This document shows, piece by piece, positions 1 to 64,000 of a stretch of DNA of 64,000 nucleotides. The DNA is from an uncultured virus (IMG/VR IMGVR_UViG_3300043932_000239) (lineage: Duplodnaviria; Heunggongvirae; Uroviricota; Caudoviricetes): the IMG/VR virus record IMGVR_UViG_3300043932_000239; one strand, 5' to 3'. The position numbers were made by a program, and so were the translations under genes. Numbering within the stretch: the stretch's first letter is position 1; the number at the start of each line of letters is the position of its first letter. The notes below the pieces were generated by a model. It saw only the letters and a program-made list of their open reading frames with translations. It searched no databases and had not been told where the DNA came from.

Positions 1-577
1 CATCCGTGCGATAGGTCCCGGGCTCGATGTCTGCCCCCACTTGATAGGTGCCGGATCCGAAGGTGTTGTCCGCGACTCGTTGCTCCGCGGCTGTCGCGGC
101 GTCTTCGCGCTTCTTGACGGCGTCCTCGCGTGCCTGCACGTCGTCCTCGCGCTTCTTCACAGCGTGCTCTCTGTCCTCGATCTGATCGACCTGGGATCGC
201 AAGTCATCCCGGTCACTTGTCACTTCGGCCAGCGCGTCCTTGATGGTTTCCAGCTCGGCGGCGGTTGTCGTCAGCGTGTCCTGGGTGCTGGCCAAGCTGG
301 ACTCGGCCGACTCGGCTCGCGACATCGCGACGCCGAATGCCCCCCAGCCCGCCACCGCTAGCACGCCGACGGCAATCAGGCCGACGGCCATAGGGGACAG
401 CCTTCTTGTGGCCTTATCGGGTGTTTCGTCGGTCTGGGCAGTCGTTTCAGAGAGACCCGGCTCGGAAAACGTCGCGGTTTCGCCGTCGGCCGGCCCGGCC
501 CCGAGCTGCGCGTCGGCAGCCGGGTCCTCTCCGGGTTGTGGAGGCATGAAAGCGTGTTCGGGATTGTTCGGACTCAT
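1..577 (-). CDS. Membrane-anchored coiled-coil protein, 3' end beyond the window
   Basis: Manual translation from ATG 577 (RBS GAAGGAG): MSPNNPEHAF..., one hydrophobic segment (MAVGLIAVGVLAVAGWGAFGVAM), a coiled coil (REDDVQAREDAVKKRED), then GTYQVGADIEPGTYRT. Absent from the ORF track because it has no stop in the window. Confidence 0.8.
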   Translation of the reverse strand, partial: MSPNNPEHAFMPPQPGEDPAADAQLGAGPADGETATFSEPGLSETTAQTDETPDKATRRLSPMAVGLIAVGVLAVAGWGAFGVAMSRAESAESSLASTQDTLTTTAAELETIKDALAEVTSDRDDLRSQVDQIEDREHAVKKREDDVQAREDAVKKREDAATAAEQRVADNTFGSGTYQVGADIEPGTYRTD

Positions 578-615
578 GGTGTCTCCTTCGCGACTGGGAA
601 TGGACTCTGAAACCT

Positions 616-1353
616 TCAGTTGTTGTCGTTCTCATCAAAGTGGATGTCGAGGCTCAGGCCGCTGTCCGGGTGGTAGTTCCAGGTCGCGTCGAGTCCATTC
701 CACGACGCCGACAGCGTGCCGTCGAGAGCCCTGGTCGATTCGATCTGTGAGACGACGTAGTCGGGGACGTCGAGTTCGTTGAGAACGCAGCTGATGGCGG
801 TCAGGGACGCACCCGAGAATTCCTCGTCGCCCTCACCGTCGATGCTCAGCGACTGCCCGGAGTCTCCCACAGCCATGCCCTCCGGATGACCGCAGTCCTC
901 GACGGCGGTCGTGAGGACCTGGGATTGCTCGTCCGCAGCGGCGCGGGCGCGTGCAGCGTTGACTGCGGCGCCTCCACCCGCACCCAAACCGACGCCGACG
1001 ATTAACGCCGACGCGGCCACGATGAGCAGGACCGGAAGGCTGAACTTTCGTCGGCGGTCTGCCGCGGCCGACGCCGAGCCGGGAACCTGGTCTGTTGGCT
1101 CGCCCTGGGCAGACGGATCGATCGGAATCGATTGAGCTGCGGGCGATGTGTCCGCAGCGGCATCGGCCAGCGCTTGGGGTGTGCCGAGAAGGGGCGCGGA
1201 CCCTCCTGACTCCGAGGCGCCACCGGCGGGATCGGGCGCGAACGGGCTTCGAGGGTGATCGGACGGCGTCGTGGGATTCGGTGGCGCTGGTTCGTCAGCC
1301 GCGTGCCGGGGATCCGGCTCGTTGACGAGGCCGGGGGTATGGACGGCGTCCAT
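616..1353 (-). CDS. Hypothetical membrane-anchored protein with Pro-rich N-terminus
   Basis: 245-aa ORF, RBS GGAGGA, single TM segment (VLLIVAASALIVGVGLG), compact C-terminal domain ending WNYHPDSGL. Confidence 0.75.
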   Translation of the reverse strand: MDAVHTPGLVNEPDPRHAADEPAPPNPTTPSDHPRSPFAPDPAGGASESGGSAPLLGTPQALADAAADTSPAAQSIPIDPSAQGEPTDQVPGSASAAADRRRKFSLPVLLIVAASALIVGVGLGAGGGAAVNAARARAAADEQSQVLTTAVEDCGHPEGMAVGDSGQSLSIDGEGDEEFSGASLTAISCVLNELDVPDYVVSQIESTRALDGTLSASWNGLDATWNYHPDSGLSLDIHFDENDNN

Positions 1354-1473
1354 GAGGTCCTCCTGAGATCATGTGGATGAGATATCACGAGTGTCCGACA
1401 GGCCATGGGCATTTGCGGTCATCGAGGGGTCGTCGACGGGCACCCGAGGACGGCGCCGGCGCGGGGGCAGAGC

Positions 1474-2955
1474 TCACCGGCGGGGGTGGCGAAGCCCCAA
1501 CGCCTTCATCCAGACGTCGTCGGGCACGCCGTGCTCCTCCGTCTCCACACCGAGCTCGAGGCGCTTCTCAAAGGAGAGCGGGCGGCCTTCCGGCTCGCCT
1601 GTTGCCGGGTGCGCGGCGGTGTGGGGCATCTGTGCCTCCGCCGGCGGAGCGCCGGTCCGAGCCACTGCTCCAGTGTGTCCGCGTCCAACGGGCTTCTCTC
1701 CCACGAGGTCCTCGCGCCCGGCGGCCAGCGCGATCCTGCGGCGCAGGTCGGGATCCTCGCACAAGCGCGTGACGATCTGACGGACGCGCTCGCGAGTCAC
1801 GCCGAATTCGTGTCCGATCCGATCGAGTATCCACACGTCGCCGTCGACGAGGCCCAGACGCAGGCGGAACATCTGCATGTCGCGGTGGATCGTCCCGGCC
1901 CACGAGGAACGCCCGTGGCGTTTGGGCAGCGCACCACGCGCGACGTCATCCTCGAAACGGTCAAGGGCGGCCAGCACATCGAGTTGTTCGATCCTGTGCT
2001 CCGCGACCTCGCCGGGATCCGGGGCGTCCTCGTCCAGGACCATCTCCCGCCAAGCGGACTCGCCGCTGTCCTGGGAACGATCGATGACGTCGTCCAGGCT
2101 GAGCGGAGCCTGGCTCACCATCCGCAGCCAGGCGAGGCGGGAGGGCTCGATGTCGCACTCGGCGGCGACCTCGACCAAGGTCGGGGTGCGATGCAGACGC
2201 GTCCGCATCTCGCGTTCCTCGCGGCGGCAGCGCCGCAGGTCATCGACCGTGTGGACCGGGAGACGGATGAGCCGTTCCGTGTCGTCGCAGCCGCGGGCCG
2301 CCGACTGGCGGATCCACCACGTCGCGTAGCTCGAGAACCTTCCCCGATCCGGATCGAATTTTGCCGCCGCTCGGAACAGGCCCAGGATTCCGAACGCGAT
2401 CCGGTCCTCGTCCGGCAGCGCACTTCCGGGTCGTGCGTCGAACGTCATGACCCGCGCGAGCCGCAGGTTCGCGCGAATCAGGATATCCATGGCGCGTCGC
2501 CCCTCGCGGATCGTCCGGTGGCCGGCCCGCGTCGCCGCACCCTCACCGGCCGCGACGGCCGCGGCCAGTCCCGCCTGGATCCTCTCCGCCAGCAGGCGCT
2601 CCTGCGCGGCGGTGAGGAGCTCGTGGTCGTACATGTGCCCGGGCATGATCGGCAGCCGGTCGGCCCAATCGAGCATCCGGTCCCATGGGCCGCGGACGGC
2701 ATCCGCCGTCTGGCGCGCAGCGCCATGGCGTCCGTGCCCCCGACTCATCGCCGCGCCGACGAGGGCGTCCTCGCCGCGCGGGCCGTCCTCGTCGATGGGG
2801 GAGAGGGACAGCATCCCGAACAAGGCGTCGTCCAGCGACCACGGGTCCGCGTCCCCGTCCGACGGCAAGCGTTCGGCCTGGATGCCGGGGCGAGAGCCGC
2901 CTCGTGCGCCCGCGGCGCTCCGGAAGGGGTGGGCGTCGTCGTCGATGACTGCCAT
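1474..2955 (-). CDS. Sigma-70 family RNA polymerase sigma factor (divergent RpoD-like)
   Basis: Region 1.2 LLTAAQERLLA, region 2 ANLRL...GLFRAAAKFDPDRGRFSSYATWWIRQS, region 3 RLIRLPVH, region 4 IGHEFGVTRERVRQI. Start uncertain (2955 or 2985). Confidence 0.85.
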   Translation of the reverse strand: MAVIDDDAHPFRSAAGARGGSRPGIQAERLPSDGDADPWSLDDALFGMLSLSPIDEDGPRGEDALVGAAMSRGHGRHGAARQTADAVRGPWDRMLDWADRLPIMPGHMYDHELLTAAQERLLAERIQAGLAAAVAAGEGAATRAGHRTIREGRRAMDILIRANLRLARVMTFDARPGSALPDEDRIAFGILGLFRAAAKFDPDRGRFSSYATWWIRQSAARGCDDTERLIRLPVHTVDDLRRCRREEREMRTRLHRTPTLVEVAAECDIEPSRLAWLRMVSQAPLSLDDVIDRSQDSGESAWREMVLDEDAPDPGEVAEHRIEQLDVLAALDRFEDDVARGALPKRHGRSSWAGTIHRDMQMFRLRLGLVDGDVWILDRIGHEFGVTRERVRQIVTRLCEDPDLRRRIALAAGREDLVGEKPVGRGHTGAVARTGAPPAEAQMPHTAAHPATGEPEGRPLSFEKRLELGVETEEHGVPDDVWMKALGLRHPRR

Positions 2956-3265
2956 GCGTCCAACGGTACGGCTGGGCGCGGGCATCTGGGATTGACGAGG
3001 GCGGCGCCGGGGCCCCCATCGGGCAACTCGCCGGATTTCTCTTGGGAGAACTGCCGCCCCTCATGCGGGCGGTCCCTCACGGTGGGCAGCGCCCTCCGCG
3101 CGGAGATGGCGGACGGCCGGTGCCTCGCTGGAGTCCCATCAGAGTACGAATGGGGCAGGTCGCGGATCACCTGTGTGTCTCAGGCGCTACGATTCCTCAC
3201 ATGTGCGCCCTCCCGTTCCGTCAACCCCGCCCACCGGGCGGGTGTTGTCCCGGAATGAGGAACAC

Positions 3266-3478
3266 ATGGACAAGCGCACGGATCACTCCTGGCCGCTGAG
3301 GCGCAGGCTGCCGGCGGGCTTCGCTTTCTTCACGAAGACCAGTCTGTTGGAGTGCTTGGACGAGGTCGGCGACGACGAGCCGATCTGGCTGGACAACTAC
3401 TGGCAGCCGATCCGTCAGATCACCCAGCGCCCGCTCGAGTTGATCTATCCGCACGACGACGGGTTGCATCTCGCGTAG
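3266..3478 (+). CDS. Small hypothetical protein (70 aa)
   Basis: ATG 3266 with GAGGA RBS and host-like codon usage; MDKRTDHSWPLRRRLPAGFAFF... Confidence 0.5.
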   Translation: MDKRTDHSWPLRRRLPAGFAFFTKTSLLECLDEVGDDEPIWLDNYWQPIRQITQRPLELIYPHDDGLHLA

Positions 3479-3570
3479 TTCCCCGCAGGGGCGCTGCGGT
3501 CGGCGTCGCGTCGATCGCAGCGCCGCCTGGCGTCTTGCTCCTACCGAGAAGGGACTGTTCGTGAAGTCTG

Positions 3571-3870
3571 TTAACGAAGTCTTGAGGCTATGGGACTTTG
3601 CAACACCCACCCCTCAACGTCGAGTTGCCAGTCGCGGACATCGTCGGTGCGCCCATCGTTCCACGTGAAACCGGGGGAGACGGTCCCGCTCTTCTGGAGG
3701 ACGCGGTGGGCGCCCTCGGTATCGGTGGAACCCATGTAGGACCCGACGGTCTGGGCATTCGTGCTCGCCATGGCCGCCAGATCGGAGTACGAGGTCCACT
3801 GCGCGGGTTCGAGGAACTTGAGCGCAGTCTCGAGGATCGGAGCGTAACCATCGACAGCCCCGCGGGCCGG
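3571..3870 (-). pseudogene. Orphan alkyltransferase-like (MGMT/ATL DNA-binding) domain fragment
   Basis: WTSYSDLAAMASTNAQTVG...AHRVLQKSG matches the MGMT DNA-binding domain pattern without the catalytic Cys; no convincing start. Confidence 0.55.
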
Positions 3871-4024
3871 GACCTCGAGCCCGGGAGTGTCGTCCAGCCG
3901 AGCCCTCCTTTCTTCCCCGCCCGTGCCCGGTGTCGGCGGTTGTGAGACCGCTAGACGCTCGATGTTGTCCGTGCGTCGCGGCCAACTCGCCGAGGCGGCC
4001 GACGTCGGGTCGCGTAGACCACTC

Positions 4025-4200
4025 CTCTCCCAGCCGTTCGAGGATCCAGACGCGGACCAGGGTCGAAGAGGGAGGGCGCTGGGAGGCGGTGACCTCTTCG
4101 ATGTGGGCCTGTTCCCATCGGCGCTGAGGCGCACGACGTTGCCCTTCGTGCGCCTCAGGCGGGTCGGTTGGGCGTCTTCGGGGAGAGCAGGTCGCGGGCG
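4025..4200 (-). pseudogene. Frameshifted ribbon-helix-helix/CopG-like antitoxin remnant
   Basis: LPEDAQPTR...VVRLSAD in one frame continues as EQAHIEEVTASQRPPSSTLVRVWILERL in another. Confidence 0.35.
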
Positions 4201-4397
4201 CGTTCCGGTTCCTCGCGGAGGGCACAGACAAGCTCTGCCGAACCACCGAGGAGAACTGATGGGCAGCCTCGGTGAGGCTCGTCGAAGTATTGACGGGTAG
4301 GCGCACCCGATGCGACAATAAAAGGGCTTACAGCGTTGAGCTGTACAGAAGTGAGCCCGGCAGCCATCCGGAGGTTGGTGAGCCGGGCTTCGCGCTG

Positions 4398-4955
4398 TCA
4401 CAGCGATGTTACGGAGGCAACGAGTCCGGCGTCGGAGATCCGACTGCGCCAATCGCCGCCCTTGGCGTACGCCCACGCAACGACGTCCGGGATCCATAGT
4501 AGAGGCTCGTCAATAGGGTTCTTCCACTGGTAGGTGAACTCCACGGCGAGACTGCGGTCACGCTGTTGGGTGAGAAGGAACTGTCTCTCCCATCGTTGGA
4601 GAGATTCGTCGCGCTCGATGGTCAACGAGGCCGCGTGATAGAGCTCGCAGCCATCTAGGACTTGTCTGAGACAAGCGGTCCGTGCCTCAAGTTCGGAACG
4701 GTATGAGGCCTTCTCAAAGATGTGGCAACTGATTTCGAGCTTTGAAAATCCGCTGATGATCCTCTTGCGGCTCGCGTCGCCCTCGGCCTTCATGTGGATC
4801 CTGCGCGCTCCGCGGTGTTTGAGCGCTCGGACGGCCCGACGCGTCGTCTCGAGATCGTTCGGAACGATGACCGACGCGACAAGGAGGTACGAGTGTCGCT
4901 TGGACTCGTCAATGAAGGCGTGTCCTCCTGTCGGCCAATCACTTCCCTTCAGCAT
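4398..4955 (-). CDS. DUF3800-like (RNase H-fold) protein
   Basis: N-terminal AFIDESK and C-terminal EPLLWIPDVVAW motifs. Confidence 0.65.
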   Translation of the reverse strand: MLKGSDWPTGGHAFIDESKRHSYLLVASVIVPNDLETTRRAVRALKHRGARRIHMKAEGDASRKRIISGFSKLEISCHIFEKASYRSELEARTACLRQVLDGCELYHAASLTIERDESLQRWERQFLLTQQRDRSLAVEFTYQWKNPIDEPLLWIPDVVAWAYAKGGDWRSRISDAGLVASVTSL

Positions 4956-4966
4956 GCTGAGTCGTC

Positions 4967-5383
4967 CTAGTTCTCGGTGGAGTTGGACTTACGGCCCCTG
5001 TTTGACGACACGGGCGTTCCGGGATCGTTCAGATCGATGATGAGGAGTCCGTCCTCGAGTCGGGGTATCCATCGGTGAGCCTTCGAGGTGTCGAGTTCGA
5101 TGAACTTGGTGAACATTGTCCCCGCAACAATGACGGGTCCATGATTTGAGGATCTTGTCGACGCGGACATGCGTCGCGCAGGGTAGGCGTTGGGGGTGTT
5201 GATGGGTACCGGCTTCAACCCGATGAGCCGGCGTTCGGAGTCCCAAAGGAACTGGATCGCCTCGGGAGTCCCGATGAGGCTCTGGGCCGCGTCGTTCAGG
5301 GAGAACAGCCCCCTCTTCTGGATGGTCACGCTCGGCACTGAGGGAAGCGGTGCGCTTCCCTTCTGAAACAGCTCGAATGCCAC
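4967..5383 (-). CDS. Hypothetical protein
   Basis: GTG 5383 with AGGAG RBS; 11 bp upstream of the DUF3800-like gene, probably a two-gene operon. Confidence 0.65.
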   Translation of the reverse strand: MAFELFQKGSAPLPSVPSVTIQKRGLFSLNDAAQSLIGTPEAIQFLWDSERRLIGLKPVPINTPNAYPARRMSASTRSSNHGPVIVAGTMFTKFIELDTSKAHRWIPRLEDGLLIIDLNDPGTPVSSNRGRKSNSTEN

Positions 5384-5834
5384 GGCTGCGCTCCTGACCT
5401 TGTCGTTGTGTGCTCCGTTCGAGAGTAGCACGGGGATGTCGAGCTGGCTATGAGAAACTTTGAGCGCGTTGCTAGGTGATCGGGTGTCCTGGGAACGCTT
5501 TGGAAGCGCTCGGAGCCCTCGTGTGCGTGGGTCAGGTCGAACTCGTCGAAGGGCGTGTCAAGGTCTCAGAGACCCGTTGGACTCGGCCGGCGTGCCACCC
5601 GTCTCCCGGCGCTGGTCCAATCCGGCACAGGCAACCGGTCTTCTGGCCGACCAACTGCTGTTTGCCCCAAGATGCGGACGCTCCCGTCTACGATGACTCT
5701 CGGTGTTCCACCGGTGCCTCCGCCATGCGGTCCACCTGCCCCGCCGCCGTCTCGAACGGTCAGCGGTCGCACGTTCCGAGCGACCGGGGACCCTCGACAG
5801 GAACCTTGTCAAAGGAGCGCGCGCATTGTCGGAC

Positions 5835-8741
5835 ATGAGCCCCCAGGCCCAGACCTTCGCTCCCGGCGAGCGCGTCATGGTCCGTGACGAGCAATGGCTG
5901 GTCCGCACCGTCGCCCCGGCGTCTCCGCGCGATTCCGCCCAGGGCCTCCAACTCGACGTCGTCGGCGTCTCCCCTCTGGTCCGCGACCGCGACGCCACGT
6001 TCTTCACGGCGATCGACCGCGTGCGCCGCTTCGACCCCGCCGACGTCCGCCTCGTCCCCGACACCTCCTCCCACTACCTCACCTCGCGCCTGTGGCTGGA
6101 CTCCGTCATCCGCCGCTCCGCGATCCCCCTCAGCGACACCCGCATCGCGGCCGGCCACCGCGGGCTCTTCGACAAGCTCGACTACCAGCTCCGCCCCGCG
6201 CAGAAGGCCCTCACGAACCTGCGTCCCCGGATCCTCATCGGGGACGCCGTGGGACTGGGCAAGACCCTGGAGATTGGCATCGTCTTGTCGGAGCTCATCG
6301 CCCGCGGCCGAGGTGAGCGCATCCTGGTCGTCACTCCGCGCGCCGTCCTCAAGCAGTTCCAGACCGAGCTGTGGACCCGCTTCGGCATCCCCCTGGTCCG
6401 CCTGGACTCCCAGGGCATCCAGCGCGTCCAGCGCGAGCTGCCCGCCGGGCGCAACCCGTTCTCCTACTACAAGCGGGTCATCGTCTCCATCGACACCCTG
6501 AAGAACCCGCACCGGTACCGGACCTACCTCGAGAAGCACCACTGGGACGCCGTCGTCATCGACGAGTGCCACAACCTCATCAACCGCGGCACCCAGAACA
6601 ACCAGCTCGCGCGCACGCTGGCCCGCAACTCCGACGCCCTGATCCTCTCCTCGGCCACGCCCCACAACGGCAACCCGGAGTCCTTCGCGGAGCTGGTCGG
6701 CCTCCTGGACCCGACCGCCATCGCGGACGACAGGCATTACAGCGCCAGCGACATCGAGCACCTCTACGTCCGCCGCCACCGCGGCAGCCCCGAAGTCGCC
6801 GCCCAGATCGGGGACCGCTGGCGTGAGCGCGCCCAGCCGCAGGTCCGCCCCGTCACCCCCACCCCTGCCGAGCGTGCCGTCCTGGCCGAGCTCGACGCGA
6901 CGTGGCTCCACCCGGCGTCCGGCGTCGCGCCCGTGACCGGCAAGGGCCGGACCCTGTTCCCGTGGACCCTGTTCAAAGGTTTCCTGTCCTCACCCGCCGC
7001 ACTCCTCGCGACGATCGGGAACCGTCGCCGCACGCTGACGGGTAGTTCGACCCCCATTGACGAGGGCGACGCTGCCGCCCTTCGCGGGTCGGGTGCGGAG
7101 CTGGAGGCGCTGGGTCGTCTGGAGGACCTCACGCGGCAGGTCGGGACCCCGGCGAAGCTCGACGCCCTGGTCAACCTGCTGACAGAACTCGGGATCGGAC
7201 CGCGTTCCACCGAACGCGTCGTCGTGTTCTCGGAGCGTGTCGACACCCTGAACTTCCTCAAGAAGTCCCTGCCCCAGCTGCTCGGTCTGCCCGACGGCGC
7301 GGTCGGTCTGCTCCATGCCCAGCAGAGCGACGACGCGATTCAGGGGACGGTGGAGTCTTTCGGACAGAAGGGCTCACCGCTGCGCGTCCTGCTCGCCTCC
7401 GACATGGCCTCGGAAGGCCTCAACCTCCACAAGGAGTGCCACCTCCTCATCCACTACGACGTGCCCTGGTCGTTCATCCGCATCCAGCAGCGCAATGGCC
7501 GCATCGATCGCTACGGCCAGCTCCGGACCCCGACCATTCACGCCCTGGCCCTGGCGGATGAGGAGCACACCAGCGAGGTCCGCGTGGTCACGGCTCTGCT
7601 CAACAAGGAGCATGAGGCCAACAAGGCGTTGGGCGATGCCGGTGTCCTCATGGACCTCGGCCAGACGCAGTACAGTCCCGACCTGGAAGAAAAGGACATC
7701 ACCCAGGCGTTGGCCCGGGGCCAGCAGGTCGAGGATGTCACCCAGACGCCGGAGCAGGCGCTCAACGACCAGTTCCTGGCGGCGTTGTTCGGTGAGGACA
7801 CCAGTGTCGACGTCGAGGCGCCGGCGCCGTTGCGCGAACGGCATCTCTTGTTCCCCGACCAGGACGACTTCCTCGCTGCGATCATCGACGCCCTGCCCGA
7901 TGACACGCGCCGGACGATGCGCATCGAGCGCGACCCCGACCGCGACCTCGTGTCCTTCGAACCGCCCGCGGACCTGGAGATCCGCCTGCGGCAGCTTCCC
8001 CGTGAGCTGGTGCGCGGGGAGGACTCGGTCATCGGGCGCATCCAGTTGACAGGATCGAAGCCGTTGGCGGAGGACCGCCTGCGCTCCGCCCAGCAGTCGA
8101 CGAACCCGTGGCCGGACACGCAGTACCTCACGGCCGTCCACCCCGTCATCGCGTGGGCCGGGGACCGGGGCATGTCGCTGCTGGATCGGCAGACGGTCCC
8201 CGTCATGGCGGGAGCCGTCGAGGCGCCGGTCTTCCTCACACAGGCGACATGGGCCAACGACGCCGGTCAGGTCGTCATCGCCCAGTCGGGGGCTGTCGTG
8301 GGCGTCATGGATTCCGACGGACGTCTGCTCGCGGACGGTTCAGACGCCGACGTCCTCGACCTCATGCGGGTCCTCGGGGCCGCGCGCCTGGATGCACACA
8401 GCGTCAACGACGGGCGCGCCGGACGCTGGAGCACGGAGGCGTTGGCGCGCGGCGTCGAGCCCGCGCTCGCGGTCGCAAGCGCGGAGCTCACACGTCGGCG
8501 CGACGAGTTCGAGGGCGACCTGCTGGAGCGCATCCAGAGCGACCAGGAACGTCTGTATTCCTGGCACCAGCGGTCCCTGGACCTGCTCGGGCAGATGCCT
8601 GCGGGTGGCCATCGGTCCAAGCGGGAACAGCGCGTGGCCCACGAGTCCACCCGCCTGGAGCGGCTCATCCAGTCCTCGGCGGCGTCCGGTGAGCCCTATG
8701 TCCGACTGCTCGGGGTCATCGTCCCCGGAAGGAGCCTGTGA
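5835..8741 (+). CDS. SNF2-family helicase, DISARM DrmD-like
   Basis: GDAVGLGKT, DECH, SATP, SEGLNL, QRNGRIDRYGQ motifs; N-terminal PGERVMVRDEQW; TGATG overlap with the MTase gene. Confidence 0.9.
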   Translation: MSPQAQTFAPGERVMVRDEQWLVRTVAPASPRDSAQGLQLDVVGVSPLVRDRDATFFTAIDRVRRFDPADVRLVPDTSSHYLTSRLWLDSVIRRSAIPLSDTRIAAGHRGLFDKLDYQLRPAQKALTNLRPRILIGDAVGLGKTLEIGIVLSELIARGRGERILVVTPRAVLKQFQTELWTRFGIPLVRLDSQGIQRVQRELPAGRNPFSYYKRVIVSIDTLKNPHRYRTYLEKHHWDAVVIDECHNLINRGTQNNQLARTLARNSDALILSSATPHNGNPESFAELVGLLDPTAIADDRHYSASDIEHLYVRRHRGSPEVAAQIGDRWRERAQPQVRPVTPTPAERAVLAELDATWLHPASGVAPVTGKGRTLFPWTLFKGFLSSPAALLATIGNRRRTLTGSSTPIDEGDAAALRGSGAELEALGRLEDLTRQVGTPAKLDALVNLLTELGIGPRSTERVVVFSERVDTLNFLKKSLPQLLGLPDGAVGLLHAQQSDDAIQGTVESFGQKGSPLRVLLASDMASEGLNLHKECHLLIHYDVPWSFIRIQQRNGRIDRYGQLRTPTIHALALADEEHTSEVRVVTALLNKEHEANKALGDAGVLMDLGQTQYSPDLEEKDITQALARGQQVEDVTQTPEQALNDQFLAALFGEDTSVDVEAPAPLRERHLLFPDQDDFLAAIIDALPDDTRRTMRIERDPDRDLVSFEPPADLEIRLRQLPRELVRGEDSVIGRIQLTGSKPLAEDRLRSAQQSTNPWPDTQYLTAVHPVIAWAGDRGMSLLDRQTVPVMAGAVEAPVFLTQATWANDAGQVVIAQSGAVVGVMDSDGRLLADGSDADVLDLMRVLGAARLDAHSVNDGRAGRWSTEALARGVEPALAVASAELTRRRDEFEGDLLERIQSDQERLYSWHQRSLDLLGQMPAGGHRSKREQRVAHESTRLERLIQSSAASGEPYVRLLGVIVPGRSL

Positions 8742-10477
8742 TGGGCGACGAGATCCGCAACGACACGGAGTTCCTCTCCGCCCATTGGCTGGAGGAGGGG
8801 TTCCCGACCCGGCGCAGCGCCCTGTACACAGAGTGGCAACGGGCCCACAAGGACGGCCGGCCTGATCCCCTGCACGCAGTCGCCTCGCTGGCCGGTGACT
8901 ACCTGGCGGCCCTGGGCGGCGACCGGGACGACGGCGGGATCACCCAGGCGCACCGCGCATTGGTGACGGCGCTCGGCCTGGCGCCGATCGACCGGGCCGA
9001 CCTCACGATCGAGCGCGACCAGGACCTCGCCCTGCTCCAGGGTGACCGGGACATGGAGGTCCCGGCGCTGCTGGGCGTGAGCGGCCCGTCGGGAACCGCG
9101 CTCATCGTCCTCGACGTCCGTCCGGTCGACGCGGTGGAGGACCTGCTGTCCGACAGCGCCCGGCTCGTGGAACCCCTTCGGGTCGCCGACCAAAGTCACG
9201 CGATGCAGGACGTCCCGGAGGTGGCCAAGGCCTTGTCGGAGGTCCTGGTCGCCGAGGACGCGCCGCGCTACGTCGTGGTCGTGGCCGGTCGGTGGGCGCT
9301 GCTCACGGACGCGGAGCGTTGGAGCGAGGGCCGCTATCTGGGCCTGGACCTGCTGGCCGTGTTCGAGCGGCGCGAGTTGACGTCGGCCGGCGGGCTGGCC
9401 ACGCTGTGCGCGCTGGTCGGTGGCGACGTCCTGCTGCCGGGCGACGACGGCTCGATCGGCATGGACGAGCTGACGAAGGACTCGACGTCCCACGCCGTCG
9501 GCGTCTCCGACGACCTGCGAGACGGTCTGCGCCAGTCCATCGAGATCCTGGCGGGCGACGTCGTGCGGACGGCGGACAGACGGGGTCTGGATCTGGCGGA
9601 TCCCGACCTCCCGCAGCGTCTGGCGCGCGAGTCCCTCCGGTTCCTCTACCGCATCCTGTTCCTGCTCTACGCCGAGGCGCGTCCCGAGCTGGGCATCGTG
9701 CCGGTCGGCGCCCCCGAGTACACGGCGGGATACGGCCTGGACCGCCTGCGCGACCTCATCGGACAGCCGCTGACCACCGATGATGAGCGCAATGGCTCGC
9801 ACCTGCACGATTCCCTGGACGTCCTGTTCCGCATGGTCGCCGGCGGCCTGCCGTCCGTCGATGTCATGCCGGTCGAGGACCTGCGCGCGGACCTGTTCGA
9901 CCGCCGCCGGACAACGCTCATCGACGGTGATCCGAAGGATCCGGACCCGGTCCGGCTGAGCAACGCCGCCCTGCAGCAGGTGCTGACGCTGCTCCTGCTG
10001 TCGAAGCCGAAGAAAGGCAAGCGCCGCGGGTACATCTCATATGCGAACCTCGGCATCAACCAGCTCGGCGCCGTCTACGAGGGCCTGATGTCCTACACCG
10101 GCATCCTGACCACCGAGCCGATGGTGGAGGTCGCGAAGAAGGGCGACCCCTCGAAGGGCTCATGGCTGGTGCCCACGCGGGAGATCGCGAGCTACCGCGA
10201 CGAGGACCTGGTGCGGTGGACCGACCCCGTGACGGGGGAGGAGAAGGTCCGCAGCTACGGCGCGGGCGAGTTCGCCTTCCGCCTGTCCGGTCGCGACCGG
10301 GAGCGGTCGGCGTCCTTCTACACGCCAGAGGTCCTCACCCACTGCGTCGTCGAGCACTCGTTGGCCGAGCTGTTGACGGAGGACACGAGGGCGGAGGACA
10401 TCCTGGAGTTTCGCGTCTGCGAGACTTTCATGTCACGCCGGATACAAACGCGCGCGAACCTCGTTTTGGGCGCTTGA
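8741..10477 (+). pseudogene. N-terminal half of an Eco57I-type/DrmMI-like N6-adenine DNA methyltransferase, interrupted by the prophage
   Basis: LYRILFLLYAEAR, LGAVYEGLM and motif X SASFYTP; native sequence stops at ILEFRVCE (10423), followed by 17 phage-derived codons. Confidence 0.92.
10400..10447. other. attL (core TGCGAG 10418-10423; phage arm GTCACGCCGGATACAA 10432-10447)
   Basis: Core repeated at 59428-59433; arm is a 14/16 inverted repeat of 59406-59421. Confidence 0.92.
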
Positions 10478-10506
10478 TTGGTTCAACTAGCAAGGAGGTG
10501 GTTCAC

Positions 10507-11205
10507 ATGCCGTTGCCCCAATTGTTTCGCCAAAGTGGAACACGAATGGTGACAGTTATTAGCAGCTCATCGGGCACCGATAGTCGTGCTGACTACGAGT
10601 CAGTAGTTCTCAACGATCAAGGAATCGAGAAGGCCTACTTCGGGACCGAGACCCCGGTCTACGAAGGTGATCACATCGAGTTTCCCGATCCTCGTGGCGG
10701 GAAGTTCAGTTACATCGTTACTCGGGTGATCGTCAACGATTTGCCTGGCGGTCCGTTTGCTGGAATGGCTTATACCGAGGCGCACCTGGACAAGAAGGAA
10801 CCCCCGCGTGTAGCACCCATTCGACGCCTCACCATTGATAACTTTCACCCTCGCGTTATCGAGTCAGCAGGAAAGCTCTTCGCAGACGGCCATTTTAGTA
10901 AAGCGGTAACTGAAGCATTTGTGTCTATTGAGGTACGAGTCCGTGGTCTCTTGGGCTCCGAGAATTCCGGCACGAAGCTGATGGATGAAGCCTTTGGTGG
11001 CAAAGACCCAAATCTCTCGGTTGCGCGTCATGAGGGGCGTTCTGGCGAAGATGAGCAAGCCGGGTTTCACGCACTCTTTCGTGGCGCAATGTTAGGTGTG
11101 CGAAACCCGGGGTCTCATGAGCTTGCCTTCGAACAGGATCCGCAAGAAGCCCTCGAACACCTAGCGCTTGCCAGCTTGCTACATCGAAGGCTCGACAATA
11201 ACTAG
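10507..11205 (+). CDS. TIGR02391 (Ymh-like) family protein, candidate defence cargo
   Basis: AGGAGG RBS; HPRVIESAGKLFADGHFSKAVTEAF...GTKLMDEAF...EQAGFHALFRGAMLGVRNPGSH (HEPN-like RxxxxH); visibly lower GC. Confidence 0.8.
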   Translation: MPLPQLFRQSGTRMVTVISSSSGTDSRADYESVVLNDQGIEKAYFGTETPVYEGDHIEFPDPRGGKFSYIVTRVIVNDLPGGPFAGMAYTEAHLDKKEPPRVAPIRRLTIDNFHPRVIESAGKLFADGHFSKAVTEAFVSIEVRVRGLLGSENSGTKLMDEAFGGKDPNLSVARHEGRSGEDEQAGFHALFRGAMLGVRNPGSHELAFEQDPQEALEHLALASLLHRRLDNN

Positions 11206-12791
11206 CGCGGGTCAATGGTGACGGTCTGGGTGCTACCGTCGCGGAAGTGGAAGGTCACGGTGCCGTCGGTGCTGACGGTGCCTTTGTCGAGCAGGGTGAC
11301 GCAGAGGTATGGGCTGAAGACCAACTGTTCAACATTAAGGTTTGCGGTCTCCTCCCTGTAATAGTGGTAGGCGGCCAGTCGGTTGTGCTTGTTTTGGATC
11401 TCGGCGACCACGGCTGCGTGCTCTGCCAAGAGTGCCTGGTGTTGTTGGTGGATAGCGTTGAACGTTTTCTCGTAGGCTTGCTGGTCTTGAGCGACTCGTG
11501 CGTTGTGGGCGATCATCGTTTGAAGCTTCTTGGCCACTTCATTGATTTGAGCGAGCAGCCCGGCGGCCTCAACTTCCAGGTCGCTTGTGTCTAGCGCATC
11601 GAGCACAGCCTGGCTGACGGTCTCGTCGGCGGGTGAGCCGAACCGAAGGCGAACCGCCTTCAAGAACAGGTCTTTGAGTCGTTGATCGCTGATGTGCCCG
11701 GTGGAGCATTTTTCCTGGCCTGAGTATTTGTGGCCGCACCGCCAGATGACCTTTTCGTACTTGGAGCCTGCGTGCCAGGTTTTCGAGCCGAAGAAGTGCC
11801 CGCACTGGCCACAGACGAGGGTGGATGAGAAGGGGCGAGTGCGGTGCTGTGTTCGCTGATCTCCAGCGCCTTTGGCTAGTTCGGCTTGGACGAAGTCCCA
11901 CACTGCTGGGCTGATGATGGCTTCGTGACTGCCGGTGACGTAGTACTGGGGCACCTCGCCTTGGTTGATGACCTGCTTCTTTGTCAGGAAGTCAGCAACA
12001 TAGGACTTTTGCAGGAGGGCGTCGCCCTTGTATTTCTCGTTGGTGAGAATTGCTCGTATGGATTGGTAGTGCCAGGTTTTGTTGCCTGCTGCGGTGAAGG
12101 TGTCTGGTTCGTCAGTGAGGGCGCGCGCGATCATGCCGATGGACATGCCGCTTAGATACATGTTGTAGATCCGGCGCACGGTTTTTGCTTGCTCGGGGTT
12201 GACCACGAGGCTTCCGTCTTCGCCTTTGTCGTAGCCGAGGAACCGGGAGTATGGGATGGTTACTTTGCCGTCGGCGAAGCGTTTACGGTGCCCCCAGGTG
12301 ACGTTCTCGGAGATGGAACGGGCTTCTTCTTGGGCCAGCGAGCTCATGATGGTGATGAGGAGTTCGCCTTTGGCATCGAAGGTCCAGATGCCTTCCTTTT
12401 CGAAGTAGACCTCCACGCCTTTGTCTTTGAGCGCTCGAACGGTGGTGAGCGAGTCAACGGTGTTGCGGGCGAATCGGGAGACGCTCTTTGTGATGATCAG
12501 GTCGATCTTGCCGTTGAGTGCGTCTGCGACCATCTGCTGGAATCCGGCGCGGTGTTTGGTTGAGGTGCCGGTGATGCCTTCGTCGGTGTAGACCTTGACG
12601 AACTGCCAGCCCGCGTGGTCGCTGATGTAGCGGGTGTAGTAGTCGACTTGGGCCTCGTAGGAGGTGACTTGGTCGTCGTGATCGGTGGACACGCGCGCAT
12701 ACCCGGCAACTCGGCGCAGGGTTGTTTGGCCTAGTGGAGTGCCCGTGTGGAGAGCTCGTGTGGCGGGGATCGCGGTGACTGTGCGGGCCAT
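11202..12791 (-). CDS. Large serine recombinase (resolvase + recombinase + Zn ribbon + coiled coil)
   Basis: YARVST catalytic motif, TKSVSRFARN, NEKYKGD, CGQCG...WRC. Confidence 0.95.
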   Translation of the reverse strand: MARTVTAIPATRALHTGTPLGQTTLRRVAGYARVSTDHDDQVTSYEAQVDYYTRYISDHAGWQFVKVYTDEGITGTSTKHRAGFQQMVADALNGKIDLIITKSVSRFARNTVDSLTTVRALKDKGVEVYFEKEGIWTFDAKGELLITIMSSLAQEEARSISENVTWGHRKRFADGKVTIPYSRFLGYDKGEDGSLVVNPEQAKTVRRIYNMYLSGMSIGMIARALTDEPDTFTAAGNKTWHYQSIRAILTNEKYKGDALLQKSYVADFLTKKQVINQGEVPQYYVTGSHEAIISPAVWDFVQAELAKGAGDQRTQHRTRPFSSTLVCGQCGHFFGSKTWHAGSKYEKVIWRCGHKYSGQEKCSTGHISDQRLKDLFLKAVRLRFGSPADETVSQAVLDALDTSDLEVEAAGLLAQINEVAKKLQTMIAHNARVAQDQQAYEKTFNAIHQQHQALLAEHAAVVAEIQNKHNRLAAYHYYREETANLNVEQLVFSPYLCVTLLDKGTVSTDGTVTFHFRDGSTQTVTIDPR

Positions 12792-14237
12792 TTAGCGTTC
12801 GCCTCGCTCGGCACGTAGGCGTGCGGCTTCGGCGGCAGCCACGGCCCTGTATTTAGCTAACGCTTCGGGCGGGGTTGGTGCTTGCCGGGGGTTGTCCAAC
12901 CCGAGCCTTTTGGCTTCAGCCCAGCGGGCACGCACGAGTTCGCTCCAGGCGGCTTTCTTAGCTGGGGTCCACGAGTTCTTCTTCAGCTGTGGATCCCATA
13001 TGCGCTGGATCGTTGTTCCATCGGTCAGGTGGAAGGTGAGGTGGTCTTTGCCTTCGACATCAATGTGGTCGAGGCGTTCACTGACGATTTTGTCATTGAA
13101 GGCGTCGAGGTCGAGGACGTCGGCGATGAGCTGTTTGAGGGCGGTGTCGGAGAGTTCGCGGGTGCCGCAGCTGTGGGCTCGCCCGCTTTTGCGGTTGGTG
13201 CAGATCCAGTGTTCGGTGGTGATGGTGTATTGGGTGCGTGGCTTGCGTACGGAGCGTACGAACGACCGGTCGCAGACCGCGCACCGGATCTTCGAGGTGA
13301 GCGTGACCGTGTTGATCGCCCAGTTCGCCTTCGCTCCGAGTTCTCTGCGCCTAGCGATTTCGGTTTGGACCGCCTCGAAGGTCGCGTGGTCGATGATTGC
13401 GGGGATCGCGTTTTTGACCAGATACTGCGGTAGCTGGCCAGTGTTACGCACCGCTCGACCGGGCCTACCCTCGGGGGTGGACCACCGCCCCAAGACTAGG
13501 TCACCGGTGTAGGCGGGGTTCTTTAAGATGTGGCGCACCCATTCGCCGGGCAGCTTGTTATCGGCCAAATGCTCCACCCTGCCTTCGGTGATGAGCTGGG
13601 CCGCCATCTTCTCGCACGAGACCTTCTCCATGTATTGAGCGAAGATCCAGCGCACCACCTCGGCCTCATCCTCAACGATCTGCACGTCGGTGCCGTCAGC
13701 TGAGTTGGTGTAACCGTACAAGCGGAAGCCGTTCGTTTTGCCTTCTTCGAAACCTTTCCAGATGCGCCACTTCACGTTCTGGCTGATTTGCTCCGATTCT
13801 GCCTGCGCGAACGAGGCCAGCAAGGTGAGCATCAGCTCTCCGTCGGCGCTGGTTGAGGAGATGTTCTCCTTTTCGAATCGCACCTCCACCCCGAGATCCT
13901 TCAGCTCGCGAACGGTCTCGAGGAGGTCAACGGTGTTGCGAGCGAATCGCGAGATCGATTTGGTGAGGATCAGGTCGATCTTGCCGTTGCGAGCAAGGGT
14001 CAGCATTTCTTGGAACTGGGGTCGATTCGTGGTCGTTCCAGAGATCCCAGAATCGGCGAACACTCCGGCGAACGTCCAAGTGGGAGTGTCGTGAATGAGT
14101 TGCTGGTAGTAGGAAACTTGGGTGGACAAGCTCAGCGGTGTGCGCTCGGTTTCAGTGCTGATGCGGGCATACGCTGCCACTTTCACCAGCGTCGAAGTGT
14201 TGACTGGTGGTGGGGTGATTTGCTCCATTCTCTTCAC
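12792..14237 (-). CDS. Large serine recombinase (second, tandem)
   Basis: YARIST, TKSISRFARN, NPAYTGD, CAVC...WIC...C; GTG 14237 with AGGAG RBS. Confidence 0.93.
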   Translation of the reverse strand: MKRMEQITPPPVNTSTLVKVAAYARISTETERTPLSLSTQVSYYQQLIHDTPTWTFAGVFADSGISGTTTNRPQFQEMLTLARNGKIDLILTKSISRFARNTVDLLETVRELKDLGVEVRFEKENISSTSADGELMLTLLASFAQAESEQISQNVKWRIWKGFEEGKTNGFRLYGYTNSADGTDVQIVEDEAEVVRWIFAQYMEKVSCEKMAAQLITEGRVEHLADNKLPGEWVRHILKNPAYTGDLVLGRWSTPEGRPGRAVRNTGQLPQYLVKNAIPAIIDHATFEAVQTEIARRRELGAKANWAINTVTLTSKIRCAVCDRSFVRSVRKPRTQYTITTEHWICTNRKSGRAHSCGTRELSDTALKQLIADVLDLDAFNDKIVSERLDHIDVEGKDHLTFHLTDGTTIQRIWDPQLKKNSWTPAKKAAWSELVRARWAEAKRLGLDNPRQAPTPPEALAKYRAVAAAEAARLRAERGER

Positions 14238-14247
14238 GGTGTTTCTC

Positions 14248-14463
14248 CTAGTCAGACCGGGTTTCAGGTTGTATCCATACATCACTGAAGCCCTCGAGAT
14301 AGTCAACGAAACAGGCTCTTTGCAGCCCGGCAAGCGGCGCATCTGGCTGTTCCAGTTGCTCGCACACCGTGATGGCTTCGCGTGGGGTGAGGATGCCGCG
14401 CTCGAGAAGGGTTTTGACCTCCGTGAGCTGGTGATGGGCTTTAAACTCGGCTGGCAGGTTCAT
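14248..14463 (-). CDS. Small SHOCT-like protein upstream of the recombinases
   Basis: 71 aa with KTLLERGILTPRE pattern; ATGA overlap with the upstream gene. Confidence 0.65.
   Translation of the reverse strand: MNLPAEFKAHHQLTEVKTLLERGILTPREAITVCEQLEQPDAPLAGLQRACFVDYLEGFSDVWIQPETRSD
14277..14306 (-). promoter_or_regulatory. Promoter-like motif class B, TTGACTA-N18-TGTAT
   Basis: Same spacing as copies at 33369, 33871 and 34905; 40 bp upstream of the recombinase start. Confidence 0.6.
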
Positions 14464-14870
14464 CGTTTGCCGCCACGGGTGTTGAAGCGGTGCTGGATGT
14501 AGCAGGGGTGGCAGCAGTACTTACGCTTGGCCGTGCCGCTGCGGACTACCGTGACGTGTTTCCCGCAGTTCGCGCACACCAGTTCCTGGGTGACTACCGT
14601 GCGGTGAGCTGCCCACCACGCCCGGCGACAGACAATGGAGCAGAACTTCGATCCTTTCCGTAAGTCGATCGGCTTGCAGCAGTGCAAACACCACACGCCA
14701 ACGGGATCCGTGACCTGCTCAACGGACGGATCGACGGTGATGCCGTGTCGCAGACAGTAGGTCTTGACGCTGTTGGCGTTCAGTTCCAGGTGCGCGGCAA
14801 TACGAGAGTAGGCAACCCCTGCAGAGCGCATCATCTCGATGTGATGGCGATCAGTCTGGTCTAGAGCCAT
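14460..14870 (-). CDS. HTH plus Cys-rich (Zn-binding) protein
   Basis: ATG 14870 with AGGAGG; YSRIAAHLELNANSVKTYC HTH, then CLHC, FCSIVC, CANCG, YCCHPC. Confidence 0.8.
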   Translation of the reverse strand: MALDQTDRHHIEMMRSAGVAYSRIAAHLELNANSVKTYCLRHGITVDPSVEQVTDPVGVWCLHCCKPIDLRKGSKFCSIVCRRAWWAAHRTVVTQELVCANCGKHVTVVRSGTAKRKYCCHPCYIQHRFNTRGGKR

Positions 14871-14910
14871 GAGGAAGCCCTCCTGGGAACGAGGCGAAAG
14901 GTGGTCGCCT

Positions 14911-14941
14911 ATACGCCCGTCGCACCAGACGAAACCGGACA
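14911..14941 (-). promoter_or_regulatory. Promoter-like motif class A, TGTCCGG-N16-GGGCGTAT
   Basis: Identical boxes and spacing at 45317-45347 and 50239-50269. Confidence 0.75.
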
Positions 14942-15041
14942 GCACACCCAGAAGCGTCTCTGTCGTCTTCGCGCGCCATGGCTCGGGTTGTGCGTCGACG
15001 TTCAATTCGAGGGCCAGGTGAACAACAGTCCCGCAAACGCG

Positions 15042-15084
15042 AAAAAGGGCCCCACCACTACCCGAAGTGGGTAGCAGTGGGGCC
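15042..15084 (-). terminator. Rho-independent terminator after the endolysin
   Basis: GGCCCCAC..CTACCC / GGGTAG..GTGGGGCC stem followed by TTTTT on the - strand. Confidence 0.8.
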
Positions 15085-15103
15085 AGAGTGAGGAACTCAC
15101 TCG

Positions 15104-15928
15104 TCAGGAGAGTTTTTCGTTGACTCGTCGCTGTACTGCGTCGTAGTTAGCGCCGAGCCGTGCGCGACGCTCGGCACCGTTGCCGTATTCACCTCGAATC
15201 ACTGCATCGGCGAGGGCTTCAATGTCGACGGCGGGAGCAGGCGCGGGTGTGAGTCCGAGCTTTTCGTTCACGCGACGTTGGACGGCTTCGTAGTTGGAGC
15301 CGAGCCGCTGGCGTCGTTCGTTTCCGTTGCCGTATTCGCCTCGGATGACAGCGTCGGCAAGGGCGTCAATGTTGACGGCCGGTGTCGGAGCTGGCGCAGG
15401 CTTAGGGGCGGGTGTGGGGTTGCCGGTCATCTGGTCGTACCAGTACTGGGCTCGCGCCATGTAGGTGGCGTTCTGGTCGCCTCCCAGGGACGCAGGGCAG
15501 GCGGTGGCAGCGAACTGGTTGTGGCCGAACACGTTACGTCCCCACGTGGGTCGTCCAAGCCCGTAGTACTTGCACAGGGCTGCGACAAGGTGTGCGCCTT
15601 CTTCGATTGCCTTGTCGGAGATTCGCCATGGGTTTGAGGTGATGTCGGCGTGTTCAATGCCGATGGAGGTCGTGTTGGCTTCCCAGTTGCCTGCATGCCA
15701 GGCGGTGTCACGGTCCCACACGAGCTGACCAATCCGGCCGTTGGAGTCGACTTGGTAGTGGGCGGATGCTTCTCGGGTTTGCCACACCTGGTAGATGCCA
15801 GCGATGGAGAGGTTTCCGGCGTTGTGGTGGATGACGATCTTGTCGATCTTGCGTCCTCCTCGACCCTTGGTGAAGTGGGTCGTGAGGATGCGATCCTCGT
15901 CTGCTTCGAGGGTGTTCCAGTTCTTCAT
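15104..15928 (-). CDS. Endolysin: N-acetylmuramoyl-L-alanine amidase with two Cpl-7 (CW_7) repeats
   Basis: IVIHHNA, SAHYQV, AWHAG, SIGIEH, GH...TACP; two copies of ADAVIRGEYGNG.ERR.RLG.NY.AVQRRVN. Confidence 0.93.
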   Translation of the reverse strand: MKNWNTLEADEDRILTTHFTKGRGGRKIDKIVIHHNAGNLSIAGIYQVWQTREASAHYQVDSNGRIGQLVWDRDTAWHAGNWEANTTSIGIEHADITSNPWRISDKAIEEGAHLVAALCKYYGLGRPTWGRNVFGHNQFAATACPASLGGDQNATYMARAQYWYDQMTGNPTPAPKPAPAPTPAVNIDALADAVIRGEYGNGNERRQRLGSNYEAVQRRVNEKLGLTPAPAPAVDIEALADAVIRGEYGNGAERRARLGANYDAVQRRVNEKLS

Positions 15929-16464
15929 GGTGTTTCGTCCTTTCTGTCAGGTGGGGTGGCGGAGATGTTGTGGTGCTGTGGACCGGGAACCTCACTGTCG
16001 GGGGTGGGTTCTGCTGGCCCGGTTGATGTCGCCGCAGCGTCTGCGTCGAGGGTGTGTTTGCCTCGCGGTCCGGTGGTGGAGATGGCGGCGAGCGCGTCGG
16101 CGAGCTTGTCGGGGATGGGAAGGCCGATGCGGGTGGCGTTCTCGAGGATGGAGAGGCCTTCGTTGGCGAGGTAGAAGAAGATGGTGGCGGTGCGCATGAC
16201 ACCGCCTTCGCCGAGCACGTGAATGTCGATGATGTTGGCCAGGCCCACGAGCGCGAAGATCATCACTTTCCGGGCAATCCCCTTAAAGCCGACGGCCGAG
16301 GACAGGGAGTGCGTGGTGTAGGCGGCGATGACACCGCTGACGTAGTCGAGGATGGTGAGAGCAACGAGGGCGAGGAGGAAACCGTCTGTTCCTCCGAGGA
16401 ACCAACCCACGGCACCTCCAATCGCGGTGAACAAGGTTTCTAAGACGGTCCAGGTGGCGCGCAT
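15925..16464 (-). CDS. Phage holin
   Basis: TM segments with LDYVSGV, GFKGIARK, FYLANEGLSILEN...GLPIP; overlaps the endolysin start. Confidence 0.9.
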   Translation of the reverse strand: MRATWTVLETLFTAIGGAVGWFLGGTDGFLLALVALTILDYVSGVIAAYTTHSLSSAVGFKGIARKVMIFALVGLANIIDIHVLGEGGVMRTATIFFYLANEGLSILENATRIGLPIPDKLADALAAISTTGPRGKHTLDADAAATSTGPAEPTPDSEVPGPQHHNISATPPDRKDETP

Positions 16465-16479
16465 GGGTTCTCCTAACTG

Positions 16480-16695
16480 CTAGATCAGGCCGTTTTCGCC
16501 GGTGAGGATGTCGAGGACTTCCCACGCCACATCCACTGAGGCGGTATGGGCTTGTGGTGGTGGCGTGTCTGCGAGGTCGGCGTCGGCTGGAGGCGTGGCA
16601 ACTGGTGCGGCGTGCTCGCCTTCTTCGATGACGACCTCCAGCCCGCCCTCGGTCTGGCCGCCCTCGTTAATGTCGGGTGCGGATTGGTCATTCAT
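16480..16695 (-). CDS. Small acidic hypothetical phage protein
   Basis: 71 aa; overlaps the upstream gene in the late operon. Confidence 0.55.
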   Translation of the reverse strand: MNDQSAPDINEGGQTEGGLEVVIEEGEHAAPVATPPADADLADTPPPQAHTASVDVAWEVLDILTGENGLI

Positions 16696-17128
16696 CGGTG
16701 TCTCCCGCGTTCAGGTGTGCTTCGAGAGCGTCGAGGAGGTGGTCGTAGGCGTCGGCCTCCTCACCCGACAATCGCTCGTCGAGATTCACGAGGGCGTCGT
16801 GGAGGGTGGCGGCCATGGTCGTATACGACGGTCCCGACAGTTCTGCTTGTTCTGCCATGAGTTCAGCCCGTGCTGCCATGAACGCGAGCGCATCGGCTGA
16901 GGTGGGAAAACGGATAGTGCCGTCCCCATCCACTTCCGGTTTGCCATCCGGGTCGAGGGTGGCGTGTTCGAGGGCGAGCGCGTACTCGGATTCAGCCAAC
17001 GACTGGGCGGCGGCTGTGGCCATGGCGAGCACTTTCGACCTGGCCCGTGAGGCTGCACCGGCCAGTGGCAGCCGGGTGAGCAATGCACACACGGGCAGGA
17101 GGTGGGCGTTGGTGATGATGATGGACAT
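16688..17128 (-). CDS. Hypothetical phage protein (DUF1617-like) following the tail fibre
   Basis: SRARSK...LSGEEADAYDHLLDALE; position between tail and holin. Confidence 0.6.
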   Translation of the reverse strand: MSIIITNAHLLPVCALLTRLPLAGAASRARSKVLAMATAAAQSLAESEYALALEHATLDPDGKPEVDGDGTIRFPTSADALAFMAARAELMAEQAELSGPSYTTMAATLHDALVNLDERLSGEEADAYDHLLDALEAHLNAGDTDE

Positions 17129-17143
17129 GAGGGCCCCCTTTGG

Positions 17144-20100
17144 TTAGGCGAGGGTTGTGGACATGGCGGTGGTGCCGGTGTTGGAGTAGTACGACCAGGA
17201 GATCTGTCCGCCGCCTTTGTCGGTGATCGAGGTGATCCATCCCTTGTTGAGCAGGTTGATGAGCGTGTTGATGCGGCTCATGAGGTCTTTGACCCGGTCA
17301 AACAGGCGGGTCATGTTGTAGTAGGAGCTGTTCGTCACGACGTACAGGTCGTTCGTGCCGAACACGACTTTTGCTTTGTTCGACGGGGTCGCTAACGCCG
17401 CGAAGGTGCCCACGTTCGTGAGGGTGGCGTCTTGGAGGATGAGCGGCCGGTTACCGGAGGTGTAGGCAGCCCAGCCGTGCATGTACAACGCGGTGCCGAG
17501 GTGGATGCCGGATTGGCCGTGGAACTTTCCTTTCGGGTCCAACGTGAACAGGCTCGTGTAGGCCGTGTCGGTGGTGCTCTTCTTGTAGGACCAGTCGACG
17601 AAGTCTCCGGTGTATTCCAGTGCGTTGGTGATGCCGCGAATGTCGGGATAGTTGAGCTTGTACTGCTCACCCATCCACCCGATCTTTCGGGTGCCATACC
17701 AAAACGCCATCCCAGAACTCGTAATCTGCCCCTCCAACGAGGTGCCGGAGTACCAGGAGATCGCGGTCGGTGTAATGCGGATCGTGGAGGTCCACCCCGC
17801 CAACCCGACCTGGATCGCGTTTGATGCGAGCTTGTCGGCCGTGATGGACCCTGCTGCGATGCGGGCAGCTGCCAGGGTGCCGGTGGTGATTTTGGCGGCG
17901 TCCAGGCTCGCAATCTTCGCTGATGAGATGGCGGCGTCAGCGATCATCGCGGTTTGGATAAACCCATTGGCGATCGTGAGCTTGTCCGAGGTGATCGACC
18001 CGGCCGCAATCCTGGCTGCCGCCAGAGTGCCGGTCGTGATCTTGGCTGCCGACAGGTTCGCAATCTTCGCATCCGTGATCGCTGCGTCCGCGATCATCGC
18101 GCTGGTGATGAACCCGGCGGCGATGGTCAGCTTGTCCGAGGTGATCGACCCGGCCGCAATCCTGGCTGCCGCCAGGGTCCCGGTCGTGATCTTGGCAGCG
18201 GACAGGTTCGCAATCTTCGCATCCGTAATGGCAGCGTCTGCGATCATCGCGGTTTGGATGAACCCATTGGCGATCGTGAGCTTGTCCGAGGTGATCGACC
18301 CGGCCGCAATCCTGGCTGCCGCCAGAGTGCCGGTGGTGATCTTGGCTGCCGACAGGTCGGAGATTTTCGCATCCGTGATCGCAGCATTGGCGATCATCGC
18401 ATTGGTGATGAACCCGGCCGCGATCGTGAGTTTGTCGGAGGTGATCGCACCGGCTTTCACATGCGTGGCAGTGATCGCGTTGGCGGCGATCTTGTCGGTC
18501 GTGATCGCCCCGTCCTCAATGAGGGTGGCTCCGGTCATTGGGCGAAGCCTGATCCCGCCAATGCTGATGATCGCGGTCTGTTCCGTGCCGTTTGTGTGGT
18601 TGAAATACGCCGAACCGAGACGCACCTGAGTCGTCGAGGCCGACATTGTGTACCGGCAGGAAAACCTCGTCCACTCGGTGGGAACGTCCACGTTGTTGAG
18701 CAGATACGCTCCGCTTCCCACTGGACTGTCACCAGCGGTCAGGACAGTGGATGCGGTACCAGCGTGGGTACCGGACTGGTTGAGCAGGGCAAGGAAGAAC
18801 TTGGATCCAGGCTTGTCGGCCTTGATCCAAATCTCGAACCCATACGTCGCCCCAGGGGTCACCGGCACGAACAGGTCCGCTGTCGTGAGCATGAGGGTCT
18901 CTTGACCCGCCGATGTCACCAGAGAGGCACCGTATCCGGTGGGTTTGTCGTCGGTCGTTCGTGTCAGTTGGGTGGGCCACCACGCGGGCTCGGCCGCAAT
19001 GTCACCTCCGGGGAGGATGTTGTCGGGGGCAGCGACAAGCAGTTTGTTGGTGGTGAGCTGTTTGAAGAAGGCTGCATCACCGATGATCTTCTTGACGGCC
19101 GCCTCGTTCATCCTGGCCGTGCCGGAGACGACGAGGGCGTTGACGTCGACGGAGGCGATGACCTCGTGGCGCAGCGTGGTGGCAAGCCAACTGGTGCCAT
19201 TCCAGGTCCACTGGCCGATGATCACCCCGCCCGTGTGCCGCCACCACGTATCCCCAGTCCTCGTGCCACTTCCTGATGGTGAGCTGGTGGACAGGGTGAG
19301 AGTGTTCTTCCCGTTCGCAGAGGTCTGGATCTCCGTGGTGATTTCGCTGCGCGCCTGAGCGAGCGCCGCATTGAGCGCTGCTTGTGCTTGGGCGAGAGTT
19401 TGGGCGGCTTTCGTGGCTGCGTCGGCACTCGCTGCAGCGATTGCAGCGGCCTTCGCCGCATCCGCCTTACTCGTGGCATCAGTTGCTGCAGCCGCCAACG
19501 CATCTGCCTTCGCCTTATCCGCCTTGGCGGTGGCGTCAGCTTTCGCTGCAGTGATCGCAGCAGCCTGCGCCTGTTGGGTGAGCTGAGCAACCTCCGCATC
19601 CGACGGTTTGGAATCAGCAAGGGCGTAGGCGGCGTCTGCTGCTGCCTGAGCATTCGCCGCAGCACTCGATGCGGATGCAGCTTTCGAAGCTGCGTCTCGA
19701 GCGACACCGTCGGTGACGGGAACCCAGGCGGTGCCGTCCCACCGTTTGGGGGTGTTCGCCCCGCCGGTCGTGTCAATCCACAGCGTCGAGGCCTTGCGCA
19801 TACTGGCTGCGGGTGTGGCCGCTTGGATGAGTACGTCAGCTTTCCCATCCGCAATCCCCGCTGCTCGTGCGGCTTCCTGGGTTGCAGCTTGTGCTGCCTG
19901 CGCGGCACTTGCTGCTTCATTGTGGGCGGCTTGAGCATCCGCTGCGAGGCTGCTGATCTGCTGGTCCACACCTGACAGGCGGGTATTCAGCGAGCTGAGT
20001 TCCTGGGCGGCTTGTGCCGCCTGCGCATCCACATCGTCGAGCCGCGAATCCAGTGAGGAGACGGCGGTGGCGGTGTCGGCGAGATCCTCCTCAGCCTGAG

Positions 20101-21736
20101 ACAGCCTCGAAGCCCACTGCTGGCTTGCAGTGTTGATCTGGTCAGCGAGCGCACCCGCCCGTGTCGCCTCATCCCGCGTGGTAGCGAGTTCGTTTTCGAC
20201 CTCGTCGAGGCGGCGGCCAATCTCACCGCTATCTGCGAGGACCTGCTGGGCGGTCGCGGCTGCCTGTGCGGCGTCATTCTTCGCTTGCTCAATCTCGACT
20301 TGTGCGCTCGCAAGACGCGCACCCACCTGGTCGGCCGTAGCCTGCGCATCGTCAGCTGCCTGCTGGGCTGCTGCGACCTCTGCGCGTGCTGCGTCGAGCT
20401 CGGCGGACAGTTGGGCGTGGTTGAGATCGGTGGCGACAGCGACCCAGCCGGGCTGGCCCGTGTCGGTGATCTGGTACACCCAGATTTCGATTTGTTCGCC
20501 GTTCTCACGAAACCAGGTATCCCCAAGCCGAGCAGACGTGGGTTGGGTGGGTCCGTAGTAGTTGGTGGTTTTTCCGTCCGCACTCGCCAAGGCAATACCG
20601 GCGAGATCCGTGGCAGCCTCAGCGGTTTTCACCGCATTGGTGACGGTGCGAGTGACAGACGTAAACGACCGGGCGACCGATCCGAGATCAACAGAAATGT
20701 ACTGGCGGGTCAACGGGTTGTATTCGTAGGCGACCACCCGTGCCGACAGGGCAACCCCGAGGTCGTCGTGCCGGACGGTGAGCGTGTCACCGAGCTCAAC
20801 TGTTTCGAGGGTGGCGAGGTCGGCGTATTCCTTCGTGGAGGCAAGGTCCATGAAGGAGACGGTGTAGGAGGCGGACGGCTCATCCACGCAGGCCTGCGTG
20901 TATTCAAGGCGGGCGCGCCTGCGTAACTCCGCCAGCGCATCCTCAAGTGGGAGTTCGTCTTCGCGAGGCCGTTCAGGATCCTTGATGGCCTTCACGTCCT
21001 GGTAACGCAAGACCCGGATGTGAGGAACCTGGTAGTTACCGATCTTTTCCGAGTCGACATACAGCTCTGGCAGGAGAAGGCCGTCGTAGCCGATGGGCAG
21101 AATCCGCGTCACCACGCTCGACATGTCGATGGTCGACTGGTAGCCGGTGAGGTTCTTCCGATCCCTGATGACGACACCACGGTTCTGGCCACGGGTGTGT
21201 GCGTGGTGGATGTGCCAGTTGTCCCGGGTGATCTCCCCGCCCCACCTCGAGGCGAAGCTGTTGTCTTCACCGGTGTCCATGAGCGCCTGGGCAACCGGCA
21301 TACGCACAATCCGCGCCGACGCCCGACTCGAAGTGTCAGACGAGGAGGCGGTGAAGCCGTGGGCCGTGTTTGCAGATCCCAGGATTTGGGTGAGCGCAGC
21401 TGTAGGGGTTTGGTTGACGACGAAGGTGTCGGCGATGAGGTTGGCGGCCAGGTCGTAGAACATGTGGAAACACGTCACCTCGAGCATCGAGCCGAGTTGT
21501 GTGGTGACCTCGTGGATGCGAAAACCCTGCCGAGCCTCCAACCCCGGCACCGGCGTGGACACGATGTTCTCGGGGACCAAGTGTGCTGCCGCTGGGCCAC
21601 CTGCGGGATAGGTGAAGGAGAGTTGGAATCCGCCGCCGAGTTCTTCGGAGACAACGGGGTTGATGATGTCCCTGTCCAACACCCCCACACCCGTTGCGGT
21701 AAACGAAGTGGCAGTGCGGTCATGAACCGAAATCAT
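17144..21736 (-). CDS. Tail spike/baseplate hub fused to tail fibre (host-recognition protein)
   Basis: N-terminal phage tail domain (RWGGEITRDN, VVTRILPIGYDGL, VELGDT), Ala-rich coiled coil, carbohydrate-binding-like segment, 50-aa repeats. Confidence 0.88.
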   Translation of the reverse strand: MISVHDRTATSFTATGVGVLDRDIINPVVSEELGGGFQLSFTYPAGGPAAAHLVPENIVSTPVPGLEARQGFRIHEVTTQLGSMLEVTCFHMFYDLAANLIADTFVVNQTPTAALTQILGSANTAHGFTASSSDTSSRASARIVRMPVAQALMDTGEDNSFASRWGGEITRDNWHIHHAHTRGQNRGVVIRDRKNLTGYQSTIDMSSVVTRILPIGYDGLLLPELYVDSEKIGNYQVPHIRVLRYQDVKAIKDPERPREDELPLEDALAELRRRARLEYTQACVDEPSASYTVSFMDLASTKEYADLATLETVELGDTLTVRHDDLGVALSARVVAYEYNPLTRQYISVDLGSVARSFTSVTRTVTNAVKTAEAATDLAGIALASADGKTTNYYGPTQPTSARLGDTWFRENGEQIEIWVYQITDTGQPGWVAVATDLNHAQLSAELDAARAEVAAAQQAADDAQATADQVGARLASAQVEIEQAKNDAAQAAATAQQVLADSGEIGRRLDEVENELATTRDEATRAGALADQINTASQQWASRLSQAEEDLADTATAVSSLDSRLDDVDAQAAQAAQELSSLNTRLSGVDQQISSLAADAQAAHNEAASAAQAAQAATQEAARAAGIADGKADVLIQAATPAASMRKASTLWIDTTGGANTPKRWDGTAWVPVTDGVARDAASKAASASSAAANAQAAADAAYALADSKPSDAEVAQLTQQAQAAAITAAKADATAKADKAKADALAAAATDATSKADAAKAAAIAAASADAATKAAQTLAQAQAALNAALAQARSEITTEIQTSANGKNTLTLSTSSPSGSGTRTGDTWWRHTGGVIIGQWTWNGTSWLATTLRHEVIASVDVNALVVSGTARMNEAAVKKIIGDAAFFKQLTTNKLLVAAPDNILPGGDIAAEPAWWPTQLTRTTDDKPTGYGASLVTSAGQETLMLTTADLFVPVTPGATYGFEIWIKADKPGSKFFLALLNQSGTHAGTASTVLTAGDSPVGSGAYLLNNVDVPTEWTRFSCRYTMSASTTQVRLGSAYFNHTNGTEQTAIISIGGIRLRPMTGATLIEDGAITTDKIAANAITATHVKAGAITSDKLTIAAGFITNAMIANAAITDAKISDLSAAKITTGTLAAARIAAGSITSDKLTIANGFIQTAMIADAAITDAKIANLSAAKITTGTLAAARIAAGSITSDKLTIAAGFITSAMIADAAITDAKIANLSAAKITTGTLAAARIAAGSITSDKLTIANGFIQTAMIADAAISSAKIASLDAAKITTGTLAAARIAAGSITADKLASNAIQVGLAGWTSTIRITPTAISWYSGTSLEGQITSSGMAFWYGTRKIGWMGEQYKLNYPDIRGITNALEYTGDFVDWSYKKSTTDTAYTSLFTLDPKGKFHGQSGIHLGTALYMHGWAAYTSGNRPLILQDATLTNVGTFAALATPSNKAKVVFGTNDLYVVTNSSYYNMTRLFDRVKDLMSRINTLINLLNKGWITSITDKGGGQISWSYYSNTGTTAMSTTLA
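17820..18510 (-). repeat. About 4.5 tandem 150-bp (50-aa) repeats in the tail fibre
   Basis: CTTGTCCGAG-like anchors at 17831, 17981, 18131, 18281, 18431; unit AAKITTGTLAAARIAAGSITSDKLTIA(N/A)GFI..AMIADAAITDAKIANLS. Confidence 0.92.
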
Positions 21737-21751
21737 TCGGGCCTCCAAACA

Positions 21752-21784
21752 ACACAAAGACCACCCCGCCCAAGCGGAGTGGTC
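21752..21784 (-). terminator. Hairpin/terminator-like element between the distal tail and tail spike genes
   Basis: GACCACCCCGC-CCAA-GCGGAGTGGTC followed by TTTGTGTT on the - strand. Confidence 0.45.
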
Positions 21785-21805
21785 GAAGAAGAATGAGGAT
21801 GTGGG

Positions 21806-22498
21806 TTAGGGGTTGCGCCAGTTCGGAACCACGACGATCTTCGAGATGCCGGTGCCGAGCTTGATCTGATTCACCCCAGGCGTGAGCACCGGGAATGGCC
21901 CAGTGAGCGCATCACTCGCGACTTTTCCGGACACGTGAGCAACCAGCCGCGCAGAATCCAACGTCACCTGGCCTGACGGTGAGCGCACCTGGTGGACGAT
22001 GCCGTTGACCGTAAGCGCAAGCGTGCCCGTCCCCGTGAGGGTGATGATCGGGTCCGCATCCAGCAGGCCCGGGTTTGTCACGGTACCAGTGGTGGTGAGC
22101 GTGATCGGGTTCAGCCCCGAATCGAGGTAGCTGAAAGGCTGGCAGGTGAGCGTCGCGGTGAAGAACCCCCACCCTGCCGACTCCCGCTTGAGTGGCTCGA
22201 CGTGCACATGTTTGACGAGTCGGAACACGCCCGGCTCACCCGAAAACGCAATCGTTGAAGCGTTGATCAAAGCGTGGGCCGCTGTCGCAAACGCGCCCAG
22301 TCCACCGTCCAGGCGGATTGCGAGTTCCAGGTCGATCTCGCTATCCCTCCACCCCGTAAACCTCGTAAGGGTGCCTGCCCGACCTTCCACCTCAATGTCA
22401 TCCACCGCCCGAATGGAAGCGGGCATGCTCACTGGGGCGGTGAGCCGCAGGCCAAGGGAGGTGGAGGTGGTCTGGTGGTTGAGAGTAAACCCGTACAC
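21806..22498 (-). CDS. Distal tail protein (Dit)
   Basis: GTG 22498; IEVEGRAGTL, CQPFSY, NPG..DADPIIT, FPVLTPGVN, PNWR; follows the tape measure gene. Confidence 0.85.
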   Translation of the reverse strand: MYGFTLNHQTTSTSLGLRLTAPVSMPASIRAVDDIEVEGRAGTLTRFTGWRDSEIDLELAIRLDGGLGAFATAAHALINASTIAFSGEPGVFRLVKHVHVEPLKRESAGWGFFTATLTCQPFSYLDSGLNPITLTTTGTVTNPGLLDADPIITLTGTGTLALTVNGIVHQVRSPSGQVTLDSARLVAHVSGKVASDALTGPFPVLTPGVNQIKLGTGISKIVVVPNWRNP

Positions 22499-22499
22499 G

Positions 22500-25178
22500 T
22501 CACACACCTCCCGCAAGGATGCTGTTCCTACGGTCGAGACGAGCAAGCTGGCGATCGAAAGCGGGTGCGAGTTTGCCGACGAGCGTCCCATCATTGAGCA
22601 CAACAGAAATGTCGAGGGAACCGAGGATCCGTCTGGCGGTCGCGTCGACAATCCCCGCCACATCCACCCCGCCAGCCTCGCCCGTCGAACGGTCGGCGCG
22701 GTTGGCTGGGATCGACGTCGGGTCAAGGTCAACGGTGGGAACCTGAAGTGCGGATTCCACCTCGAGTGGGACGCTCAGGCCTTCTTCCAACGCTGCGAAA
22801 GCGTCCATGGTGCCTTGGGCCAGACCGTGTGCCGCGTCGATGGCCTTGGAGCCGTCGGTGCGGATGGACCCGGCCAGGCCTTCGACGAGCATTTGGCCCG
22901 CCCACGCCATCTTGCGAGAGGGTGAGTGGATGCCGAAGAAGCTCGTGACCGAGTTCCAAATCCCGCTCGCCCAGCTCGAGACTTGCTTCCACAACCATCC
23001 TGCGAGGGATTGGATGCCGTTCCACAATCCGTAGACGAGGTTCTTGCCTGCCTCCATCATTTGGCCTACGCCTTGGCCGACTGCTCCGACGATGCCGGAG
23101 ATGATGGATGGGATTGCGGAGACGATCGAACCGATGATCTGAGGCAACGCCCCGACCAGGGCGGTGAGCAGGCTGATTCCTGCTTGGACGAGTTGTGGGA
23201 TCGCCCCACCAATGGCCGACACGATCGCCGCAATGATCTGCGGTAGGGCCGCAACGATCGTCGAAATGATCTGAGGCAGCGCACCAATCAGAGCCGTCAA
23301 GAGCTGTACGCCTGCTTGGATGAGTTGCGGGATCGCGCCCACGATTCCACCAATAATCGACGTGATGATTTGGGGCAGCACGGCGACGACGGTGGTGATG
23401 ATCTGAGGCAACGCCCCCACCAGCGCCGTCAACAGTTGGATGCCTGCGTCGATGATTTGTGGGATCGCTGCGACCAGGAACGTCACAATCGCGGTAATGA
23501 TCTGCGGCAAGGCCTCGACAAGCACTGGCATGGCGGCGATGAGCCCTTCGGCCAGGCCGAGAATCAGCTGCAATGCCGCATCCAGAATCATCGGCAGGTT
23601 GTCGGCCAGGGACTGGACCAAGGCCATGATCATGCCCACCGCCGCAGGGATCAGCTCCGGCAGGGCCTCACCTATACCGGAGACAAGGGTGGCGATGATC
23701 TGCAAGGCCGCGTCCATGAGCGCAGGCAGTGCCTCATTGATTGCCTCCACCAGTGCCACCACCAGCGTGACCGCTGTTTCGGCCAGTTGGGGTAGGACGG
23801 CGATGATGCCCTCCAGGAGTGCGGTGAGGATCTGCATGCCCGACTCGACCACCACCGGCAACTGTTCGGCGATGAAGGCAAGCGCTTCTTGCAAGACGGT
23901 GCCGAGGGTTTCGATGAGTGCGGGTGCGCCGCCTTCCTCGAACGCGGTGGTGAGTTCGTCGATCCACCCGTTGACCATCGGCATGACCGTCCCGGCCAAC
24001 GCGTCCGACAGACCAGAAGCGAGCAGTCCTTTGAGGTTGTCGACCCCGTCTTGCATGGTCGCCAACTGTCCGGAGAAGGTTTTCGATTGGGCTTCCATCG
24101 CCCCGTAGAACCGGCCACCCTCACTCGTAGCAGAAGCGAAGGCGTCGGCCACCATGTCAGCGCTGATTGCGCCTTGGCTCATTTCCTCTTTGAGCTCACC
24201 GATGGACTTTCCGGTCTTGCGGGAGATTTCCTCGAGCGGGTTGAACCCGGCGTTGATCATCTGGTTCAAGTCCTGACCGGTGAGCTTCCCGGTCGACGAC
24301 ATTTGAGCAAACGCCAGGGTCAAGGATTCGAGCTTGGTGGCGTCCCCTTGGGAAATGTCACCCAACTGGCCGAGGCGCAGTTTCGCTTCGTCGGCGCTAA
24401 TCCCAAACGCCATCAACGTCTGCGTGTTTTTCGCCAGATCCTCCATACCGAACGGGGTACGAGCGGCCTCAGCTTTCAAATCGTTGACGAGGGCCTGGGC
24501 TTTCGCCTGATCACCCAACATCGTGGTGAACGAGGTCGTGTACTGCTCCATCCGCGCGTTGTACTCGACCCCGTCCTTTATCGCAGAGGCGAACCCTTTA
24601 CCGACAGCGCCGATCGCGGACACGATGCCGCGCACCGCGCCCACGATCGCTTCGGATGCAAGATTCGCTTTGAGGACGTCACCGAAGATGCGGGTCTTCC
24701 CGGACGTGTCGTCCAGCTCCCCGCCCAGGTCATCAACCGCGTCTTCGAGTTTGCCGGTCTGCCCGGCTGCGTCTTTGGCCTCATCTCCTGCGCCGTCAGA
24801 GTTGGTCTCGAACTCCTTGAGCTTGTCGTTGTTCCCCTCGAGTTCTTTTTCCAACCCGTTGAGGGTGGCTTGGGCGTTGTTGAGCTGGATCTGCCAGTTC
24901 TTCGTCCGAGAATCATTCTCCCCAAACGACGCAGCAGAGTTATCTAACGCTGCCCGCAGGGTCTCCACCTTGGAGCGTTGCGCGTCAATCTCCTTAGCGA
25001 GCACCTGGTTCTTCGCTGTCAGGGAGGCGGCGGAGGTTTCGTTCTTGTCGAACGCGGAAGCTGCGAGCTTCATTTCCGAGCCGAGCACCCGCATCTCACG
25101 GTTGATATCCGCGATCGCCTTCTTGAACTCGCGCTCACCCTCCAGGCCGATCTTCAAACCGAAAGTGGAATCAGCCAT
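22500..25178 (-). CDS. Tail tape measure protein
   Basis: FGLKIGLEGEREFK start, tape-measure domain (AARTPF...LGDISQGD), ALPQII periodic repeats, FFGIHSPSR. Confidence 0.93.
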   Translation of the reverse strand: MADSTFGLKIGLEGEREFKKAIADINREMRVLGSEMKLAASAFDKNETSAASLTAKNQVLAKEIDAQRSKVETLRAALDNSAASFGENDSRTKNWQIQLNNAQATLNGLEKELEGNNDKLKEFETNSDGAGDEAKDAAGQTGKLEDAVDDLGGELDDTSGKTRIFGDVLKANLASEAIVGAVRGIVSAIGAVGKGFASAIKDGVEYNARMEQYTTSFTTMLGDQAKAQALVNDLKAEAARTPFGMEDLAKNTQTLMAFGISADEAKLRLGQLGDISQGDATKLESLTLAFAQMSSTGKLTGQDLNQMINAGFNPLEEISRKTGKSIGELKEEMSQGAISADMVADAFASATSEGGRFYGAMEAQSKTFSGQLATMQDGVDNLKGLLASGLSDALAGTVMPMVNGWIDELTTAFEEGGAPALIETLGTVLQEALAFIAEQLPVVVESGMQILTALLEGIIAVLPQLAETAVTLVVALVEAINEALPALMDAALQIIATLVSGIGEALPELIPAAVGMIMALVQSLADNLPMILDAALQLILGLAEGLIAAMPVLVEALPQIITAIVTFLVAAIPQIIDAGIQLLTALVGALPQIITTVVAVLPQIITSIIGGIVGAIPQLIQAGVQLLTALIGALPQIISTIVAALPQIIAAIVSAIGGAIPQLVQAGISLLTALVGALPQIIGSIVSAIPSIISGIVGAVGQGVGQMMEAGKNLVYGLWNGIQSLAGWLWKQVSSWASGIWNSVTSFFGIHSPSRKMAWAGQMLVEGLAGSIRTDGSKAIDAAHGLAQGTMDAFAALEEGLSVPLEVESALQVPTVDLDPTSIPANRADRSTGEAGGVDVAGIVDATARRILGSLDISVVLNDGTLVGKLAPAFDRQLARLDRRNSILAGGV

Positions 25179-25223
25179 CGGTCACTCCTGTGCTCTGTGA
25201 AGGGTCGAACGGGGGTCGGCGGC

Positions 25224-25445
25224 TTAGATGCCTGGTGGGATGACGTCGTCGATGAACCATTGGCGTTGGGGTTGTGCGCGGCCGGTTTCAATGCGCCAGC
25301 AGTCGACGAGGTCGAGGAGGTGCCCAAACACCATGAAGCCCACCTCAACCTGGGTCAGGTGGAGGTGGGCCAGGGCGATGTAGGTGAGGCGGGTGAAGAC
25401 CGCTCCATCGCCTTCGACTACTCGTCCCGTGGTGGTGCTTTTGGG
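25224..25445 (-). CDS. -1 frameshift extension of the tail assembly chaperone (gpGT-like)
   Basis: Slippery heptamer C CCA AAA at 25439-25445; -1 frame open to TAA 25224 (...FTRLTYIALAHL...IDDVIPPGI). Confidence 0.75.
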   Translation of the reverse strand, partial: PKSTTTGRVVEGDGAVFTRLTYIALAHLHLTQVEVGFMVFGHLLDLVDCWRIETGRAQPQRQWFIDDVIPPGI

Positions 25446-25837
25446 GCGGGCTCGGTGAGGATTTCTCTGCGTGTGCCTCGCTGCAATGCTTCTGCGATGG
25501 CGCTGCGGTAGTCGGTGAGGTCGGCTGGCACGGTCAACAGTTCCACCTCATCCACACTCAGCTCTGCCCGCTGATCGTCGGGGTGACGGAGGTTGTGAAT
25601 CTGGACGGACTGATTGGCGAGCAGAGTGATCAGCCAGATCACTTCACCGAGGGTGTGGCCGAGGTCATCGGAAGTTTCGAGGGCCTGTCCGAGGTATTCA
25701 AGTCCGCCGTAGCGTTCTGCGATGAGGCGGGTGGCTTTCGTGGTGAGGATGAGCTCGTACTCTCGGTTGCCGATGCTGACGAGGGCTGAGCGGTCCGGTT
25801 CTACCATCCGCTTGGTCTTGCTGTTCTTCGTGGTCAT
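25418..25837 (-). CDS. Tail assembly chaperone (gpG-like)
   Basis: ATG 25837 overlapping the major tail stop; YELILTTKAT...RYGGLE...WLITLLANQ. Confidence 0.8.
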   Translation of the reverse strand: MTTKNSKTKRMVEPDRSALVSIGNREYELILTTKATRLIAERYGGLEYLGQALETSDDLGHTLGEVIWLITLLANQSVQIHNLRHPDDQRAELSVDEVELLTVPADLTDYRSAIAEALQRGTRREILTEPAPKAPPRDE

Positions 25838-26466
25838 GCGCTGGCCCCCGAAGGCTTCGACGTCGACGTCGACGAGGACGTAGACGTGGTGGTGGGTTCG
25901 TAGACGTTCTGGTACCAGGTGGTGATCACGTCTGCCTTCACACCTGCAGCGCCTTCGGTGACTTCGGCCTTCCATGGGTGCTTGCCAGTGACGTCCGGCT
26001 TGTTGCGCCGTAGGATCGTGCCCTCAATGGACGGGGTGGAGAAGGTGATCGAGTCACCCTTCGTGGCGAGCGTTTCTGTGGGGAGCGCGAACTTGACCCG
26101 GTAGAGCCAGAAGTACTGGTAGGTGCCGTTCGACCTGGCGGCTCTGAATCCGATCGCAACCGGGGTGCCACCGTCTTCCGAGGCCGAGATGAGGACGCCG
26201 TTGCCGTCCACGGTCGCTCCGGTGAGGGCTGCTGCGGCCTGCGCGCCGAGATCGTCAATGCCGAGGGTGATGGTGCCGGACTTGAATTCTTTGACGATTT
26301 CAGAGGGGCCGTCGTCGGCGTAGAGGATTGCTTCTGCGACTTCGACGGAGAGCTCCGCACTGATCGCTTTCGCCAAGGGTGTGGGGGTCGCGTATTGCTC
26401 CTCACCGGTTTGGGGGTCTTCGGTGATCGTGGCGTAGTAGAGCTTGTCGAGGCCAATGGTTGCCAT
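25834..26466 (-). CDS. Major tail protein (phi13 family-like)
   Basis: MATIGLDKLYYA, LYADDG, VAIGFRA, YFWLYRVKF, TKGDSITF. Confidence 0.9.
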   Translation of the reverse strand: MATIGLDKLYYATITEDPQTGEEQYATPTPLAKAISAELSVEVAEAILYADDGPSEIVKEFKSGTITLGIDDLGAQAAAALTGATVDGNGVLISASEDGGTPVAIGFRAARSNGTYQYFWLYRVKFALPTETLATKGDSITFSTPSIEGTILRRNKPDVTGKHPWKAEVTEGAAGVKADVITTWYQNVYEPTTTSTSSSTSTSKPSGASA

Positions 26467-26478
26467 GGGGGTGTCCTT

Positions 26479-26832
26479 TCAACGGGGCTGGTAGGTGGCG
26501 GTGTCGATGCTGTAGTGGTGGTAGCCGGTATCCGGCTCGAAGCCGACATACCTTCGCGCCGTGACTGTCACCCCTGCGTCCAAGAAGGTGTCGGTGAGGG
26601 CGTCGCGTAGCGGCAGGTAGTTGCCGGTGGTGAACACGGACAGACGCACTTCTTCGATCTGGACTTCGGGCTGGTTGTCGGCGAATACGTCCAGCATGTC
26701 CACCAACGGCGTCGCGACCAGGTACGTGTCTGGCGGTGGGCTGGTTTGAAACAGGCCCACTTCGATGGGCAGCCCAAGACCGTCGGCGATAGCGGTGAGC
26801 TGCTCCAAGAGCGGCGGGTGCTGGTCGTTCAT
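26479..26832 (-). CDS. Tail terminator/completion protein
   Basis: Position plus ADNQP and YVGFEPDTGYHHY. Confidence 0.7.
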   Translation of the reverse strand: MNDQHPPLLEQLTAIADGLGLPIEVGLFQTSPPPDTYLVATPLVDMLDVFADNQPEVQIEEVRLSVFTTGNYLPLRDALTDTFLDAGVTVTARRYVGFEPDTGYHHYSIDTATYQPR

Positions 26833-27254
26833 GGTGCCACCTGATCAATCCGTGCAGCCAACGCTTGTTTCATGGCTTCGGTGGCCGCGCCCCTCGTTTG
26901 GGAGCGCGTGGGTGCAAGAAAAGGCCTGGCGGGTTGATTGGAGCGCCCGTATTCGAGGACGGTGGCGATGAGGGCGTGGGAACTGCCGTCGCGCCGGTTT
27001 TCAGCGAACCCGACTTTCACATTGTGGTCACCCTGGCTGTTGACCCGAGCGGCGGTGGTGCCCAGGGCTGCGAGCAACTGGCCAGTGGAACGATCAGAGT
27101 CGCTGATCGAGGCTTGCAGGTTGGATCGCATGCGCTGTTCCACTACGGCGGCACCGGCTTTGAGGACTTCCTCAGCCGATGAGTCCACAACAGCGGAAGC
27201 GGCGTTCAGAGAGTCAATGATGTCGGTGGGCAGGTTAATCGTCGCTTTCGCCAT
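26829..27254 (-). CDS. HK97 gp10-family neck protein
   Basis: STGQL, VKVGF, LEYGRSNQPARPFLAP; ATG 27254. Confidence 0.85.
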   Translation of the reverse strand: MAKATINLPTDIIDSLNAASAVVDSSAEEVLKAGAAVVEQRMRSNLQASISDSDRSTGQLLAALGTTAARVNSQGDHNVKVGFAENRRDGSSHALIATVLEYGRSNQPARPFLAPTRSQTRGAATEAMKQALAARIDQVAP

Positions 27255-27588
27255 CGTTCTCTCTTCCTTCCGGTACTGCGTGGTGGGCGAGGATTTCGAT
27301 GTAGCGGCCGACCTGTTCGACGGTGTCGATGATGTAGCGGCCATCAGGTGCTGCGATTTCCATGGACTCATCCACCGTCACGTGTGGGATCTGGCGGATT
27401 CGGAAGAGCCGGTCGGCCCTCGTGTAGGCGGCGCGGTCCACCCACGCTGCCGAGGCGTGACGCAACTCGACGTAGGCGCGCACTGTTGCCACCATCTGAT
27501 CCGTCGTGGTGATAAACCCTGCCTGGTCACGCTGGGTGACAGGTTTGATGAGGTCGATGGTGGTTCGCATGGATCCAAGCGATGCCAT
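27235..27588 (-). CDS. Head-tail adaptor/closure protein
   Basis: ATG 27588; D.AGF...VRAYVE..H...LFRIR...YIEILA. Confidence 0.8.
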   Translation of the reverse strand: MASLGSMRTTIDLIKPVTQRDQAGFITTTDQMVATVRAYVELRHASAAWVDRAAYTRADRLFRIRQIPHVTVDESMEIAAPDGRYIIDTVEQVGRYIEILAHHAVPEGRENDGESDD

Positions 27589-27592
27589 GTGC

Positions 27593-27919
27593 TTACACCT
27601 TCCATTCGCGGTCGAGACGTAGCAGGTTGTTGACCGCCGCCCACACCGCCCGCGCGGCGTCGGGTTTGTCTGACCACAGGCCTGCGGTGGAGCCGTCTCG
27701 GGATTCGTAGAAGTGGGTGGCGAGCATGACGATGCCTTGCCTGGTCGCCCCACTCATCTCGTTTTCCTCGTAGTGGTTTTCGGGGAGGTGTTGGTAGGCG
27801 GTGGCGTAGGAGGTGGCCGCGCGGATGAGCGCGTCGATGAGACGGTCGTCCTCATCAAAGGTGATGAGAAGATTCGCCTTCACCTGGGCGAGCAGTCCTG
27901 GCATGTCCATCACGGCCAC
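27593..27919 (-). CDS. Head-tail connector protein (gp6-like)
   Basis: VKANL...EDD.LI..LI.AA, HFYESRDG; follows the capsid gene. Confidence 0.85.
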   Translation of the reverse strand: MAVMDMPGLLAQVKANLLITFDEDDRLIDALIRAATSYATAYQHLPENHYEENEMSGATRQGIVMLATHFYESRDGSTAGLWSDKPDAARAVWAAVNNLLRLDREWKV

Positions 27920-27936
27920 CCCCTTTCCCTTCTCGC

Positions 27937-29154
27937 TTAGGCTCCGGCCTTTTGGGTGAGCAGCTGGACGGCCTCGGGCAGGACGAGCTTTCCGTCGAGG
28001 CGCTGGGAGGCAAGGAACCCGACCTGCCCGGTGGTGGCGAACAGTTCGTTGAGGCGCTTGAAGGAGCGTCCCTGACGGTCGGCAATCCAGTAGTAGGACA
28101 GGTCACCAAACGCCACCGTCGCCTGTCCCGCCTTAAGTTCGGGGGCGAAGGTGGACGTGTGGACGGGGCGGCCAAGAATGAGGTCTGGGGCACCGGCGGT
28201 GAGGGCTGGCTGCCACAGGTACTGGCCGTTGTTGTCCTTGAGCTTGCGCACGGTCTTCACGGTCGCGTCGTTCATCAGCCACACCGCGTTCTTGCGATAC
28301 GGGGCGCGAAGCGCATAGTGCAGATCGATGAGCTCATCGGCACTAATGTCGGTGCCCTTCGCTGTGGTGACAGCGTTCTGTCCGCCACCGGCAGTGAAGA
28401 TGCCGGTGGGCTTGCCCTGCCCATTGCCGACAAGGAAGGCTTCCTCCTCGGCGGCACCGATACGGCGAGCGAACTCGGTCGCCAGATACGCTTCCACGTC
28501 GAAGGCGGAGTCGTTGAGGAGTTCTTCGCTGATTTTCAGGAATGTGCCGAGCTTGAACGCCGACAGAGTCACCTGGGAGAAGGTCTCGTCCGATTCCGTG
28601 TAGGGCTTGCCTTCGTCGAGCCAGCCTGCCGTGCCGTGGGTGGAGACGACGGGGATCTTGCGGTCTCCGCTCGTGGTCTGGATGACCTTGGCGAGGCCGC
28701 GCATGATGTTCTGGTCGGCGAGCGCCTGGACGAGGGTGCGTTCGAACTCGTCAGGGACCAGGTAGCCGCCTTCAGAATCGACGCCTTCAGACAGGGCGTT
28801 GCGCACTTCCATCGGGGAGGCGTTGAGCCGCATCGCGTCCCAGAAGGCGCGTTCGTAGGAGGCGGTGGCGCGTCCCGTCTTACGCTCGGATTCTTCTCCG
28901 GTTGCACCTGGCATGGTGGTGAGCGGCTGGTTGGTCGCGCGAGCCAGTTCAGCATCGCGGCGCTGGGCACGCTCGAGTCGGGCGATCTCGCTGGTGAGCT
29001 GGTCGATGTCCGCTTCCATGCGCGCATACTGGGCATCGTCTTCAGCGGAGAGGTAGCCGGTGTCGGTGTCGCGGCGATCGTCAAGGAAAGCCTTGGCCTT
29101 CTCCCATGTTTCTGCGCGGCGGGTACGAAGGTCAGAAATCGTGATCTGGGACAT
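27937..29154 (-). CDS. HK97-fold major capsid protein
   Basis: EGGYLVPDEF, ISEELLNDS, GKPTGI, LKDNNGQYLWQP, FGDLSYY, RLDGK. Confidence 0.95.
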   Translation of the reverse strand: MSQITISDLRTRRAETWEKAKAFLDDRRDTDTGYLSAEDDAQYARMEADIDQLTSEIARLERAQRRDAELARATNQPLTTMPGATGEESERKTGRATASYERAFWDAMRLNASPMEVRNALSEGVDSEGGYLVPDEFERTLVQALADQNIMRGLAKVIQTTSGDRKIPVVSTHGTAGWLDEGKPYTESDETFSQVTLSAFKLGTFLKISEELLNDSAFDVEAYLATEFARRIGAAEEEAFLVGNGQGKPTGIFTAGGGQNAVTTAKGTDISADELIDLHYALRAPYRKNAVWLMNDATVKTVRKLKDNNGQYLWQPALTAGAPDLILGRPVHTSTFAPELKAGQATVAFGDLSYYWIADRQGRSFKRLNELFATTGQVGFLASQRLDGKLVLPEAVQLLTQKAGA

Positions 29155-29171
29155 TGGTGTTCTCCAATCGG

Positions 29172-29942
29172 TTAGTGCTCGAGGTGGGTGAGGTGGGCGT
29201 ACAGGTCAACCAACCGCCTGCCCTCCGGCTTGGGAGGATTCGGGGTTTGGGGCGTGTGGGTGAGGTGTGCGACGAGGCGCTGCTCCACGGGGCGTCTCGC
29301 ATACACAACCCCGCCAGCCGCGTTCAGCGACGGTGACTCAGCGTCTGCGTCCTTGTTGTCGGCTGGAAGCGGGGCGCTTGGGCGGGTGAGGATGTCGTCG
29401 GCAAACCCCATGGAGATCGCAGCACGCGCGTCCATCCACGTTTCTGCGTCCATGAGCTTGGAGAGCTTCGCCCGACTCAAGCCCGTCTTGAGTTCGTAGG
29501 CGTTGATGATGGAGTCCTTGACTGCTGCGAGCATGTCGATCGCCCTGCCCAACTCGTCCGCGTCACCCGCAGCGAGAGTGGCGGGGTTGTGGATCATGAG
29601 CATGGACACCGGACTCATCAACACGGTCTCTCCGGCCATCGCGATGACGGATGCGGCAGAGGCTGCGATCCCGTCCACACACACGGTGACGTGCCCTGGA
29701 TAATCCAGGAGCATGTTGTAGATCTGGGCTGCTGCCACCACGTCACCGCCAGGCGAGTTGATCCACACGGTCACATCTCCACTGCCCGCTTTGAGTTCGC
29801 TGGCGAAGAGGGCGGGGGTGATGTCGTCGTCAAACCAGGATTCTTCGGCGATGACACCGTCGATACGTAAAACCCGGCTGGTGTCACTACCAGCCGGGTC
29901 GTGTGTTGGAGCCTGTGGCTCCCAGTTCCAGAACCGTCTCAA
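29172..29942 (-). CDS. ClpP-like head maturation protease
   Basis: INSPGGDV, GIAASAASVIA, MIHNP, ETWM. Confidence 0.92.
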   Translation of the reverse strand: MRRFWNWEPQAPTHDPAGSDTSRVLRIDGVIAEESWFDDDITPALFASELKAGSGDVTVWINSPGGDVVAAAQIYNMLLDYPGHVTVCVDGIAASAASVIAMAGETVLMSPVSMLMIHNPATLAAGDADELGRAIDMLAAVKDSIINAYELKTGLSRAKLSKLMDAETWMDARAAISMGFADDILTRPSAPLPADNKDADAESPSLNAAGGVVYARRPVEQRLVAHLTHTPQTPNPPKPEGRRLVDLYAHLTHLEH

Positions 29943-31273
29943 CGGCTACTCCTTCCACTCGATTGTTCTGCCCACCCGGCAGGCGCAGAGCCCTGGGCAC
30001 CTGCAGGCTCTTCGCTGTCGGTTTGTTCTTCGTCGGCGGGTACGCTGGTGGGTGCGTAGGCTCCCGCCATCGCCAGGGGCAGCATGTTCCCGTTGACCAG
30101 ATACGTGTCCCCGCCCTCGGCCTCGGGGATTCGGTCGAGGTTTTCCAGGGCGCGGATATCGTTGGCACTCATCCACCCGTTTTGCCGTGCGATGGCATAC
30201 CCGTTCATGCGCGACACATAATCCCCGCGCAGCAGGCCTTCGAGGTTGAACTTCACGAACACACCCGGCTTCTCCTGGGTCGCCAGGAGCCGCCTGTTGA
30301 GGGCTTGTTCCCAGCGGACCACCCACGGGTCGAGCGTGTACTTCACGAACTCCAAGGACTGCTGCTCAATGTTCGAAAACGACGACTTATCCAAATCACC
30401 CACCATGTGGGGTGGGATCCGGAAAATGCGGGCGATCTCATTGAGTTGGAACTTCCGCGTCTCCAAGAACTGAGCCTGCTCTGGGGAAACAGAGATCGGC
30501 GTGTATTTCATGCCCTCTTCCAACACGGCGACCTTGTTGCCGTTGCGAGCACCACCAAACGTTGACTGCCAGGACTCTCGTACCCGGGCGGGGTCTTTGA
30601 TCGTGCCGGGGTGTTCCAACACACCACCAGGGGCAGCACCGTTAGCGAAGAAAGAGGCACCGTAGTCTTCGGTGGCCATGGCCATGCCGATCGCGTTCTT
30701 CGCCATCGCAATCGGCGAATAGCCCACCAGGCCGTCAAACCCCAAGCCCGGAATATGCAACACATCAGGCGGCGACAAGCGGATTCTTTGCCACTGCCCG
30801 GCTGGCTCGTCACTCGTTGTCTCGTACTCGTAGTACAACTGGCCGTGCTCGTCCCGGCCGACGCTCATCCGGTTCGGCATCAGCGGATACAAGCCAACCA
30901 CGTCGTTTCGGCCATTGCGGATCACTTGGGCATAGGCGTTGCCCCAGAGCAGGAGGTGGGTCATGAGGGTTTCGCGGAACACGAAGCTCGTCATCTCCGG
31001 GTTCGGCTCGTCGTGAAGCAAGCCGTAGAGCGGGTGGTCGAGGGCTTTGACTTTCGACCCGTCCGATTCGGTGCGAAACACGTGCAGCGGCAGACCTGCG
31101 ATCGCCTCAGCCAGAATCCGCACGCACGAGTAGACGGCCGTCATCTGCATGGCGGAGCGTTCCGTCACCGCCCGACCAGCCGTCGTCGGACCGAACAAGA
31201 ACGAGTAGTTCGAGCTCAGCTGATGATTCTCAGCGTGGCGCGCGTTCGGGCGCAGCCAATCGAAGAACCCCAT
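29939..31273 (-). CDS. HK97-family portal protein
   Basis: AVYSCV.ILAE.IA.LP, PNPEMT, LLWGNAY, VLHI...GYSPI, IARIFRIPP. Confidence 0.95.
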   Translation of the reverse strand: MGFFDWLRPNARHAENHQLSSNYSFLFGPTTAGRAVTERSAMQMTAVYSCVRILAEAIAGLPLHVFRTESDGSKVKALDHPLYGLLHDEPNPEMTSFVFRETLMTHLLLWGNAYAQVIRNGRNDVVGLYPLMPNRMSVGRDEHGQLYYEYETTSDEPAGQWQRIRLSPPDVLHIPGLGFDGLVGYSPIAMAKNAIGMAMATEDYGASFFANGAAPGGVLEHPGTIKDPARVRESWQSTFGGARNGNKVAVLEEGMKYTPISVSPEQAQFLETRKFQLNEIARIFRIPPHMVGDLDKSSFSNIEQQSLEFVKYTLDPWVVRWEQALNRRLLATQEKPGVFVKFNLEGLLRGDYVSRMNGYAIARQNGWMSANDIRALENLDRIPEAEGGDTYLVNGNMLPLAMAGAYAPTSVPADEEQTDSEEPAGAQGSAPAGWAEQSSGRSSR

Positions 31274-31303
31274 GGGTGGTATCTCCTTTCCACGGGTATC
31301 AAC

Positions 31304-32902
31304 TCAGAGGACCAGCAGTCCCCGCTCGTCGTAGACCGAGCCTGTGGGCTGTGCGTTGCCTCCTCGGATGGCCCGGTCGAGGGCCATGATGGTGGCGACG
31401 ACGCCGTCGATCTTTTCGGTGGACTTTTGCTTGTCGGGCTTGATGTTTCCGGCCGGGTCGGTGCGCACGTGAATGTTGTCCACCATCCAGGAGAGCACCG
31501 GGTGCCCGCCGTGGGCTAGCTTGCCTTCCAGGGCCAGTTTCATGAGCTCCTTGGACGGTGGACTCATGTCTTTGAAGCCTTGGCCGAAGGGCACGACGGT
31601 GAAGCCAGCGTCCTCAAGGTTCTGGCTCATTTGGGCTGCGCCCCACCGGTCGAACGCGATCTCACGAATATCGAAGCGTTCACCCAACTGCTGGATGTGG
31701 TGTTCGATGTGGGCGTAGTGGACGACGTTTCCCTCGGTGGTGTGCAGGTAGCCTTGCTTTTCCCACAGGTCGTAGGGCACGTGGTCGCGGGCGACCCTGA
31801 GTTTGAGGTTGTCTTCGGGGATCCAAAACCACGGCGCAATCACGTACTTCTCGTCGTCCGCGCTTGGTGGGAAGACGAGGACGAACGCGGTGATGTCCGT
31901 CGTGGATGCGAGGTCGAGCCCGCCGTAGCAGGGCCGTCCCTCAATCTCGGCCAGATCCACAGGGGCGCTGTTCTGGTTCCATACGTGCATCGGCATCCAC
32001 CTCACCGACTGCTTCACCCATTGGTTGAGGCGAAGCTGCCTGAACGTGTTTTCTTCGGCGGGGTTTTGGCGGGCGGAGTTGCAGGCGGCCCGCACCTTGT
32101 CGATCGGCACCGTGATACCAAGCGAGGGGTTGGCTTTCGCCCACACCTCCTCATCCGTCCAATCATCGTCTTGGTCTGCCCCGTAGATGACCGGGTAGAA
32201 GGTCGGGTCGTGTTTCTTGCCGTCGAGAATGTCGCGGGCTTTCTGGTGCTGTTCGTAGCAGATCGAATGCGTGTCCGTGCCAGCCGTCGTGATGAGGAAG
32301 TAGAGGGGCTGTGTACGCGCGTCCCCGGACCCTTTCGTCATGACATCGAAGAGCGCTCGGTTGGGTTGGGTGTGCAGTTCGTCGAACACGACGCCGGAAA
32401 TGTTGAACCCGTGCTTCGAATAGGCCTCAGCGGAGAGCACCTGGTAGAAGCTGTTCGTCGGCTTGTAAATAATCCGCTTCTGCGAAGACAGGATCTTGAC
32501 CCTCTTGGAGAGTGCTGGGGATTGGCGGATCATGTCGGCCGCGACCTCGAACACGATGGAGGCTTGCTGGCGGTCGGCCGCGCACCCATACACTTCGGCA
32601 GCCTGCTCCCCATCCCCACACGTCAGCAGCAAGGCGATCGCAGCGGCGAGTTCAGACTTGCCTTGCTTCTTGGGGATTTCGACGTAGGCGGTGGTGAACT
32701 GGCGGTAGCCGTCGGGCTTGATGACGCCGAACAGGTCACGCACGATCTGTTCCTGCCAATCCAACAGTTTGAATGGTGTGCCTGCCCAGCGGCCTTTCGT
32801 ATGCCGCAGCGCCTGGATGAACGCGACCGCAAAGTCGGCCTTCTGACGCGAGTAGGTGGAGGTTTCGTCCATGAAAGGAGTGGGAGAAAACGAGCCAGCC
32901 AT
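31304..32902 (-). CDS. terL: Terminase large subunit
   Basis: IPKKQGKS, VFDELH, ITTAG, GGLDLAS..D, FDRWGA, KIDGVVA. Confidence 0.95.
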   Translation of the reverse strand: MAGSFSPTPFMDETSTYSRQKADFAVAFIQALRHTKGRWAGTPFKLLDWQEQIVRDLFGVIKPDGYRQFTTAYVEIPKKQGKSELAAAIALLLTCGDGEQAAEVYGCAADRQQASIVFEVAADMIRQSPALSKRVKILSSQKRIIYKPTNSFYQVLSAEAYSKHGFNISGVVFDELHTQPNRALFDVMTKGSGDARTQPLYFLITTAGTDTHSICYEQHQKARDILDGKKHDPTFYPVIYGADQDDDWTDEEVWAKANPSLGITVPIDKVRAACNSARQNPAEENTFRQLRLNQWVKQSVRWMPMHVWNQNSAPVDLAEIEGRPCYGGLDLASTTDITAFVLVFPPSADDEKYVIAPWFWIPEDNLKLRVARDHVPYDLWEKQGYLHTTEGNVVHYAHIEHHIQQLGERFDIREIAFDRWGAAQMSQNLEDAGFTVVPFGQGFKDMSPPSKELMKLALEGKLAHGGHPVLSWMVDNIHVRTDPAGNIKPDKQKSTEKIDGVVATIMALDRAIRGGNAQPTGSVYDERGLLVL

Positions 32903-32976
32903 GAGCGTTGTCTCCTTTCATGAGACGCGCCGCCAGCCCGAGGAGAACATCCGGGGGTTGGCGGCTTCGTGGGTTG

Positions 32977-33330
32977 TTAGTTGCGGGTGAGGGTCCAGGC
33001 AGGAACAACCTGGAAGGCGTCGGTCTCGAAGTTGCGGCTTGTGGAGGCGACCTCCTGCATTCCCGTGATCTGCCATCCGGCTTGCTGGAAGGCCCACAGG
33101 GCGCGGGTCATGTTCGAGTAGGTGGACGAGATCGTGAACTCGGTGATCCCGGCCTGGTCGAGCAGGGTTGCGATGCCGGTTTCGGTGCCCTCGTGGATGG
33201 GGCCGTCGAAGTCGAGGAGGGCGTTGCCCGTCTGCTGGCGGACGAGGTTGGCTCGGGCGACCGCCTGGGCGGCGGGGGTCGCTTCGGCGGCGGCGAGGAT
33301 CTCGTCGAGGGCGTCGGTGGTGGTGTTCAT
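32977..33330 (-). CDS. Hypothetical phage protein
   Basis: ATG 33330 with GGAG RBS; GITEFTISSTYS; preceded by a repeat/promoter unit. Confidence 0.7.
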   Translation of the reverse strand: MNTTTDALDEILAAAEATPAAQAVARANLVRQQTGNALLDFDGPIHEGTETGIATLLDQAGITEFTISSTYSNMTRALWAFQQAGWQITGMQEVASTSRNFETDAFQVVPAWTLTRN

Positions 33331-33368
33331 GGCTGTTCTCCCGTGTCGTGTTCTTCTTGGGTGGTTAC

Positions 33369-33437
33369 ATACAGCCATAGATCCGCGAGACTATCCAGTC
33401 ACATTTGCCCAGATCAGAGACTATTTCTAGCGGTCTA
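33369..33437 (-). repeat. 69-bp direct repeat copy 1, containing class B motif CTGGATA-N18-TGTAT
   Basis: 57/69 identical (hand count) to 33871-33939. Confidence 0.88.
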
Positions 33438-33526
33438 TGTCTCTCGAAAAACGCGAGGTGAGAGAGGTGTGCCCCGCTGTTGTGCGGGGCTATTCCAGCC
33501 GGTTGGGCTGGCGGTTGTGGTTGGGG

Positions 33527-33829
33527 TTAGAGGGCGGCGAGCATCCCGAAAGCCCAGGCTCCGGCTTCAGCCTCGCTAGCGAAGTCCTCATGGTCGTTGG
33601 CGGAGGCGATGGCGTGGGTGATGGGGGCGTTCTCGCTGCGATCGTCGCTGGCGTAGGTGTAGATGTGGGCCTCGTAGCCCATGGCGTCGCGGTCGTAGTT
33701 CCAGCCCCAGCGGGTCACCATGATGTGGTTGCCGACCGGCATGAGGTTGCCCTGGAATTGGCAGGCCTTCTTCAACGCTGCTGCGGTGGTGATGGTGTCC
33801 ATCTCTGGGTAGTGTCCGTGGTCGAGCAT
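33527..33829 (-). CDS. Hypothetical phage protein
   Basis: 100 aa, GAGGA RBS, lies between the two direct repeats. Confidence 0.65.
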   Translation of the reverse strand: MLDHGHYPEMDTITTAAALKKACQFQGNLMPVGNHIMVTRWGWNYDRDAMGYEAHIYTYASDDRSENAPITHAIASANDHEDFASEAEAGAWAFGMLAAL

Positions 33830-33870
33830 TTTCGTTTCCTCCCTGGTTCTGTGGTGTTCTTGGTGTGTCT

Positions 33871-33939
33871 ATACAGCCATAGATTCAGGGGTATATCCAG
33901 TCGTATTTGCCCAGATCAGACACTATTTTCAGTGGTCTA
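33871..33939 (-). repeat. 69-bp direct repeat copy 2, containing class B motif
   Basis: ATACAGCCATAGAT...ATCCAGTC..ATTTGCCCAGATCAGA.ACTATTT..AG.GGTCTA. Confidence 0.88.
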
Positions 33940-34125
33940 GAGCTCGAGTTTTTTCCACCTGTCGACACCCGGTATGAGGCCCAAGGATGAGCCGCAGTCC
34001 TAGGCGACATGCACCGTGCCGAGCGCGTCGATGGCGATGACGGTTCCTTCCTCGCCGGGCGTGAGCTGCGTGTAGGAGTCGTCCATGGACATGAGGCGAA
34101 TACGGTCGCCAGGCTGGAGGTTCAT
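33937..34125 (-). pseudogene. DUF4314-like gene with internal amber stop
   Basis: MNLQPGDRIRLMSMDD...GTVHVA*DCGSSLGLIPGVD; TAG at 34000-34002 where the family has Trp (WDxGS). Confidence 0.75.
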
Positions 34126-34853
34126 GCGGTCACCTCGGTTCTGGGTGTGCGCCACGCAGCGTCCCCTTCGAGCCGCTTCGTGAGCGTGCGCCGGGTTGGG
34201 GCATGGTCGGCTCCGATGAAGCCAAGGGCAAGGAGGAAGGTGCGCATCGTGTACTTGTCATTCCCTCCCGCTGGAGGCTTGGCGCTTACGCGGGCGGCCT
34301 CCTTTGCGCGCTTCACCAGTGCTGCGATCAACTCGATCGCAGCAGAGCGCACATCCTCCTCAGGCATCTTGTTGAACCACAGGAACGACACCGCATCGTC
34401 CGTGTACTCGACCGGCGTTGCGGGTATATCCAGCGCTCGGGCGATGAGCGGGCCTTTCGAGGCAAGGAGCGCGTCCAGGTTGGTGCGCGTCTGCTCGCTC
34501 CAGTCGGTGGTGGGCAGGCTGATCGTCAGACCTGGAACCTCGTCGGCAGTATCACTGGTGCCTGGCATCTGCGTGTCCTCCGTGTCGTGGGGCGTGGTGT
34601 GCCTCGCGCCGACCGTTTGGGCGGCTTGGCGGATGAGTGGGATCAGCCGTTCGGCTTTCTCGCCGCTGAGGGGAATGTTCCATTTCGCGTCCAACCAGAC
34701 CTCGCCCGTCTCGTAGGCGAAGGATGGGGTGCCGTGGTAGGTGACCTCCGTGCCCAGGCGAGCTGCGATTGCGTGTGCGAGCTGCTTGCGTGAAAGCCCT
34801 TCGGGCGGGGTGACGGTGAGCCACACTGTGCCGGTATTCGTTGTCATGACCAT
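34122..34853 (-). CDS. Phage 'virulence-related'/amidoligase C-terminal-like protein
   Basis: YHGTPSFAY N-terminus; NDKYTMRTFLLALGFIG...R..L.KRLEGDAAWR C-terminus. Confidence 0.7.
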   Translation of the reverse strand: MVMTTNTGTVWLTVTPPEGLSRKQLAHAIAARLGTEVTYHGTPSFAYETGEVWLDAKWNIPLSGEKAERLIPLIRQAAQTVGARHTTPHDTEDTQMPGTSDTADEVPGLTISLPTTDWSEQTRTNLDALLASKGPLIARALDIPATPVEYTDDAVSFLWFNKMPEEDVRSAAIELIAALVKRAKEAARVSAKPPAGGNDKYTMRTFLLALGFIGADHAPTRRTLTKRLEGDAAWRTPRTEVTA

Positions 34854-34904
34854 GCTCCTTGTCGGTTGTGTTTGTCCTGATCATCAGGTGTTTTGGTCAT
34901 GTAC

Positions 34905-34934
34905 ATACACGCTCTACTCGCGGCGAATAGCAAG
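34905..34934 (-). promoter_or_regulatory. Promoter-like motif class B, CTTGCTA-N18-TGTAT
   Basis: Same spacing as the other three copies; intergenic, upstream of 34853. Confidence 0.6.
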
Positions 34935-34950
34935 CGAATGTGGCCCTCGC

Positions 34951-36201
34951 TTAGGCGCTCTTTCGGTCGACTTCCTTTACGAGGTCAAGGTAGGAGTATT
35001 CGACGCCGTCTCTTAGGCAGGTGATGCCTGCTGCGTCGCCGGTGTGGTCGGCGTAGCGGCGCAGGATCACCGACGCGTACTTCTCGTCCAACTCCATGGC
35101 GTAGCAGATCCGGTCGGTCGCCTCGCACGCCATGAGCGTCGACCCGGATCCGGCAAACGTGTCGAGGACGATCGCGTTCGCCTGGGTGGAATTCCCGATC
35201 GGATAGGCCAGCAAGTCGAGTGGCTTGGAGGTCGGGTGGTCGGAGTTCTTGCGAGGTTTCGCAAAGTTCCAGATGGTTGTCTGTTTCCGGTCCGCATACC
35301 ACTTGTGCTTGCCCGACTTGACCCAGCCGAAAAGGACCGGTTCGTGTTGCCACTGATACGGGCTGCGTCCCAGGACGAGGGAGTCTTTGACCCAGATGCA
35401 ACACCCTGACAGGTAGAAGCCAGCATCTTGGAAAGCCCGGCGAAAGTTCAGGCCCTCGGTGTCGGCGTGGAACACGTAGGCGGACGCGCCCTTGTCGCAA
35501 ACGCCTGCGAGGTTGGTGAATGCGGCGAGGAGGAACTCGTAGAACGAGTCGGCCGCCATCTTGTCGTTCTTGATTTTCAGGCCATCAGAGGATTCGAAGG
35601 CGACGTTGTAGGGCGGGTCGGTCAGCACGAGGTTCGCCCGCTTCCCACCCATCAAGAGTTCGACGTCGGCCGGGTTGGTGGCGTCTCCGCAGACGAGCCG
35701 GTGGCGGCCAACCGTCCACACGTCCCCACGCTGAACAAACGCCGCCGCCTCCAACGCGGCTGTCAGATCGAAGTCGTCATCGGCGACCTCGGTGTCGCCG
35801 AGGGAGCCGATGAGCTTTTCAATCTCCGCATCGTCAAAACCAGTGAGTGCGGCATCGAAGTCGGAAGCGTCAAGGTCGGCGATGAGCAGGGCGAGTTTGT
35901 TCTCGTCCCAGTCACCGCTGATCTTGTTGAGCGCCACGTTAAGTGCTTTTTCTCGTGTCTCGTCCACGTCCACCACGACAACATCAACCGTGTCGTGCCC
36001 GAGATCTTGGAGGACTTTGAGGCGCTGGTGACCGCCCACCACGTTGCCGGTTTGCTGGTTCCAGATGACGGGTTCGACGTAGCCGAACTCTTGGAGGGAA
36101 CGCTTGAGCTTCTCGTACTCCTTATCCCCGGGTTTGAGGTCTTTGCGGGGGTTGTAGTCGGCGGGCTTCAGCTCACTGATCGCCATTGGTGTGATCTGCA
36201 C
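34951..36201 (-). CDS. ParB-like domain plus beta-class N6-adenine DNA methyltransferase
   Basis: YNPRK...FGYVEPVI...GGHQR (ParB); TDPPYN motif IV; HPTSKP; DTFAGSGST motif I. Confidence 0.92.
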   Translation of the reverse strand: MQITPMAISELKPADYNPRKDLKPGDKEYEKLKRSLQEFGYVEPVIWNQQTGNVVGGHQRLKVLQDLGHDTVDVVVVDVDETREKALNVALNKISGDWDENKLALLIADLDASDFDAALTGFDDAEIEKLIGSLGDTEVADDDFDLTAALEAAAFVQRGDVWTVGRHRLVCGDATNPADVELLMGGKRANLVLTDPPYNVAFESSDGLKIKNDKMAADSFYEFLLAAFTNLAGVCDKGASAYVFHADTEGLNFRRAFQDAGFYLSGCCIWVKDSLVLGRSPYQWQHEPVLFGWVKSGKHKWYADRKQTTIWNFAKPRKNSDHPTSKPLDLLAYPIGNSTQANAIVLDTFAGSGSTLMACEATDRICYAMELDEKYASVILRRYADHTGDAAGITCLRDGVEYSYLDLVKEVDRKSA

Positions 36202-37360
36202 GAGCGTTCACCGCCTTCCGAAGAGCATCCACGTGACTGGAGGTGGATTCCCAACGAAGCCCCGAGTTTCCGAAATGTCCGTAGGTCGAATAGCGGGCGA
36301 ACCCTGGGCTGCGAAGACCGAGAGTGTCGATGATCGCGCCCGGGCGAAGCGGAAACACATCCTGCACTGCGGCGGCCAGCGCCTCGTCCGGGACGGTGCC
36401 GGTCCCGTAGGTGTCGACCTGGACGGCGACGGGGTCGGCTTTCCCGATCGCATACGAAATCCCCACCTGGCAACGCGCCGCGAGTCCCGCGTCGACGATG
36501 GTCTTGGCGATCAGACGGGCCATGTACGCGCCAGACCGGTCAACCTTCGAGGCGTCCTTGCCAGAAAACGCGCCACCACCATGGGGGCCAAGCCCACCGT
36601 AGGTGTCAACCATGAGCTTGCGCCCGGTCAGGCCCGTGTCTGCTGCAGGCCCACCCACAACGAACCGGCCCGAGGGGTTGATGAGCACCTGCGTGTCTGC
36701 GCTGATCGGCAGGTACGGCTTGCATGCGGGGGCGATGATCTGGGTTTTCACCTCAGCCGCCAACTCGCCCATGTCCTTGCTGTGCTCGTGTTGGATGGAC
36801 ACGACCACCGTGTCCACCGCCACTGGCGTCCCCTCGTCGTCGTAACGGATGCTCACTTGGGCTTTGCCGTCCGACCTGATCCCACTGATGGAGCCGTCCT
36901 TGCGGGCGTTGTCGAGGCGAACGCAAATGTCGTGGGAAAGAGCCAGCGGCAAGGGCAGGCGCTTGTCGGTCTCCGTGGTGGCATACCCGTAGACGGTGCC
37001 CTGATCCCCAGCACCCTGCAGGGCGAACTCCGTGTCCTCACCGAAACGGGCCTCGAGAGAGCGGGACACGCCTGCGTCAATGTCGGCGGACTGGCGGTGA
37101 ACCCACACGAAAATGAGGAACCGCCACGGCGCATAGCCAGCCGCAGCCAAAGCCTGGCGGACAGAGTCACGAATACGAGGACGGCGGGAGGTGGTGATTT
37201 CACCGGTGACGATAATGCGCCTGCCCGATGCCATCACCTCCACCGCGACCCGAGCAGACCTGTCCTCATAGAGAATGTCGTCGAGGATCTGGTCGGCGAT
37301 CAGATCGCACAGTTTGTCAGGGTGGCCAACGCACACGGCCTCAGCAGTTCGAACAGGCAT
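36173..37360 (-). CDS. metK: S-adenosylmethionine synthetase (phage-encoded)
   Basis: GHPDKLCD, GAGDQG, DGKAQV, NPSGRFVVGGP..DTGLTGRK, GGGAFSGKD.SKVDRS, YGHFG. Confidence 0.95.
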   Translation of the reverse strand: MPVRTAEAVCVGHPDKLCDLIADQILDDILYEDRSARVAVEVMASGRRIIVTGEITTSRRPRIRDSVRQALAAAGYAPWRFLIFVWVHRQSADIDAGVSRSLEARFGEDTEFALQGAGDQGTVYGYATTETDKRLPLPLALSHDICVRLDNARKDGSISGIRSDGKAQVSIRYDDEGTPVAVDTVVVSIQHEHSKDMGELAAEVKTQIIAPACKPYLPISADTQVLINPSGRFVVGGPAADTGLTGRKLMVDTYGGLGPHGGGAFSGKDASKVDRSGAYMARLIAKTIVDAGLAARCQVGISYAIGKADPVAVQVDTYGTGTVPDEALAAAVQDVFPLRPGAIIDTLGLRSPGFARYSTYGHFGNSGLRWESTSSHVDALRKAVNARADHTNGDQ

Positions 37361-37448
37361 ACACACACTCACCTTCCACATCGGGCATGGACAAGAACGA
37401 AAAGCGCCCACCCCGCGAGGGGCAGACGCACAGAAAAAGAGAGCAGGG

Positions 37449-38024
37449 TTAGGACGTGGCTTTCAACAAACGCTCCATCACCTCATCGCCAGGCGTGGGG
37501 CCGGAATAGTCGGCGGTCGTGTTCGCGCGGACAATCTCGAAAATCTCATACCAGTACACGTTGGCCTGCTTACCGAACGACTGAGACATAGCAACGAACG
37601 GCGATGCGATCGCAGCGCCCGTCGTTGGGTGCTTACCCAGCAGGCCGAACTTAGAGATCGCCTGCTCGCACTGGACGTAGCGGGCAAACGCCTGAGCGTA
37701 TTGTTCGATGAGGCGTTTGGACACGAACTGCGAACAGCCACGATCGTCTAACCACTGCCACGTCTCCCGATACACAATGTCCGCACCCAAAACGCTGCCA
37801 TCGCGCTGCTCAGCTGACAGGTAGTCGTCCGGCTCTGGCATCGGCTCACCCGCCAACACGGCACCGTTACCAATGTCGGTGCCATCCAGATCGAAGACGT
37901 CCAACTCGGCAGGTGTAGTCATTCGCTTGGCGGGTTTACCGGCGGCGAGCTTCTCATTCAGCGGGTCAGGTTTTGCACCGGCTCGCACGCGCCTTCCTCC
38001 ACGATTCGTTCCATCCTTGGCCAT
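37449..38024 (-). CDS. terS: Terminase small subunit (P27 family)
   Basis: MAKDGTNRGGRR.RAGAK, YAQAFARYVQCE, GKHPTTG..IASPFV. Confidence 0.85.
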   Translation of the reverse strand: MAKDGTNRGGRRVRAGAKPDPLNEKLAAGKPAKRMTTPAELDVFDLDGTDIGNGAVLAGEPMPEPDDYLSAEQRDGSVLGADIVYRETWQWLDDRGCSQFVSKRLIEQYAQAFARYVQCEQAISKFGLLGKHPTTGAAIASPFVAMSQSFGKQANVYWYEIFEIVRANTTADYSGPTPGDEVMERLLKATS

Positions 38025-38085
38025 GGGTGTTCCTCGCAGCCCTGCAGATCACTTGAAACATAGAATTCCTGGTAAGGAGGTGATC

Positions 38086-38949
38086 ATGGCAGGCAAAATC
38101 ATTAGTCCGAGGACTCGGAGTGCTTTTCGAGTCCTCATTACTGAATCGACGTTGCGAAAGATTCGCACCGCATTTGAAGACGAAGGGTTTTCTCCCGTTC
38201 CCGACCCTTCATTTCAGGACTCAAGTGAGCGTCGGACAACGGCGAATGAGTACATGAAAAGTGTGAATTGGTCCGACCATGGAGAATGTAGACGAGCGCT
38301 CAGAGCCATGGAGACCCTTCTCATTGAACTGTCGCCAGATTCGCGGGCTGGTGAGGTCCCACCGGGTTGGGGATCGTTCAAGCACGCCCTAAATGATGAT
38401 GGTTGGACGATCAGTGATGCGGGGATAATCTCGTCACTCGCTGGGCAAAATGAGCTGGCCGGGCTTCCAACTGACACCTTGCGTGACGCGAGTGCCATTC
38501 ACGAGCAGGTTGATCGCTTGCGCCGAAGTATGGACGACCCAGCGGCAGTTATTGGCTCAGCAAAAGAACTGATCGAATCAACTGCAAAAGTCATTCTGAA
38601 CGAGTTGGGTGTTCCCTTCGATCCAAATGAGAAATTCAACGCCCTCGTTAAGCAGGTGCAGACACAGCTCGGCCTCGACCCGGCCCGTACACAAGGAGTC
38701 GATGGAGAACAATCGACCAAACGCATCCTTGGGGGTGCATCAAATATTGCGCTTGGACTGAATGAACTCAGAAATGCTGGTCACGGAACTGGGCATGGCC
38801 AAGCAACCGCACGCACAGGATTGCACCCCAGGCACGCGCATCTTGCTGTAAACGCGGCCGCATTGTGGTGCGAGCTCGTCCTCGAAACCTTCCAAGACCC
38901 ACAGGCACCTTGGCGCACTTCTCACACCAGGGGTCAATACCCTGTTTGA
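38086..38949 (+). CDS. Abortive infection family protein (Abi_C C-terminal domain)
   Basis: ATG 38086 with AAGGAGG; DPAAVIGSAKELIESTAK.IL, NELRN..GTGHG, HAHLAVNAA; opposite strand, lower GC. Confidence 0.85.
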   Translation: MAGKIISPRTRSAFRVLITESTLRKIRTAFEDEGFSPVPDPSFQDSSERRTTANEYMKSVNWSDHGECRRALRAMETLLIELSPDSRAGEVPPGWGSFKHALNDDGWTISDAGIISSLAGQNELAGLPTDTLRDASAIHEQVDRLRRSMDDPAAVIGSAKELIESTAKVILNELGVPFDPNEKFNALVKQVQTQLGLDPARTQGVDGEQSTKRILGGASNIALGLNELRNAGHGTGHGQATARTGLHPRHAHLAVNAAALWCELVLETFQDPQAPWRTSHTRGQYPV

Positions 38950-39026
38950 TTCGGGTTCTTTGTGCGCGGTTGGCCCCGCCCGCTGAGGAGCAGACTCTTC
39001 GTAGAGATTCGATCCCCCTTACCCCT
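38940..39026 (-). other. Putative cos/packaging-initiation region
   Basis: Non-coding segment right after the HNH gene and upstream of terS (GGGGGATCGAATCTCTAC...GGGCGGGGCC..CGCGCACAAA); inferred from position. Confidence 0.45.
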
Positions 39027-39027
39027 C

Positions 39028-39414
39028 TCAGTAGGAGTACACCCGAGGGGCTTTCCTCCACCGATCATCGTCGAAAGCGGTTTGCCTAGAGTGGCAGGGT
39101 TTGCAAAGTGCGCGAAGATTCGAAAACGCATGCGTGCCACCGTGCTCGAGAGGCAGGACGTGGTGGACTTCCGCAGCCGGTGTTGCCCGGCCTGCTGCCA
39201 GGCAGTCCTCGCACAGTGGGTGGGCGGTGATGTAAGCGTTGCGGGTCTTGCGCCACCGGGAGTTGTAGCGGCGGTTGATCTTTGGGTCGCGTTGATAGGT
39301 CCGATAGCGTTTGTCCTCCGCTTTGGCGTGCGCTTCGCAGAAGCGACCCTCAGTGAGCTCAGGGCAGCCGGGTGCAGAGCAGGGGCGCTTCGGTTTTCTC
39401 GGCACCGGAATCAC
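39028..39414 (-). CDS. Packaging-associated HNH endonuclease
   Basis: PCSAPGC, HPLCEDC, EVHHVLPL..GGTH..SNL.ALCKPCH. Confidence 0.92.
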   Translation of the reverse strand: MIPVPRKPKRPCSAPGCPELTEGRFCEAHAKAEDKRYRTYQRDPKINRRYNSRWRKTRNAYITAHPLCEDCLAAGRATPAAEVHHVLPLEHGGTHAFSNLRALCKPCHSRQTAFDDDRWRKAPRVYSY

Positions 39415-39564
39415 CGCCCTCCAGAAGCGGGTCGACCCCCAGACGAGCTACTGAATCCGTCTGGGGGTCGAGACCTACTTTTCAACCACTTACATGGTCT
39501 CAGGCCTGTGGCGAGTTTTCCATCGCACGGTTCGGATACTGGTGCGCGCGAACTGCTGTGCGGC

Positions 39565-40023
39565 CTAGTGTTTTCCGTACAGGGCGTCGGCCAGCCGGTC
39601 CAGTGCCCGGTTTTTCTTGCGGTAGACGCTGTCACGCTCGATGTAGAAGTGCTCAGCGATCGCCATCACTCGCTCATCTTGGGTGCCTTCGGCGAGGAAG
39701 AAGCCCTCAAGCACTACCCTGTCATCCTCGGAGAGCAAGCCCCAGGCTGGCAGGAACCAGTCCATGTACTGGCGGGCTTGGTGTTGTCGTTCGGCCAGCA
39801 GGTCGATCTTGTCCAACGTGGCAGCCAGCCGGTTCTCACCAGCACGCGGATCGGTATGCCGGGGCATCCCATCGAGCCTGGGCGAGGCCGGGCTGGTCAG
39901 GTCTTCGCGCAGCTGGTCGGCCACGTGGCTGGTGGCTTCGACGGCTGCTTCCATGAGGGGGAAGTCTTGCAGGGCGGCGATCGCGGCCTTGCGAGTATCG
40001 ATGTACTTGGTCATCACATGCAT
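39565..40023 (-). CDS. Putative late transcriptional activator (sigma region 4/ArpU/RinA-like)
   Basis: WFLPAW..LSEDDR.VLE.FF...IAEHFYIER.SVYRKKNRAL; position before HNH/terS. Confidence 0.65.
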   Translation of the reverse strand: MHVMTKYIDTRKAAIAALQDFPLMEAAVEATSHVADQLREDLTSPASPRLDGMPRHTDPRAGENRLAATLDKIDLLAERQHQARQYMDWFLPAWGLLSEDDRVVLEGFFLAEGTQDERVMAIAEHFYIERDSVYRKKNRALDRLADALYGKH

Positions 40024-41378
40024 GAGGCACGCTCCTTCAGTTCGGTGGTCACCGCGTCGATGAGCGCGGATTGAATGTCGTCCTTTGATTCGAGGGCAGC
40101 CAGCACTGCCTCATCGAGGGTGTGCTCTGCCACCAGGTGCGTGATCGTGACCGGCTCGGTTTGACCTTGACGGTGGAGGCGGGCGTTCGTCTGCTGGTAG
40201 AGCTCCAGGCTCCAGGTCAGGGAGAACCAGACGAGCAGGCTCCCTCCCGATTGCAGGTTGAGTCCGTGCCCGGCGCTTGCTGGGTGGATCAGCGCAAGAG
40301 GGATCTCACCCTGGTTCCACTCGGCGATATCAGCGCTGGTGGTGAGTTCACGGGCATGCGGAAAGCGAGCCGTGATGCGTTGCCTGTCGTGTTTGAACCA
40401 GTACGCCACCAGGAGGGGCTGACCGTTCGCGGCCTCGATGAGGTCTTCGAGCGCGTCGAGTTTGCGGCTGTGAACTTCCACTACCTCGCCGTGTTCGTCG
40501 TAGATCGCTCCCGATGCGAGTTGCAGGAGCTTGCCGGATAGCGCGGCAGCGTTGGCGGCGTCGATGACCCGTCCGTTAAGGTCGAGGACCATCTCGTCGC
40601 GCAGCTGCTCGTAGACCTTGCGCTCTGTGGATTCGAGGGCCACGGTGTGGGTGGTGATGGTGAGTTCGGGTAACTGCAGGTGGTCGGTGGTTCGCATCGA
40701 CAACGTCATGTCCGAGATGGCTTCGTAGATTTCTTCTTCGGCACCGGGGCGGGGCTTGTAGGTGAAGACCTGCTGTCCGTCGCGTCTGTCGGGTACGAAC
40801 CAGCGGTTGCGGTAGTGGCTGATGAACCTGCCGAGGCGTTGTCCTTCGTCGAGGAGGCGGAACTGCGCCCACAAGTCCATCAGCCCATTCGAGGCTGGGG
40901 TGCCGGTCAGGCCCACGATCCGGTTGATCTTTGGGCGGACGTTGGCGAGGGCTGTGAAGCGCTGCGCCCGGTGGTTCTTGAAGGATGAGAGTTCGTCGAT
41001 AACGACCATGTCGAACGGCCAGGCCGTGCCAAGGTGGCGCACGAGCCACGGCACGTTTTCGCGGTTGATGACGGTCACCATCGCCTCGGCGGCGAGCGCG
41101 TCCAGCCGCTGGGCTTTCGACCCGACGGCGACAGCAATGGTGAGCCCTGCCAGGTGATCCCATTTGGTGGCTTCGGCAGGCCAGGTGTCACGTGCCACCC
41201 GCAGTGGCGCGACGACGAGGACCCTGCGGGCCTGGAAGGAGTCCAGCAGCAGGTTCCACATGGCCGTCAAGGTGATGACGGTCTTGCCCAGGCCCATGCC
41301 GAGCAGGATCGCTGCCTGCGGGTGCTCTTCGACGAACGCGGTGGCATGTTCTTGGTAGTTATGCGGCGTATAGCGCAT
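40014..41378 (-). CDS. Phage SNF2-like helicase
   Basis: MGLGKT, IDELSSFK, GLTGTP, GHGLNLQ, QTNARLHRQGQ. Confidence 0.93.
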   Translation of the reverse strand: MRYTPHNYQEHATAFVEEHPQAAILLGMGLGKTVITLTAMWNLLLDSFQARRVLVVAPLRVARDTWPAEATKWDHLAGLTIAVAVGSKAQRLDALAAEAMVTVINRENVPWLVRHLGTAWPFDMVVIDELSSFKNHRAQRFTALANVRPKINRIVGLTGTPASNGLMDLWAQFRLLDEGQRLGRFISHYRNRWFVPDRRDGQQVFTYKPRPGAEEEIYEAISDMTLSMRTTDHLQLPELTITTHTVALESTERKVYEQLRDEMVLDLNGRVIDAANAAALSGKLLQLASGAIYDEHGEVVEVHSRKLDALEDLIEAANGQPLLVAYWFKHDRQRITARFPHARELTTSADIAEWNQGEIPLALIHPASAGHGLNLQSGGSLLVWFSLTWSLELYQQTNARLHRQGQTEPVTITHLVAEHTLDEAVLAALESKDDIQSALIDAVTTELKERASCM

Positions 41379-41637
41379 CGGCCACCTCCTTCACCCCGGC
41401 CAGCGAATCAACGACGTGCACGTCAACCCCGTGGTCACGCAGCTGCTGGATACGGCGATGTTGGATGGGGCGTGGGACGCGCCCGGGTGCTTTGAGCTCA
41501 ACGAAGATGACGCGTCCTGCGTAGATGCAGATACGGTCCGGTACCCCTGCGGTGCCGGGGGATGTGAACTTCCAGCACAGCCCGCCCATCGCATCAACGG
41601 CTGCCCTGAGGTGCTGTTCGATCGTGTGTTCATTCAT
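41359..41637 (-). CDS. VRR-NUC domain nuclease
   Basis: E..IE..L, SPGTAGVPDR, FVELKAPG..PRPIQ. Confidence 0.9.
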   Translation of the reverse strand: MNEHTIEQHLRAAVDAMGGLCWKFTSPGTAGVPDRICIYAGRVIFVELKAPGRVPRPIQHRRIQQLRDHGVDVHVVDSLAGVKEVADALYAA

Positions 41638-41663
41638 GATGGTTCCTCTTTCGTGGGACCCTC

Positions 41664-41757
41664 ATGACGACCTATGACGATGCGATATGGACTTTTCTAT
41701 AGGGCTAGTTTTTATGCCCTATAGGAAACTTACATATGGGTCGTCATAGGTCGTCAT
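41664..41757. repeat. 94-bp AT-rich nested palindrome, putative phage replication origin
   Basis: Perfect 17-bp IR ATGACGACCTATGACGA / TCGTCATAGGTCGTCAT; inner 12/13 IR TTTTCTATAGGGC / GCCCTATAGGAAA; just downstream of the primase. Confidence 0.8.
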
Positions 41758-41771
41758 AAGGCTCGTCTGGC

Positions 41772-44036
41772 TTAGTTGTCGAACTCGTTTTTCAGGGCGA
41801 GACCATGAACGAACATGCCGTGCATCGTCTTTTTCCTCGTGAACCCGTGGTATTCGACGGTGGCGTTGAAATCAACCATGGGACGTGCCCAGCCGGAGGT
41901 GGACATCGCCCACGCCCGATAGGCCTGATACAAATCCCCAGCCCGTTCCGAGAGCCCATCGTCGACGTCGCAGTGAGCGTCGAGGAACTGGGCGAACCAG
42001 TTGTTCTCTTCCCGATACGCCGCTGATGCCGCCACCACCCGCGGCGGGGGCTTGAGGTGATAGTCCTCGGCGTGGATGAGGCGCGCGCCCTCCATAATCC
42101 ACGTCAAGATCGCCCCGCCAGCTTCCCGGTAGAGGTGGTCTGCGTAGTTCTTGATGTCGCTGGTGCCGTCGATCTTCGCCTCGAACGGGATAACGATGAG
42201 CCGCCTCCAAATGCCCGCATCCATCGCACCCACTCGCGGGAGATGGTTCGTGTAGAGGATGAGCGTGTGGGACGGGGTAAACGCGAACGGCGCCTTGTAT
42301 TTCTTCTCCGCATAGATCTGGTCGGTTGAAGCGAGCTGTTTGACCACGGAGGTGGACATGCGTACGCCTTCTTCGGACTCGGCAGAGATGATGAGGCGTT
42401 TGCCTTTGGCCTCGGCGAGCTCGGGTTTGACGTTGCGGATCCCACCGATCGTGAGCACATCAGCGCTCATGTTGCCTGCGTAGGTGCCCAGCACCCGGGC
42501 GATCGTGTTCCAGAAGGTCGATTTGCCATTGCGGCCATCCCCGTAGGCGATCACCAAGGCTTCGACCATGACCTGCCCGATCGCGGCCAACCCGACGATG
42601 CGCTGCACATAGTCGATGAGCTCCTGGTCACCTTGGAAAAACACCTCGAGAGCCTGGGCCCAGATCTCGCTACCGTTGGTGTCGGGATCGAGGCTGGTCT
42701 GCTTGGTCGCCAAATCAGCAGGGTCGTGATCTCGTCTGCTGGCCGGGCCGACTCGAAGGTCGTAGGTGCCCGAAGGAGTATTGAGCAGGTACGGGTCAGT
42801 GTCTAACTGTTCAGGAGTGGTGAGCAACATGGGGCGTGCCTCGCGTAGACAGTTGGTGATCCCGCGCGATTCCCTGCGTTTCAAGGCGTAGGCCGCGTAG
42901 GCTTTCGCATCCTCGAACGCAGCGAACGCCTCCCGCTGAGCCTGGTTGAACATGGTCTGGGCTTTCGCCTTCGACATCGACCCGAGCAGTGTGGCCGCTC
43001 CTGTCGCAGCGAGCTGGTCTTTGGCGTCTTCGAGCAGCGCCTGGGCCTCGGCGAGTTGACGCTCGGTGAGCTCCTGGGCGACCGCCTGGGCGGCCGGGGC
43101 CGATTCGTACCAGACACCGCCGTAATAGACGAGCCAGTCGGTGGCTTCCGAGTAGCGCAGCGTGTCCGGGTAGGCGTTGCGCAACACTTCTGCTTGACCG
43201 ACGTCGGAGTAGTCACCGGGCCGCACCGATTCCAGGCTCGCTTCATAATCCTCTGGCGGCAGATACCCAGGCTGATCCTCGACGGTCTTGGCGAAGCGGG
43301 TGGCTGACCGCCAGATCGACTCGACCTCAGCCTCGGGCAGTGGCGGGTTGCATCGGGCGGCCTTGCGATCAAACAAGGCGCGTGCCTCATCGGTCAGGCC
43401 GAGGCGAATGAGGAGCCTGCCAGCGAATCTCGACAGGGTCGCGTTGCGAGAGCCCTCCTCGATGGCCTGCGTGGCGTCGTCCCATTGAGCAAACGCGTCC
43501 TCACCCAGGGTGTCGGCAAGCCAGGCGTCGATGGTGCGTTCGCCCTCGACCACGGTGATCTGCGGGGTGGCGTGGCCGTAGATGAAGCGTCCAGCGTCGA
43601 TCGCGTTGGAGTCAAAGAACTCGAACCTGGCGGCGAGCTGCCTTTTCGCTCCCGCGTAGGCTTCAGCGTCGCTCACGGGGTCGATCGGGAAGTAGACGTG
43701 GAATCGCGGCCTGGCCGACTGGGTGCCTTTCGCTTTCTGGTGGTTGCGGCTGGTGGCGGTCATGAACGCCACCCCGGACAACAGGTCAGCTAGCGAATCC
43801 GGCGTGACCCACTGGGCGGGGTTGTCGGTATGTGAGTTGTCCACGTCCATGACGAGACAGTTCGAGGTCACGAAACTGCCAGCCGAGCGCCTGCCGCCCA
43901 CGTATTCGGCAACCACATGATCGAGCCGCGCGACAGTCTCGAGGTCGATGGAAGTGGTCACGATGTGCTGGTGTGGATAGTGGGTGTTGTTGTGTTGGCC
44001 CGCCACCGGGGCGGTGAACATCGTCATTGTCTTCAT
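41772..44036 (-). CDS. P4-family primase/SF3 helicase
   Basis: MDVDNSH, RPRFHVYFP, EGSRNATL (PriCT), LLNTPSGTYDL (D5_N), GDGRNGKST, TNHLP, WRRLIVIPF. Confidence 0.93.
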   Translation of the reverse strand: MKTMTMFTAPVAGQHNNTHYPHQHIVTTSIDLETVARLDHVVAEYVGGRRSAGSFVTSNCLVMDVDNSHTDNPAQWVTPDSLADLLSGVAFMTATSRNHQKAKGTQSARPRFHVYFPIDPVSDAEAYAGAKRQLAARFEFFDSNAIDAGRFIYGHATPQITVVEGERTIDAWLADTLGEDAFAQWDDATQAIEEGSRNATLSRFAGRLLIRLGLTDEARALFDRKAARCNPPLPEAEVESIWRSATRFAKTVEDQPGYLPPEDYEASLESVRPGDYSDVGQAEVLRNAYPDTLRYSEATDWLVYYGGVWYESAPAAQAVAQELTERQLAEAQALLEDAKDQLAATGAATLLGSMSKAKAQTMFNQAQREAFAAFEDAKAYAAYALKRRESRGITNCLREARPMLLTTPEQLDTDPYLLNTPSGTYDLRVGPASRRDHDPADLATKQTSLDPDTNGSEIWAQALEVFFQGDQELIDYVQRIVGLAAIGQVMVEALVIAYGDGRNGKSTFWNTIARVLGTYAGNMSADVLTIGGIRNVKPELAEAKGKRLIISAESEEGVRMSTSVVKQLASTDQIYAEKKYKAPFAFTPSHTLILYTNHLPRVGAMDAGIWRRLIVIPFEAKIDGTSDIKNYADHLYREAGGAILTWIMEGARLIHAEDYHLKPPPRVVAASAAYREENNWFAQFLDAHCDVDDGLSERAGDLYQAYRAWAMSTSGWARPMVDFNATVEYHGFTRKKTMHGMFVHGLALKNEFDN

Positions 44037-44476
44037 AGGGTGACCTCCTGGAAGTCGGCGTCGACATAGGTGACCGGCAGCTCGAGGTGGTGAGCCCAGT
44101 CGATCTCGGCACGCATCCCTGCCGAGACACGGGCCGTGTAGACCCAGATCGCCTCACACTTGCTGAGAAGAATCCGGTTGAAGAACATCGCCAGATCGCG
44201 CGCGTCCGCGTCGGTGTCGTCCATGAACTGCGGAAACAACAAATAGGGCGCGAGCGGAATCGTGTGGCGTGACACCGCGTGAGCACACAACGCTCGAGCC
44301 AGTTTCACGTTGTCCTCGACGTCCCCGGAGTATGGGGAGCAGATGTACACCAAGGGCCGGTAGCCGTACTCGGCGCGTTGCAGCTTTTTCAGCGCTTTGA
44401 ATGCGGTGGGGTCTGGGTAGCCCTCCACGTTGCGGGGCGAGAAACCGAGATCGATGGTGATAGCGGTCGAGGTCAT
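44033..44476 (-). CDS. DUF4406-like (nucleoside deoxyribosyltransferase-fold) protein
   Basis: RPLVYICSPYSGD, PLAP.LLFPQF, C..IWV...S.GM.AEI. Confidence 0.7.
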   Translation of the reverse strand: MTSTAITIDLGFSPRNVEGYPDPTAFKALKKLQRAEYGYRPLVYICSPYSGDVEDNVKLARALCAHAVSRHTIPLAPYLLFPQFMDDTDADARDLAMFFNRILLSKCEAIWVYTARVSAGMRAEIDWAHHLELPVTYVDADFQEVTL

Positions 44477-45240
44477 GCCACACCGCCGTCCTGCTCGATG
44501 ACCGGCAGCAGCCCGAACTGGTTCTTCAACAGGTCATAGACGAAAAGCCGTCCCTTCTGAGTCCAGTACATGTGCGTCCTGGTCTTGCCTTCGTCGTACT
44601 CGTGCGTATTGGATTGCGTGTATCCCTGCTCGGCGAACTTGGCGTAGAGGAACCAGCGGCCGGACTGTTTGAACTGGACTCCAGCGTCGCGCAGCAGTGA
44701 GTTCAGCTTCTTTGCTGATAGCCCATAGTCCTTGGCGATCTCGGTGATGGTCAGTAGAGAATCCGACTCGAGTACCACGTCGTAGTAGGAGACTTTCGGG
44801 GCGGCCTCGAGCAGGGCTTGCTCGGCTGCCAGCCGCTTAGCCCGCTCGGCGCGGAGCTGGGTGAGGGCATGCTCGAGGAACTCGTCGTTGTCCAAGAGCT
44901 CGTCGATGGCGTAGACGCCGTGGCGGCGGAGCGTGGGCAGGACCTCGTCAACAACCCAAGCCTCGAAGTCCTGGGCGGCGGGGAGCTTGGAGGAGAAGAT
45001 CAGCCGGTACAGGTCACCTTCGGTGATGAACCGTGCATCTTGCGTGCGCCCGAGCGCATCGGTGATGGGGTGGTGAAATGCCACCCCACGTCCATGCTGC
45101 TTGATGGCATTGACTGGATCCTTGTACCCCAAGGCGATGGCCACATCACGGCCACAGAAAAAGACCTTGTCCTCGTGCTCGACAGTTCGGATGGTTCCGA
45201 AAGCGTCGTTGGTGAATACCTGAAGATCACTCGTAGCCAT
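44473..45240 (-). CDS. Phage antirepressor (BRO-N plus KilA-C/ANT)
   Basis: FGTIRTV...FCGRDVA.ALGY, ITEGDLYRLI..SKLP.A..FE.WV..EVLP; PKVSYYD, WTQKGRLF. Confidence 0.92.
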   Translation of the reverse strand: MATSDLQVFTNDAFGTIRTVEHEDKVFFCGRDVAIALGYKDPVNAIKQHGRGVAFHHPITDALGRTQDARFITEGDLYRLIFSSKLPAAQDFEAWVVDEVLPTLRRHGVYAIDELLDNDEFLEHALTQLRAERAKRLAAEQALLEAAPKVSYYDVVLESDSLLTITEIAKDYGLSAKKLNSLLRDAGVQFKQSGRWFLYAKFAEQGYTQSNTHEYDEGKTRTHMYWTQKGRLFVYDLLKNQFGLLPVIEQDGGVA

Positions 45241-45316
45241 GACTGGCTCCTTCTAAGAGCCAGGATTGACGTGAATTCCAGCAAGCCACGGGTGTGACCG
45301 CGTCGGGCTCTCACGC

Positions 45317-45347
45317 ATACGCCCCTGAACCTGCACGAATCCGGACA
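45317..45347 (-). promoter_or_regulatory. Promoter-like motif class A, TGTCCGG-N16-GGGCGTAT
   Basis: Exact boxes and spacing; intergenic, upstream of the antirepressor/primase operon. Confidence 0.75.
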
Positions 45348-45555
45348 CCGAGCACGAAGCAGTTGTGAGAGGCCGGAGTAACCCTGCTCATCCCCGACCG
45401 ACTAGCAGACAGGCCTGCCGCTGTGGTCGAAGCGACCGTGACGCAGGCGCAGCGATGATTGGACGAGCAGATGGCCCTGGTTGGAACTGCGAGCGCCGCC
45501 GCAACCCACGCCCACTAGCCCGAGGCCGCTTTGAGCTGGTGCGTGAGCATTGGAC

Positions 45556-47523
45556 TTAGTCCTTCATGTAGAAATCGCATGCGTACCCGTCTGCTGCTAG
45601 TGGTAGCCCCTGAGCCCACTCGGGCGCGGTAGCCATCAGTTCACAGATCTCATCGACGGTGGCGGTCGTGGTTTCGACGACGATCTCGTCATGGACATGC
45701 ATGACGATGCGGTGCCCAGCCTCAGCGACTCGATGCATTGCGACCGTGAGCAGGTCTCGGGCGACGGCCTGGACGATGTTTTCGGTGAGTTTCCCTCCGT
45801 AGGTTTCCACCTGGCCCCACTTGCGTCCCGTCGTGATGCCCTCGTGGGTGATGCTGGTGCCTCCGAATCTGTTCTCACCGAGCTTGGGTTTGACGAAGGC
45901 GAGGCGACGTCCGGAGGGAAGGGCGATGAACATGATCCCGGACTCGACGCTGAAGGTCAGCGCACCAACGCGGGTTTTCTGGCGGGTGCTGATCGTCTCG
46001 ATGGCGGCAGTGTTGATGTCAGCCCACAGCTGGACCACATTCGGGTTGGCGGCCCGCCACGCATCGACCAGTGGCTGCAGCTCATGCTCGGATAGTCCCA
46101 TGCGGAGTGCGCCCATGGCTTTGAGCGCTCCGACGCCGCCTTGGTAGCCACAGGCGAGGACCGCGATCTTGCCTTTCTGGCGCAGTTCACTGTTGACGCC
46201 ATGCTTGTCAACGGGGACACCAAACATGCGTGAGGCGGTCTCGCAGTACAGATCCTTCCCGTCACGAAAGGCCTCAAGAGTGGTGGTTTCACCTGCAAGC
46301 CACGCGATCACCCGCGCCTCGATCGCAGAAAAGTCAGCCACCACGAACCGGTGCCCGTCGGCGGGGATAAACGCCGTGCGAATCAGTTGGGACAGGGTGT
46401 CGGGCACGGAGTCGTAGAGCAGCTCGAGGGCACCGAAGTCTCCGATCCGCACGAGTCCTCTGGCCTCGGCCAGGTCGGGCAGGTAGTTGCGGGGTAGGTT
46501 GTGGACTTGAACCAGGCGGCCTGCAAATCTGCCGGTGCGCCCGGCCCCGTAGAATTGGAGGAAACCCCGCCCACGACCATCACGACCTGCCACGTGCTGC
46601 ATCGCCTCGTACTTCTTCACCGACGACTTCGCGAGCTCGCCACGCAGCTGCAAGACCTCACGCACCTGGCCAGTAGCCGCATCGAGCGCAGAAGTGACTT
46701 CGTCTTTCGTCAATGACTCGAGTGTCGTGCCATGAGCGGCGAGCCACTCCTTGAGCTGGATCGGCGAGTTCGGATTCTCAAGCCCCGTGAGCTCTTGAGC
46801 GCGGGTAAGCGTGGTGGCACGGTGCTGACGGTCGCACTGGACCGCATGACCCACCAGCACGCTGTCGAGGAGGATGCCGGTGTCGTTGACGTTCTGGTCC
46901 AGGGCGTAGGTGTCCCACTCGAACATTGGGAGCGGGAAGTCAGCCAGCCTGTCATGGATGGCCAGCTCCACTTCGACGTCGCGGCGGTTGTAGGAGATGA
47001 ACTGTTCCCACCCGTCAGGGTCGGATGCAGGCGGGTTGCGCTTCCCGCCCTGGTTGAACACGCTGGGTGTGGCCGGGGTACAGAACTGGCGGATGAGTTT
47101 CTTACCCGCACTGTCTTTCTGTACCGGCAGGTCAAGGACGGTGGCGACCTGGTCCAGGCTCATCGGCAGGCCGAGGTAGGCGGACCAGATCATGGTGCAG
47201 TGCCACTGGGCAGGGTCCAGATACCTGCGGCCCGCCATCAATTCTGGGTGGTGGCGGTGGAGCCAGGTTGAGAGGCAGATGCGCTCGAATGCGGCGTTGA
47301 ACGCCCACTTCACTACGTGCGGGTCGACGAGTGCGGCCAGCACCTTATCGGGGAGCTGGTGTCCGTTGGCGAGATCGACGACCTCGACCGAGCCGCCGTC
47401 GATCGAGTAGCCGAACAAGAGAACGTCGAACTCTGGGTTTTCGGCGTAGGGGTAGACCCCGGCCTTGGCCAGGTTCACTGGAGAAAAGGTCTCGATGTCG
47501 ATGAAGAGTTCACGCACAGGCAT
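45556..47523 (-). CDS. Family A DNA polymerase (phage)
   Basis: IDIETFS exonuclease, AFNAAFER, RTGRFAG, ADFSAIEARV, RQKGK...LACGY, HVHDEIV. Confidence 0.95.
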   Translation of the reverse strand: MPVRELFIDIETFSPVNLAKAGVYPYAENPEFDVLLFGYSIDGGSVEVVDLANGHQLPDKVLAALVDPHVVKWAFNAAFERICLSTWLHRHHPELMAGRRYLDPAQWHCTMIWSAYLGLPMSLDQVATVLDLPVQKDSAGKKLIRQFCTPATPSVFNQGGKRNPPASDPDGWEQFISYNRRDVEVELAIHDRLADFPLPMFEWDTYALDQNVNDTGILLDSVLVGHAVQCDRQHRATTLTRAQELTGLENPNSPIQLKEWLAAHGTTLESLTKDEVTSALDAATGQVREVLQLRGELAKSSVKKYEAMQHVAGRDGRGRGFLQFYGAGRTGRFAGRLVQVHNLPRNYLPDLAEARGLVRIGDFGALELLYDSVPDTLSQLIRTAFIPADGHRFVVADFSAIEARVIAWLAGETTTLEAFRDGKDLYCETASRMFGVPVDKHGVNSELRQKGKIAVLACGYQGGVGALKAMGALRMGLSEHELQPLVDAWRAANPNVVQLWADINTAAIETISTRQKTRVGALTFSVESGIMFIALPSGRRLAFVKPKLGENRFGGTSITHEGITTGRKWGQVETYGGKLTENIVQAVARDLLTVAMHRVAEAGHRIVMHVHDEIVVETTTATVDEICELMATAPEWAQGLPLAADGYACDFYMKD

Positions 47524-47545
47524 GCCTCCCTTGGGGTACGTGAGG

Positions 47546-47589
47546 ACGGGAGGGAACCAGCCCGCTGGTTGGGGTTGGTTCCCTCCCGT
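47546..47589. other. Strong hairpin upstream of the DNA polymerase gene
   Basis: ACGGGAGGGAACCA / TGGTTCCCTCCCGT, 14-bp perfect stem. Confidence 0.7.
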
Positions 47590-47600
47590 GAATGGGTGGG

Positions 47601-47786
47601 TTATTCAGAGACCCGCAGGTGGTCGAATTCGGCCTTCTCGGCCTCGAGCAACTCGGCCACGCGCTTGCGGTCACGGCGGATTTGGAGCTTGTTCTTGATC
47701 CAGCCGAACAAGAACACCACCCAGAACGGGATGAGTACGTACACCCAGATGGCGAGGGTGATTGCGTTGAAGACGTCCCACATCAT
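47601..47786 (-). CDS. Small membrane protein
   Basis: 61 aa, GGAGG RBS, one TM segment followed by a basic stretch. Confidence 0.65.
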   Translation of the reverse strand: MMWDVFNAITLAIWVYVLIPFWVVFLFGWIKNKLQIRRDRKRVAELLEAEKAEFDHLRVSE

Positions 47787-47802
47787 GTCGACGGCCCTCC
47801 GG

Positions 47803-48360
47803 TCAGTTCAGGAAGTCGTTGTCGGTGGCTGCCGTGAATGATCCGAAGTCGGCCTCGGCACTGATCCGATTGCCGCCGAGCGGCTGGCCATCACGCAGCT
47901 TCTGGATGTTGCCCAGCCCGCAGGCGATACCCCGGTTACCGTTGGTGTTGAACGCATAGAACGAGAGGCTCACGCGGGCGTAACACCCGGAGTAGACCTC
48001 GGAGGCATCCAGGATCGGCTGCAGGTCCGTACCCACGACCTGGGGCGGGGTGGTCGAGTTGGCGTTGACGAACATCGCGTTCGCATAGGCCTCATCATCG
48101 CGCTCGGCGTCACCGTCACGCAGCGGGAGCTTCAAAGCGGCCTTGTTCGGTCGCTTGCCACCGAACTTGGCCATCCCGGCATCGATCGCCGCGTCGATGG
48201 CGCGTTCGATCTTGGTCAGGGTCTCGGTGTCGGACTTCGGGATAATCAGGGACACGGAGTACTTGGGCTTGCCGCCTTGGATGGACTTCGCCTCGAAAAT
48301 GTTGGCGTAGGACAGGCGGACCTCGCCGGTGACCACACGGGTCGGATTCGTTGCAGACAT
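47803..48360 (-). CDS. DUF2815 family ssDNA-binding protein
   Basis: VRLSYANIFE, KYSVSLIIPKSD, PLRDGD, VYSGCY, GLGNIQK.RDG; acidic DFLN tail. Confidence 0.88.
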   Translation of the reverse strand: MSATNPTRVVTGEVRLSYANIFEAKSIQGGKPKYSVSLIIPKSDTETLTKIERAIDAAIDAGMAKFGGKRPNKAALKLPLRDGDAERDDEAYANAMFVNANSTTPPQVVGTDLQPILDASEVYSGCYARVSLSFYAFNTNGNRGIACGLGNIQKLRDGQPLGGNRISAEADFGSFTAATDNDFLN

Positions 48361-48386
48361 TCTTGTCTTACCTTCTTTCTTGTTCG

Positions 48387-49520
48387 TTACTTGATGGCAG
48401 TGAATTCGTTGGCCGCTGACTGGATCACGAGAGCGGGCCTCTTGTCGGAGTCGGGCACGAGCGTGGGCTTACCGGCGGGTTTGACCACGAGGTCCCCGAG
48501 GAGAGTGGTGAAGCGCTTCTTGCCCAGCTGCTTCTCCAGCGCGGTGATGGTCTTGAGCTTGCGATCCCACACGTCGACACCGGCCGCCTCAGCGGCCTGG
48601 GCGACAGCGGACTCGTCGGCGTACTTGCGGATCGAGCGGCCCTCGACGAGCTTGAACCCGGGCCAGGTCTTGCTCTGGTTCACCGCCAGCGACAGCGCGT
48701 GCGCTTCCACATCGGCAGCCCAGGCCTTCAGGTCCGGCAGCTGGGCCAGCACCTGCGCGATCTCGGCATCGGTGAGCTCGGCAGGCGGTGCGAACTCATG
48801 CTGGGCAAGCGCAAGGTTCGCCTCAGCACGCGTCCGGCAAGTAGGGGCGAGCTTGCAGAACCGGCACCACTCACCAGGCGCGAACTCGCCACCCCCACAG
48901 GCAGCCAGCGCGGCACGAGGCTTCACTACCTGTTCTGCCCATGCCTCCAGCTCGGCCACCGAGATCGCCCACGTTGAGACATTCGAACGCCTGGGCTGGA
49001 AGATCGTGACCGCCACTTCGCTGATGTCGTACAGCGCCCCGAACGCCTCCACCGCTCCGAGTGCATACAGCATGAGCTGCGGGTTGTGCTCGGCCTCCAC
49101 CAAGATGCCTTGGCCGTACTTGAGGTCGATGATCTGGAGCATTGGTTCGGCGATGATGACGCAGTCGCCAGTCCCGAAGCCGCCCGGTACGACGTGGCTG
49201 AAGTCGAGGCGCTGCTCGATGAGCACCTGCGGATCAGCACACGCCTGGCGCACATCGCGCAGCCGTTCCTGAACGAAGGCCACGTAGTCAGTGGTGTGTT
49301 CGTCCATTTCGGAGTCGATCCAGCCCGAGACCGGCTTCGTGGTCGGGGCATCATGGAGGGCGCGGCGCAGCTTCCACTCCGCCAGCGCATGAGCAGCGGT
49401 TCCTTGCTCAGCCGCCTGCGAGGTGGACTCCGGCAGCCCAGCCTCCAGCGCTGCTGACGGTGGGCAGGCAAGCCACCGGTGCGCTCCCGAGGCGCTCAGC
49501 AATGCGTGCTGGTCAGGCAT
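48387..49520 (-). CDS. DUF2800 (Cas4-like PD-(D/E)xK) nuclease
   Basis: HALLSASGAHRWL.CPPS, GT.AH, FGTGD, IIDLKYG, NPQL.LYALG, CRFC...C. Confidence 0.88.
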   Translation of the reverse strand: MPDQHALLSASGAHRWLACPPSAALEAGLPESTSQAAEQGTAAHALAEWKLRRALHDAPTTKPVSGWIDSEMDEHTTDYVAFVQERLRDVRQACADPQVLIEQRLDFSHVVPGGFGTGDCVIIAEPMLQIIDLKYGQGILVEAEHNPQLMLYALGAVEAFGALYDISEVAVTIFQPRRSNVSTWAISVAELEAWAEQVVKPRAALAACGGGEFAPGEWCRFCKLAPTCRTRAEANLALAQHEFAPPAELTDAEIAQVLAQLPDLKAWAADVEAHALSLAVNQSKTWPGFKLVEGRSIRKYADESAVAQAAEAAGVDVWDRKLKTITALEKQLGKKRFTTLLGDLVVKPAGKPTLVPDSDKRPALVIQSAANEFTAIK

Positions 49521-49935
49521 CAGCAATCGCCTCCGCCTGCTCCAGCAGCAGCCCGTACTTGGACGGGTCAACCTCGGTGAGCTTGCTCGCGCCAGCCGCC
49601 TGGATCAGCTCACGCACCTGCGCGGTATGACCTGCCTGCGACAGGCGCGCCAACACCGTGCGGACCTGCTCCAACGTCACCCGCACAACCTCCGGGACCG
49701 GGGCCAGGGCAGGTTCCGGGACGGGCGGCTGGTGAGCCGCTTCGTACTCTACGGCTGCAGCTTCCAGCGCTGGCTGGGCGAGCTGGGCTGCGGCGATCGG
49801 GCGAGCCCCCGACATACCAGGGTGATCCTCGAACGATTCCCACGCGGCCTCCTCGATCGCAGAGGCCAGCATCGTGACCCCCTCCGCGATCCGGTTCAGC
49901 GCCGGGATGTAGCGGTTCGCTTCGGTGACGTTCAC
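49513..49935 (-). CDS. Hypothetical phage replication-module protein
   Basis: VTLEQVR.VLA..S..G....VRELI...GASKLTEVDP.KY. Confidence 0.7.
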   Translation of the reverse strand: MNVTEANRYIPALNRIAEGVTMLASAIEEAAWESFEDHPGMSGARPIAAAQLAQPALEAAAVEYEAAHQPPVPEPALAPVPEVVRVTLEQVRTVLARLSQAGHTAQVRELIQAAGASKLTEVDPSKYGLLLEQAEAIADA

Positions 49936-50174
49936 GCGGCATCACCACCACTCCGGGTAACGCCGACGGCACGAGCCAGCGCCATGAGGTCGTCGTCTGG
50001 GCGGATGATTTCTACTGAGCGGACCTGGTTGCCCGGCACGAGAACGGTGAGCTGCTGGGCGTTGCCGAGCAGCTTGCGGGCGATCCTGCTACGGATGCTG
50101 ACCTTGCGGGTAGAGACCGCAGCGTCAGGTTCGGGCTGGTCAGTCAACGTGACCTTGAGGCGATGCTTGGACAT
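49932..50174 (-). CDS. Hypothetical phage protein
   Basis: AAGGAGG RBS; VSIRSRIARKLLG...LTVLVPG. Confidence 0.7.
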   Translation of the reverse strand: MSKHRLKVTLTDQPEPDAAVSTRKVSIRSRIARKLLGNAQQLTVLVPGNQVRSVEIIRPDDDLMALARAVGVTRSGGDAA

Positions 50175-50236
50175 CGTTTCCTCCTTTTGAATCAGATGAG
50201 CGTCGGTTTGTGCTGGCCTTCAGGTGGGCCGGGCAC

Positions 50237-50881
50237 TCATACGCCCCCGACGGGAGCCAGATCCGGACATTCCTGCTCGATGAATTCGCGAAGCTTCTTC
50301 AGTGCCCGCTTGACCGAGCGCCCGATGCTGTTCGCTCGCTTGGCCACCTCGGCTTCGTCAGCACCGGGCAGCTCCTCACGCGCGATCTGCACGAAGGAGA
50401 ACCCCTCGAACACGTGCAGTCGGATGTGCTCGGCTTGCTTGGCGCTGACCTGAGACAGCAGCCAATCGACAACCAGCTCACTGTCGATCTGGTCTTCGTG
50501 AACCGAGACGTTCAGATACTGGGGTCCGTCATGGACCTCGACTTCCCAGTCGCTATAGGAGAGGTCGCCACGGTTTCGAGCGTTCTCAGCGGCACGAAAA
50601 CTGCGGTAGGCAGTGCGCAGATATGCGACTTTCCACTCCGGCACGTACGTCGGGTCGTAGAGCAAGGAGAGAACCTCATCGGCGCTCAGGCCAAGTTCTT
50701 CGTCTCCAACGGGTGGGTCGACGAGCTCGATCCACGCATAGTTCTGGGTGCCGTCCTTCGAAATGGACGAAGGCACGTAGATCTGGGTGAACTCTTTGCC
50801 GCCGACCTTCTTGGTGCGGACGGCGTAGGGCTGGTATCCGGTGTCGGGTTTCTGTGTGGTTGAAAAAGTAGGAGTTGCCAC
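50237..50881 (-). CDS. Phage sigma-70 region 4-like transcription factor
   Basis: GTG with AAGGAG RBS; KQAEHIRLHVFEGFSFVQIAREE...SIGRSVKRALKKLR; first gene of the leftward early region. Confidence 0.75.
   Translation of the reverse strand: MATPTFSTTQKPDTGYQPYAVRTKKVGGKEFTQIYVPSSISKDGTQNYAWIELVDPPVGDEELGLSADEVLSLLYDPTYVPEWKVAYLRTAYRSFRAAENARNRGDLSYSDWEVEVHDGPQYLNVSVHEDQIDSELVVDWLLSQVSAKQAEHIRLHVFEGFSFVQIAREELPGADEAEVAKRANSIGRSVKRALKKLREFIEQECPDLAPVGGV
50239..50269 (-). promoter_or_regulatory. Promoter-like motif class A within the last codons of the sigma-like gene
   Basis: TGTCCGG-N16-GGGCGTAT ending at the first base of the TGA stop. Confidence 0.75.
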
Positions 50882-50972
50882 GGCTGGCTCCTTCCGCTGG
50901 ATGCGGAAAGACCCACGGGAGACGCCGCTAGTCGTCTGGTGTCGGTGAAGCGGTCTGCATTGGCATGGCTAT

Positions 50973-51000
50973 GGGCGGACATCCGGATGGATGCCCGCCC
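50973..51000. other. Hairpin in the leader of the sigma-like gene
   Basis: GGGCGG.CATCC / GGATG.CCGCCC. Confidence 0.5.
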
Positions 51001-51315
51001 CAGCGGCTCCTGCAGATCGTTCCGACTTGGGACGAATAGAAACCTGAGCTCAGTTGTTGGCTACGGATCGGCGTGATCACGGTCGATCCGGTGGATGCGC
51101 CTCACGTTGCGTGAGGTGTCTCCATGGACTCGCCCGGATCGTGCACATCCCGGTCGTGTCCTGAGCGCGAGGCCACGCCACCTGCCCCGCATAACCCACG
51201 CGAGATACGCAATCGCCAACTTCTCATTGCAAATGCACAGCCGTGATAGACTCTTGCCCATCTCTCTTGAGCTATGTCCACGGTAGAAAATGGCACCTCG
51301 GCCATTTAGACGCTT

Positions 51316-51341
51316 TGGGACAGCCTGGGACAGTTGGGACA
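51316..51341 (+). promoter_or_regulatory. Three TGGGACA direct repeats, operator-like
   Basis: Copies at 51316, 51326, 51335 (about one helical turn apart), just before the GGAGG RBS of 51358. Confidence 0.65.
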
Positions 51342-51357
51342 AACTCCGGTGGAGGTG

Positions 51358-52527
51358 ATGGCGAAGTTGCTCTTCAACGATGTGATGAAGGCCGTCTACC
51401 CGCACCTGCGCGGCACCCGGAACACAGCAGACTTCATGCGCAACATGATCGAACGGCTATGCGCCGTCCCTGAGGAGCACTGGTTCACGCCCCGAGGTAG
51501 GACACCGGATCAGGACTACAAGGATGAATCCCTGCGGAAGTTCTATAGTCGCGGGATCACGAAAAAGCTGGCGCGCGCCATGCTCGCTAGTCCCACCCGC
51601 GACAACTTCGTCGATTCCCTCAACTACGTCGATGACATCGAGACGCAGTCAGTCGAGGAGGTCAAGGCGGCGCTGGCTCGCAGTATCCAGCCGTTTACCG
51701 GCGAAGATGTCGACGAATTAAATGTTGGCGACGTGTTGTTCGACTTGATCCAGCAAGCGTTGGAGTTCGTTGTCAATCCGGAATTGGAGAATGACCGTAA
51801 GCTCCAGCGAGCCACGGCGGTGTCGGATGCCGTCAAGGGCAAGCTCGGTTCTCGCCTGTTGGAGGAGTGCAAGTACACCTGCTCGCGCACCGGCTGCGGC
51901 AAGCACCTCCAGCCCGTCACCGACGACGGCGCGACAGCTCCGCTCTATGCGATTGGACGAATTGAAGGCGAAGCTCGTACTTACGAGAATCTGGTCGCGC
52001 TGTGTCCGGACTGCTTCCACGCCTACACGCTCAACCACAAGAAATCCGACGCAAAAGACCTGGGGCGCAATAAGAAGGCACAAGTCGACGCAGCCCAGGC
52101 ACGCAAGACACTGACCACGGTCGATATTGAACGTGGCATCAGCAAGGTCGTCGAGAAGCTCGGCAACGCCAACCCCAAAGAATTCGAGCCGCTGAACTTC
52201 GACCCAGTCGCAGTCAAGGACAAGATCGACCAGTCAGTCGACGTGTTCGTGTTCGACGAGGTATTCATGCACGTCACGCGATACTTCAGGTTTATCGAGA
52301 AAGAGCTGCAGGAGCAGGCTCGGCTCAAGACGTTTGATGATGGGTTGTTGCGAGCCGAGATCAGAGCCTCGTACACGAAGCTCGCTGACAAGGGGTACGC
52401 GAAACAGCGGATCCATGAAGCCCTGACCATTCGGCTCAGTCAGATCACAAAACAGAATGCCCGCTACTGCGCTTACGTGACCTCCTACTTCGTCCAGTCC
52501 TGTGAGGTGTTCGATGCTGCTTCCTAA
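51358..52527 (+). CDS. ABC-three-component system effector: unknown N-terminal domain, degenerate HNH Zn finger, CTD
   Basis: CSRTGC...NLVALCPDCF; C-terminal YVTSYFVQSCEVF typical of ABC-3C CTDs; overlaps the middle component gene. Confidence 0.75.
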   Translation: MAKLLFNDVMKAVYPHLRGTRNTADFMRNMIERLCAVPEEHWFTPRGRTPDQDYKDESLRKFYSRGITKKLARAMLASPTRDNFVDSLNYVDDIETQSVEEVKAALARSIQPFTGEDVDELNVGDVLFDLIQQALEFVVNPELENDRKLQRATAVSDAVKGKLGSRLLEECKYTCSRTGCGKHLQPVTDDGATAPLYAIGRIEGEARTYENLVALCPDCFHAYTLNHKKSDAKDLGRNKKAQVDAAQARKTLTTVDIERGISKVVEKLGNANPKEFEPLNFDPVAVKDKIDQSVDVFVFDEVFMHVTRYFRFIEKELQEQARLKTFDDGLLRAEIRASYTKLADKGYAKQRIHEALTIRLSQITKQNARYCAYVTSYFVQSCEVFDAAS

Positions 52528-52732
52528 CAAGTTGTTTGCCTACCAGGACACGGTGCTGCCGCTGCTTCCGACGATCCTAAGGCTCCTGGACACCCCGAAG
52601 ACCCCGAATGAACTTGCCGTCGCCCTTGCCCCCGTCACGACGGATCCAATCCGGCTGATTGATGCGCTCGACTGTCTCTACGCCCTCGGCAAGGTCACGC
52701 TCAGTGGGGAAGGAGCACTGGAGCGATGCTGA
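52514..52732 (+). CDS. ABC-three-component middle component (small winged-helix-like)
   Basis: MLLPNKLFAY..TVL...IDALDCLYALGKV. Confidence 0.75.
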   Translation: MLLPNKLFAYQDTVLPLLPTILRLLDTPKTPNELAVALAPVTTDPIRLIDALDCLYALGKVTLSGEGALERC

Positions 52733-54375
52733 AGCAGATCAGTTGTGCCTTGTTCAAAGAAGGCGACACACCACGCCCGCCGATCCAGTTCCATCAAGGA
52801 CTGAACACGATCCTCGGCGCAGTCCGAGGCGAGGCCGGGTCAATCGGCAAGTCCACGATGATGCTCATCATCGACTTCGTCTTTGGTGGCAACACCTACG
52901 TCGACAGCGATGCCGTCCGGGAACTGCCTGAGCACGCCATCAACTTCACCTTCGAATTTGACGGTGCCTCTTACAACTTCGTGCGACGCCCCCATGAACC
53001 CAAAGTTGTGGTCAACATCGATGCCGACGGCGGCGTGCTGAAAACCCTTGAGCTCAAGGAGTTCACAGACTGGTTGGCCGTCCAGTACGGCATGCAGTTG
53101 CCGGGCGCGTCGTTCCGACAGATGCTCAGCAGGTTCTTCCGGATCTACGGCAAAAACAACCACAACGAACTCAAACCACTCCAGACCCGTGGTGGTGAGG
53201 AATCCCAGAAGGATGCCATCGCGATCCTGATCTCCTTGTTCCAGTACTACAGCTCGATCGAGGACTTCAAGCAGCAACTACAGAGCGCTGAGGACATGAT
53301 TGCAGCGTTCAAAGCTGCCAGACGCTACGAGTTCATCCCATCGGCAGTTGACGGGTTGACTAAGTACAAGCAGAACGTCGTCGAGATCGCCTCCCTGGAG
53401 CAGGAACGTGCGCAACTGGCCGAATCAGATGAAGCGACAGTCGATCCGAGCGAGGTCGAACACGCTAACGCACGCAACGAACTCAACCGCCAACTCGGCG
53501 ACGTTCGACGCCTCATCAAAGAAAGGCACGACGAGCTACACCTGCTCGATTTGAACCTACGCCACGGCGCGTACCCCACCGAGGCCGACCTCAAGAGCCT
53601 GCAAGAATTCTTCCCCGAAGCGAACCTGGCCAAGCTTGTCGAGGTCGAGAAGTTCCACACCAAGATCCAGACGATTCTCGCGGAAGAACTCACCCAAGCC
53701 CGCGAGCGCGTCCAACGCGAGGTAACCGAGCTTCAAGAACACCACGACCGCATCCTTTCCCAGATGGATGCGATCCCCACATCCAAAGCGTTCACGCCAG
53801 AATTCCTCGACGCCTACACGACCCTGGATCGGCGGATCACCAAGCTTAAAGAGCAGAACGAAGCGTTCGACCAAAACCACAAGCTCCAGACCGCGAAACG
53901 AGAAGCCAACACGCGCTACCAAAACCAACTCGAAAGCGTGCTGGCACAAATCGAAATCGCCATAAACACGCAGATGGACGCCATCAACGACGAGGTCACC
54001 GGCGGGGAGTACAACGCGCCCCGACTGACGATCAAGGCCTTCAACTCCTACGACTTCGAAACGCCGAAGGATAAAGGCACAGGCACAAACCATCGCAGCA
54101 TGATCATCTACGACCTCGCCGTGCTGCAGAACACCGTGCTCCCAGCACTGGCACACGACTCGATCGTGTTCGACTCCATGCCCCGCCCAGACCTCAGCAA
54201 CCTGATCCGCGTCTACGCCGATCAAGTGGAGAAGCAAATCTTCATCGCTGTGGACAAGACCAGCGAATGCACCCCCGAAGCCCAATCCATCCTGCAAGAA
54301 ACCACCGTCCTGAAACTGGACAACAACGAGAAGGCGCTCTTTGGAGAGAAGTGGAGCCGGAAGGAACGTCCATGA
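52726..54375 (+). CDS. DUF2326 SMC-like ABC ATPase (ABC-3C/Lamassu-like)
   Basis: GLNTILG, Walker A-like SIGKST, central coiled coil, KGTGT signature, LAHDS, KQIFIAVDK. Confidence 0.85.
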   Translation: MLKQISCALFKEGDTPRPPIQFHQGLNTILGAVRGEAGSIGKSTMMLIIDFVFGGNTYVDSDAVRELPEHAINFTFEFDGASYNFVRRPHEPKVVVNIDADGGVLKTLELKEFTDWLAVQYGMQLPGASFRQMLSRFFRIYGKNNHNELKPLQTRGGEESQKDAIAILISLFQYYSSIEDFKQQLQSAEDMIAAFKAARRYEFIPSAVDGLTKYKQNVVEIASLEQERAQLAESDEATVDPSEVEHANARNELNRQLGDVRRLIKERHDELHLLDLNLRHGAYPTEADLKSLQEFFPEANLAKLVEVEKFHTKIQTILAEELTQARERVQREVTELQEHHDRILSQMDAIPTSKAFTPEFLDAYTTLDRRITKLKEQNEAFDQNHKLQTAKREANTRYQNQLESVLAQIEIAINTQMDAINDEVTGGEYNAPRLTIKAFNSYDFETPKDKGTGTNHRSMIIYDLAVLQNTVLPALAHDSIVFDSMPRPDLSNLIRVYADQVEKQIFIAVDKTSECTPEAQSILQETTVLKLDNNEKALFGEKWSRKERP

Positions 54376-54605
54376 AGATCCAATACAACAAGCTCTGGAA
54401 ACTCCTCATCGACAAGAACATGAACAAAGTCCAGCTCCGAGACAAGGCGCGCATCAGCAGCAACTCACTAGCCAAACTCGGCAAGAACGAACCAGTACAC
54501 ATGGACGTCCTCATGAAGATAGCGACCGCCCTCGACTGCAGAGTTGAAGACCTTTTCGAGACCCAAACTGACTCAGAGGAAGATGCCAATGCTGCCAGAA
54601 ACTAG
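54372..54605 (+). CDS. Cro/C1-type HTH (HTH_26) regulator
   Basis: YNKLWKLLIDKNM.K..L...A.ISSNSLAKLGKNE.V...VL.KI...LDC. Confidence 0.9.
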   Translation: MKIQYNKLWKLLIDKNMNKVQLRDKARISSNSLAKLGKNEPVHMDVLMKIATALDCRVEDLFETQTDSEEDANAARN

Positions 54606-54706
54606 GACCAGTTGGACCACACTTCGACGTAAGGGCTTGATGGAAATGATCGGTCTCCGAATACTGCTCCCGAGTCTAACCGCAAGTCCGCGTGCAAGGA
54701 GGCAAG

Positions 54707-56239
54707 ATGTATCTTTCCGCTAAGACGATCAGCGCGGCACTCGATCAGCTCCAAGGGACAGCTTCCCACCTGCTCAAAATCTGGTTTGTATTAAAGCACA
54801 TGGGTTTGAGCCGAGACACGTCCATATTGATCGATACGCAGAATTCAACTCCCACCCTGCAGAGGCTGTTCTCCTGCGGCAGTCCTGAGGGAAAACTTTT
54901 TGTTCCCTTTGCGCACACCGTCCGTTACGCCTTCATGAAAGGCGACGCTTCGCGTTCAATTATTCAAACCACTATTCAGCGATGGAAAACATCGGATTCA
55001 GTAGTTTCCGGATCTCCCACTGCATACCTTGATTTCTCCGGTGAGGGAAACAAGATTCGAGTATCACTCGGAAGGATCTACCCCCAAGGTCTGGGACACG
55101 GTGGAGACGGGTTCGCCCTAGAAGAGGACGCACGAGTCGCTATCCCTATTGAAGCAATGGCGGTTTGGCTCTTCCGTCAGGATGAGCTGGACCAGTATTT
55201 TGACGATAGTGACCCTAACAAGCTCTCGCAGCAACTCGTCGAAGCCCTCATACGCGAGCTGAACCTTGAGCCCGGCGAGATCGAGGCAGTTTTTGTAAAC
55301 AAGCCAATCGATATCGAGACCAGCGACGCTCCGCTTAGCGATGCGGAGTTGTTGGCAATCTGCAATTCGGCATTTGAGGCCAAGTTGGAAGTCGAAATCC
55401 GCAAAGAAGATCGGCTTGAGTACACAAAGAGGATTCAGTCAGTGACAACAATCGATTCAGCACCAGCATGGACCAGGATTTCTCCAAGTGAACAGCTAAC
55501 CTCGCTAGTCAAAGCTGGAGAGCGCGCAATTCTTCTGTTTGGACCGCCCAGAACCGGGAAAACCCGTGCCATCGATAAACTTGTTCTGCGTAATTCTGAG
55601 GATCGTGAGACTATTCAGCTCCATGAGGGGTGGGGTTATGAGAACCTGATCCTAGGACTCGCGCCCGGTGAGAAACCGGGAGAATTCGAATGGACTGAAG
55701 GTCCACTCCTTCGCGCGCTTCGAAACGGCAAGAGGCATATCGTTCTAGAAGAGATCAACCGCACGCGAATTAGCCAGGCCTTGGGCGAGTTATTCTCTCT
55801 TATCGAGCCAGCGTACCGGGGCGAGACCAACGGCATCACGCTTCCGAATGGTGCGGAGATTTTTATCGATCCAGAAGTGGTTTTCTACTTCACTATGAAT
55901 AACGTCGACACGAACACGGAGGATGTCGACGACGCACTCATGGGACGTATGGCAAGTGTTTACTTTGGTCCACGCGTTGAAGACCTTGACGCGATACTTA
56001 GGCACAGAGGTATTCCTTCAGATACAGCCGCAGCCATTAAGACTGTCTTCACTGCTATTCAAGACAAGTATCCGCTGGGTCATGGCTACTTCGCCGGGCT
56101 TCACGCGAGTGATGACTTCCGGATGTACTACATGTGGAGAATCCGACCGGTCTTGATGAATCATTTCTCTGCCTATGAGCCTGAAGTGGTAGCGCAAATC
56201 GACAACCGCGTAGATGAACTCTTCACAGGAACAGCGTGA
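54707..56239 (+). CDS. mcrB: McrB-like AAA+ GTPase
   Basis: GPPRTGKT, IQLHEGWGYE, LEEINR, TMNNVD (NxxD), DDALMGR, LGHGYF. Confidence 0.85.
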   Translation: MYLSAKTISAALDQLQGTASHLLKIWFVLKHMGLSRDTSILIDTQNSTPTLQRLFSCGSPEGKLFVPFAHTVRYAFMKGDASRSIIQTTIQRWKTSDSVVSGSPTAYLDFSGEGNKIRVSLGRIYPQGLGHGGDGFALEEDARVAIPIEAMAVWLFRQDELDQYFDDSDPNKLSQQLVEALIRELNLEPGEIEAVFVNKPIDIETSDAPLSDAELLAICNSAFEAKLEVEIRKEDRLEYTKRIQSVTTIDSAPAWTRISPSEQLTSLVKAGERAILLFGPPRTGKTRAIDKLVLRNSEDRETIQLHEGWGYENLILGLAPGEKPGEFEWTEGPLLRALRNGKRHIVLEEINRTRISQALGELFSLIEPAYRGETNGITLPNGAEIFIDPEVVFYFTMNNVDTNTEDVDDALMGRMASVYFGPRVEDLDAILRHRGIPSDTAAAIKTVFTAIQDKYPLGHGYFAGLHASDDFRMYYMWRIRPVLMNHFSAYEPEVVAQIDNRVDELFTGTA

Positions 56240-57411
56240 TGCAGACTTGGCACGCCGTCGAGAACGAGATTTCGGCGTTACCCGGCCTAACCCCAGCTGA
56301 TGTACCCACTGGCTTGCCAGACAACATCCGCGTTCTCCTTCAAGGTGGAGTTCTGCAGATTCTGGCGTCAAATGTTGCCGGGAATATCCCGCTTCTTAAT
56401 GGCAATAAGCTTGTCATTTCTCCGAAGCATGCATCGCTCAATCCAGTTTCGATGCTGCTGTATCTTCACGATTCTCAGTCGGCTCGACTGGTGAACGATG
56501 CTCCGTTCGGATACTCAAGCGGGTCGCACGATTTCGGCTTGAGTTCGTTGGCAGAGATGTTGTCCCGGGAGCTCTTATCCTTTGCAGCAAAGCCAAAGTT
56601 ATTTCGCCGCAAGCCTACGCTTGAGGCCACGTCATCTGCCGTTGGACAGATAAACTGGCCTGTGACAAACCTCCGAGCGCGGCGAGGAGATGCCGCTCCA
56701 ATCGTAACGAGACGACACAGGCCGACATTTGATATCCCCGAGAACAGAATTATCAAGTCGGCTGCCAAACGAGTATTGGGACTCTTGTCTAGTGACGCTC
56801 CTGGGGCGCGTGTAACTCACGATTGGGCAAACTGGCAGGCATCTACCTTTGCTGGTTATGACGATATCCGCAAGGTCAGCCAGATGATGCGAACGAAAAA
56901 TGTTGGCGGTTCGCATTCCTACTACAGCAATGCGCTCGGTCTCAGCCTCGTCATCCTCCAAGCATCCGGAATTGACCACGGTGAAAGCTGGGAGTCTGAC
57001 GGATACTTGTTCAATATGCCTGGACTTTACGAAGACTTTGTGCGAACAAGTCTCATGAGAGCTGCAGAGCCCACTGCTCTAAGCGTTCAAAAGGGTTTTG
57101 CCTCCAGTAGCTTTCTGCTTACGAATGGCGAAATCGAGCTAATTCCAGACCTGACTATCTATCGCGGCGGATCTATAGAAGCTGTCCTCGACGTAAAGTA
57201 CAAGGTACCCGATGCGAAGGATCTGTATCAGATCTATACATACATGCAGTTTGCGCGTCTCAACGAGGCTTATATCATCTCACCTTCCGTTCGAACTGGA
57301 GACGTGGTCGAGACGTTCGACGGTCACCGAATCAAATGCCTTGGTTTGGATAGCAGTTCTGCGATAGACGTCGACGCACTTGCTTCGAGGGTTATCGAAG
57401 CTCTGCGGTAA
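56239..57411 (+). CDS. mcrC: McrC-like PD-(D/E)xK endonuclease subunit
   Basis: ENRIIK, FNMPGLYEDFV, IPDL...LDVKYK...DLYQIYTY; TGATG coupling to mcrB. Confidence 0.85.
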   Translation: MQTWHAVENEISALPGLTPADVPTGLPDNIRVLLQGGVLQILASNVAGNIPLLNGNKLVISPKHASLNPVSMLLYLHDSQSARLVNDAPFGYSSGSHDFGLSSLAEMLSRELLSFAAKPKLFRRKPTLEATSSAVGQINWPVTNLRARRGDAAPIVTRRHRPTFDIPENRIIKSAAKRVLGLLSSDAPGARVTHDWANWQASTFAGYDDIRKVSQMMRTKNVGGSHSYYSNALGLSLVILQASGIDHGESWESDGYLFNMPGLYEDFVRTSLMRAAEPTALSVQKGFASSSFLLTNGEIELIPDLTIYRGGSIEAVLDVKYKVPDAKDLYQIYTYMQFARLNEAYIISPSVRTGDVVETFDGHRIKCLGLDSSSAIDVDALASRVIEALR

Positions 57412-58609
57412 AGAGGGGTTGCTGCACGGTGGTTGAAGCCAACACTCGCTCAGCAGTGGCGAGGTATTCTGCGCTTACATCAAAACCGATATAGCTCCTC
57501 TCGAGCTTCTTCGCTGCAACGGCGGTAGTTCCAGCACCCATGAATGGATCAAGAACCACATCACCAGGGTCCGTTGAGATCGCGATGCAACGCCCAGGAA
57601 GCTGAACCGGGAACTGAGCCCCATGCCCATCTCGGCCAGAAGAGGTTGGCAAGTACCAGAAGTCACTAAGCTTGTCCGACTCAAGCAGCTGTCGCCCACC
57701 AAGGTCTGAAGGTAGCTCCAAGTATGCGGCCTTGTTGAACTTGGGGGTTCGTTCCCGAGTGAGATGCAGAATGTACTCAACATTTCTGCTGACTCGCGAC
57801 TGCTGGGGTTCAGGAGTTGTGGCCTGCTTGCACCACGAGATCGTGCTCTTTACGTAGTAGCCGATTTGGGCAGCACGCTGAGCAATCCGTTGCGGGATCA
57901 AACACTGCTCACCATCTTTCAGATACGAGTGTCCGGCGGAATACCGCAAGTACTCGTGATCTTTCCACGATCGACCATCCTTGCCTTGCATCGCATGCAG
58001 TGTCTCAACTGCACTACCCCGGATTTGAGTGCGAGTGTTGTACGAATCCATGATGTTCCACCACACGGAGCCATCTGCAGCAATTTTCGGAAGCAATGCA
58101 TGCAAGACCTCGACCGAATGGCGAATAAACCCTTCAGGTGTCTGCTCGAGACCAAACGAGCAGTACTCGCCATCCGCCCAAAGGCGCTCACCAGGCTCGT
58201 CATAGACCCGCATAGCCCAGTACGGCGTTGAGGTGACAACAGTATTCACCGAACCATCTTTCAGTCTTCCAATCAGCTGGAGAGCGTCTCCGACAACGAA
58301 GGAGTCCTTTTGAATGACCTCTTGACTCTCGGCAACGAGCACGGCTCCGGTGACGGCTCGACGGAGATATTCAAGAACTCTGCTGCGAGGAACGAACGTC
58401 TCGGAGAATGCATCTTGATCTAGAAGTTGCCGAACGTCGGCCTCGGACAAGATTGACTTCCTGCCAAGGACACGCCTAATGAAGCTGTGAGTCATGCCCA
58501 CAACGGGGGCAACAAGCTCAATGGGGAACACTAAGTCGGTAGTACTGCTGTCGGGGGAGGCGACCGCCGTTTGAGGCTTGATGGTATATGCCTGCTTCAT
58601 CTCACTCAT
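57392..58609 (-). CDS. Beta-class amino (N4-C/N6-A) DNA methyltransferase with N-terminal extension
   Basis: VVTSTPYW motif IV variant, HGAQFP, VVLDPFMGAGTT motif I; ATG 58609 overlaps the HTH gene. Confidence 0.88.
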   Translation of the reverse strand: MSEMKQAYTIKPQTAVASPDSSTTDLVFPIELVAPVVGMTHSFIRRVLGRKSILSEADVRQLLDQDAFSETFVPRSRVLEYLRRAVTGAVLVAESQEVIQKDSFVVGDALQLIGRLKDGSVNTVVTSTPYWAMRVYDEPGERLWADGEYCSFGLEQTPEGFIRHSVEVLHALLPKIAADGSVWWNIMDSYNTRTQIRGSAVETLHAMQGKDGRSWKDHEYLRYSAGHSYLKDGEQCLIPQRIAQRAAQIGYYVKSTISWCKQATTPEPQQSRVSRNVEYILHLTRERTPKFNKAAYLELPSDLGGRQLLESDKLSDFWYLPTSSGRDGHGAQFPVQLPGRCIAISTDPGDVVLDPFMGAGTTAVAAKKLERSYIGFDVSAEYLATAERVLASTTVQQPLFTAELR

Positions 58610-58859
58610 TACGACCGTCGCCGGTTCCTTCCTCATAACAGTCTTCAAAAGCCAGAATGTCGTTGGGTGAACAATCCAACGCTTTACAAATCCGCCCAAG
58701 TGTCGCGGTGGTAACCGTCTGATTTCGACCCAGCTTCGTGATGGTTGATGAGCTCAGACCGGCAAGGTCTCTAAGCTCGCCCTTCCGAATTCCTCTGTCG
58801 ATAAGCAACTTCCAGAGGTTTCTATAGTCCTCGCGAGGCGCGTTCGATGTGTCAACCAT
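58602..58859 (-). CDS. Cro/C1-type HTH (HTH_26) regulator, controller-like
   Basis: YRNLWKLLIDRGI.K..L...AGLSSSTITKLGRNQ.V...L.RIC.ALDC. Confidence 0.88.
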   Translation of the reverse strand: MVDTSNAPREDYRNLWKLLIDRGIRKGELRDLAGLSSSTITKLGRNQTVTTATLGRICKALDCSPNDILAFEDCYEEGTGDGRNE

Positions 58860-59405
58860 GCGGCCAGAATACCATACCGCATGACTATTCGTGCGATACA
58901 GTCAGCTTTGATCAAGGTGTACATTTGGGCATCGCATGACGCCCTACCGATACTTTTTACACCCTCGGGTGCTGCGGTGACTCGGAAACCCGGATCAGCT
59001 CTGCCCGAAGATCCTCAGCGGTCACTTTGCGTCCTTTCAAAACGCGAGAAACCCCTCGAGCTGCGTCTCTGCGTAGGCACAACGTCTAGCTCAAGGGCCC
59101 CAACTTGCTAAAAGCTTTGTAGTTGACTAGGAGTGCAGATGGTCGTCGGCCCACCTGCAAGAACGAATAGCAAGCGGTATCGCCTACAGGTAGAGGTGCT
59201 ACCCACATCATTTGTCGAGACCCCGCGTCTATTCTTGCGCGCGAGATCCCGACTGGTTCACCCCCCCTACGGACGCCAGCCGGGTAGCGACGTGCCAGAT
59301 ACTCAGCGGTACAGCAGGCTAATCTCCAAACGTCCGCGGCAGCCGGAAATCCCAATTCATAGCCGGTATCGAAGCTGTTCGATGGCCCTGCTCCGCACTG
59401 GGGTC

Positions 59406-59452
59406 TTGTATCCAACGTGACCGGTTGTGCGAGCCTGCCCTGGGGTCCGGGG
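59406..59452. other. attR (phage arm TTGTATCCAACGTGAC 59406-59421; core TGCGAG 59428-59433)
   Basis: Inverted repeat of the attL arm; host coding sequence resumes at the core. Confidence 0.92.
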
Positions 59453-62400
59453 CATTCGCGAACGAGGCCGTCAATCAGCTGGCCGACGCCTACCTGGAGC
59501 GTCGTCAGGACGAGCTGAATCAGCGCATTCCGGCGGATGAGCTGCCCGAGGAACGCCGCCGGGTCAAGGCCTGGATCGCCCTGCACCGCGTCTACGGCGT
59601 CGACCTCAATGACACGGCCGTGGAGCTGGCCGAGGTCTCGATGTGGCTGAACGTCATGCAGCCGAGGCTCGCTGCCCCGTGGTTCGGCCTGCACCTCAAG
59701 CGGGGCAACTCCCTGATCGGGGCCCGGCGGGCCACCTACGACCTGTCAGCGCTGAGGAAGTCGAAGTCCAAGTGGTGGAAGACTCCGCCCGAGGATCGCG
59801 GGCTGGCCGACGTGCCCCTCGGGGGTCTGGAGAAGGGCAGCATTCACCACTTCCTGCTGCCCAGCGACACGTGGGGAGCCGCGGCCGGGGCGAAGCAGGC
59901 GAAAGAGCTGGCGCCCGAGCAGGTCGACACCATGAAGACGTGGAAGCGGGGGATGCTCCGCCAGCCGACGGCCACGCAGGTCAAGACATTGGCATCGTTG
60001 GCGCGGCGGGTCGAGCGCCTCTGGGAGATCGCCGCCAAGCGCCTGGAGATCAGCGAGGCGGAGGCCTCGCGCGACATCGACGTGTGGGGCCGTGAGGCGG
60101 AGCCCAGCCATTCGAATGTGACGCGCGAACAGATCGAAAATGCGCTGGCAGACCCGGACTCGATGTACCAGCGCCTGCGCCTGGTCATGGACGCGTGGTG
60201 CGCGTTGAGTTTCTGGCCGCTGGACCAGGTTGACCAGTTGCCCACGTGGCAGGAGTGGCTGGCGACATGCACGGACCTGCTCGGCATCGAGACCACGGAC
60301 AAGGGACAGAACGAGGACTTCCTGACGCAGGGGAACGACTTCGACAAGCTCGCTGAGATTGAGAAGTTCGAGCGGTCGTTCCACCGGATGCCGTTGATGT
60401 TCGAGATTCAGGGGGCGCACCCGTGGCTGGCGACTGTGCAGGAGATCGCCGCGCGCGAGGGCTTCTTCCACTGGGAGTTGGACTTCGCGCAGGTCTTCGG
60501 GCGCGGAGGGTTCGACCTGCAGGTGGGAAACCCGCCGTGGGTGAGGCCGGTGTGGAAGGACAGTGCGACCCTGGCCGAGTTCGACCCGTGGTTCCTACTG
60601 GAGGAGAAGATCCCGGAGAGAGCGTTCCGCGATCGCCGTGGCCAGGTACTGGACGCACCGATGGCGCGGGACAAGTACCTGTCGGATCTGACGTCGGGGA
60701 CCGCGACCTCGACGGTGCTGGGCGATAGAGTCGAGCATCCGGTCCTCGCAGGCCTCCAGACGAACCTCTACATGAACTTCATGGAGCGGACGTGGCGGTC
60801 GATGGCGCCCGCGGGGATCGTCGGACTGATCCATCCGGAGGGCCACTTCCTGGACCCGAAGGGCGGTGTGCTGCGGGAGAACACGTATCGAAGGCTGCGA
60901 AGGCATTGGCAGTTCTCCAATGAACTTCAGCTTTTCCCTGAGGTCCACCATATGACCGTGTTTGGTGTTCATGTTTATGGTCCACCGAATGAACCTAATT
61001 TCAAGCAGGCCGTTGGATTGCTGAACGTGTCGACACTTGACGGATCGCTTCGCGATGACGGGCGGGGAGAAGAGCCTGGAATCCAACACGCTTCCGGTGG
61101 ATGGGATATTCGCCCTCATCGTTCTCGAATTCTGGCTGTCGATACTGATGTGTTGACCACGTGGGGATCTTTGTTTGATCCGGAAGGAATTCCTGCAGTT
61201 CAGGCTCGAATGGTTCGGCCTTACCTTCGTGAGCATCAGGAGGTGCTGGATCGCATCGCCTCCTCGGCGAGTCGTCCCGGGGAGAACATTGAGGTCTCAA
61301 GCGGTTGGCATGAAAAAGGAGCCAAGCAGGACGGATATATCGAGCAGGCGAAGACAGAGGCTGAGTCTTGGGACGAGGTGATCCTTCAAGGCCCGCTGTT
61401 CTATGTGGGGACTCCATTCTATAAGAATGCGCGCCCGTCGGGCTTCAAGAACAGCGACTACGACCTGTGGGACCTGGACGAGATTCCTGAGCGCATGATT
61501 CCTCGGACAAATTATCGTCGTGCGTGCGACCGGAAACGATATGACGCGGGTATGGATCGGTGGGACGGGCGACCGAGTTGGGACTACTGGCGCCTCGCAG
61601 TGAGGAGCATGACGCAGGTGGGGCTTGTTCGCTCTCTTGTCCCCGCTTTGATCCCCCGAGGTGCGGCACATGTCGATGCGGTACACTCGTGTACCGCATC
61701 GACATGTGCCGCACCTGCACATGTCCATGCGCGAAAATCTCCTGACGGAGATTTTCGAACGTATTCGACGGCGCCTGAAGACTCGTTGGCGACCGTCCTG
61801 ACGTGTGGGTTGTGGTCGTCTCTCCCCTATGACTTCTTGACGAAGGTCTCAGGACAGACGCACGTCCATCCCGAGTTCATCCAGAAACTCCCCAGCCCGA
61901 CGAAGCACCCCGCCTGGCCCTTCCTCCTTCTCCGCACGCTGCGCCTCAACTGCCTGACGCGGGACTACGAGGACCTGTGGAACGCGCTGGCCCCATTGAC
62001 AGTGGCTGGGGATTCCTGGACACCCGCATTCGCCGACTGGCCGCAGCTCACCGTTCCCACCGGTGAATGGACATGGGACATCCCGCTTCGGTCCGATTTC
62101 GAGCGGCGGGCCGCGCTGGTCGAGACCGACGCGCTGGGCGCGATCATGCTCGGCCTGACCGCCGAGCAGCTGTGCCTGATCTACCGCGTCCAGTTCGGCG
62201 TCCTGCGCAAGTACGAGAACGACATGTGGTTCGACGGCCAAGGCCACCAGATCGCGAAGGACCACCACGCTTACGGCGTCCACCAGGAGAAGACGGATTT
62301 CCCGACGCTCATGGACTACGTGGCCGCCATGGAGGACGCGGGGCTGGATGCGCAGCGGGACCAGCCGAGCGACGCGATCCGCACGGACGCCAGGTTCTCC

Positions 62401-62631
62401 GCGTTCCTCGAGCACTATGAGGCGCCGTTCGTGAAGGCCGACCGGGAACGCGAGATGACGCTGGCGCACGAGGAATTCACGCGGCGCCTCCAAGCCGCCG
62501 GGCTGCTCCTGGCCGACGGGTCCGAGGCTCCGGGCGCCGAGGCCGTCGACGCGCAGGCGGTGCTGGAAGGCCGCCTGCCGTTCACGCCGACGCCAGGGGA
62601 CCGCGCCATCGATGAGAGGGAGCGTGCGTGA
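59428..62631 (+). pseudogene. C-terminal half of the interrupted Eco57I-type/DrmMI-like methyltransferase
   Basis: CEPALGSGAF motif I, YGVDLN..AVELA, FFHWELDF, VGNPPW motif IV, then a TRD; ORF is intact to its stop. Confidence 0.92.
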
Positions 62632-64000
62632 TGACCCAGCCCACGGAGACGCCCTCGTCCGTGTTCGCCGCGACGGCGCCGTTCGCCCCCACTCTGCCCA
62701 GCCTGCTGGCGGAGGAGGTCCAAGACGCGCTCACGGAGTACCTGACGACCACCTACGCGCTGGGCGACCAGGAGACGCGGGACGCGCTCGGGCGCTTCCT
62801 GCGCGACCCGGAGACGGGGATCTTCCGCGGGCCCTACTACCGGCTGCGCCTGCCGTTCCGGCCCGCACCGGAGGGATGGCGGAACCCGCTGGGCTGGCTG
62901 CCCGACAGGTTCGTGCCCCACGCCCACCAGGCGGCGGCGTTCGACCGGCTGACCTCGCTGGGGCGCGTTCCACAGCCCACCCTGGTCACCACGGGCACCG
63001 GGTCCGGCAAGACGGAGTCGTTCCTGCTGCCCCTGCTGGACCACGCGCGGCGCGCGGCGGCCGAGGGCGCTCCCGGGATCACCGCGCTCGTCCTGTACCC
63101 GATGAACGCGCTGGTCACCGACCAGGCGCGACGCATCGCCGACTACGTCGCGTCCAGCCCGGAGCTGTCAGACGTCCGTGTCGGGCTCTACATCGGCGGC
63201 AACGGGCGAAACCGCACGATGGGCGCCGACCACATCATCGATCACAGGGAGGAGCTCCAGGCCCGCCCCCCGCAGATCCTGCTGACGAACTACAAGATGC
63301 TGGACCTGCTGCTGCTGGACCCGCGCCACCGCGGACTGTGGGCGGGTGCGGCGGAGTCGCTGCAGTACCTGGTCCTCGACGAGTTCCACACCTACGACGG
63401 CGCGCAGGGCAGCGATGTCGCCATGCTCCTGCGGCGCCTCGGCATGGCGCTCGGGATCGCGGAGGAGGGGCGGCCGCTGGGGCGCGTGACGCCGGTGGCG
63501 ACGTCCGCCACCCTGGGCGATGCCGGGGACACCGCGCCCATGCGGGAGCTCGCGCGGACCGTGTTCGGCTGCGACTTCCCGCCAGACTGCGTGATCACCG
63601 AGAGCCGTCGGACGCCGGAGGAGTTCCTGCCCCCCGACGACGAGGGCTCGCACGACCTGGTCCCGCCCCGGCCGGAGGTCCTGGCCGACCTGCCGGCGCC
63701 GGAGTCGGAAAGGCCGGAGTCCTGGATCCCGCTGGTCCGGTGCGTGTTCGGTCAGCGGGCCACAGAAGTCATGAGCGGAGGCCTGCCCGATCCGGTGCTC
63801 GTCGGCCATCTGCTCACCAAGCACCCGGTGACGCGCCTGCTCCTGGAGGCCATGGGCACACACCCCGCGGCCCCGGACGCCATCCTACGGACCCTCCAGG
63901 TGCGCACCCTCAACCTGTTCCCGTGGTATTCGGATGACTCGGCGGTGCAGGCGCGCAACATCCGGGCCCTGGGCCGCCTGCTCGCGTTGTACTCGTTCGC
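62631..64000 (+). CDS. DEAD/DEAH-box helicase (DrmA-like), 3' end beyond the window
   Basis: Manual translation from ATG 62631 (TGATG overlap): TGTGSGKTESF, LYPMNAL..DQ, LLTNYKMLD, VLDEFHTYDGAQG, TSATLG. Confidence 0.9.
   Translation, partial: MTQPTETPSSVFAATAPFAPTLPSLLAEEVQDALTEYLTTTYALGDQETRDALGRFLRDPETGIFRGPYYRLRLPFRPAPEGWRNPLGWLPDRFVPHAHQAAAFDRLTSLGRVPQPTLVTTGTGSGKTESFLLPLLDHARRAAAEGAPGITALVLYPMNALVTDQARRIADYVASSPELSDVRVGLYIGGNGRNRTMGADHIIDHREELQARPPQILLTNYKMLDLLLLDPRHRGLWAGAAESLQYLVLDEFHTYDGAQGSDVAMLLRRLGMALGIAEEGRPLGRVTPVATSATLGDAGDTAPMRELARTVFGCDFPPDCVITESRRTPEEFLPPDDEGSHDLVPPRPEVLADLPAPESERPESWIPLVRCVFGQRATEVMSGGLPDPVLVGHLLTKHPVTRLLLEAMGTHPAAPDAILRTLQVRTLNLFPWYSDDSAVQARNIRALGRLLALYSF

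Follow-up and report, generated by a model that had tools for sequence, protein, structure and literature searches.

The window, i.e., the whole 64,000-nucleotide stretch of DNA that was analysed, contains a host operon whose methyltransferase gene is split by a prophage (Table 1). The operon runs from an SNF2-family helicase through the methyltransferase to a DEAD helicase, both gene junctions are TGATG overlaps, and the insertion lies between the E and the P of SAM-binding motif I, in agreement with an earlier sequence-only reading of the locus. The left open frame (8738/8741-10477, plus strand) reads ...ILEFRVCE before entering insert DNA, and the right one (59425-62631, plus strand) opens with (L)CEPALGSGAF and carries an Eco57I methylase domain (Pfam). 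DrmMI models match the two halves at 7e-29 and 3e-21, yet the REase_MTase_IIG model PDLC03611 matches them far better (2e-90 and 3e-216). On these assignments the operon is DISARM-like and a putative defence system.

Table 1. Features of the window and their coordinates.
Feature	Coordinates	Strand	Basis and remarks
SNF2-family helicase (DrmD-like), first gene of the operon	5703..8741	+	Pfam SNF2-rel_dom and Helicase_C; top PADLOC model DrmD 1.6e-85
Methyltransferase, N-terminal part, ending ...FRVCE	8738..10423	+	No Pfam family; PADLOC REase_MTase_IIG PDLC03611 positions 132-561, 2e-90; DrmMI 7e-29
attL core TGCGAG	10418..10423		Identical hexamer at attR; inferred crossover dinucleotide GA at 10421-10422
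Phage-arm-encoded tail TFMSRRIQTRANLVLGA and stop, in frame with the truncated host protein	10424..10477	+	Arm inverted repeat at 10432-10447
Hypoth_Ymh (HEPN-like) cargo, first gene of the prophage, oriented as the host operon	10508..11205	+	Pfam PF09509 3.1e-32; PADLOC PD-Lambda-3_B 2.1e-13, Aga_HEPN 7.6e-07
Large serine recombinase 1 (LSR1)	11202..12791	-	Resolvase, Recombinase, Zn_ribbon_recom domains
Large serine recombinase 2 (LSR2)	12792..14342	-	38% identical to LSR1; Resolvase, Recombinase, zinc-ribbon domains; LSR1/LSR2 pair kept in relatives
Lysis and virion module: amidase with CW_7, holin, tail endopeptidase, tape measure, head completion, HK97-type capsid, ClpP-like protease, portal, large terminase	15104..32902	-	Pfam
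ParB-N6/N4 methyltransferase, SAM synthetase (MetK), small terminase	34951..38024	-	Pfam; PADLOC MTase_II 3.9e-173
Abi_C / AbiJ-like cargo gene	37873..38949	+	Pfam PF14355 1.1e-22; PADLOC AbiJ 3.4e-10
Replication module: SNF2 helicase, D5-type primase-helicase, antirepressor, family A polymerase, Enc34-type SSB, DUF2800 nuclease	40014..49571	-	Pfam
Low-G+C cargo block: ABC-3C CTD11 protein, DUF2326 protein (weak Lamassu-like matches), McrB-like AAA_5, McrC, N6/N4 methyltransferase	51334..58699		G+C, Pfam, PADLOC
Right phage arm inverted repeat (59406-59421) and attR core TGCGAG (59428-59433)	59406..59433		Both arms joined as attP in IMG/VR contig L166
Methyltransferase, C-terminal part, from the P of motif I (PALGSGAF) through NPPW and the specificity region	59434..62631	+	Eco57I domain; PDLC03611 positions 555-1473, 3e-216
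DEAD helicase (DruE/DrmA-like), extending past the window end	62628/62631..64000	+	Pfam DEAD; PADLOC DruE 1.1e-46, DrmA 4.6e-07

Both halves were compared with the uninterrupted 1635-residue methyltransferase of Actinomyces provencensis (L002:8324-13231). Residues 1-562 of the N-terminal half align with residues 1-562 of this homologue at 92% identity, and residues 1-1058 of the C-terminal half with its residues 560-1601 at 79%, each in a single alignment without stops, which bears out the earlier claim that the halves are free of stops and frameshifts. Apart from the duplicated C-E codons that the halves share, nothing is lost or duplicated. Joining at TGCGAG was likewise said to restore a frame of about 1626 codons, and this holds: the core is present at both ends, the arms match the uninterrupted junctions of L002 and of metagenome run X12, and the rejoined protein has 1626 residues counted from the ATG at 8741. 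The homologous gene is uninterrupted in 78 of 80 loci, where the halves abut at identical residues; the exceptions are a 55-nt gap between two matches (L043) and a rearranged locus (L029). An SNF2 helicase homologue lies upstream of it in 78/80 related loci. The prophage thus splits an otherwise intact gene, given the L002 alignment and the 78 uninterrupted loci. One IMG/VR record (L085) has this same gene occupied by another phage, whose LSR1 is 67% identical.

Between the TGCGAG cores at 10418-10423 and 59428-59433 the prophage measures 49,010 bp, with a G+C content of about 52-63% against about 67-71% in the host flanks. The dinucleotide GA is the centre of the phage-arm inverted repeats and the only pair of letters common to all related junctions. 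In the attP of a relative, joined inside contig L166, the inverted repeats (TTGTATCC..CGTGAC type) are symmetric about it. The junctions are conservative, with a short core and a non-palindromic central GA, and the arms match intact attB sites in L002 and X12. That the insertion is precise, is of the serine-recombinase type and falls on motif I in a DISARM-like methyltransferase is therefore confirmed.

The genes of both recombinases adjoin attL, and the Hypoth_Ymh gene is preceded by AAGGAGG upstream of its ATG. Pfam places terminase, portal, capsid, tape measure, tail, holin, endolysin and replication genes all within the insert, which, judged by this gene content, is a complete temperate prophage.

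Relatives whose LSR1 is 63-91% identical are inserted at the D/E-P codons of a catalytic motif, which is DPxxGxG in most targets and DPPY in type III Mod, whose site is without GxG codons. Counted as distinct flanks, which are not necessarily independent events, there are 25 junctions: 12 in type I HsdM, six in MmeI-like genes, two in other type II/IIG genes, two in type ISP genes, and one each in BREX PglX, type III Mod and the DISARM-like gene. None of these 25 lies outside a methyltransferase; two junctions have no target assignment (L230, identical to L238, at a contig end, and L231). A truncated methyltransferase reads into the phage arm in all 12 of the Actinomycetaceae genomes examined with LSR1 of at least 63% identity. 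Targets in genomes of this family are HsdM (G155, G009, G106, G288, G289, G087), MmeI-like (G190, G314), type IIG (G181), type II/IIG-like with weak matches (G116), type ISP (G316) and PglX in the gene after BrxC (G206), to which IMG/VR adds, besides L085, an MmeI-like target (G003). A scan with the phage arm only returned 25 loci with 14 distinct flanks, namely six HsdM, four MmeI-like, one ISP, one type III Mod and two without assignment. On the N6_Mtase profile, the N-terminal halves end at positions 42-57 and the C-terminal halves begin at position 52.

The two-integrase module is not specific for the methyltransferase gene of the window. The phages in G009 (HsdM) and G190 (MmeI-like) have different targets with LSR1 100% identical over 526 residues and LSR2 98.9% identical, and run X8 contains a contig that matches window positions 10420-11400 exactly but is joined to another host flank, ...NKVYE. 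Among 23 left arms, T at -5 alone is conserved (22/23). Each genome of about 2 Mb contains 165-216 copies of the few bases common to the right arms (GANCCNNNNNNGGNNNNGG), so chance does not explain exclusive methyltransferase targeting. Given that a single integrase lineage is found at one and the same motif across restriction-modification genes of types I, IIG, ISP and III and in BREX pglX, the results point to a general targeting of defence methyltransferases rather than to a dedicated switch for this operon.

In every case the phage arm appends an in-frame tail of 17 residues to the truncated host protein, and no phage frame crossing attP into this tail was found. The tail ends in LAA followed by a stop in 12 of 14 aligned arms; that of the window ends in LGA, and those of G316 and L234 in LAV. 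The Leu is kept across all six of its codons and the Ala across three, and synonymous changes preserve the LAA ending, which lies 43-54 nt from the crossover, in three arm types that have diverged. The tmRNA tags of the hosts are AEHNRTDFALAA, AKQNRTDFVLAA, AERNSTESFALAA and AEQNRTDYVLAA (the last one found twice), with the endings FALAA, FVLAA or YVLAA. Compared with these five tags, an SsrA-like C-terminus of the form (aromatic/aliphatic)-x-LAA is present in 12/14 aligned tails. Given its LGA ending, the window's own tail may be a weak degron.

These observations are most consistent with a motif-targeting integrase module that knocks out methylation-dependent defence, a reading to which we assign a probability of about 0.72, its function being deduced from sequence. 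The family appears to seek out and disable methylation-based immunity in its hosts. A complete temperate phage with two tandem large serine recombinases has integrated into the DISARM-like N6-adenine methyltransferase gene, recombining conservatively at GA within the Glu codon opening SAM-binding motif I, and its integrase module lands on the D/E-P codons that open a catalytic motif in DNA methyltransferases on which restriction or defence depends. Integration splits the enzyme immediately before its catalytic domain and puts 49 kb between the promoter and the downstream helicase gene, so that the system is most likely off in the lysogen. The phage arm continues the host frame for 17 codons, ending in most relatives like the host SsrA tag (LAA), and the truncated N-terminal fragment, which carries the nuclease or motor in type IIG and ISP enzymes, would probably be sent to ClpXP-type proteolysis. 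Excision would rebuild the gene exactly.

A wider form of this proposal, which we hold tentatively and at somewhat less than even odds, takes the whole as an anti-defence integration module, in which integration itself would be the counter-defence and immunity would be swapped, not merely lost. The serine integrase pair would home to catalytic D/E-P codons in type I, IIG, ISP, III, BREX and DISARM-like methyltransferases, the attachment arm would add, in frame, a degron that mimics SsrA and leads to destruction of the remaining nuclease or motor fragment, and a phage-borne defence gene would be set behind the promoter of the host operon.

Since the window derives from metagenome data, an assembly chimera or a dead, grounded prophage remnant was considered, and is very improbable. 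Run X1 contains a 2846-nt contig (depth 111) that spans attL, and IMG/VR record G001 (52 kb), rated 100% complete, has the same junction, which excludes the misassembly that would have undone the earlier reading. The same architecture recurs in independent IMG/VR and isolate-genome records, and the prophage gene set is full. That reading had also proposed a reversible genetic switch, with excision re-arming the defence, as in comK and sigK; in a fuller form of this view the excision would be regulated and non-lytic and would occur when needed, as also in spsM. The junctions are indeed conservative and both halves intact, a relative is found in attP form (L166), and run X12 holds the uninterrupted attB junction (depth about 755), identical in its letters to the two host arms of the window, alongside an occupied allele (depth about 553); a similar idea was put forward as speculation for ICEs in hsdM (Ambroset et al. 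2016, PMC4701971). Restoration is thus possible in principle, and of the attB and attP junctions to be looked for, the former was recovered. However, the assembled contigs of four runs, in which rare forms are apt to be hidden, showed neither an attP form nor an excision product of this phage, and a mixture of lysogens and non-lysogens explains the two alleles equally well. The striking of many unrelated defence genes by the same integrase argues against co-adaptation with this operon, whose site is not special, and the junction of L235/L243, with AAA replacing GAA at the crossover, would hinder excision, yet persists. We consider such a switch unlikely, the earlier interpretation being borne out only in part. 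The intact halves had been read as a sign of recent insertion or of selection for reversibility; given the insertion is polymorphic it is probably recent, and selection is not required.

It is also conceivable, if rather doubtful, that the catalytic-motif DNA is a neutral safe harbour, i.e., a landing site that is conserved, dispensable and spread widely by horizontal transfer, with the loss of defence as a side effect and the tail as an accident of attP. Large serine recombinases often integrate within genes, the targets are accessory, and the loss of the methyltransferase abolishes restriction too in type I, III, IIG and BREX systems, so that the insertion would be harmless. Yet the targets share very few bases in their DNA, which makes a poor conserved site, and the LAA ending kept through synonymous codons speaks against this view, as does the orientation of the first prophage gene, which is that of the disrupted gene in all six cases read.

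If the proposed knockout of methylation-dependent defence is true, this would be a counter-defence route without an inhibitor protein, in which lysogenisation itself strips the host of methylation-based immunity, whichever form that takes. The integrases would then be a natural serine recombinase pair whose target is set by a protein motif, useful for studies of integrase specificity and for its engineering, and no earlier case would be known in which a mobile element marks what is left of the gene it breaks for proteolysis. Restriction-modification, BREX or DISARM genes that appear broken in genomes may be occupied attB sites, not decay, and hence the defence inventories of lysogens and their cured relatives may differ.

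Class 1 DISARM comprises DrmD, DrmMI, DrmA, DrmB and DrmC. Like it, the host operon groups an SNF2 helicase with a large N6-adenine methyltransferase and with a DEAD helicase that bears a DUF1998/MZB domain, but it differs in that the best models are type IIG for the methyltransferase and DruE for the helicase. The pattern of DrmA with a separate DrmB (DUF1998) was not found: in L002 the helicase relative (2186 residues) has the MZB (former DUF1998) domain fused within it, a region before which the window stops. Nor was the DrmC PLD nuclease found in L002, where the next gene, at a place beyond the window end, encodes a UvrD-like helicase without a PLD domain.

Streptococcal ICEs with serine integrase triplets inserted in hsdM (Ambroset et al. 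2016, PMC4701971; PMC7563491) are similar in their several tandem large serine recombinase genes, site-specific disruption (there of a type I methyltransferase gene), very short direct repeats, integrases uniformly oriented to the target, and a suggested role for excision. Unlike these elements with three integrases, the present one is a phage with two, and its lineage, even with an identical LSR1, lands at one motif in at least seven kinds of methyltransferase gene. The available text of those accounts mentions neither the insertion position within hsdM nor an in-frame tail. The Listeria comK phage, B. subtilis skin in sigK and SPbeta in spsM (PMC5499854) are likewise serine-integrase prophages in a coding gene whose precise excision rebuilds the frame, but each has one dedicated gene and developmental excision was shown, whereas the present lineage has many targets.

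As with multi-targeting large serine recombinases (Durrant et al. 2022, PMC10083194), one integrase uses several sites sharing a short motif; here, in contrast, what defines the sites is a catalytic motif of proteins in a single functional class, and a term search of the main text of that study gives no mention of methyltransferase, methylase or restriction. Mycobacteriophage BPs (PMC4557955) also encodes an ssrA-like C-terminal tag beside attP in an actinobacteriophage, and integration changes the tagged protein. In BPs, however, the tag is on the phage's own repressor and is removed on integration by a tyrosine integrase, whereas here, with no phage frame across attP, it is donated to a truncated host protein.

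The sequence-only reading placed a prophage at motif I of a DISARM-like methyltransferase gene, and this placement is borne out by an exact TGCGAG junction. The hexamer occurs twice in the window, at 10418-10423 and 59428-59433, hence the insert measures 49,010 bp. G+C content is about 67-71% in the host flanks and about 52-63% in the 10.4-59.4 kb interior. The right frame reads (L)CEPALGSGAF, and TGATG is found at both gene junctions of the host operon. Genes past the window end were read in relatives only. The nearest relative found, Actinomyces provencensis (L002), carries the operon uninterrupted, in the order SNF2 helicase (1086 aa), methyltransferase (1635 aa), DEAD helicase (2186 aa, with an MZB/DUF1998 domain) and UvrD-like helicase (768 aa). 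The N-half in the window corresponds to residues 1-562 of its methyltransferase (92%) and the C-half to residues 560-1601 (79%), the two overlapping in the shared Cys-Glu codons only.

Host operon in the window, and methyltransferase genes truncated in Actinomycetaceae genomes with close LSR1 relatives
Feature	Location	Strand	Remark
SNF2 helicase	5703-8741	+	host operon
N-half open frame of methyltransferase	to 10477	+	enters foreign DNA after ...ILEFRVCE
C-half open frame of methyltransferase	59425-62631	+	Eco57I-type methylase domain
DEAD helicase	downstream of C-half, runs off the window	+	host operon
HsdM target	G155, G009, G106, G288, G289, G087		truncated, reads into arm
MmeI-like target	G190, G314		truncated, reads into arm
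Another type IIG target	G181		truncated, reads into arm
Type II/IIG-like target	G116		weakly supported assignment
Type ISP target (Mrr nuclease, helicase, coupler)	G316		truncated, reads into arm
BREX pglX target	G206		pglX immediately 3' of brxC

Related loci were collected by a scan of genome contigs. The methyltransferase halves abut in 78 of 80, the exceptions being L043, where 55 nt separate the two matches, and L029, which is rearranged without a prophage; the neighbours include SNF2 in 78/80 and the helicase in 70/80. The best PADLOC models are DrmD for the SNF2 gene, type IIG for the methyltransferase and DruE for the helicase, and PADLOC and domain reading of the window and L002 found no PLD gene in the operon. 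By PADLOC, this is a putative DISARM-like operon of non-canonical type. Upstream of it, window positions 1-5700 hold six open frames of 154-617 aa without a Pfam family, of which the 617-aa and 308-aa frames are also without a PADLOC match. The rearranged locus (L029:10001-15750, Williamsia sp.) contains inverted partial methyltransferase copies: a + strand frame spans C-half residues 1-1016, and on the opposite strand the N-half is fused to C-half residues 545-1034. This arrangement could be invertible or phase-variable, or it could be a rearrangement scar.

Relatives of LSR1, one of the prophage's two large serine recombinases, are present in 63 of 338 Actinomycetaceae genomes, mostly as tandem pairs. 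Junctions were read in twelve of these genomes, all those examined with LSR1 of at least 63% identity, and in all twelve a truncated methyltransferase gene runs ...x-E into the phage arm, i.e., the phage DNA beside the presumed crossover GA. At the fetched attR sites the C-halves start DPCCGSGGMF, DPGVGTGGML, DPACGCGNFL and (V)CDPACGSGNFL, and each runs on to NPPF. IMG/VR adds an MmeI-like target (G003) and a different phage, with LSR1 67% identical, in the same DISARM-like gene as in the window (L085). When the phage arm was the sole query, and the scan therefore target-blind, 22 metagenome and 3 viral loci were obtained with 14 distinct flanks: HsdM (6), MmeI-like (4), type ISP (1), type III Mod (1, in 8 loci, cut at the D of DPPY) and two without a class. 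Overall, none of the 25 distinct resolved junctions lies outside a defence methyltransferase. No truncated methyltransferase was found within 6.2 kb of eight LSR1 relatives at 51-58% identity (G115, G112, G164, G330, G333, G152, G095 and G228; G164 has an intact hsdM-hsdS nearby), so the targeting seems confined to the clade at or above 63%. The phage records of GenBank yielded nothing closely related: the top LSR1 matches share 50-59% identity across 84-99% of the query, with three records in the 60-80% band, and DNA-level matches are short only. Partial or broken LSR1 copies, which may be remnants of earlier insertions, occur in addition to a full one in several genomes: G316:C1:307967-309549, G288:C10, G257, G303, G096 and G206:C9.

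An identical LSR1 can be found in different targets. G009 and G190 have LSR1 100% and LSR2, the second recombinase, 98.9% identical, yet one is inserted in HsdM and the other in an MmeI-like gene; G155, with LSR1 99.2% identical, is in another HsdM. A contig of metagenome run X8 equals window 10420-11400 exactly but has a different host flank (...NKVYE). The integration site is apparently a motif, not one gene. In runs X1 and X5, a 1.5-kb low-G+C contig matches the window over 10420-10459 only, a 40-nt phage arm that borders an HsdM-like flank (...NKVYE) and is divergent beyond; within one community, a further phage variant thus apparently occupies the site of that second host. T at -5 is the sole conserved base of the left arms (n = 23), the right arms have only codon-imposed bases in common, and this loose consensus can be found at 165-216 places in a genome of ~2 Mb. 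Specificity would come either from recognition beyond the visible consensus or from strong selection on insertion survival. The phage's own methyltransferase (57392-58699) has a C-terminal motif I, DPFMGAGTT, that fits the loose consensus and yet is spared, a hint that the integrase reads beyond it. In all target classes it is established that restriction or defence needs the methyltransferase unit or subunit; a cell that loses it should therefore be safe from self-restriction.

The gene pair LSR1-LSR2 (38% identity) lies 0.8 kb from attL. In both phage arms, repeats of the TTGTATCC..CGTGAC type stand in inverted orientation and symmetrically around the GA of TGC-GA-G, and the attP of a related phage, both arms joined, lies mid-contig in a 40.9-kb IMG/VR contig (L166). 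The window junctions are attributable to serine-recombinase integration. In gene content the interior amounts to a complete siphovirus-like prophage. It has virion and lysis functions (large and small terminase, portal, ClpP-like protease, HK97-type capsid, tape measure, tail endopeptidase, holin, amidase with CW_7 repeats), a replication set (family A polymerase, D5-type primase-helicase, SSB, DUF2800 nuclease), two methyltransferases, a SAM synthetase and defence-type cargo (Ymh/HEPN, Abi_C, ABC-3C/DUF2326, McrBC). The right-hand block at 51334-58699 has the lowest G+C in the window (52-57%) and encodes McrBC, a methyltransferase, an ABC-3C protein of the CTD11 kind and a DUF2326 protein that matches LmuA/LmuB weakly; the phage seems to have gained this block as a defence island. 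The SAM synthetase adjoins a ParB-domain N6/N4 methyltransferase (36173-37411 and 34951-36201), a pairing that may be tied to methylation-based conflicts.

It had also been claimed that the prophage is a reversible switch, whose integration disarms the defence system and whose excision re-arms it. We compared attL with the assembled contigs, which hide rare forms, of four runs (X1, X5, X8 and X12). In X1, from which the window probably derives, a contig spans attL at depth 111. In X12 the host side (depth 1281, no differences from the window) branches into an intact attB continuation, whose 20 letters equal window 59434-59453 (depth 755), and an L085-type phage arm (depth 553); hence one population harbours the uninterrupted allele too, and the site serves two phages. 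Excision and a mixture of lysogens and non-lysogens fit this coexistence equally well. Neither an attP form nor the phage right arm as a loose end at attL was seen in these contigs, which, being contigs, do not argue against an attP form. A promoter scan of 58600-59600 gave no sites and thus lends no support to the C-half being expressed from the phage end. The switch is possible, unproven and not the most economical reading. Best supported is that the phage has an integration module directed against defence methyltransferases at their catalytic motif, the functional steps of the module being inferred throughout. In two metagenome contigs (L235 and L243) the attL junction codon is AAA, against GAA in all other copies; this altered presumed crossover dinucleotide might block excision, and some copies may be locked in.

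The integration module shows signs of adaptation to the methyltransferase site, namely an in-frame SsrA-like tail and a co-oriented cargo gene. Since the crossover always falls on the first two bases of the D/E codon, 17 phage codons and then a stop are always added to the host frame. Three diverged arm types encode TFMSQRIQTRANYDLAA, TSRAEWIQISGGYALAA and AFNPTWIQNGGTLALAA, which share their ending. LAA ends 12 of 14 tails, and 23 of 25 in the arm-only scan; Leu is conserved across all six of its codons, Ala across three of its own. In five host genomes the tmRNA tag ends in FALAA, FVLAA or YVLAA. We infer that the tail would mark the truncated enzyme for ClpXP-type degradation, less firmly for the window, since its own tail ends in LGA. 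The first prophage gene, past the tail stop, is co-oriented with the host gene in all six junctions read and would presumably be transcribed from the host operon. It is variable: Ymh/HEPN (window, G003), GmrSD (G206, G289), Schlafen/AlbA_2 (G181, G314) or a gene of no known type (G288).

Streptococcal ICEs with serine-integrase triplets are described as inserting in hsdM (PMC4701971, PMC7563491), and serine recombinases with multiple targets are the subject of Durrant et al. (PMC10083194), in whose main text a term search found no mention of methyltransferases. In the literature searched, mostly at the level of listings, we found no description of a phage integrase targeting defence methyltransferases at motif level, nor of a disrupted host gene that receives a degron. 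We rejected the idea of a phage protein that spans attP and has the tail as its C-terminus, as in mycobacteriophage BPs. The open stretch upstream is 15-86 codons long, and the seven arms have no start in common except T/GTG, located two codons ahead of the junction (two more lie upstream in G155); no phage frame runs across attP into the tail. BPs is the known parallel: there (PMC4557955), an ssrA-like tag beside attP is carried by the phage repressor and lost upon integration, whereas in the LSR1 clade the tag is on the truncated host enzyme.
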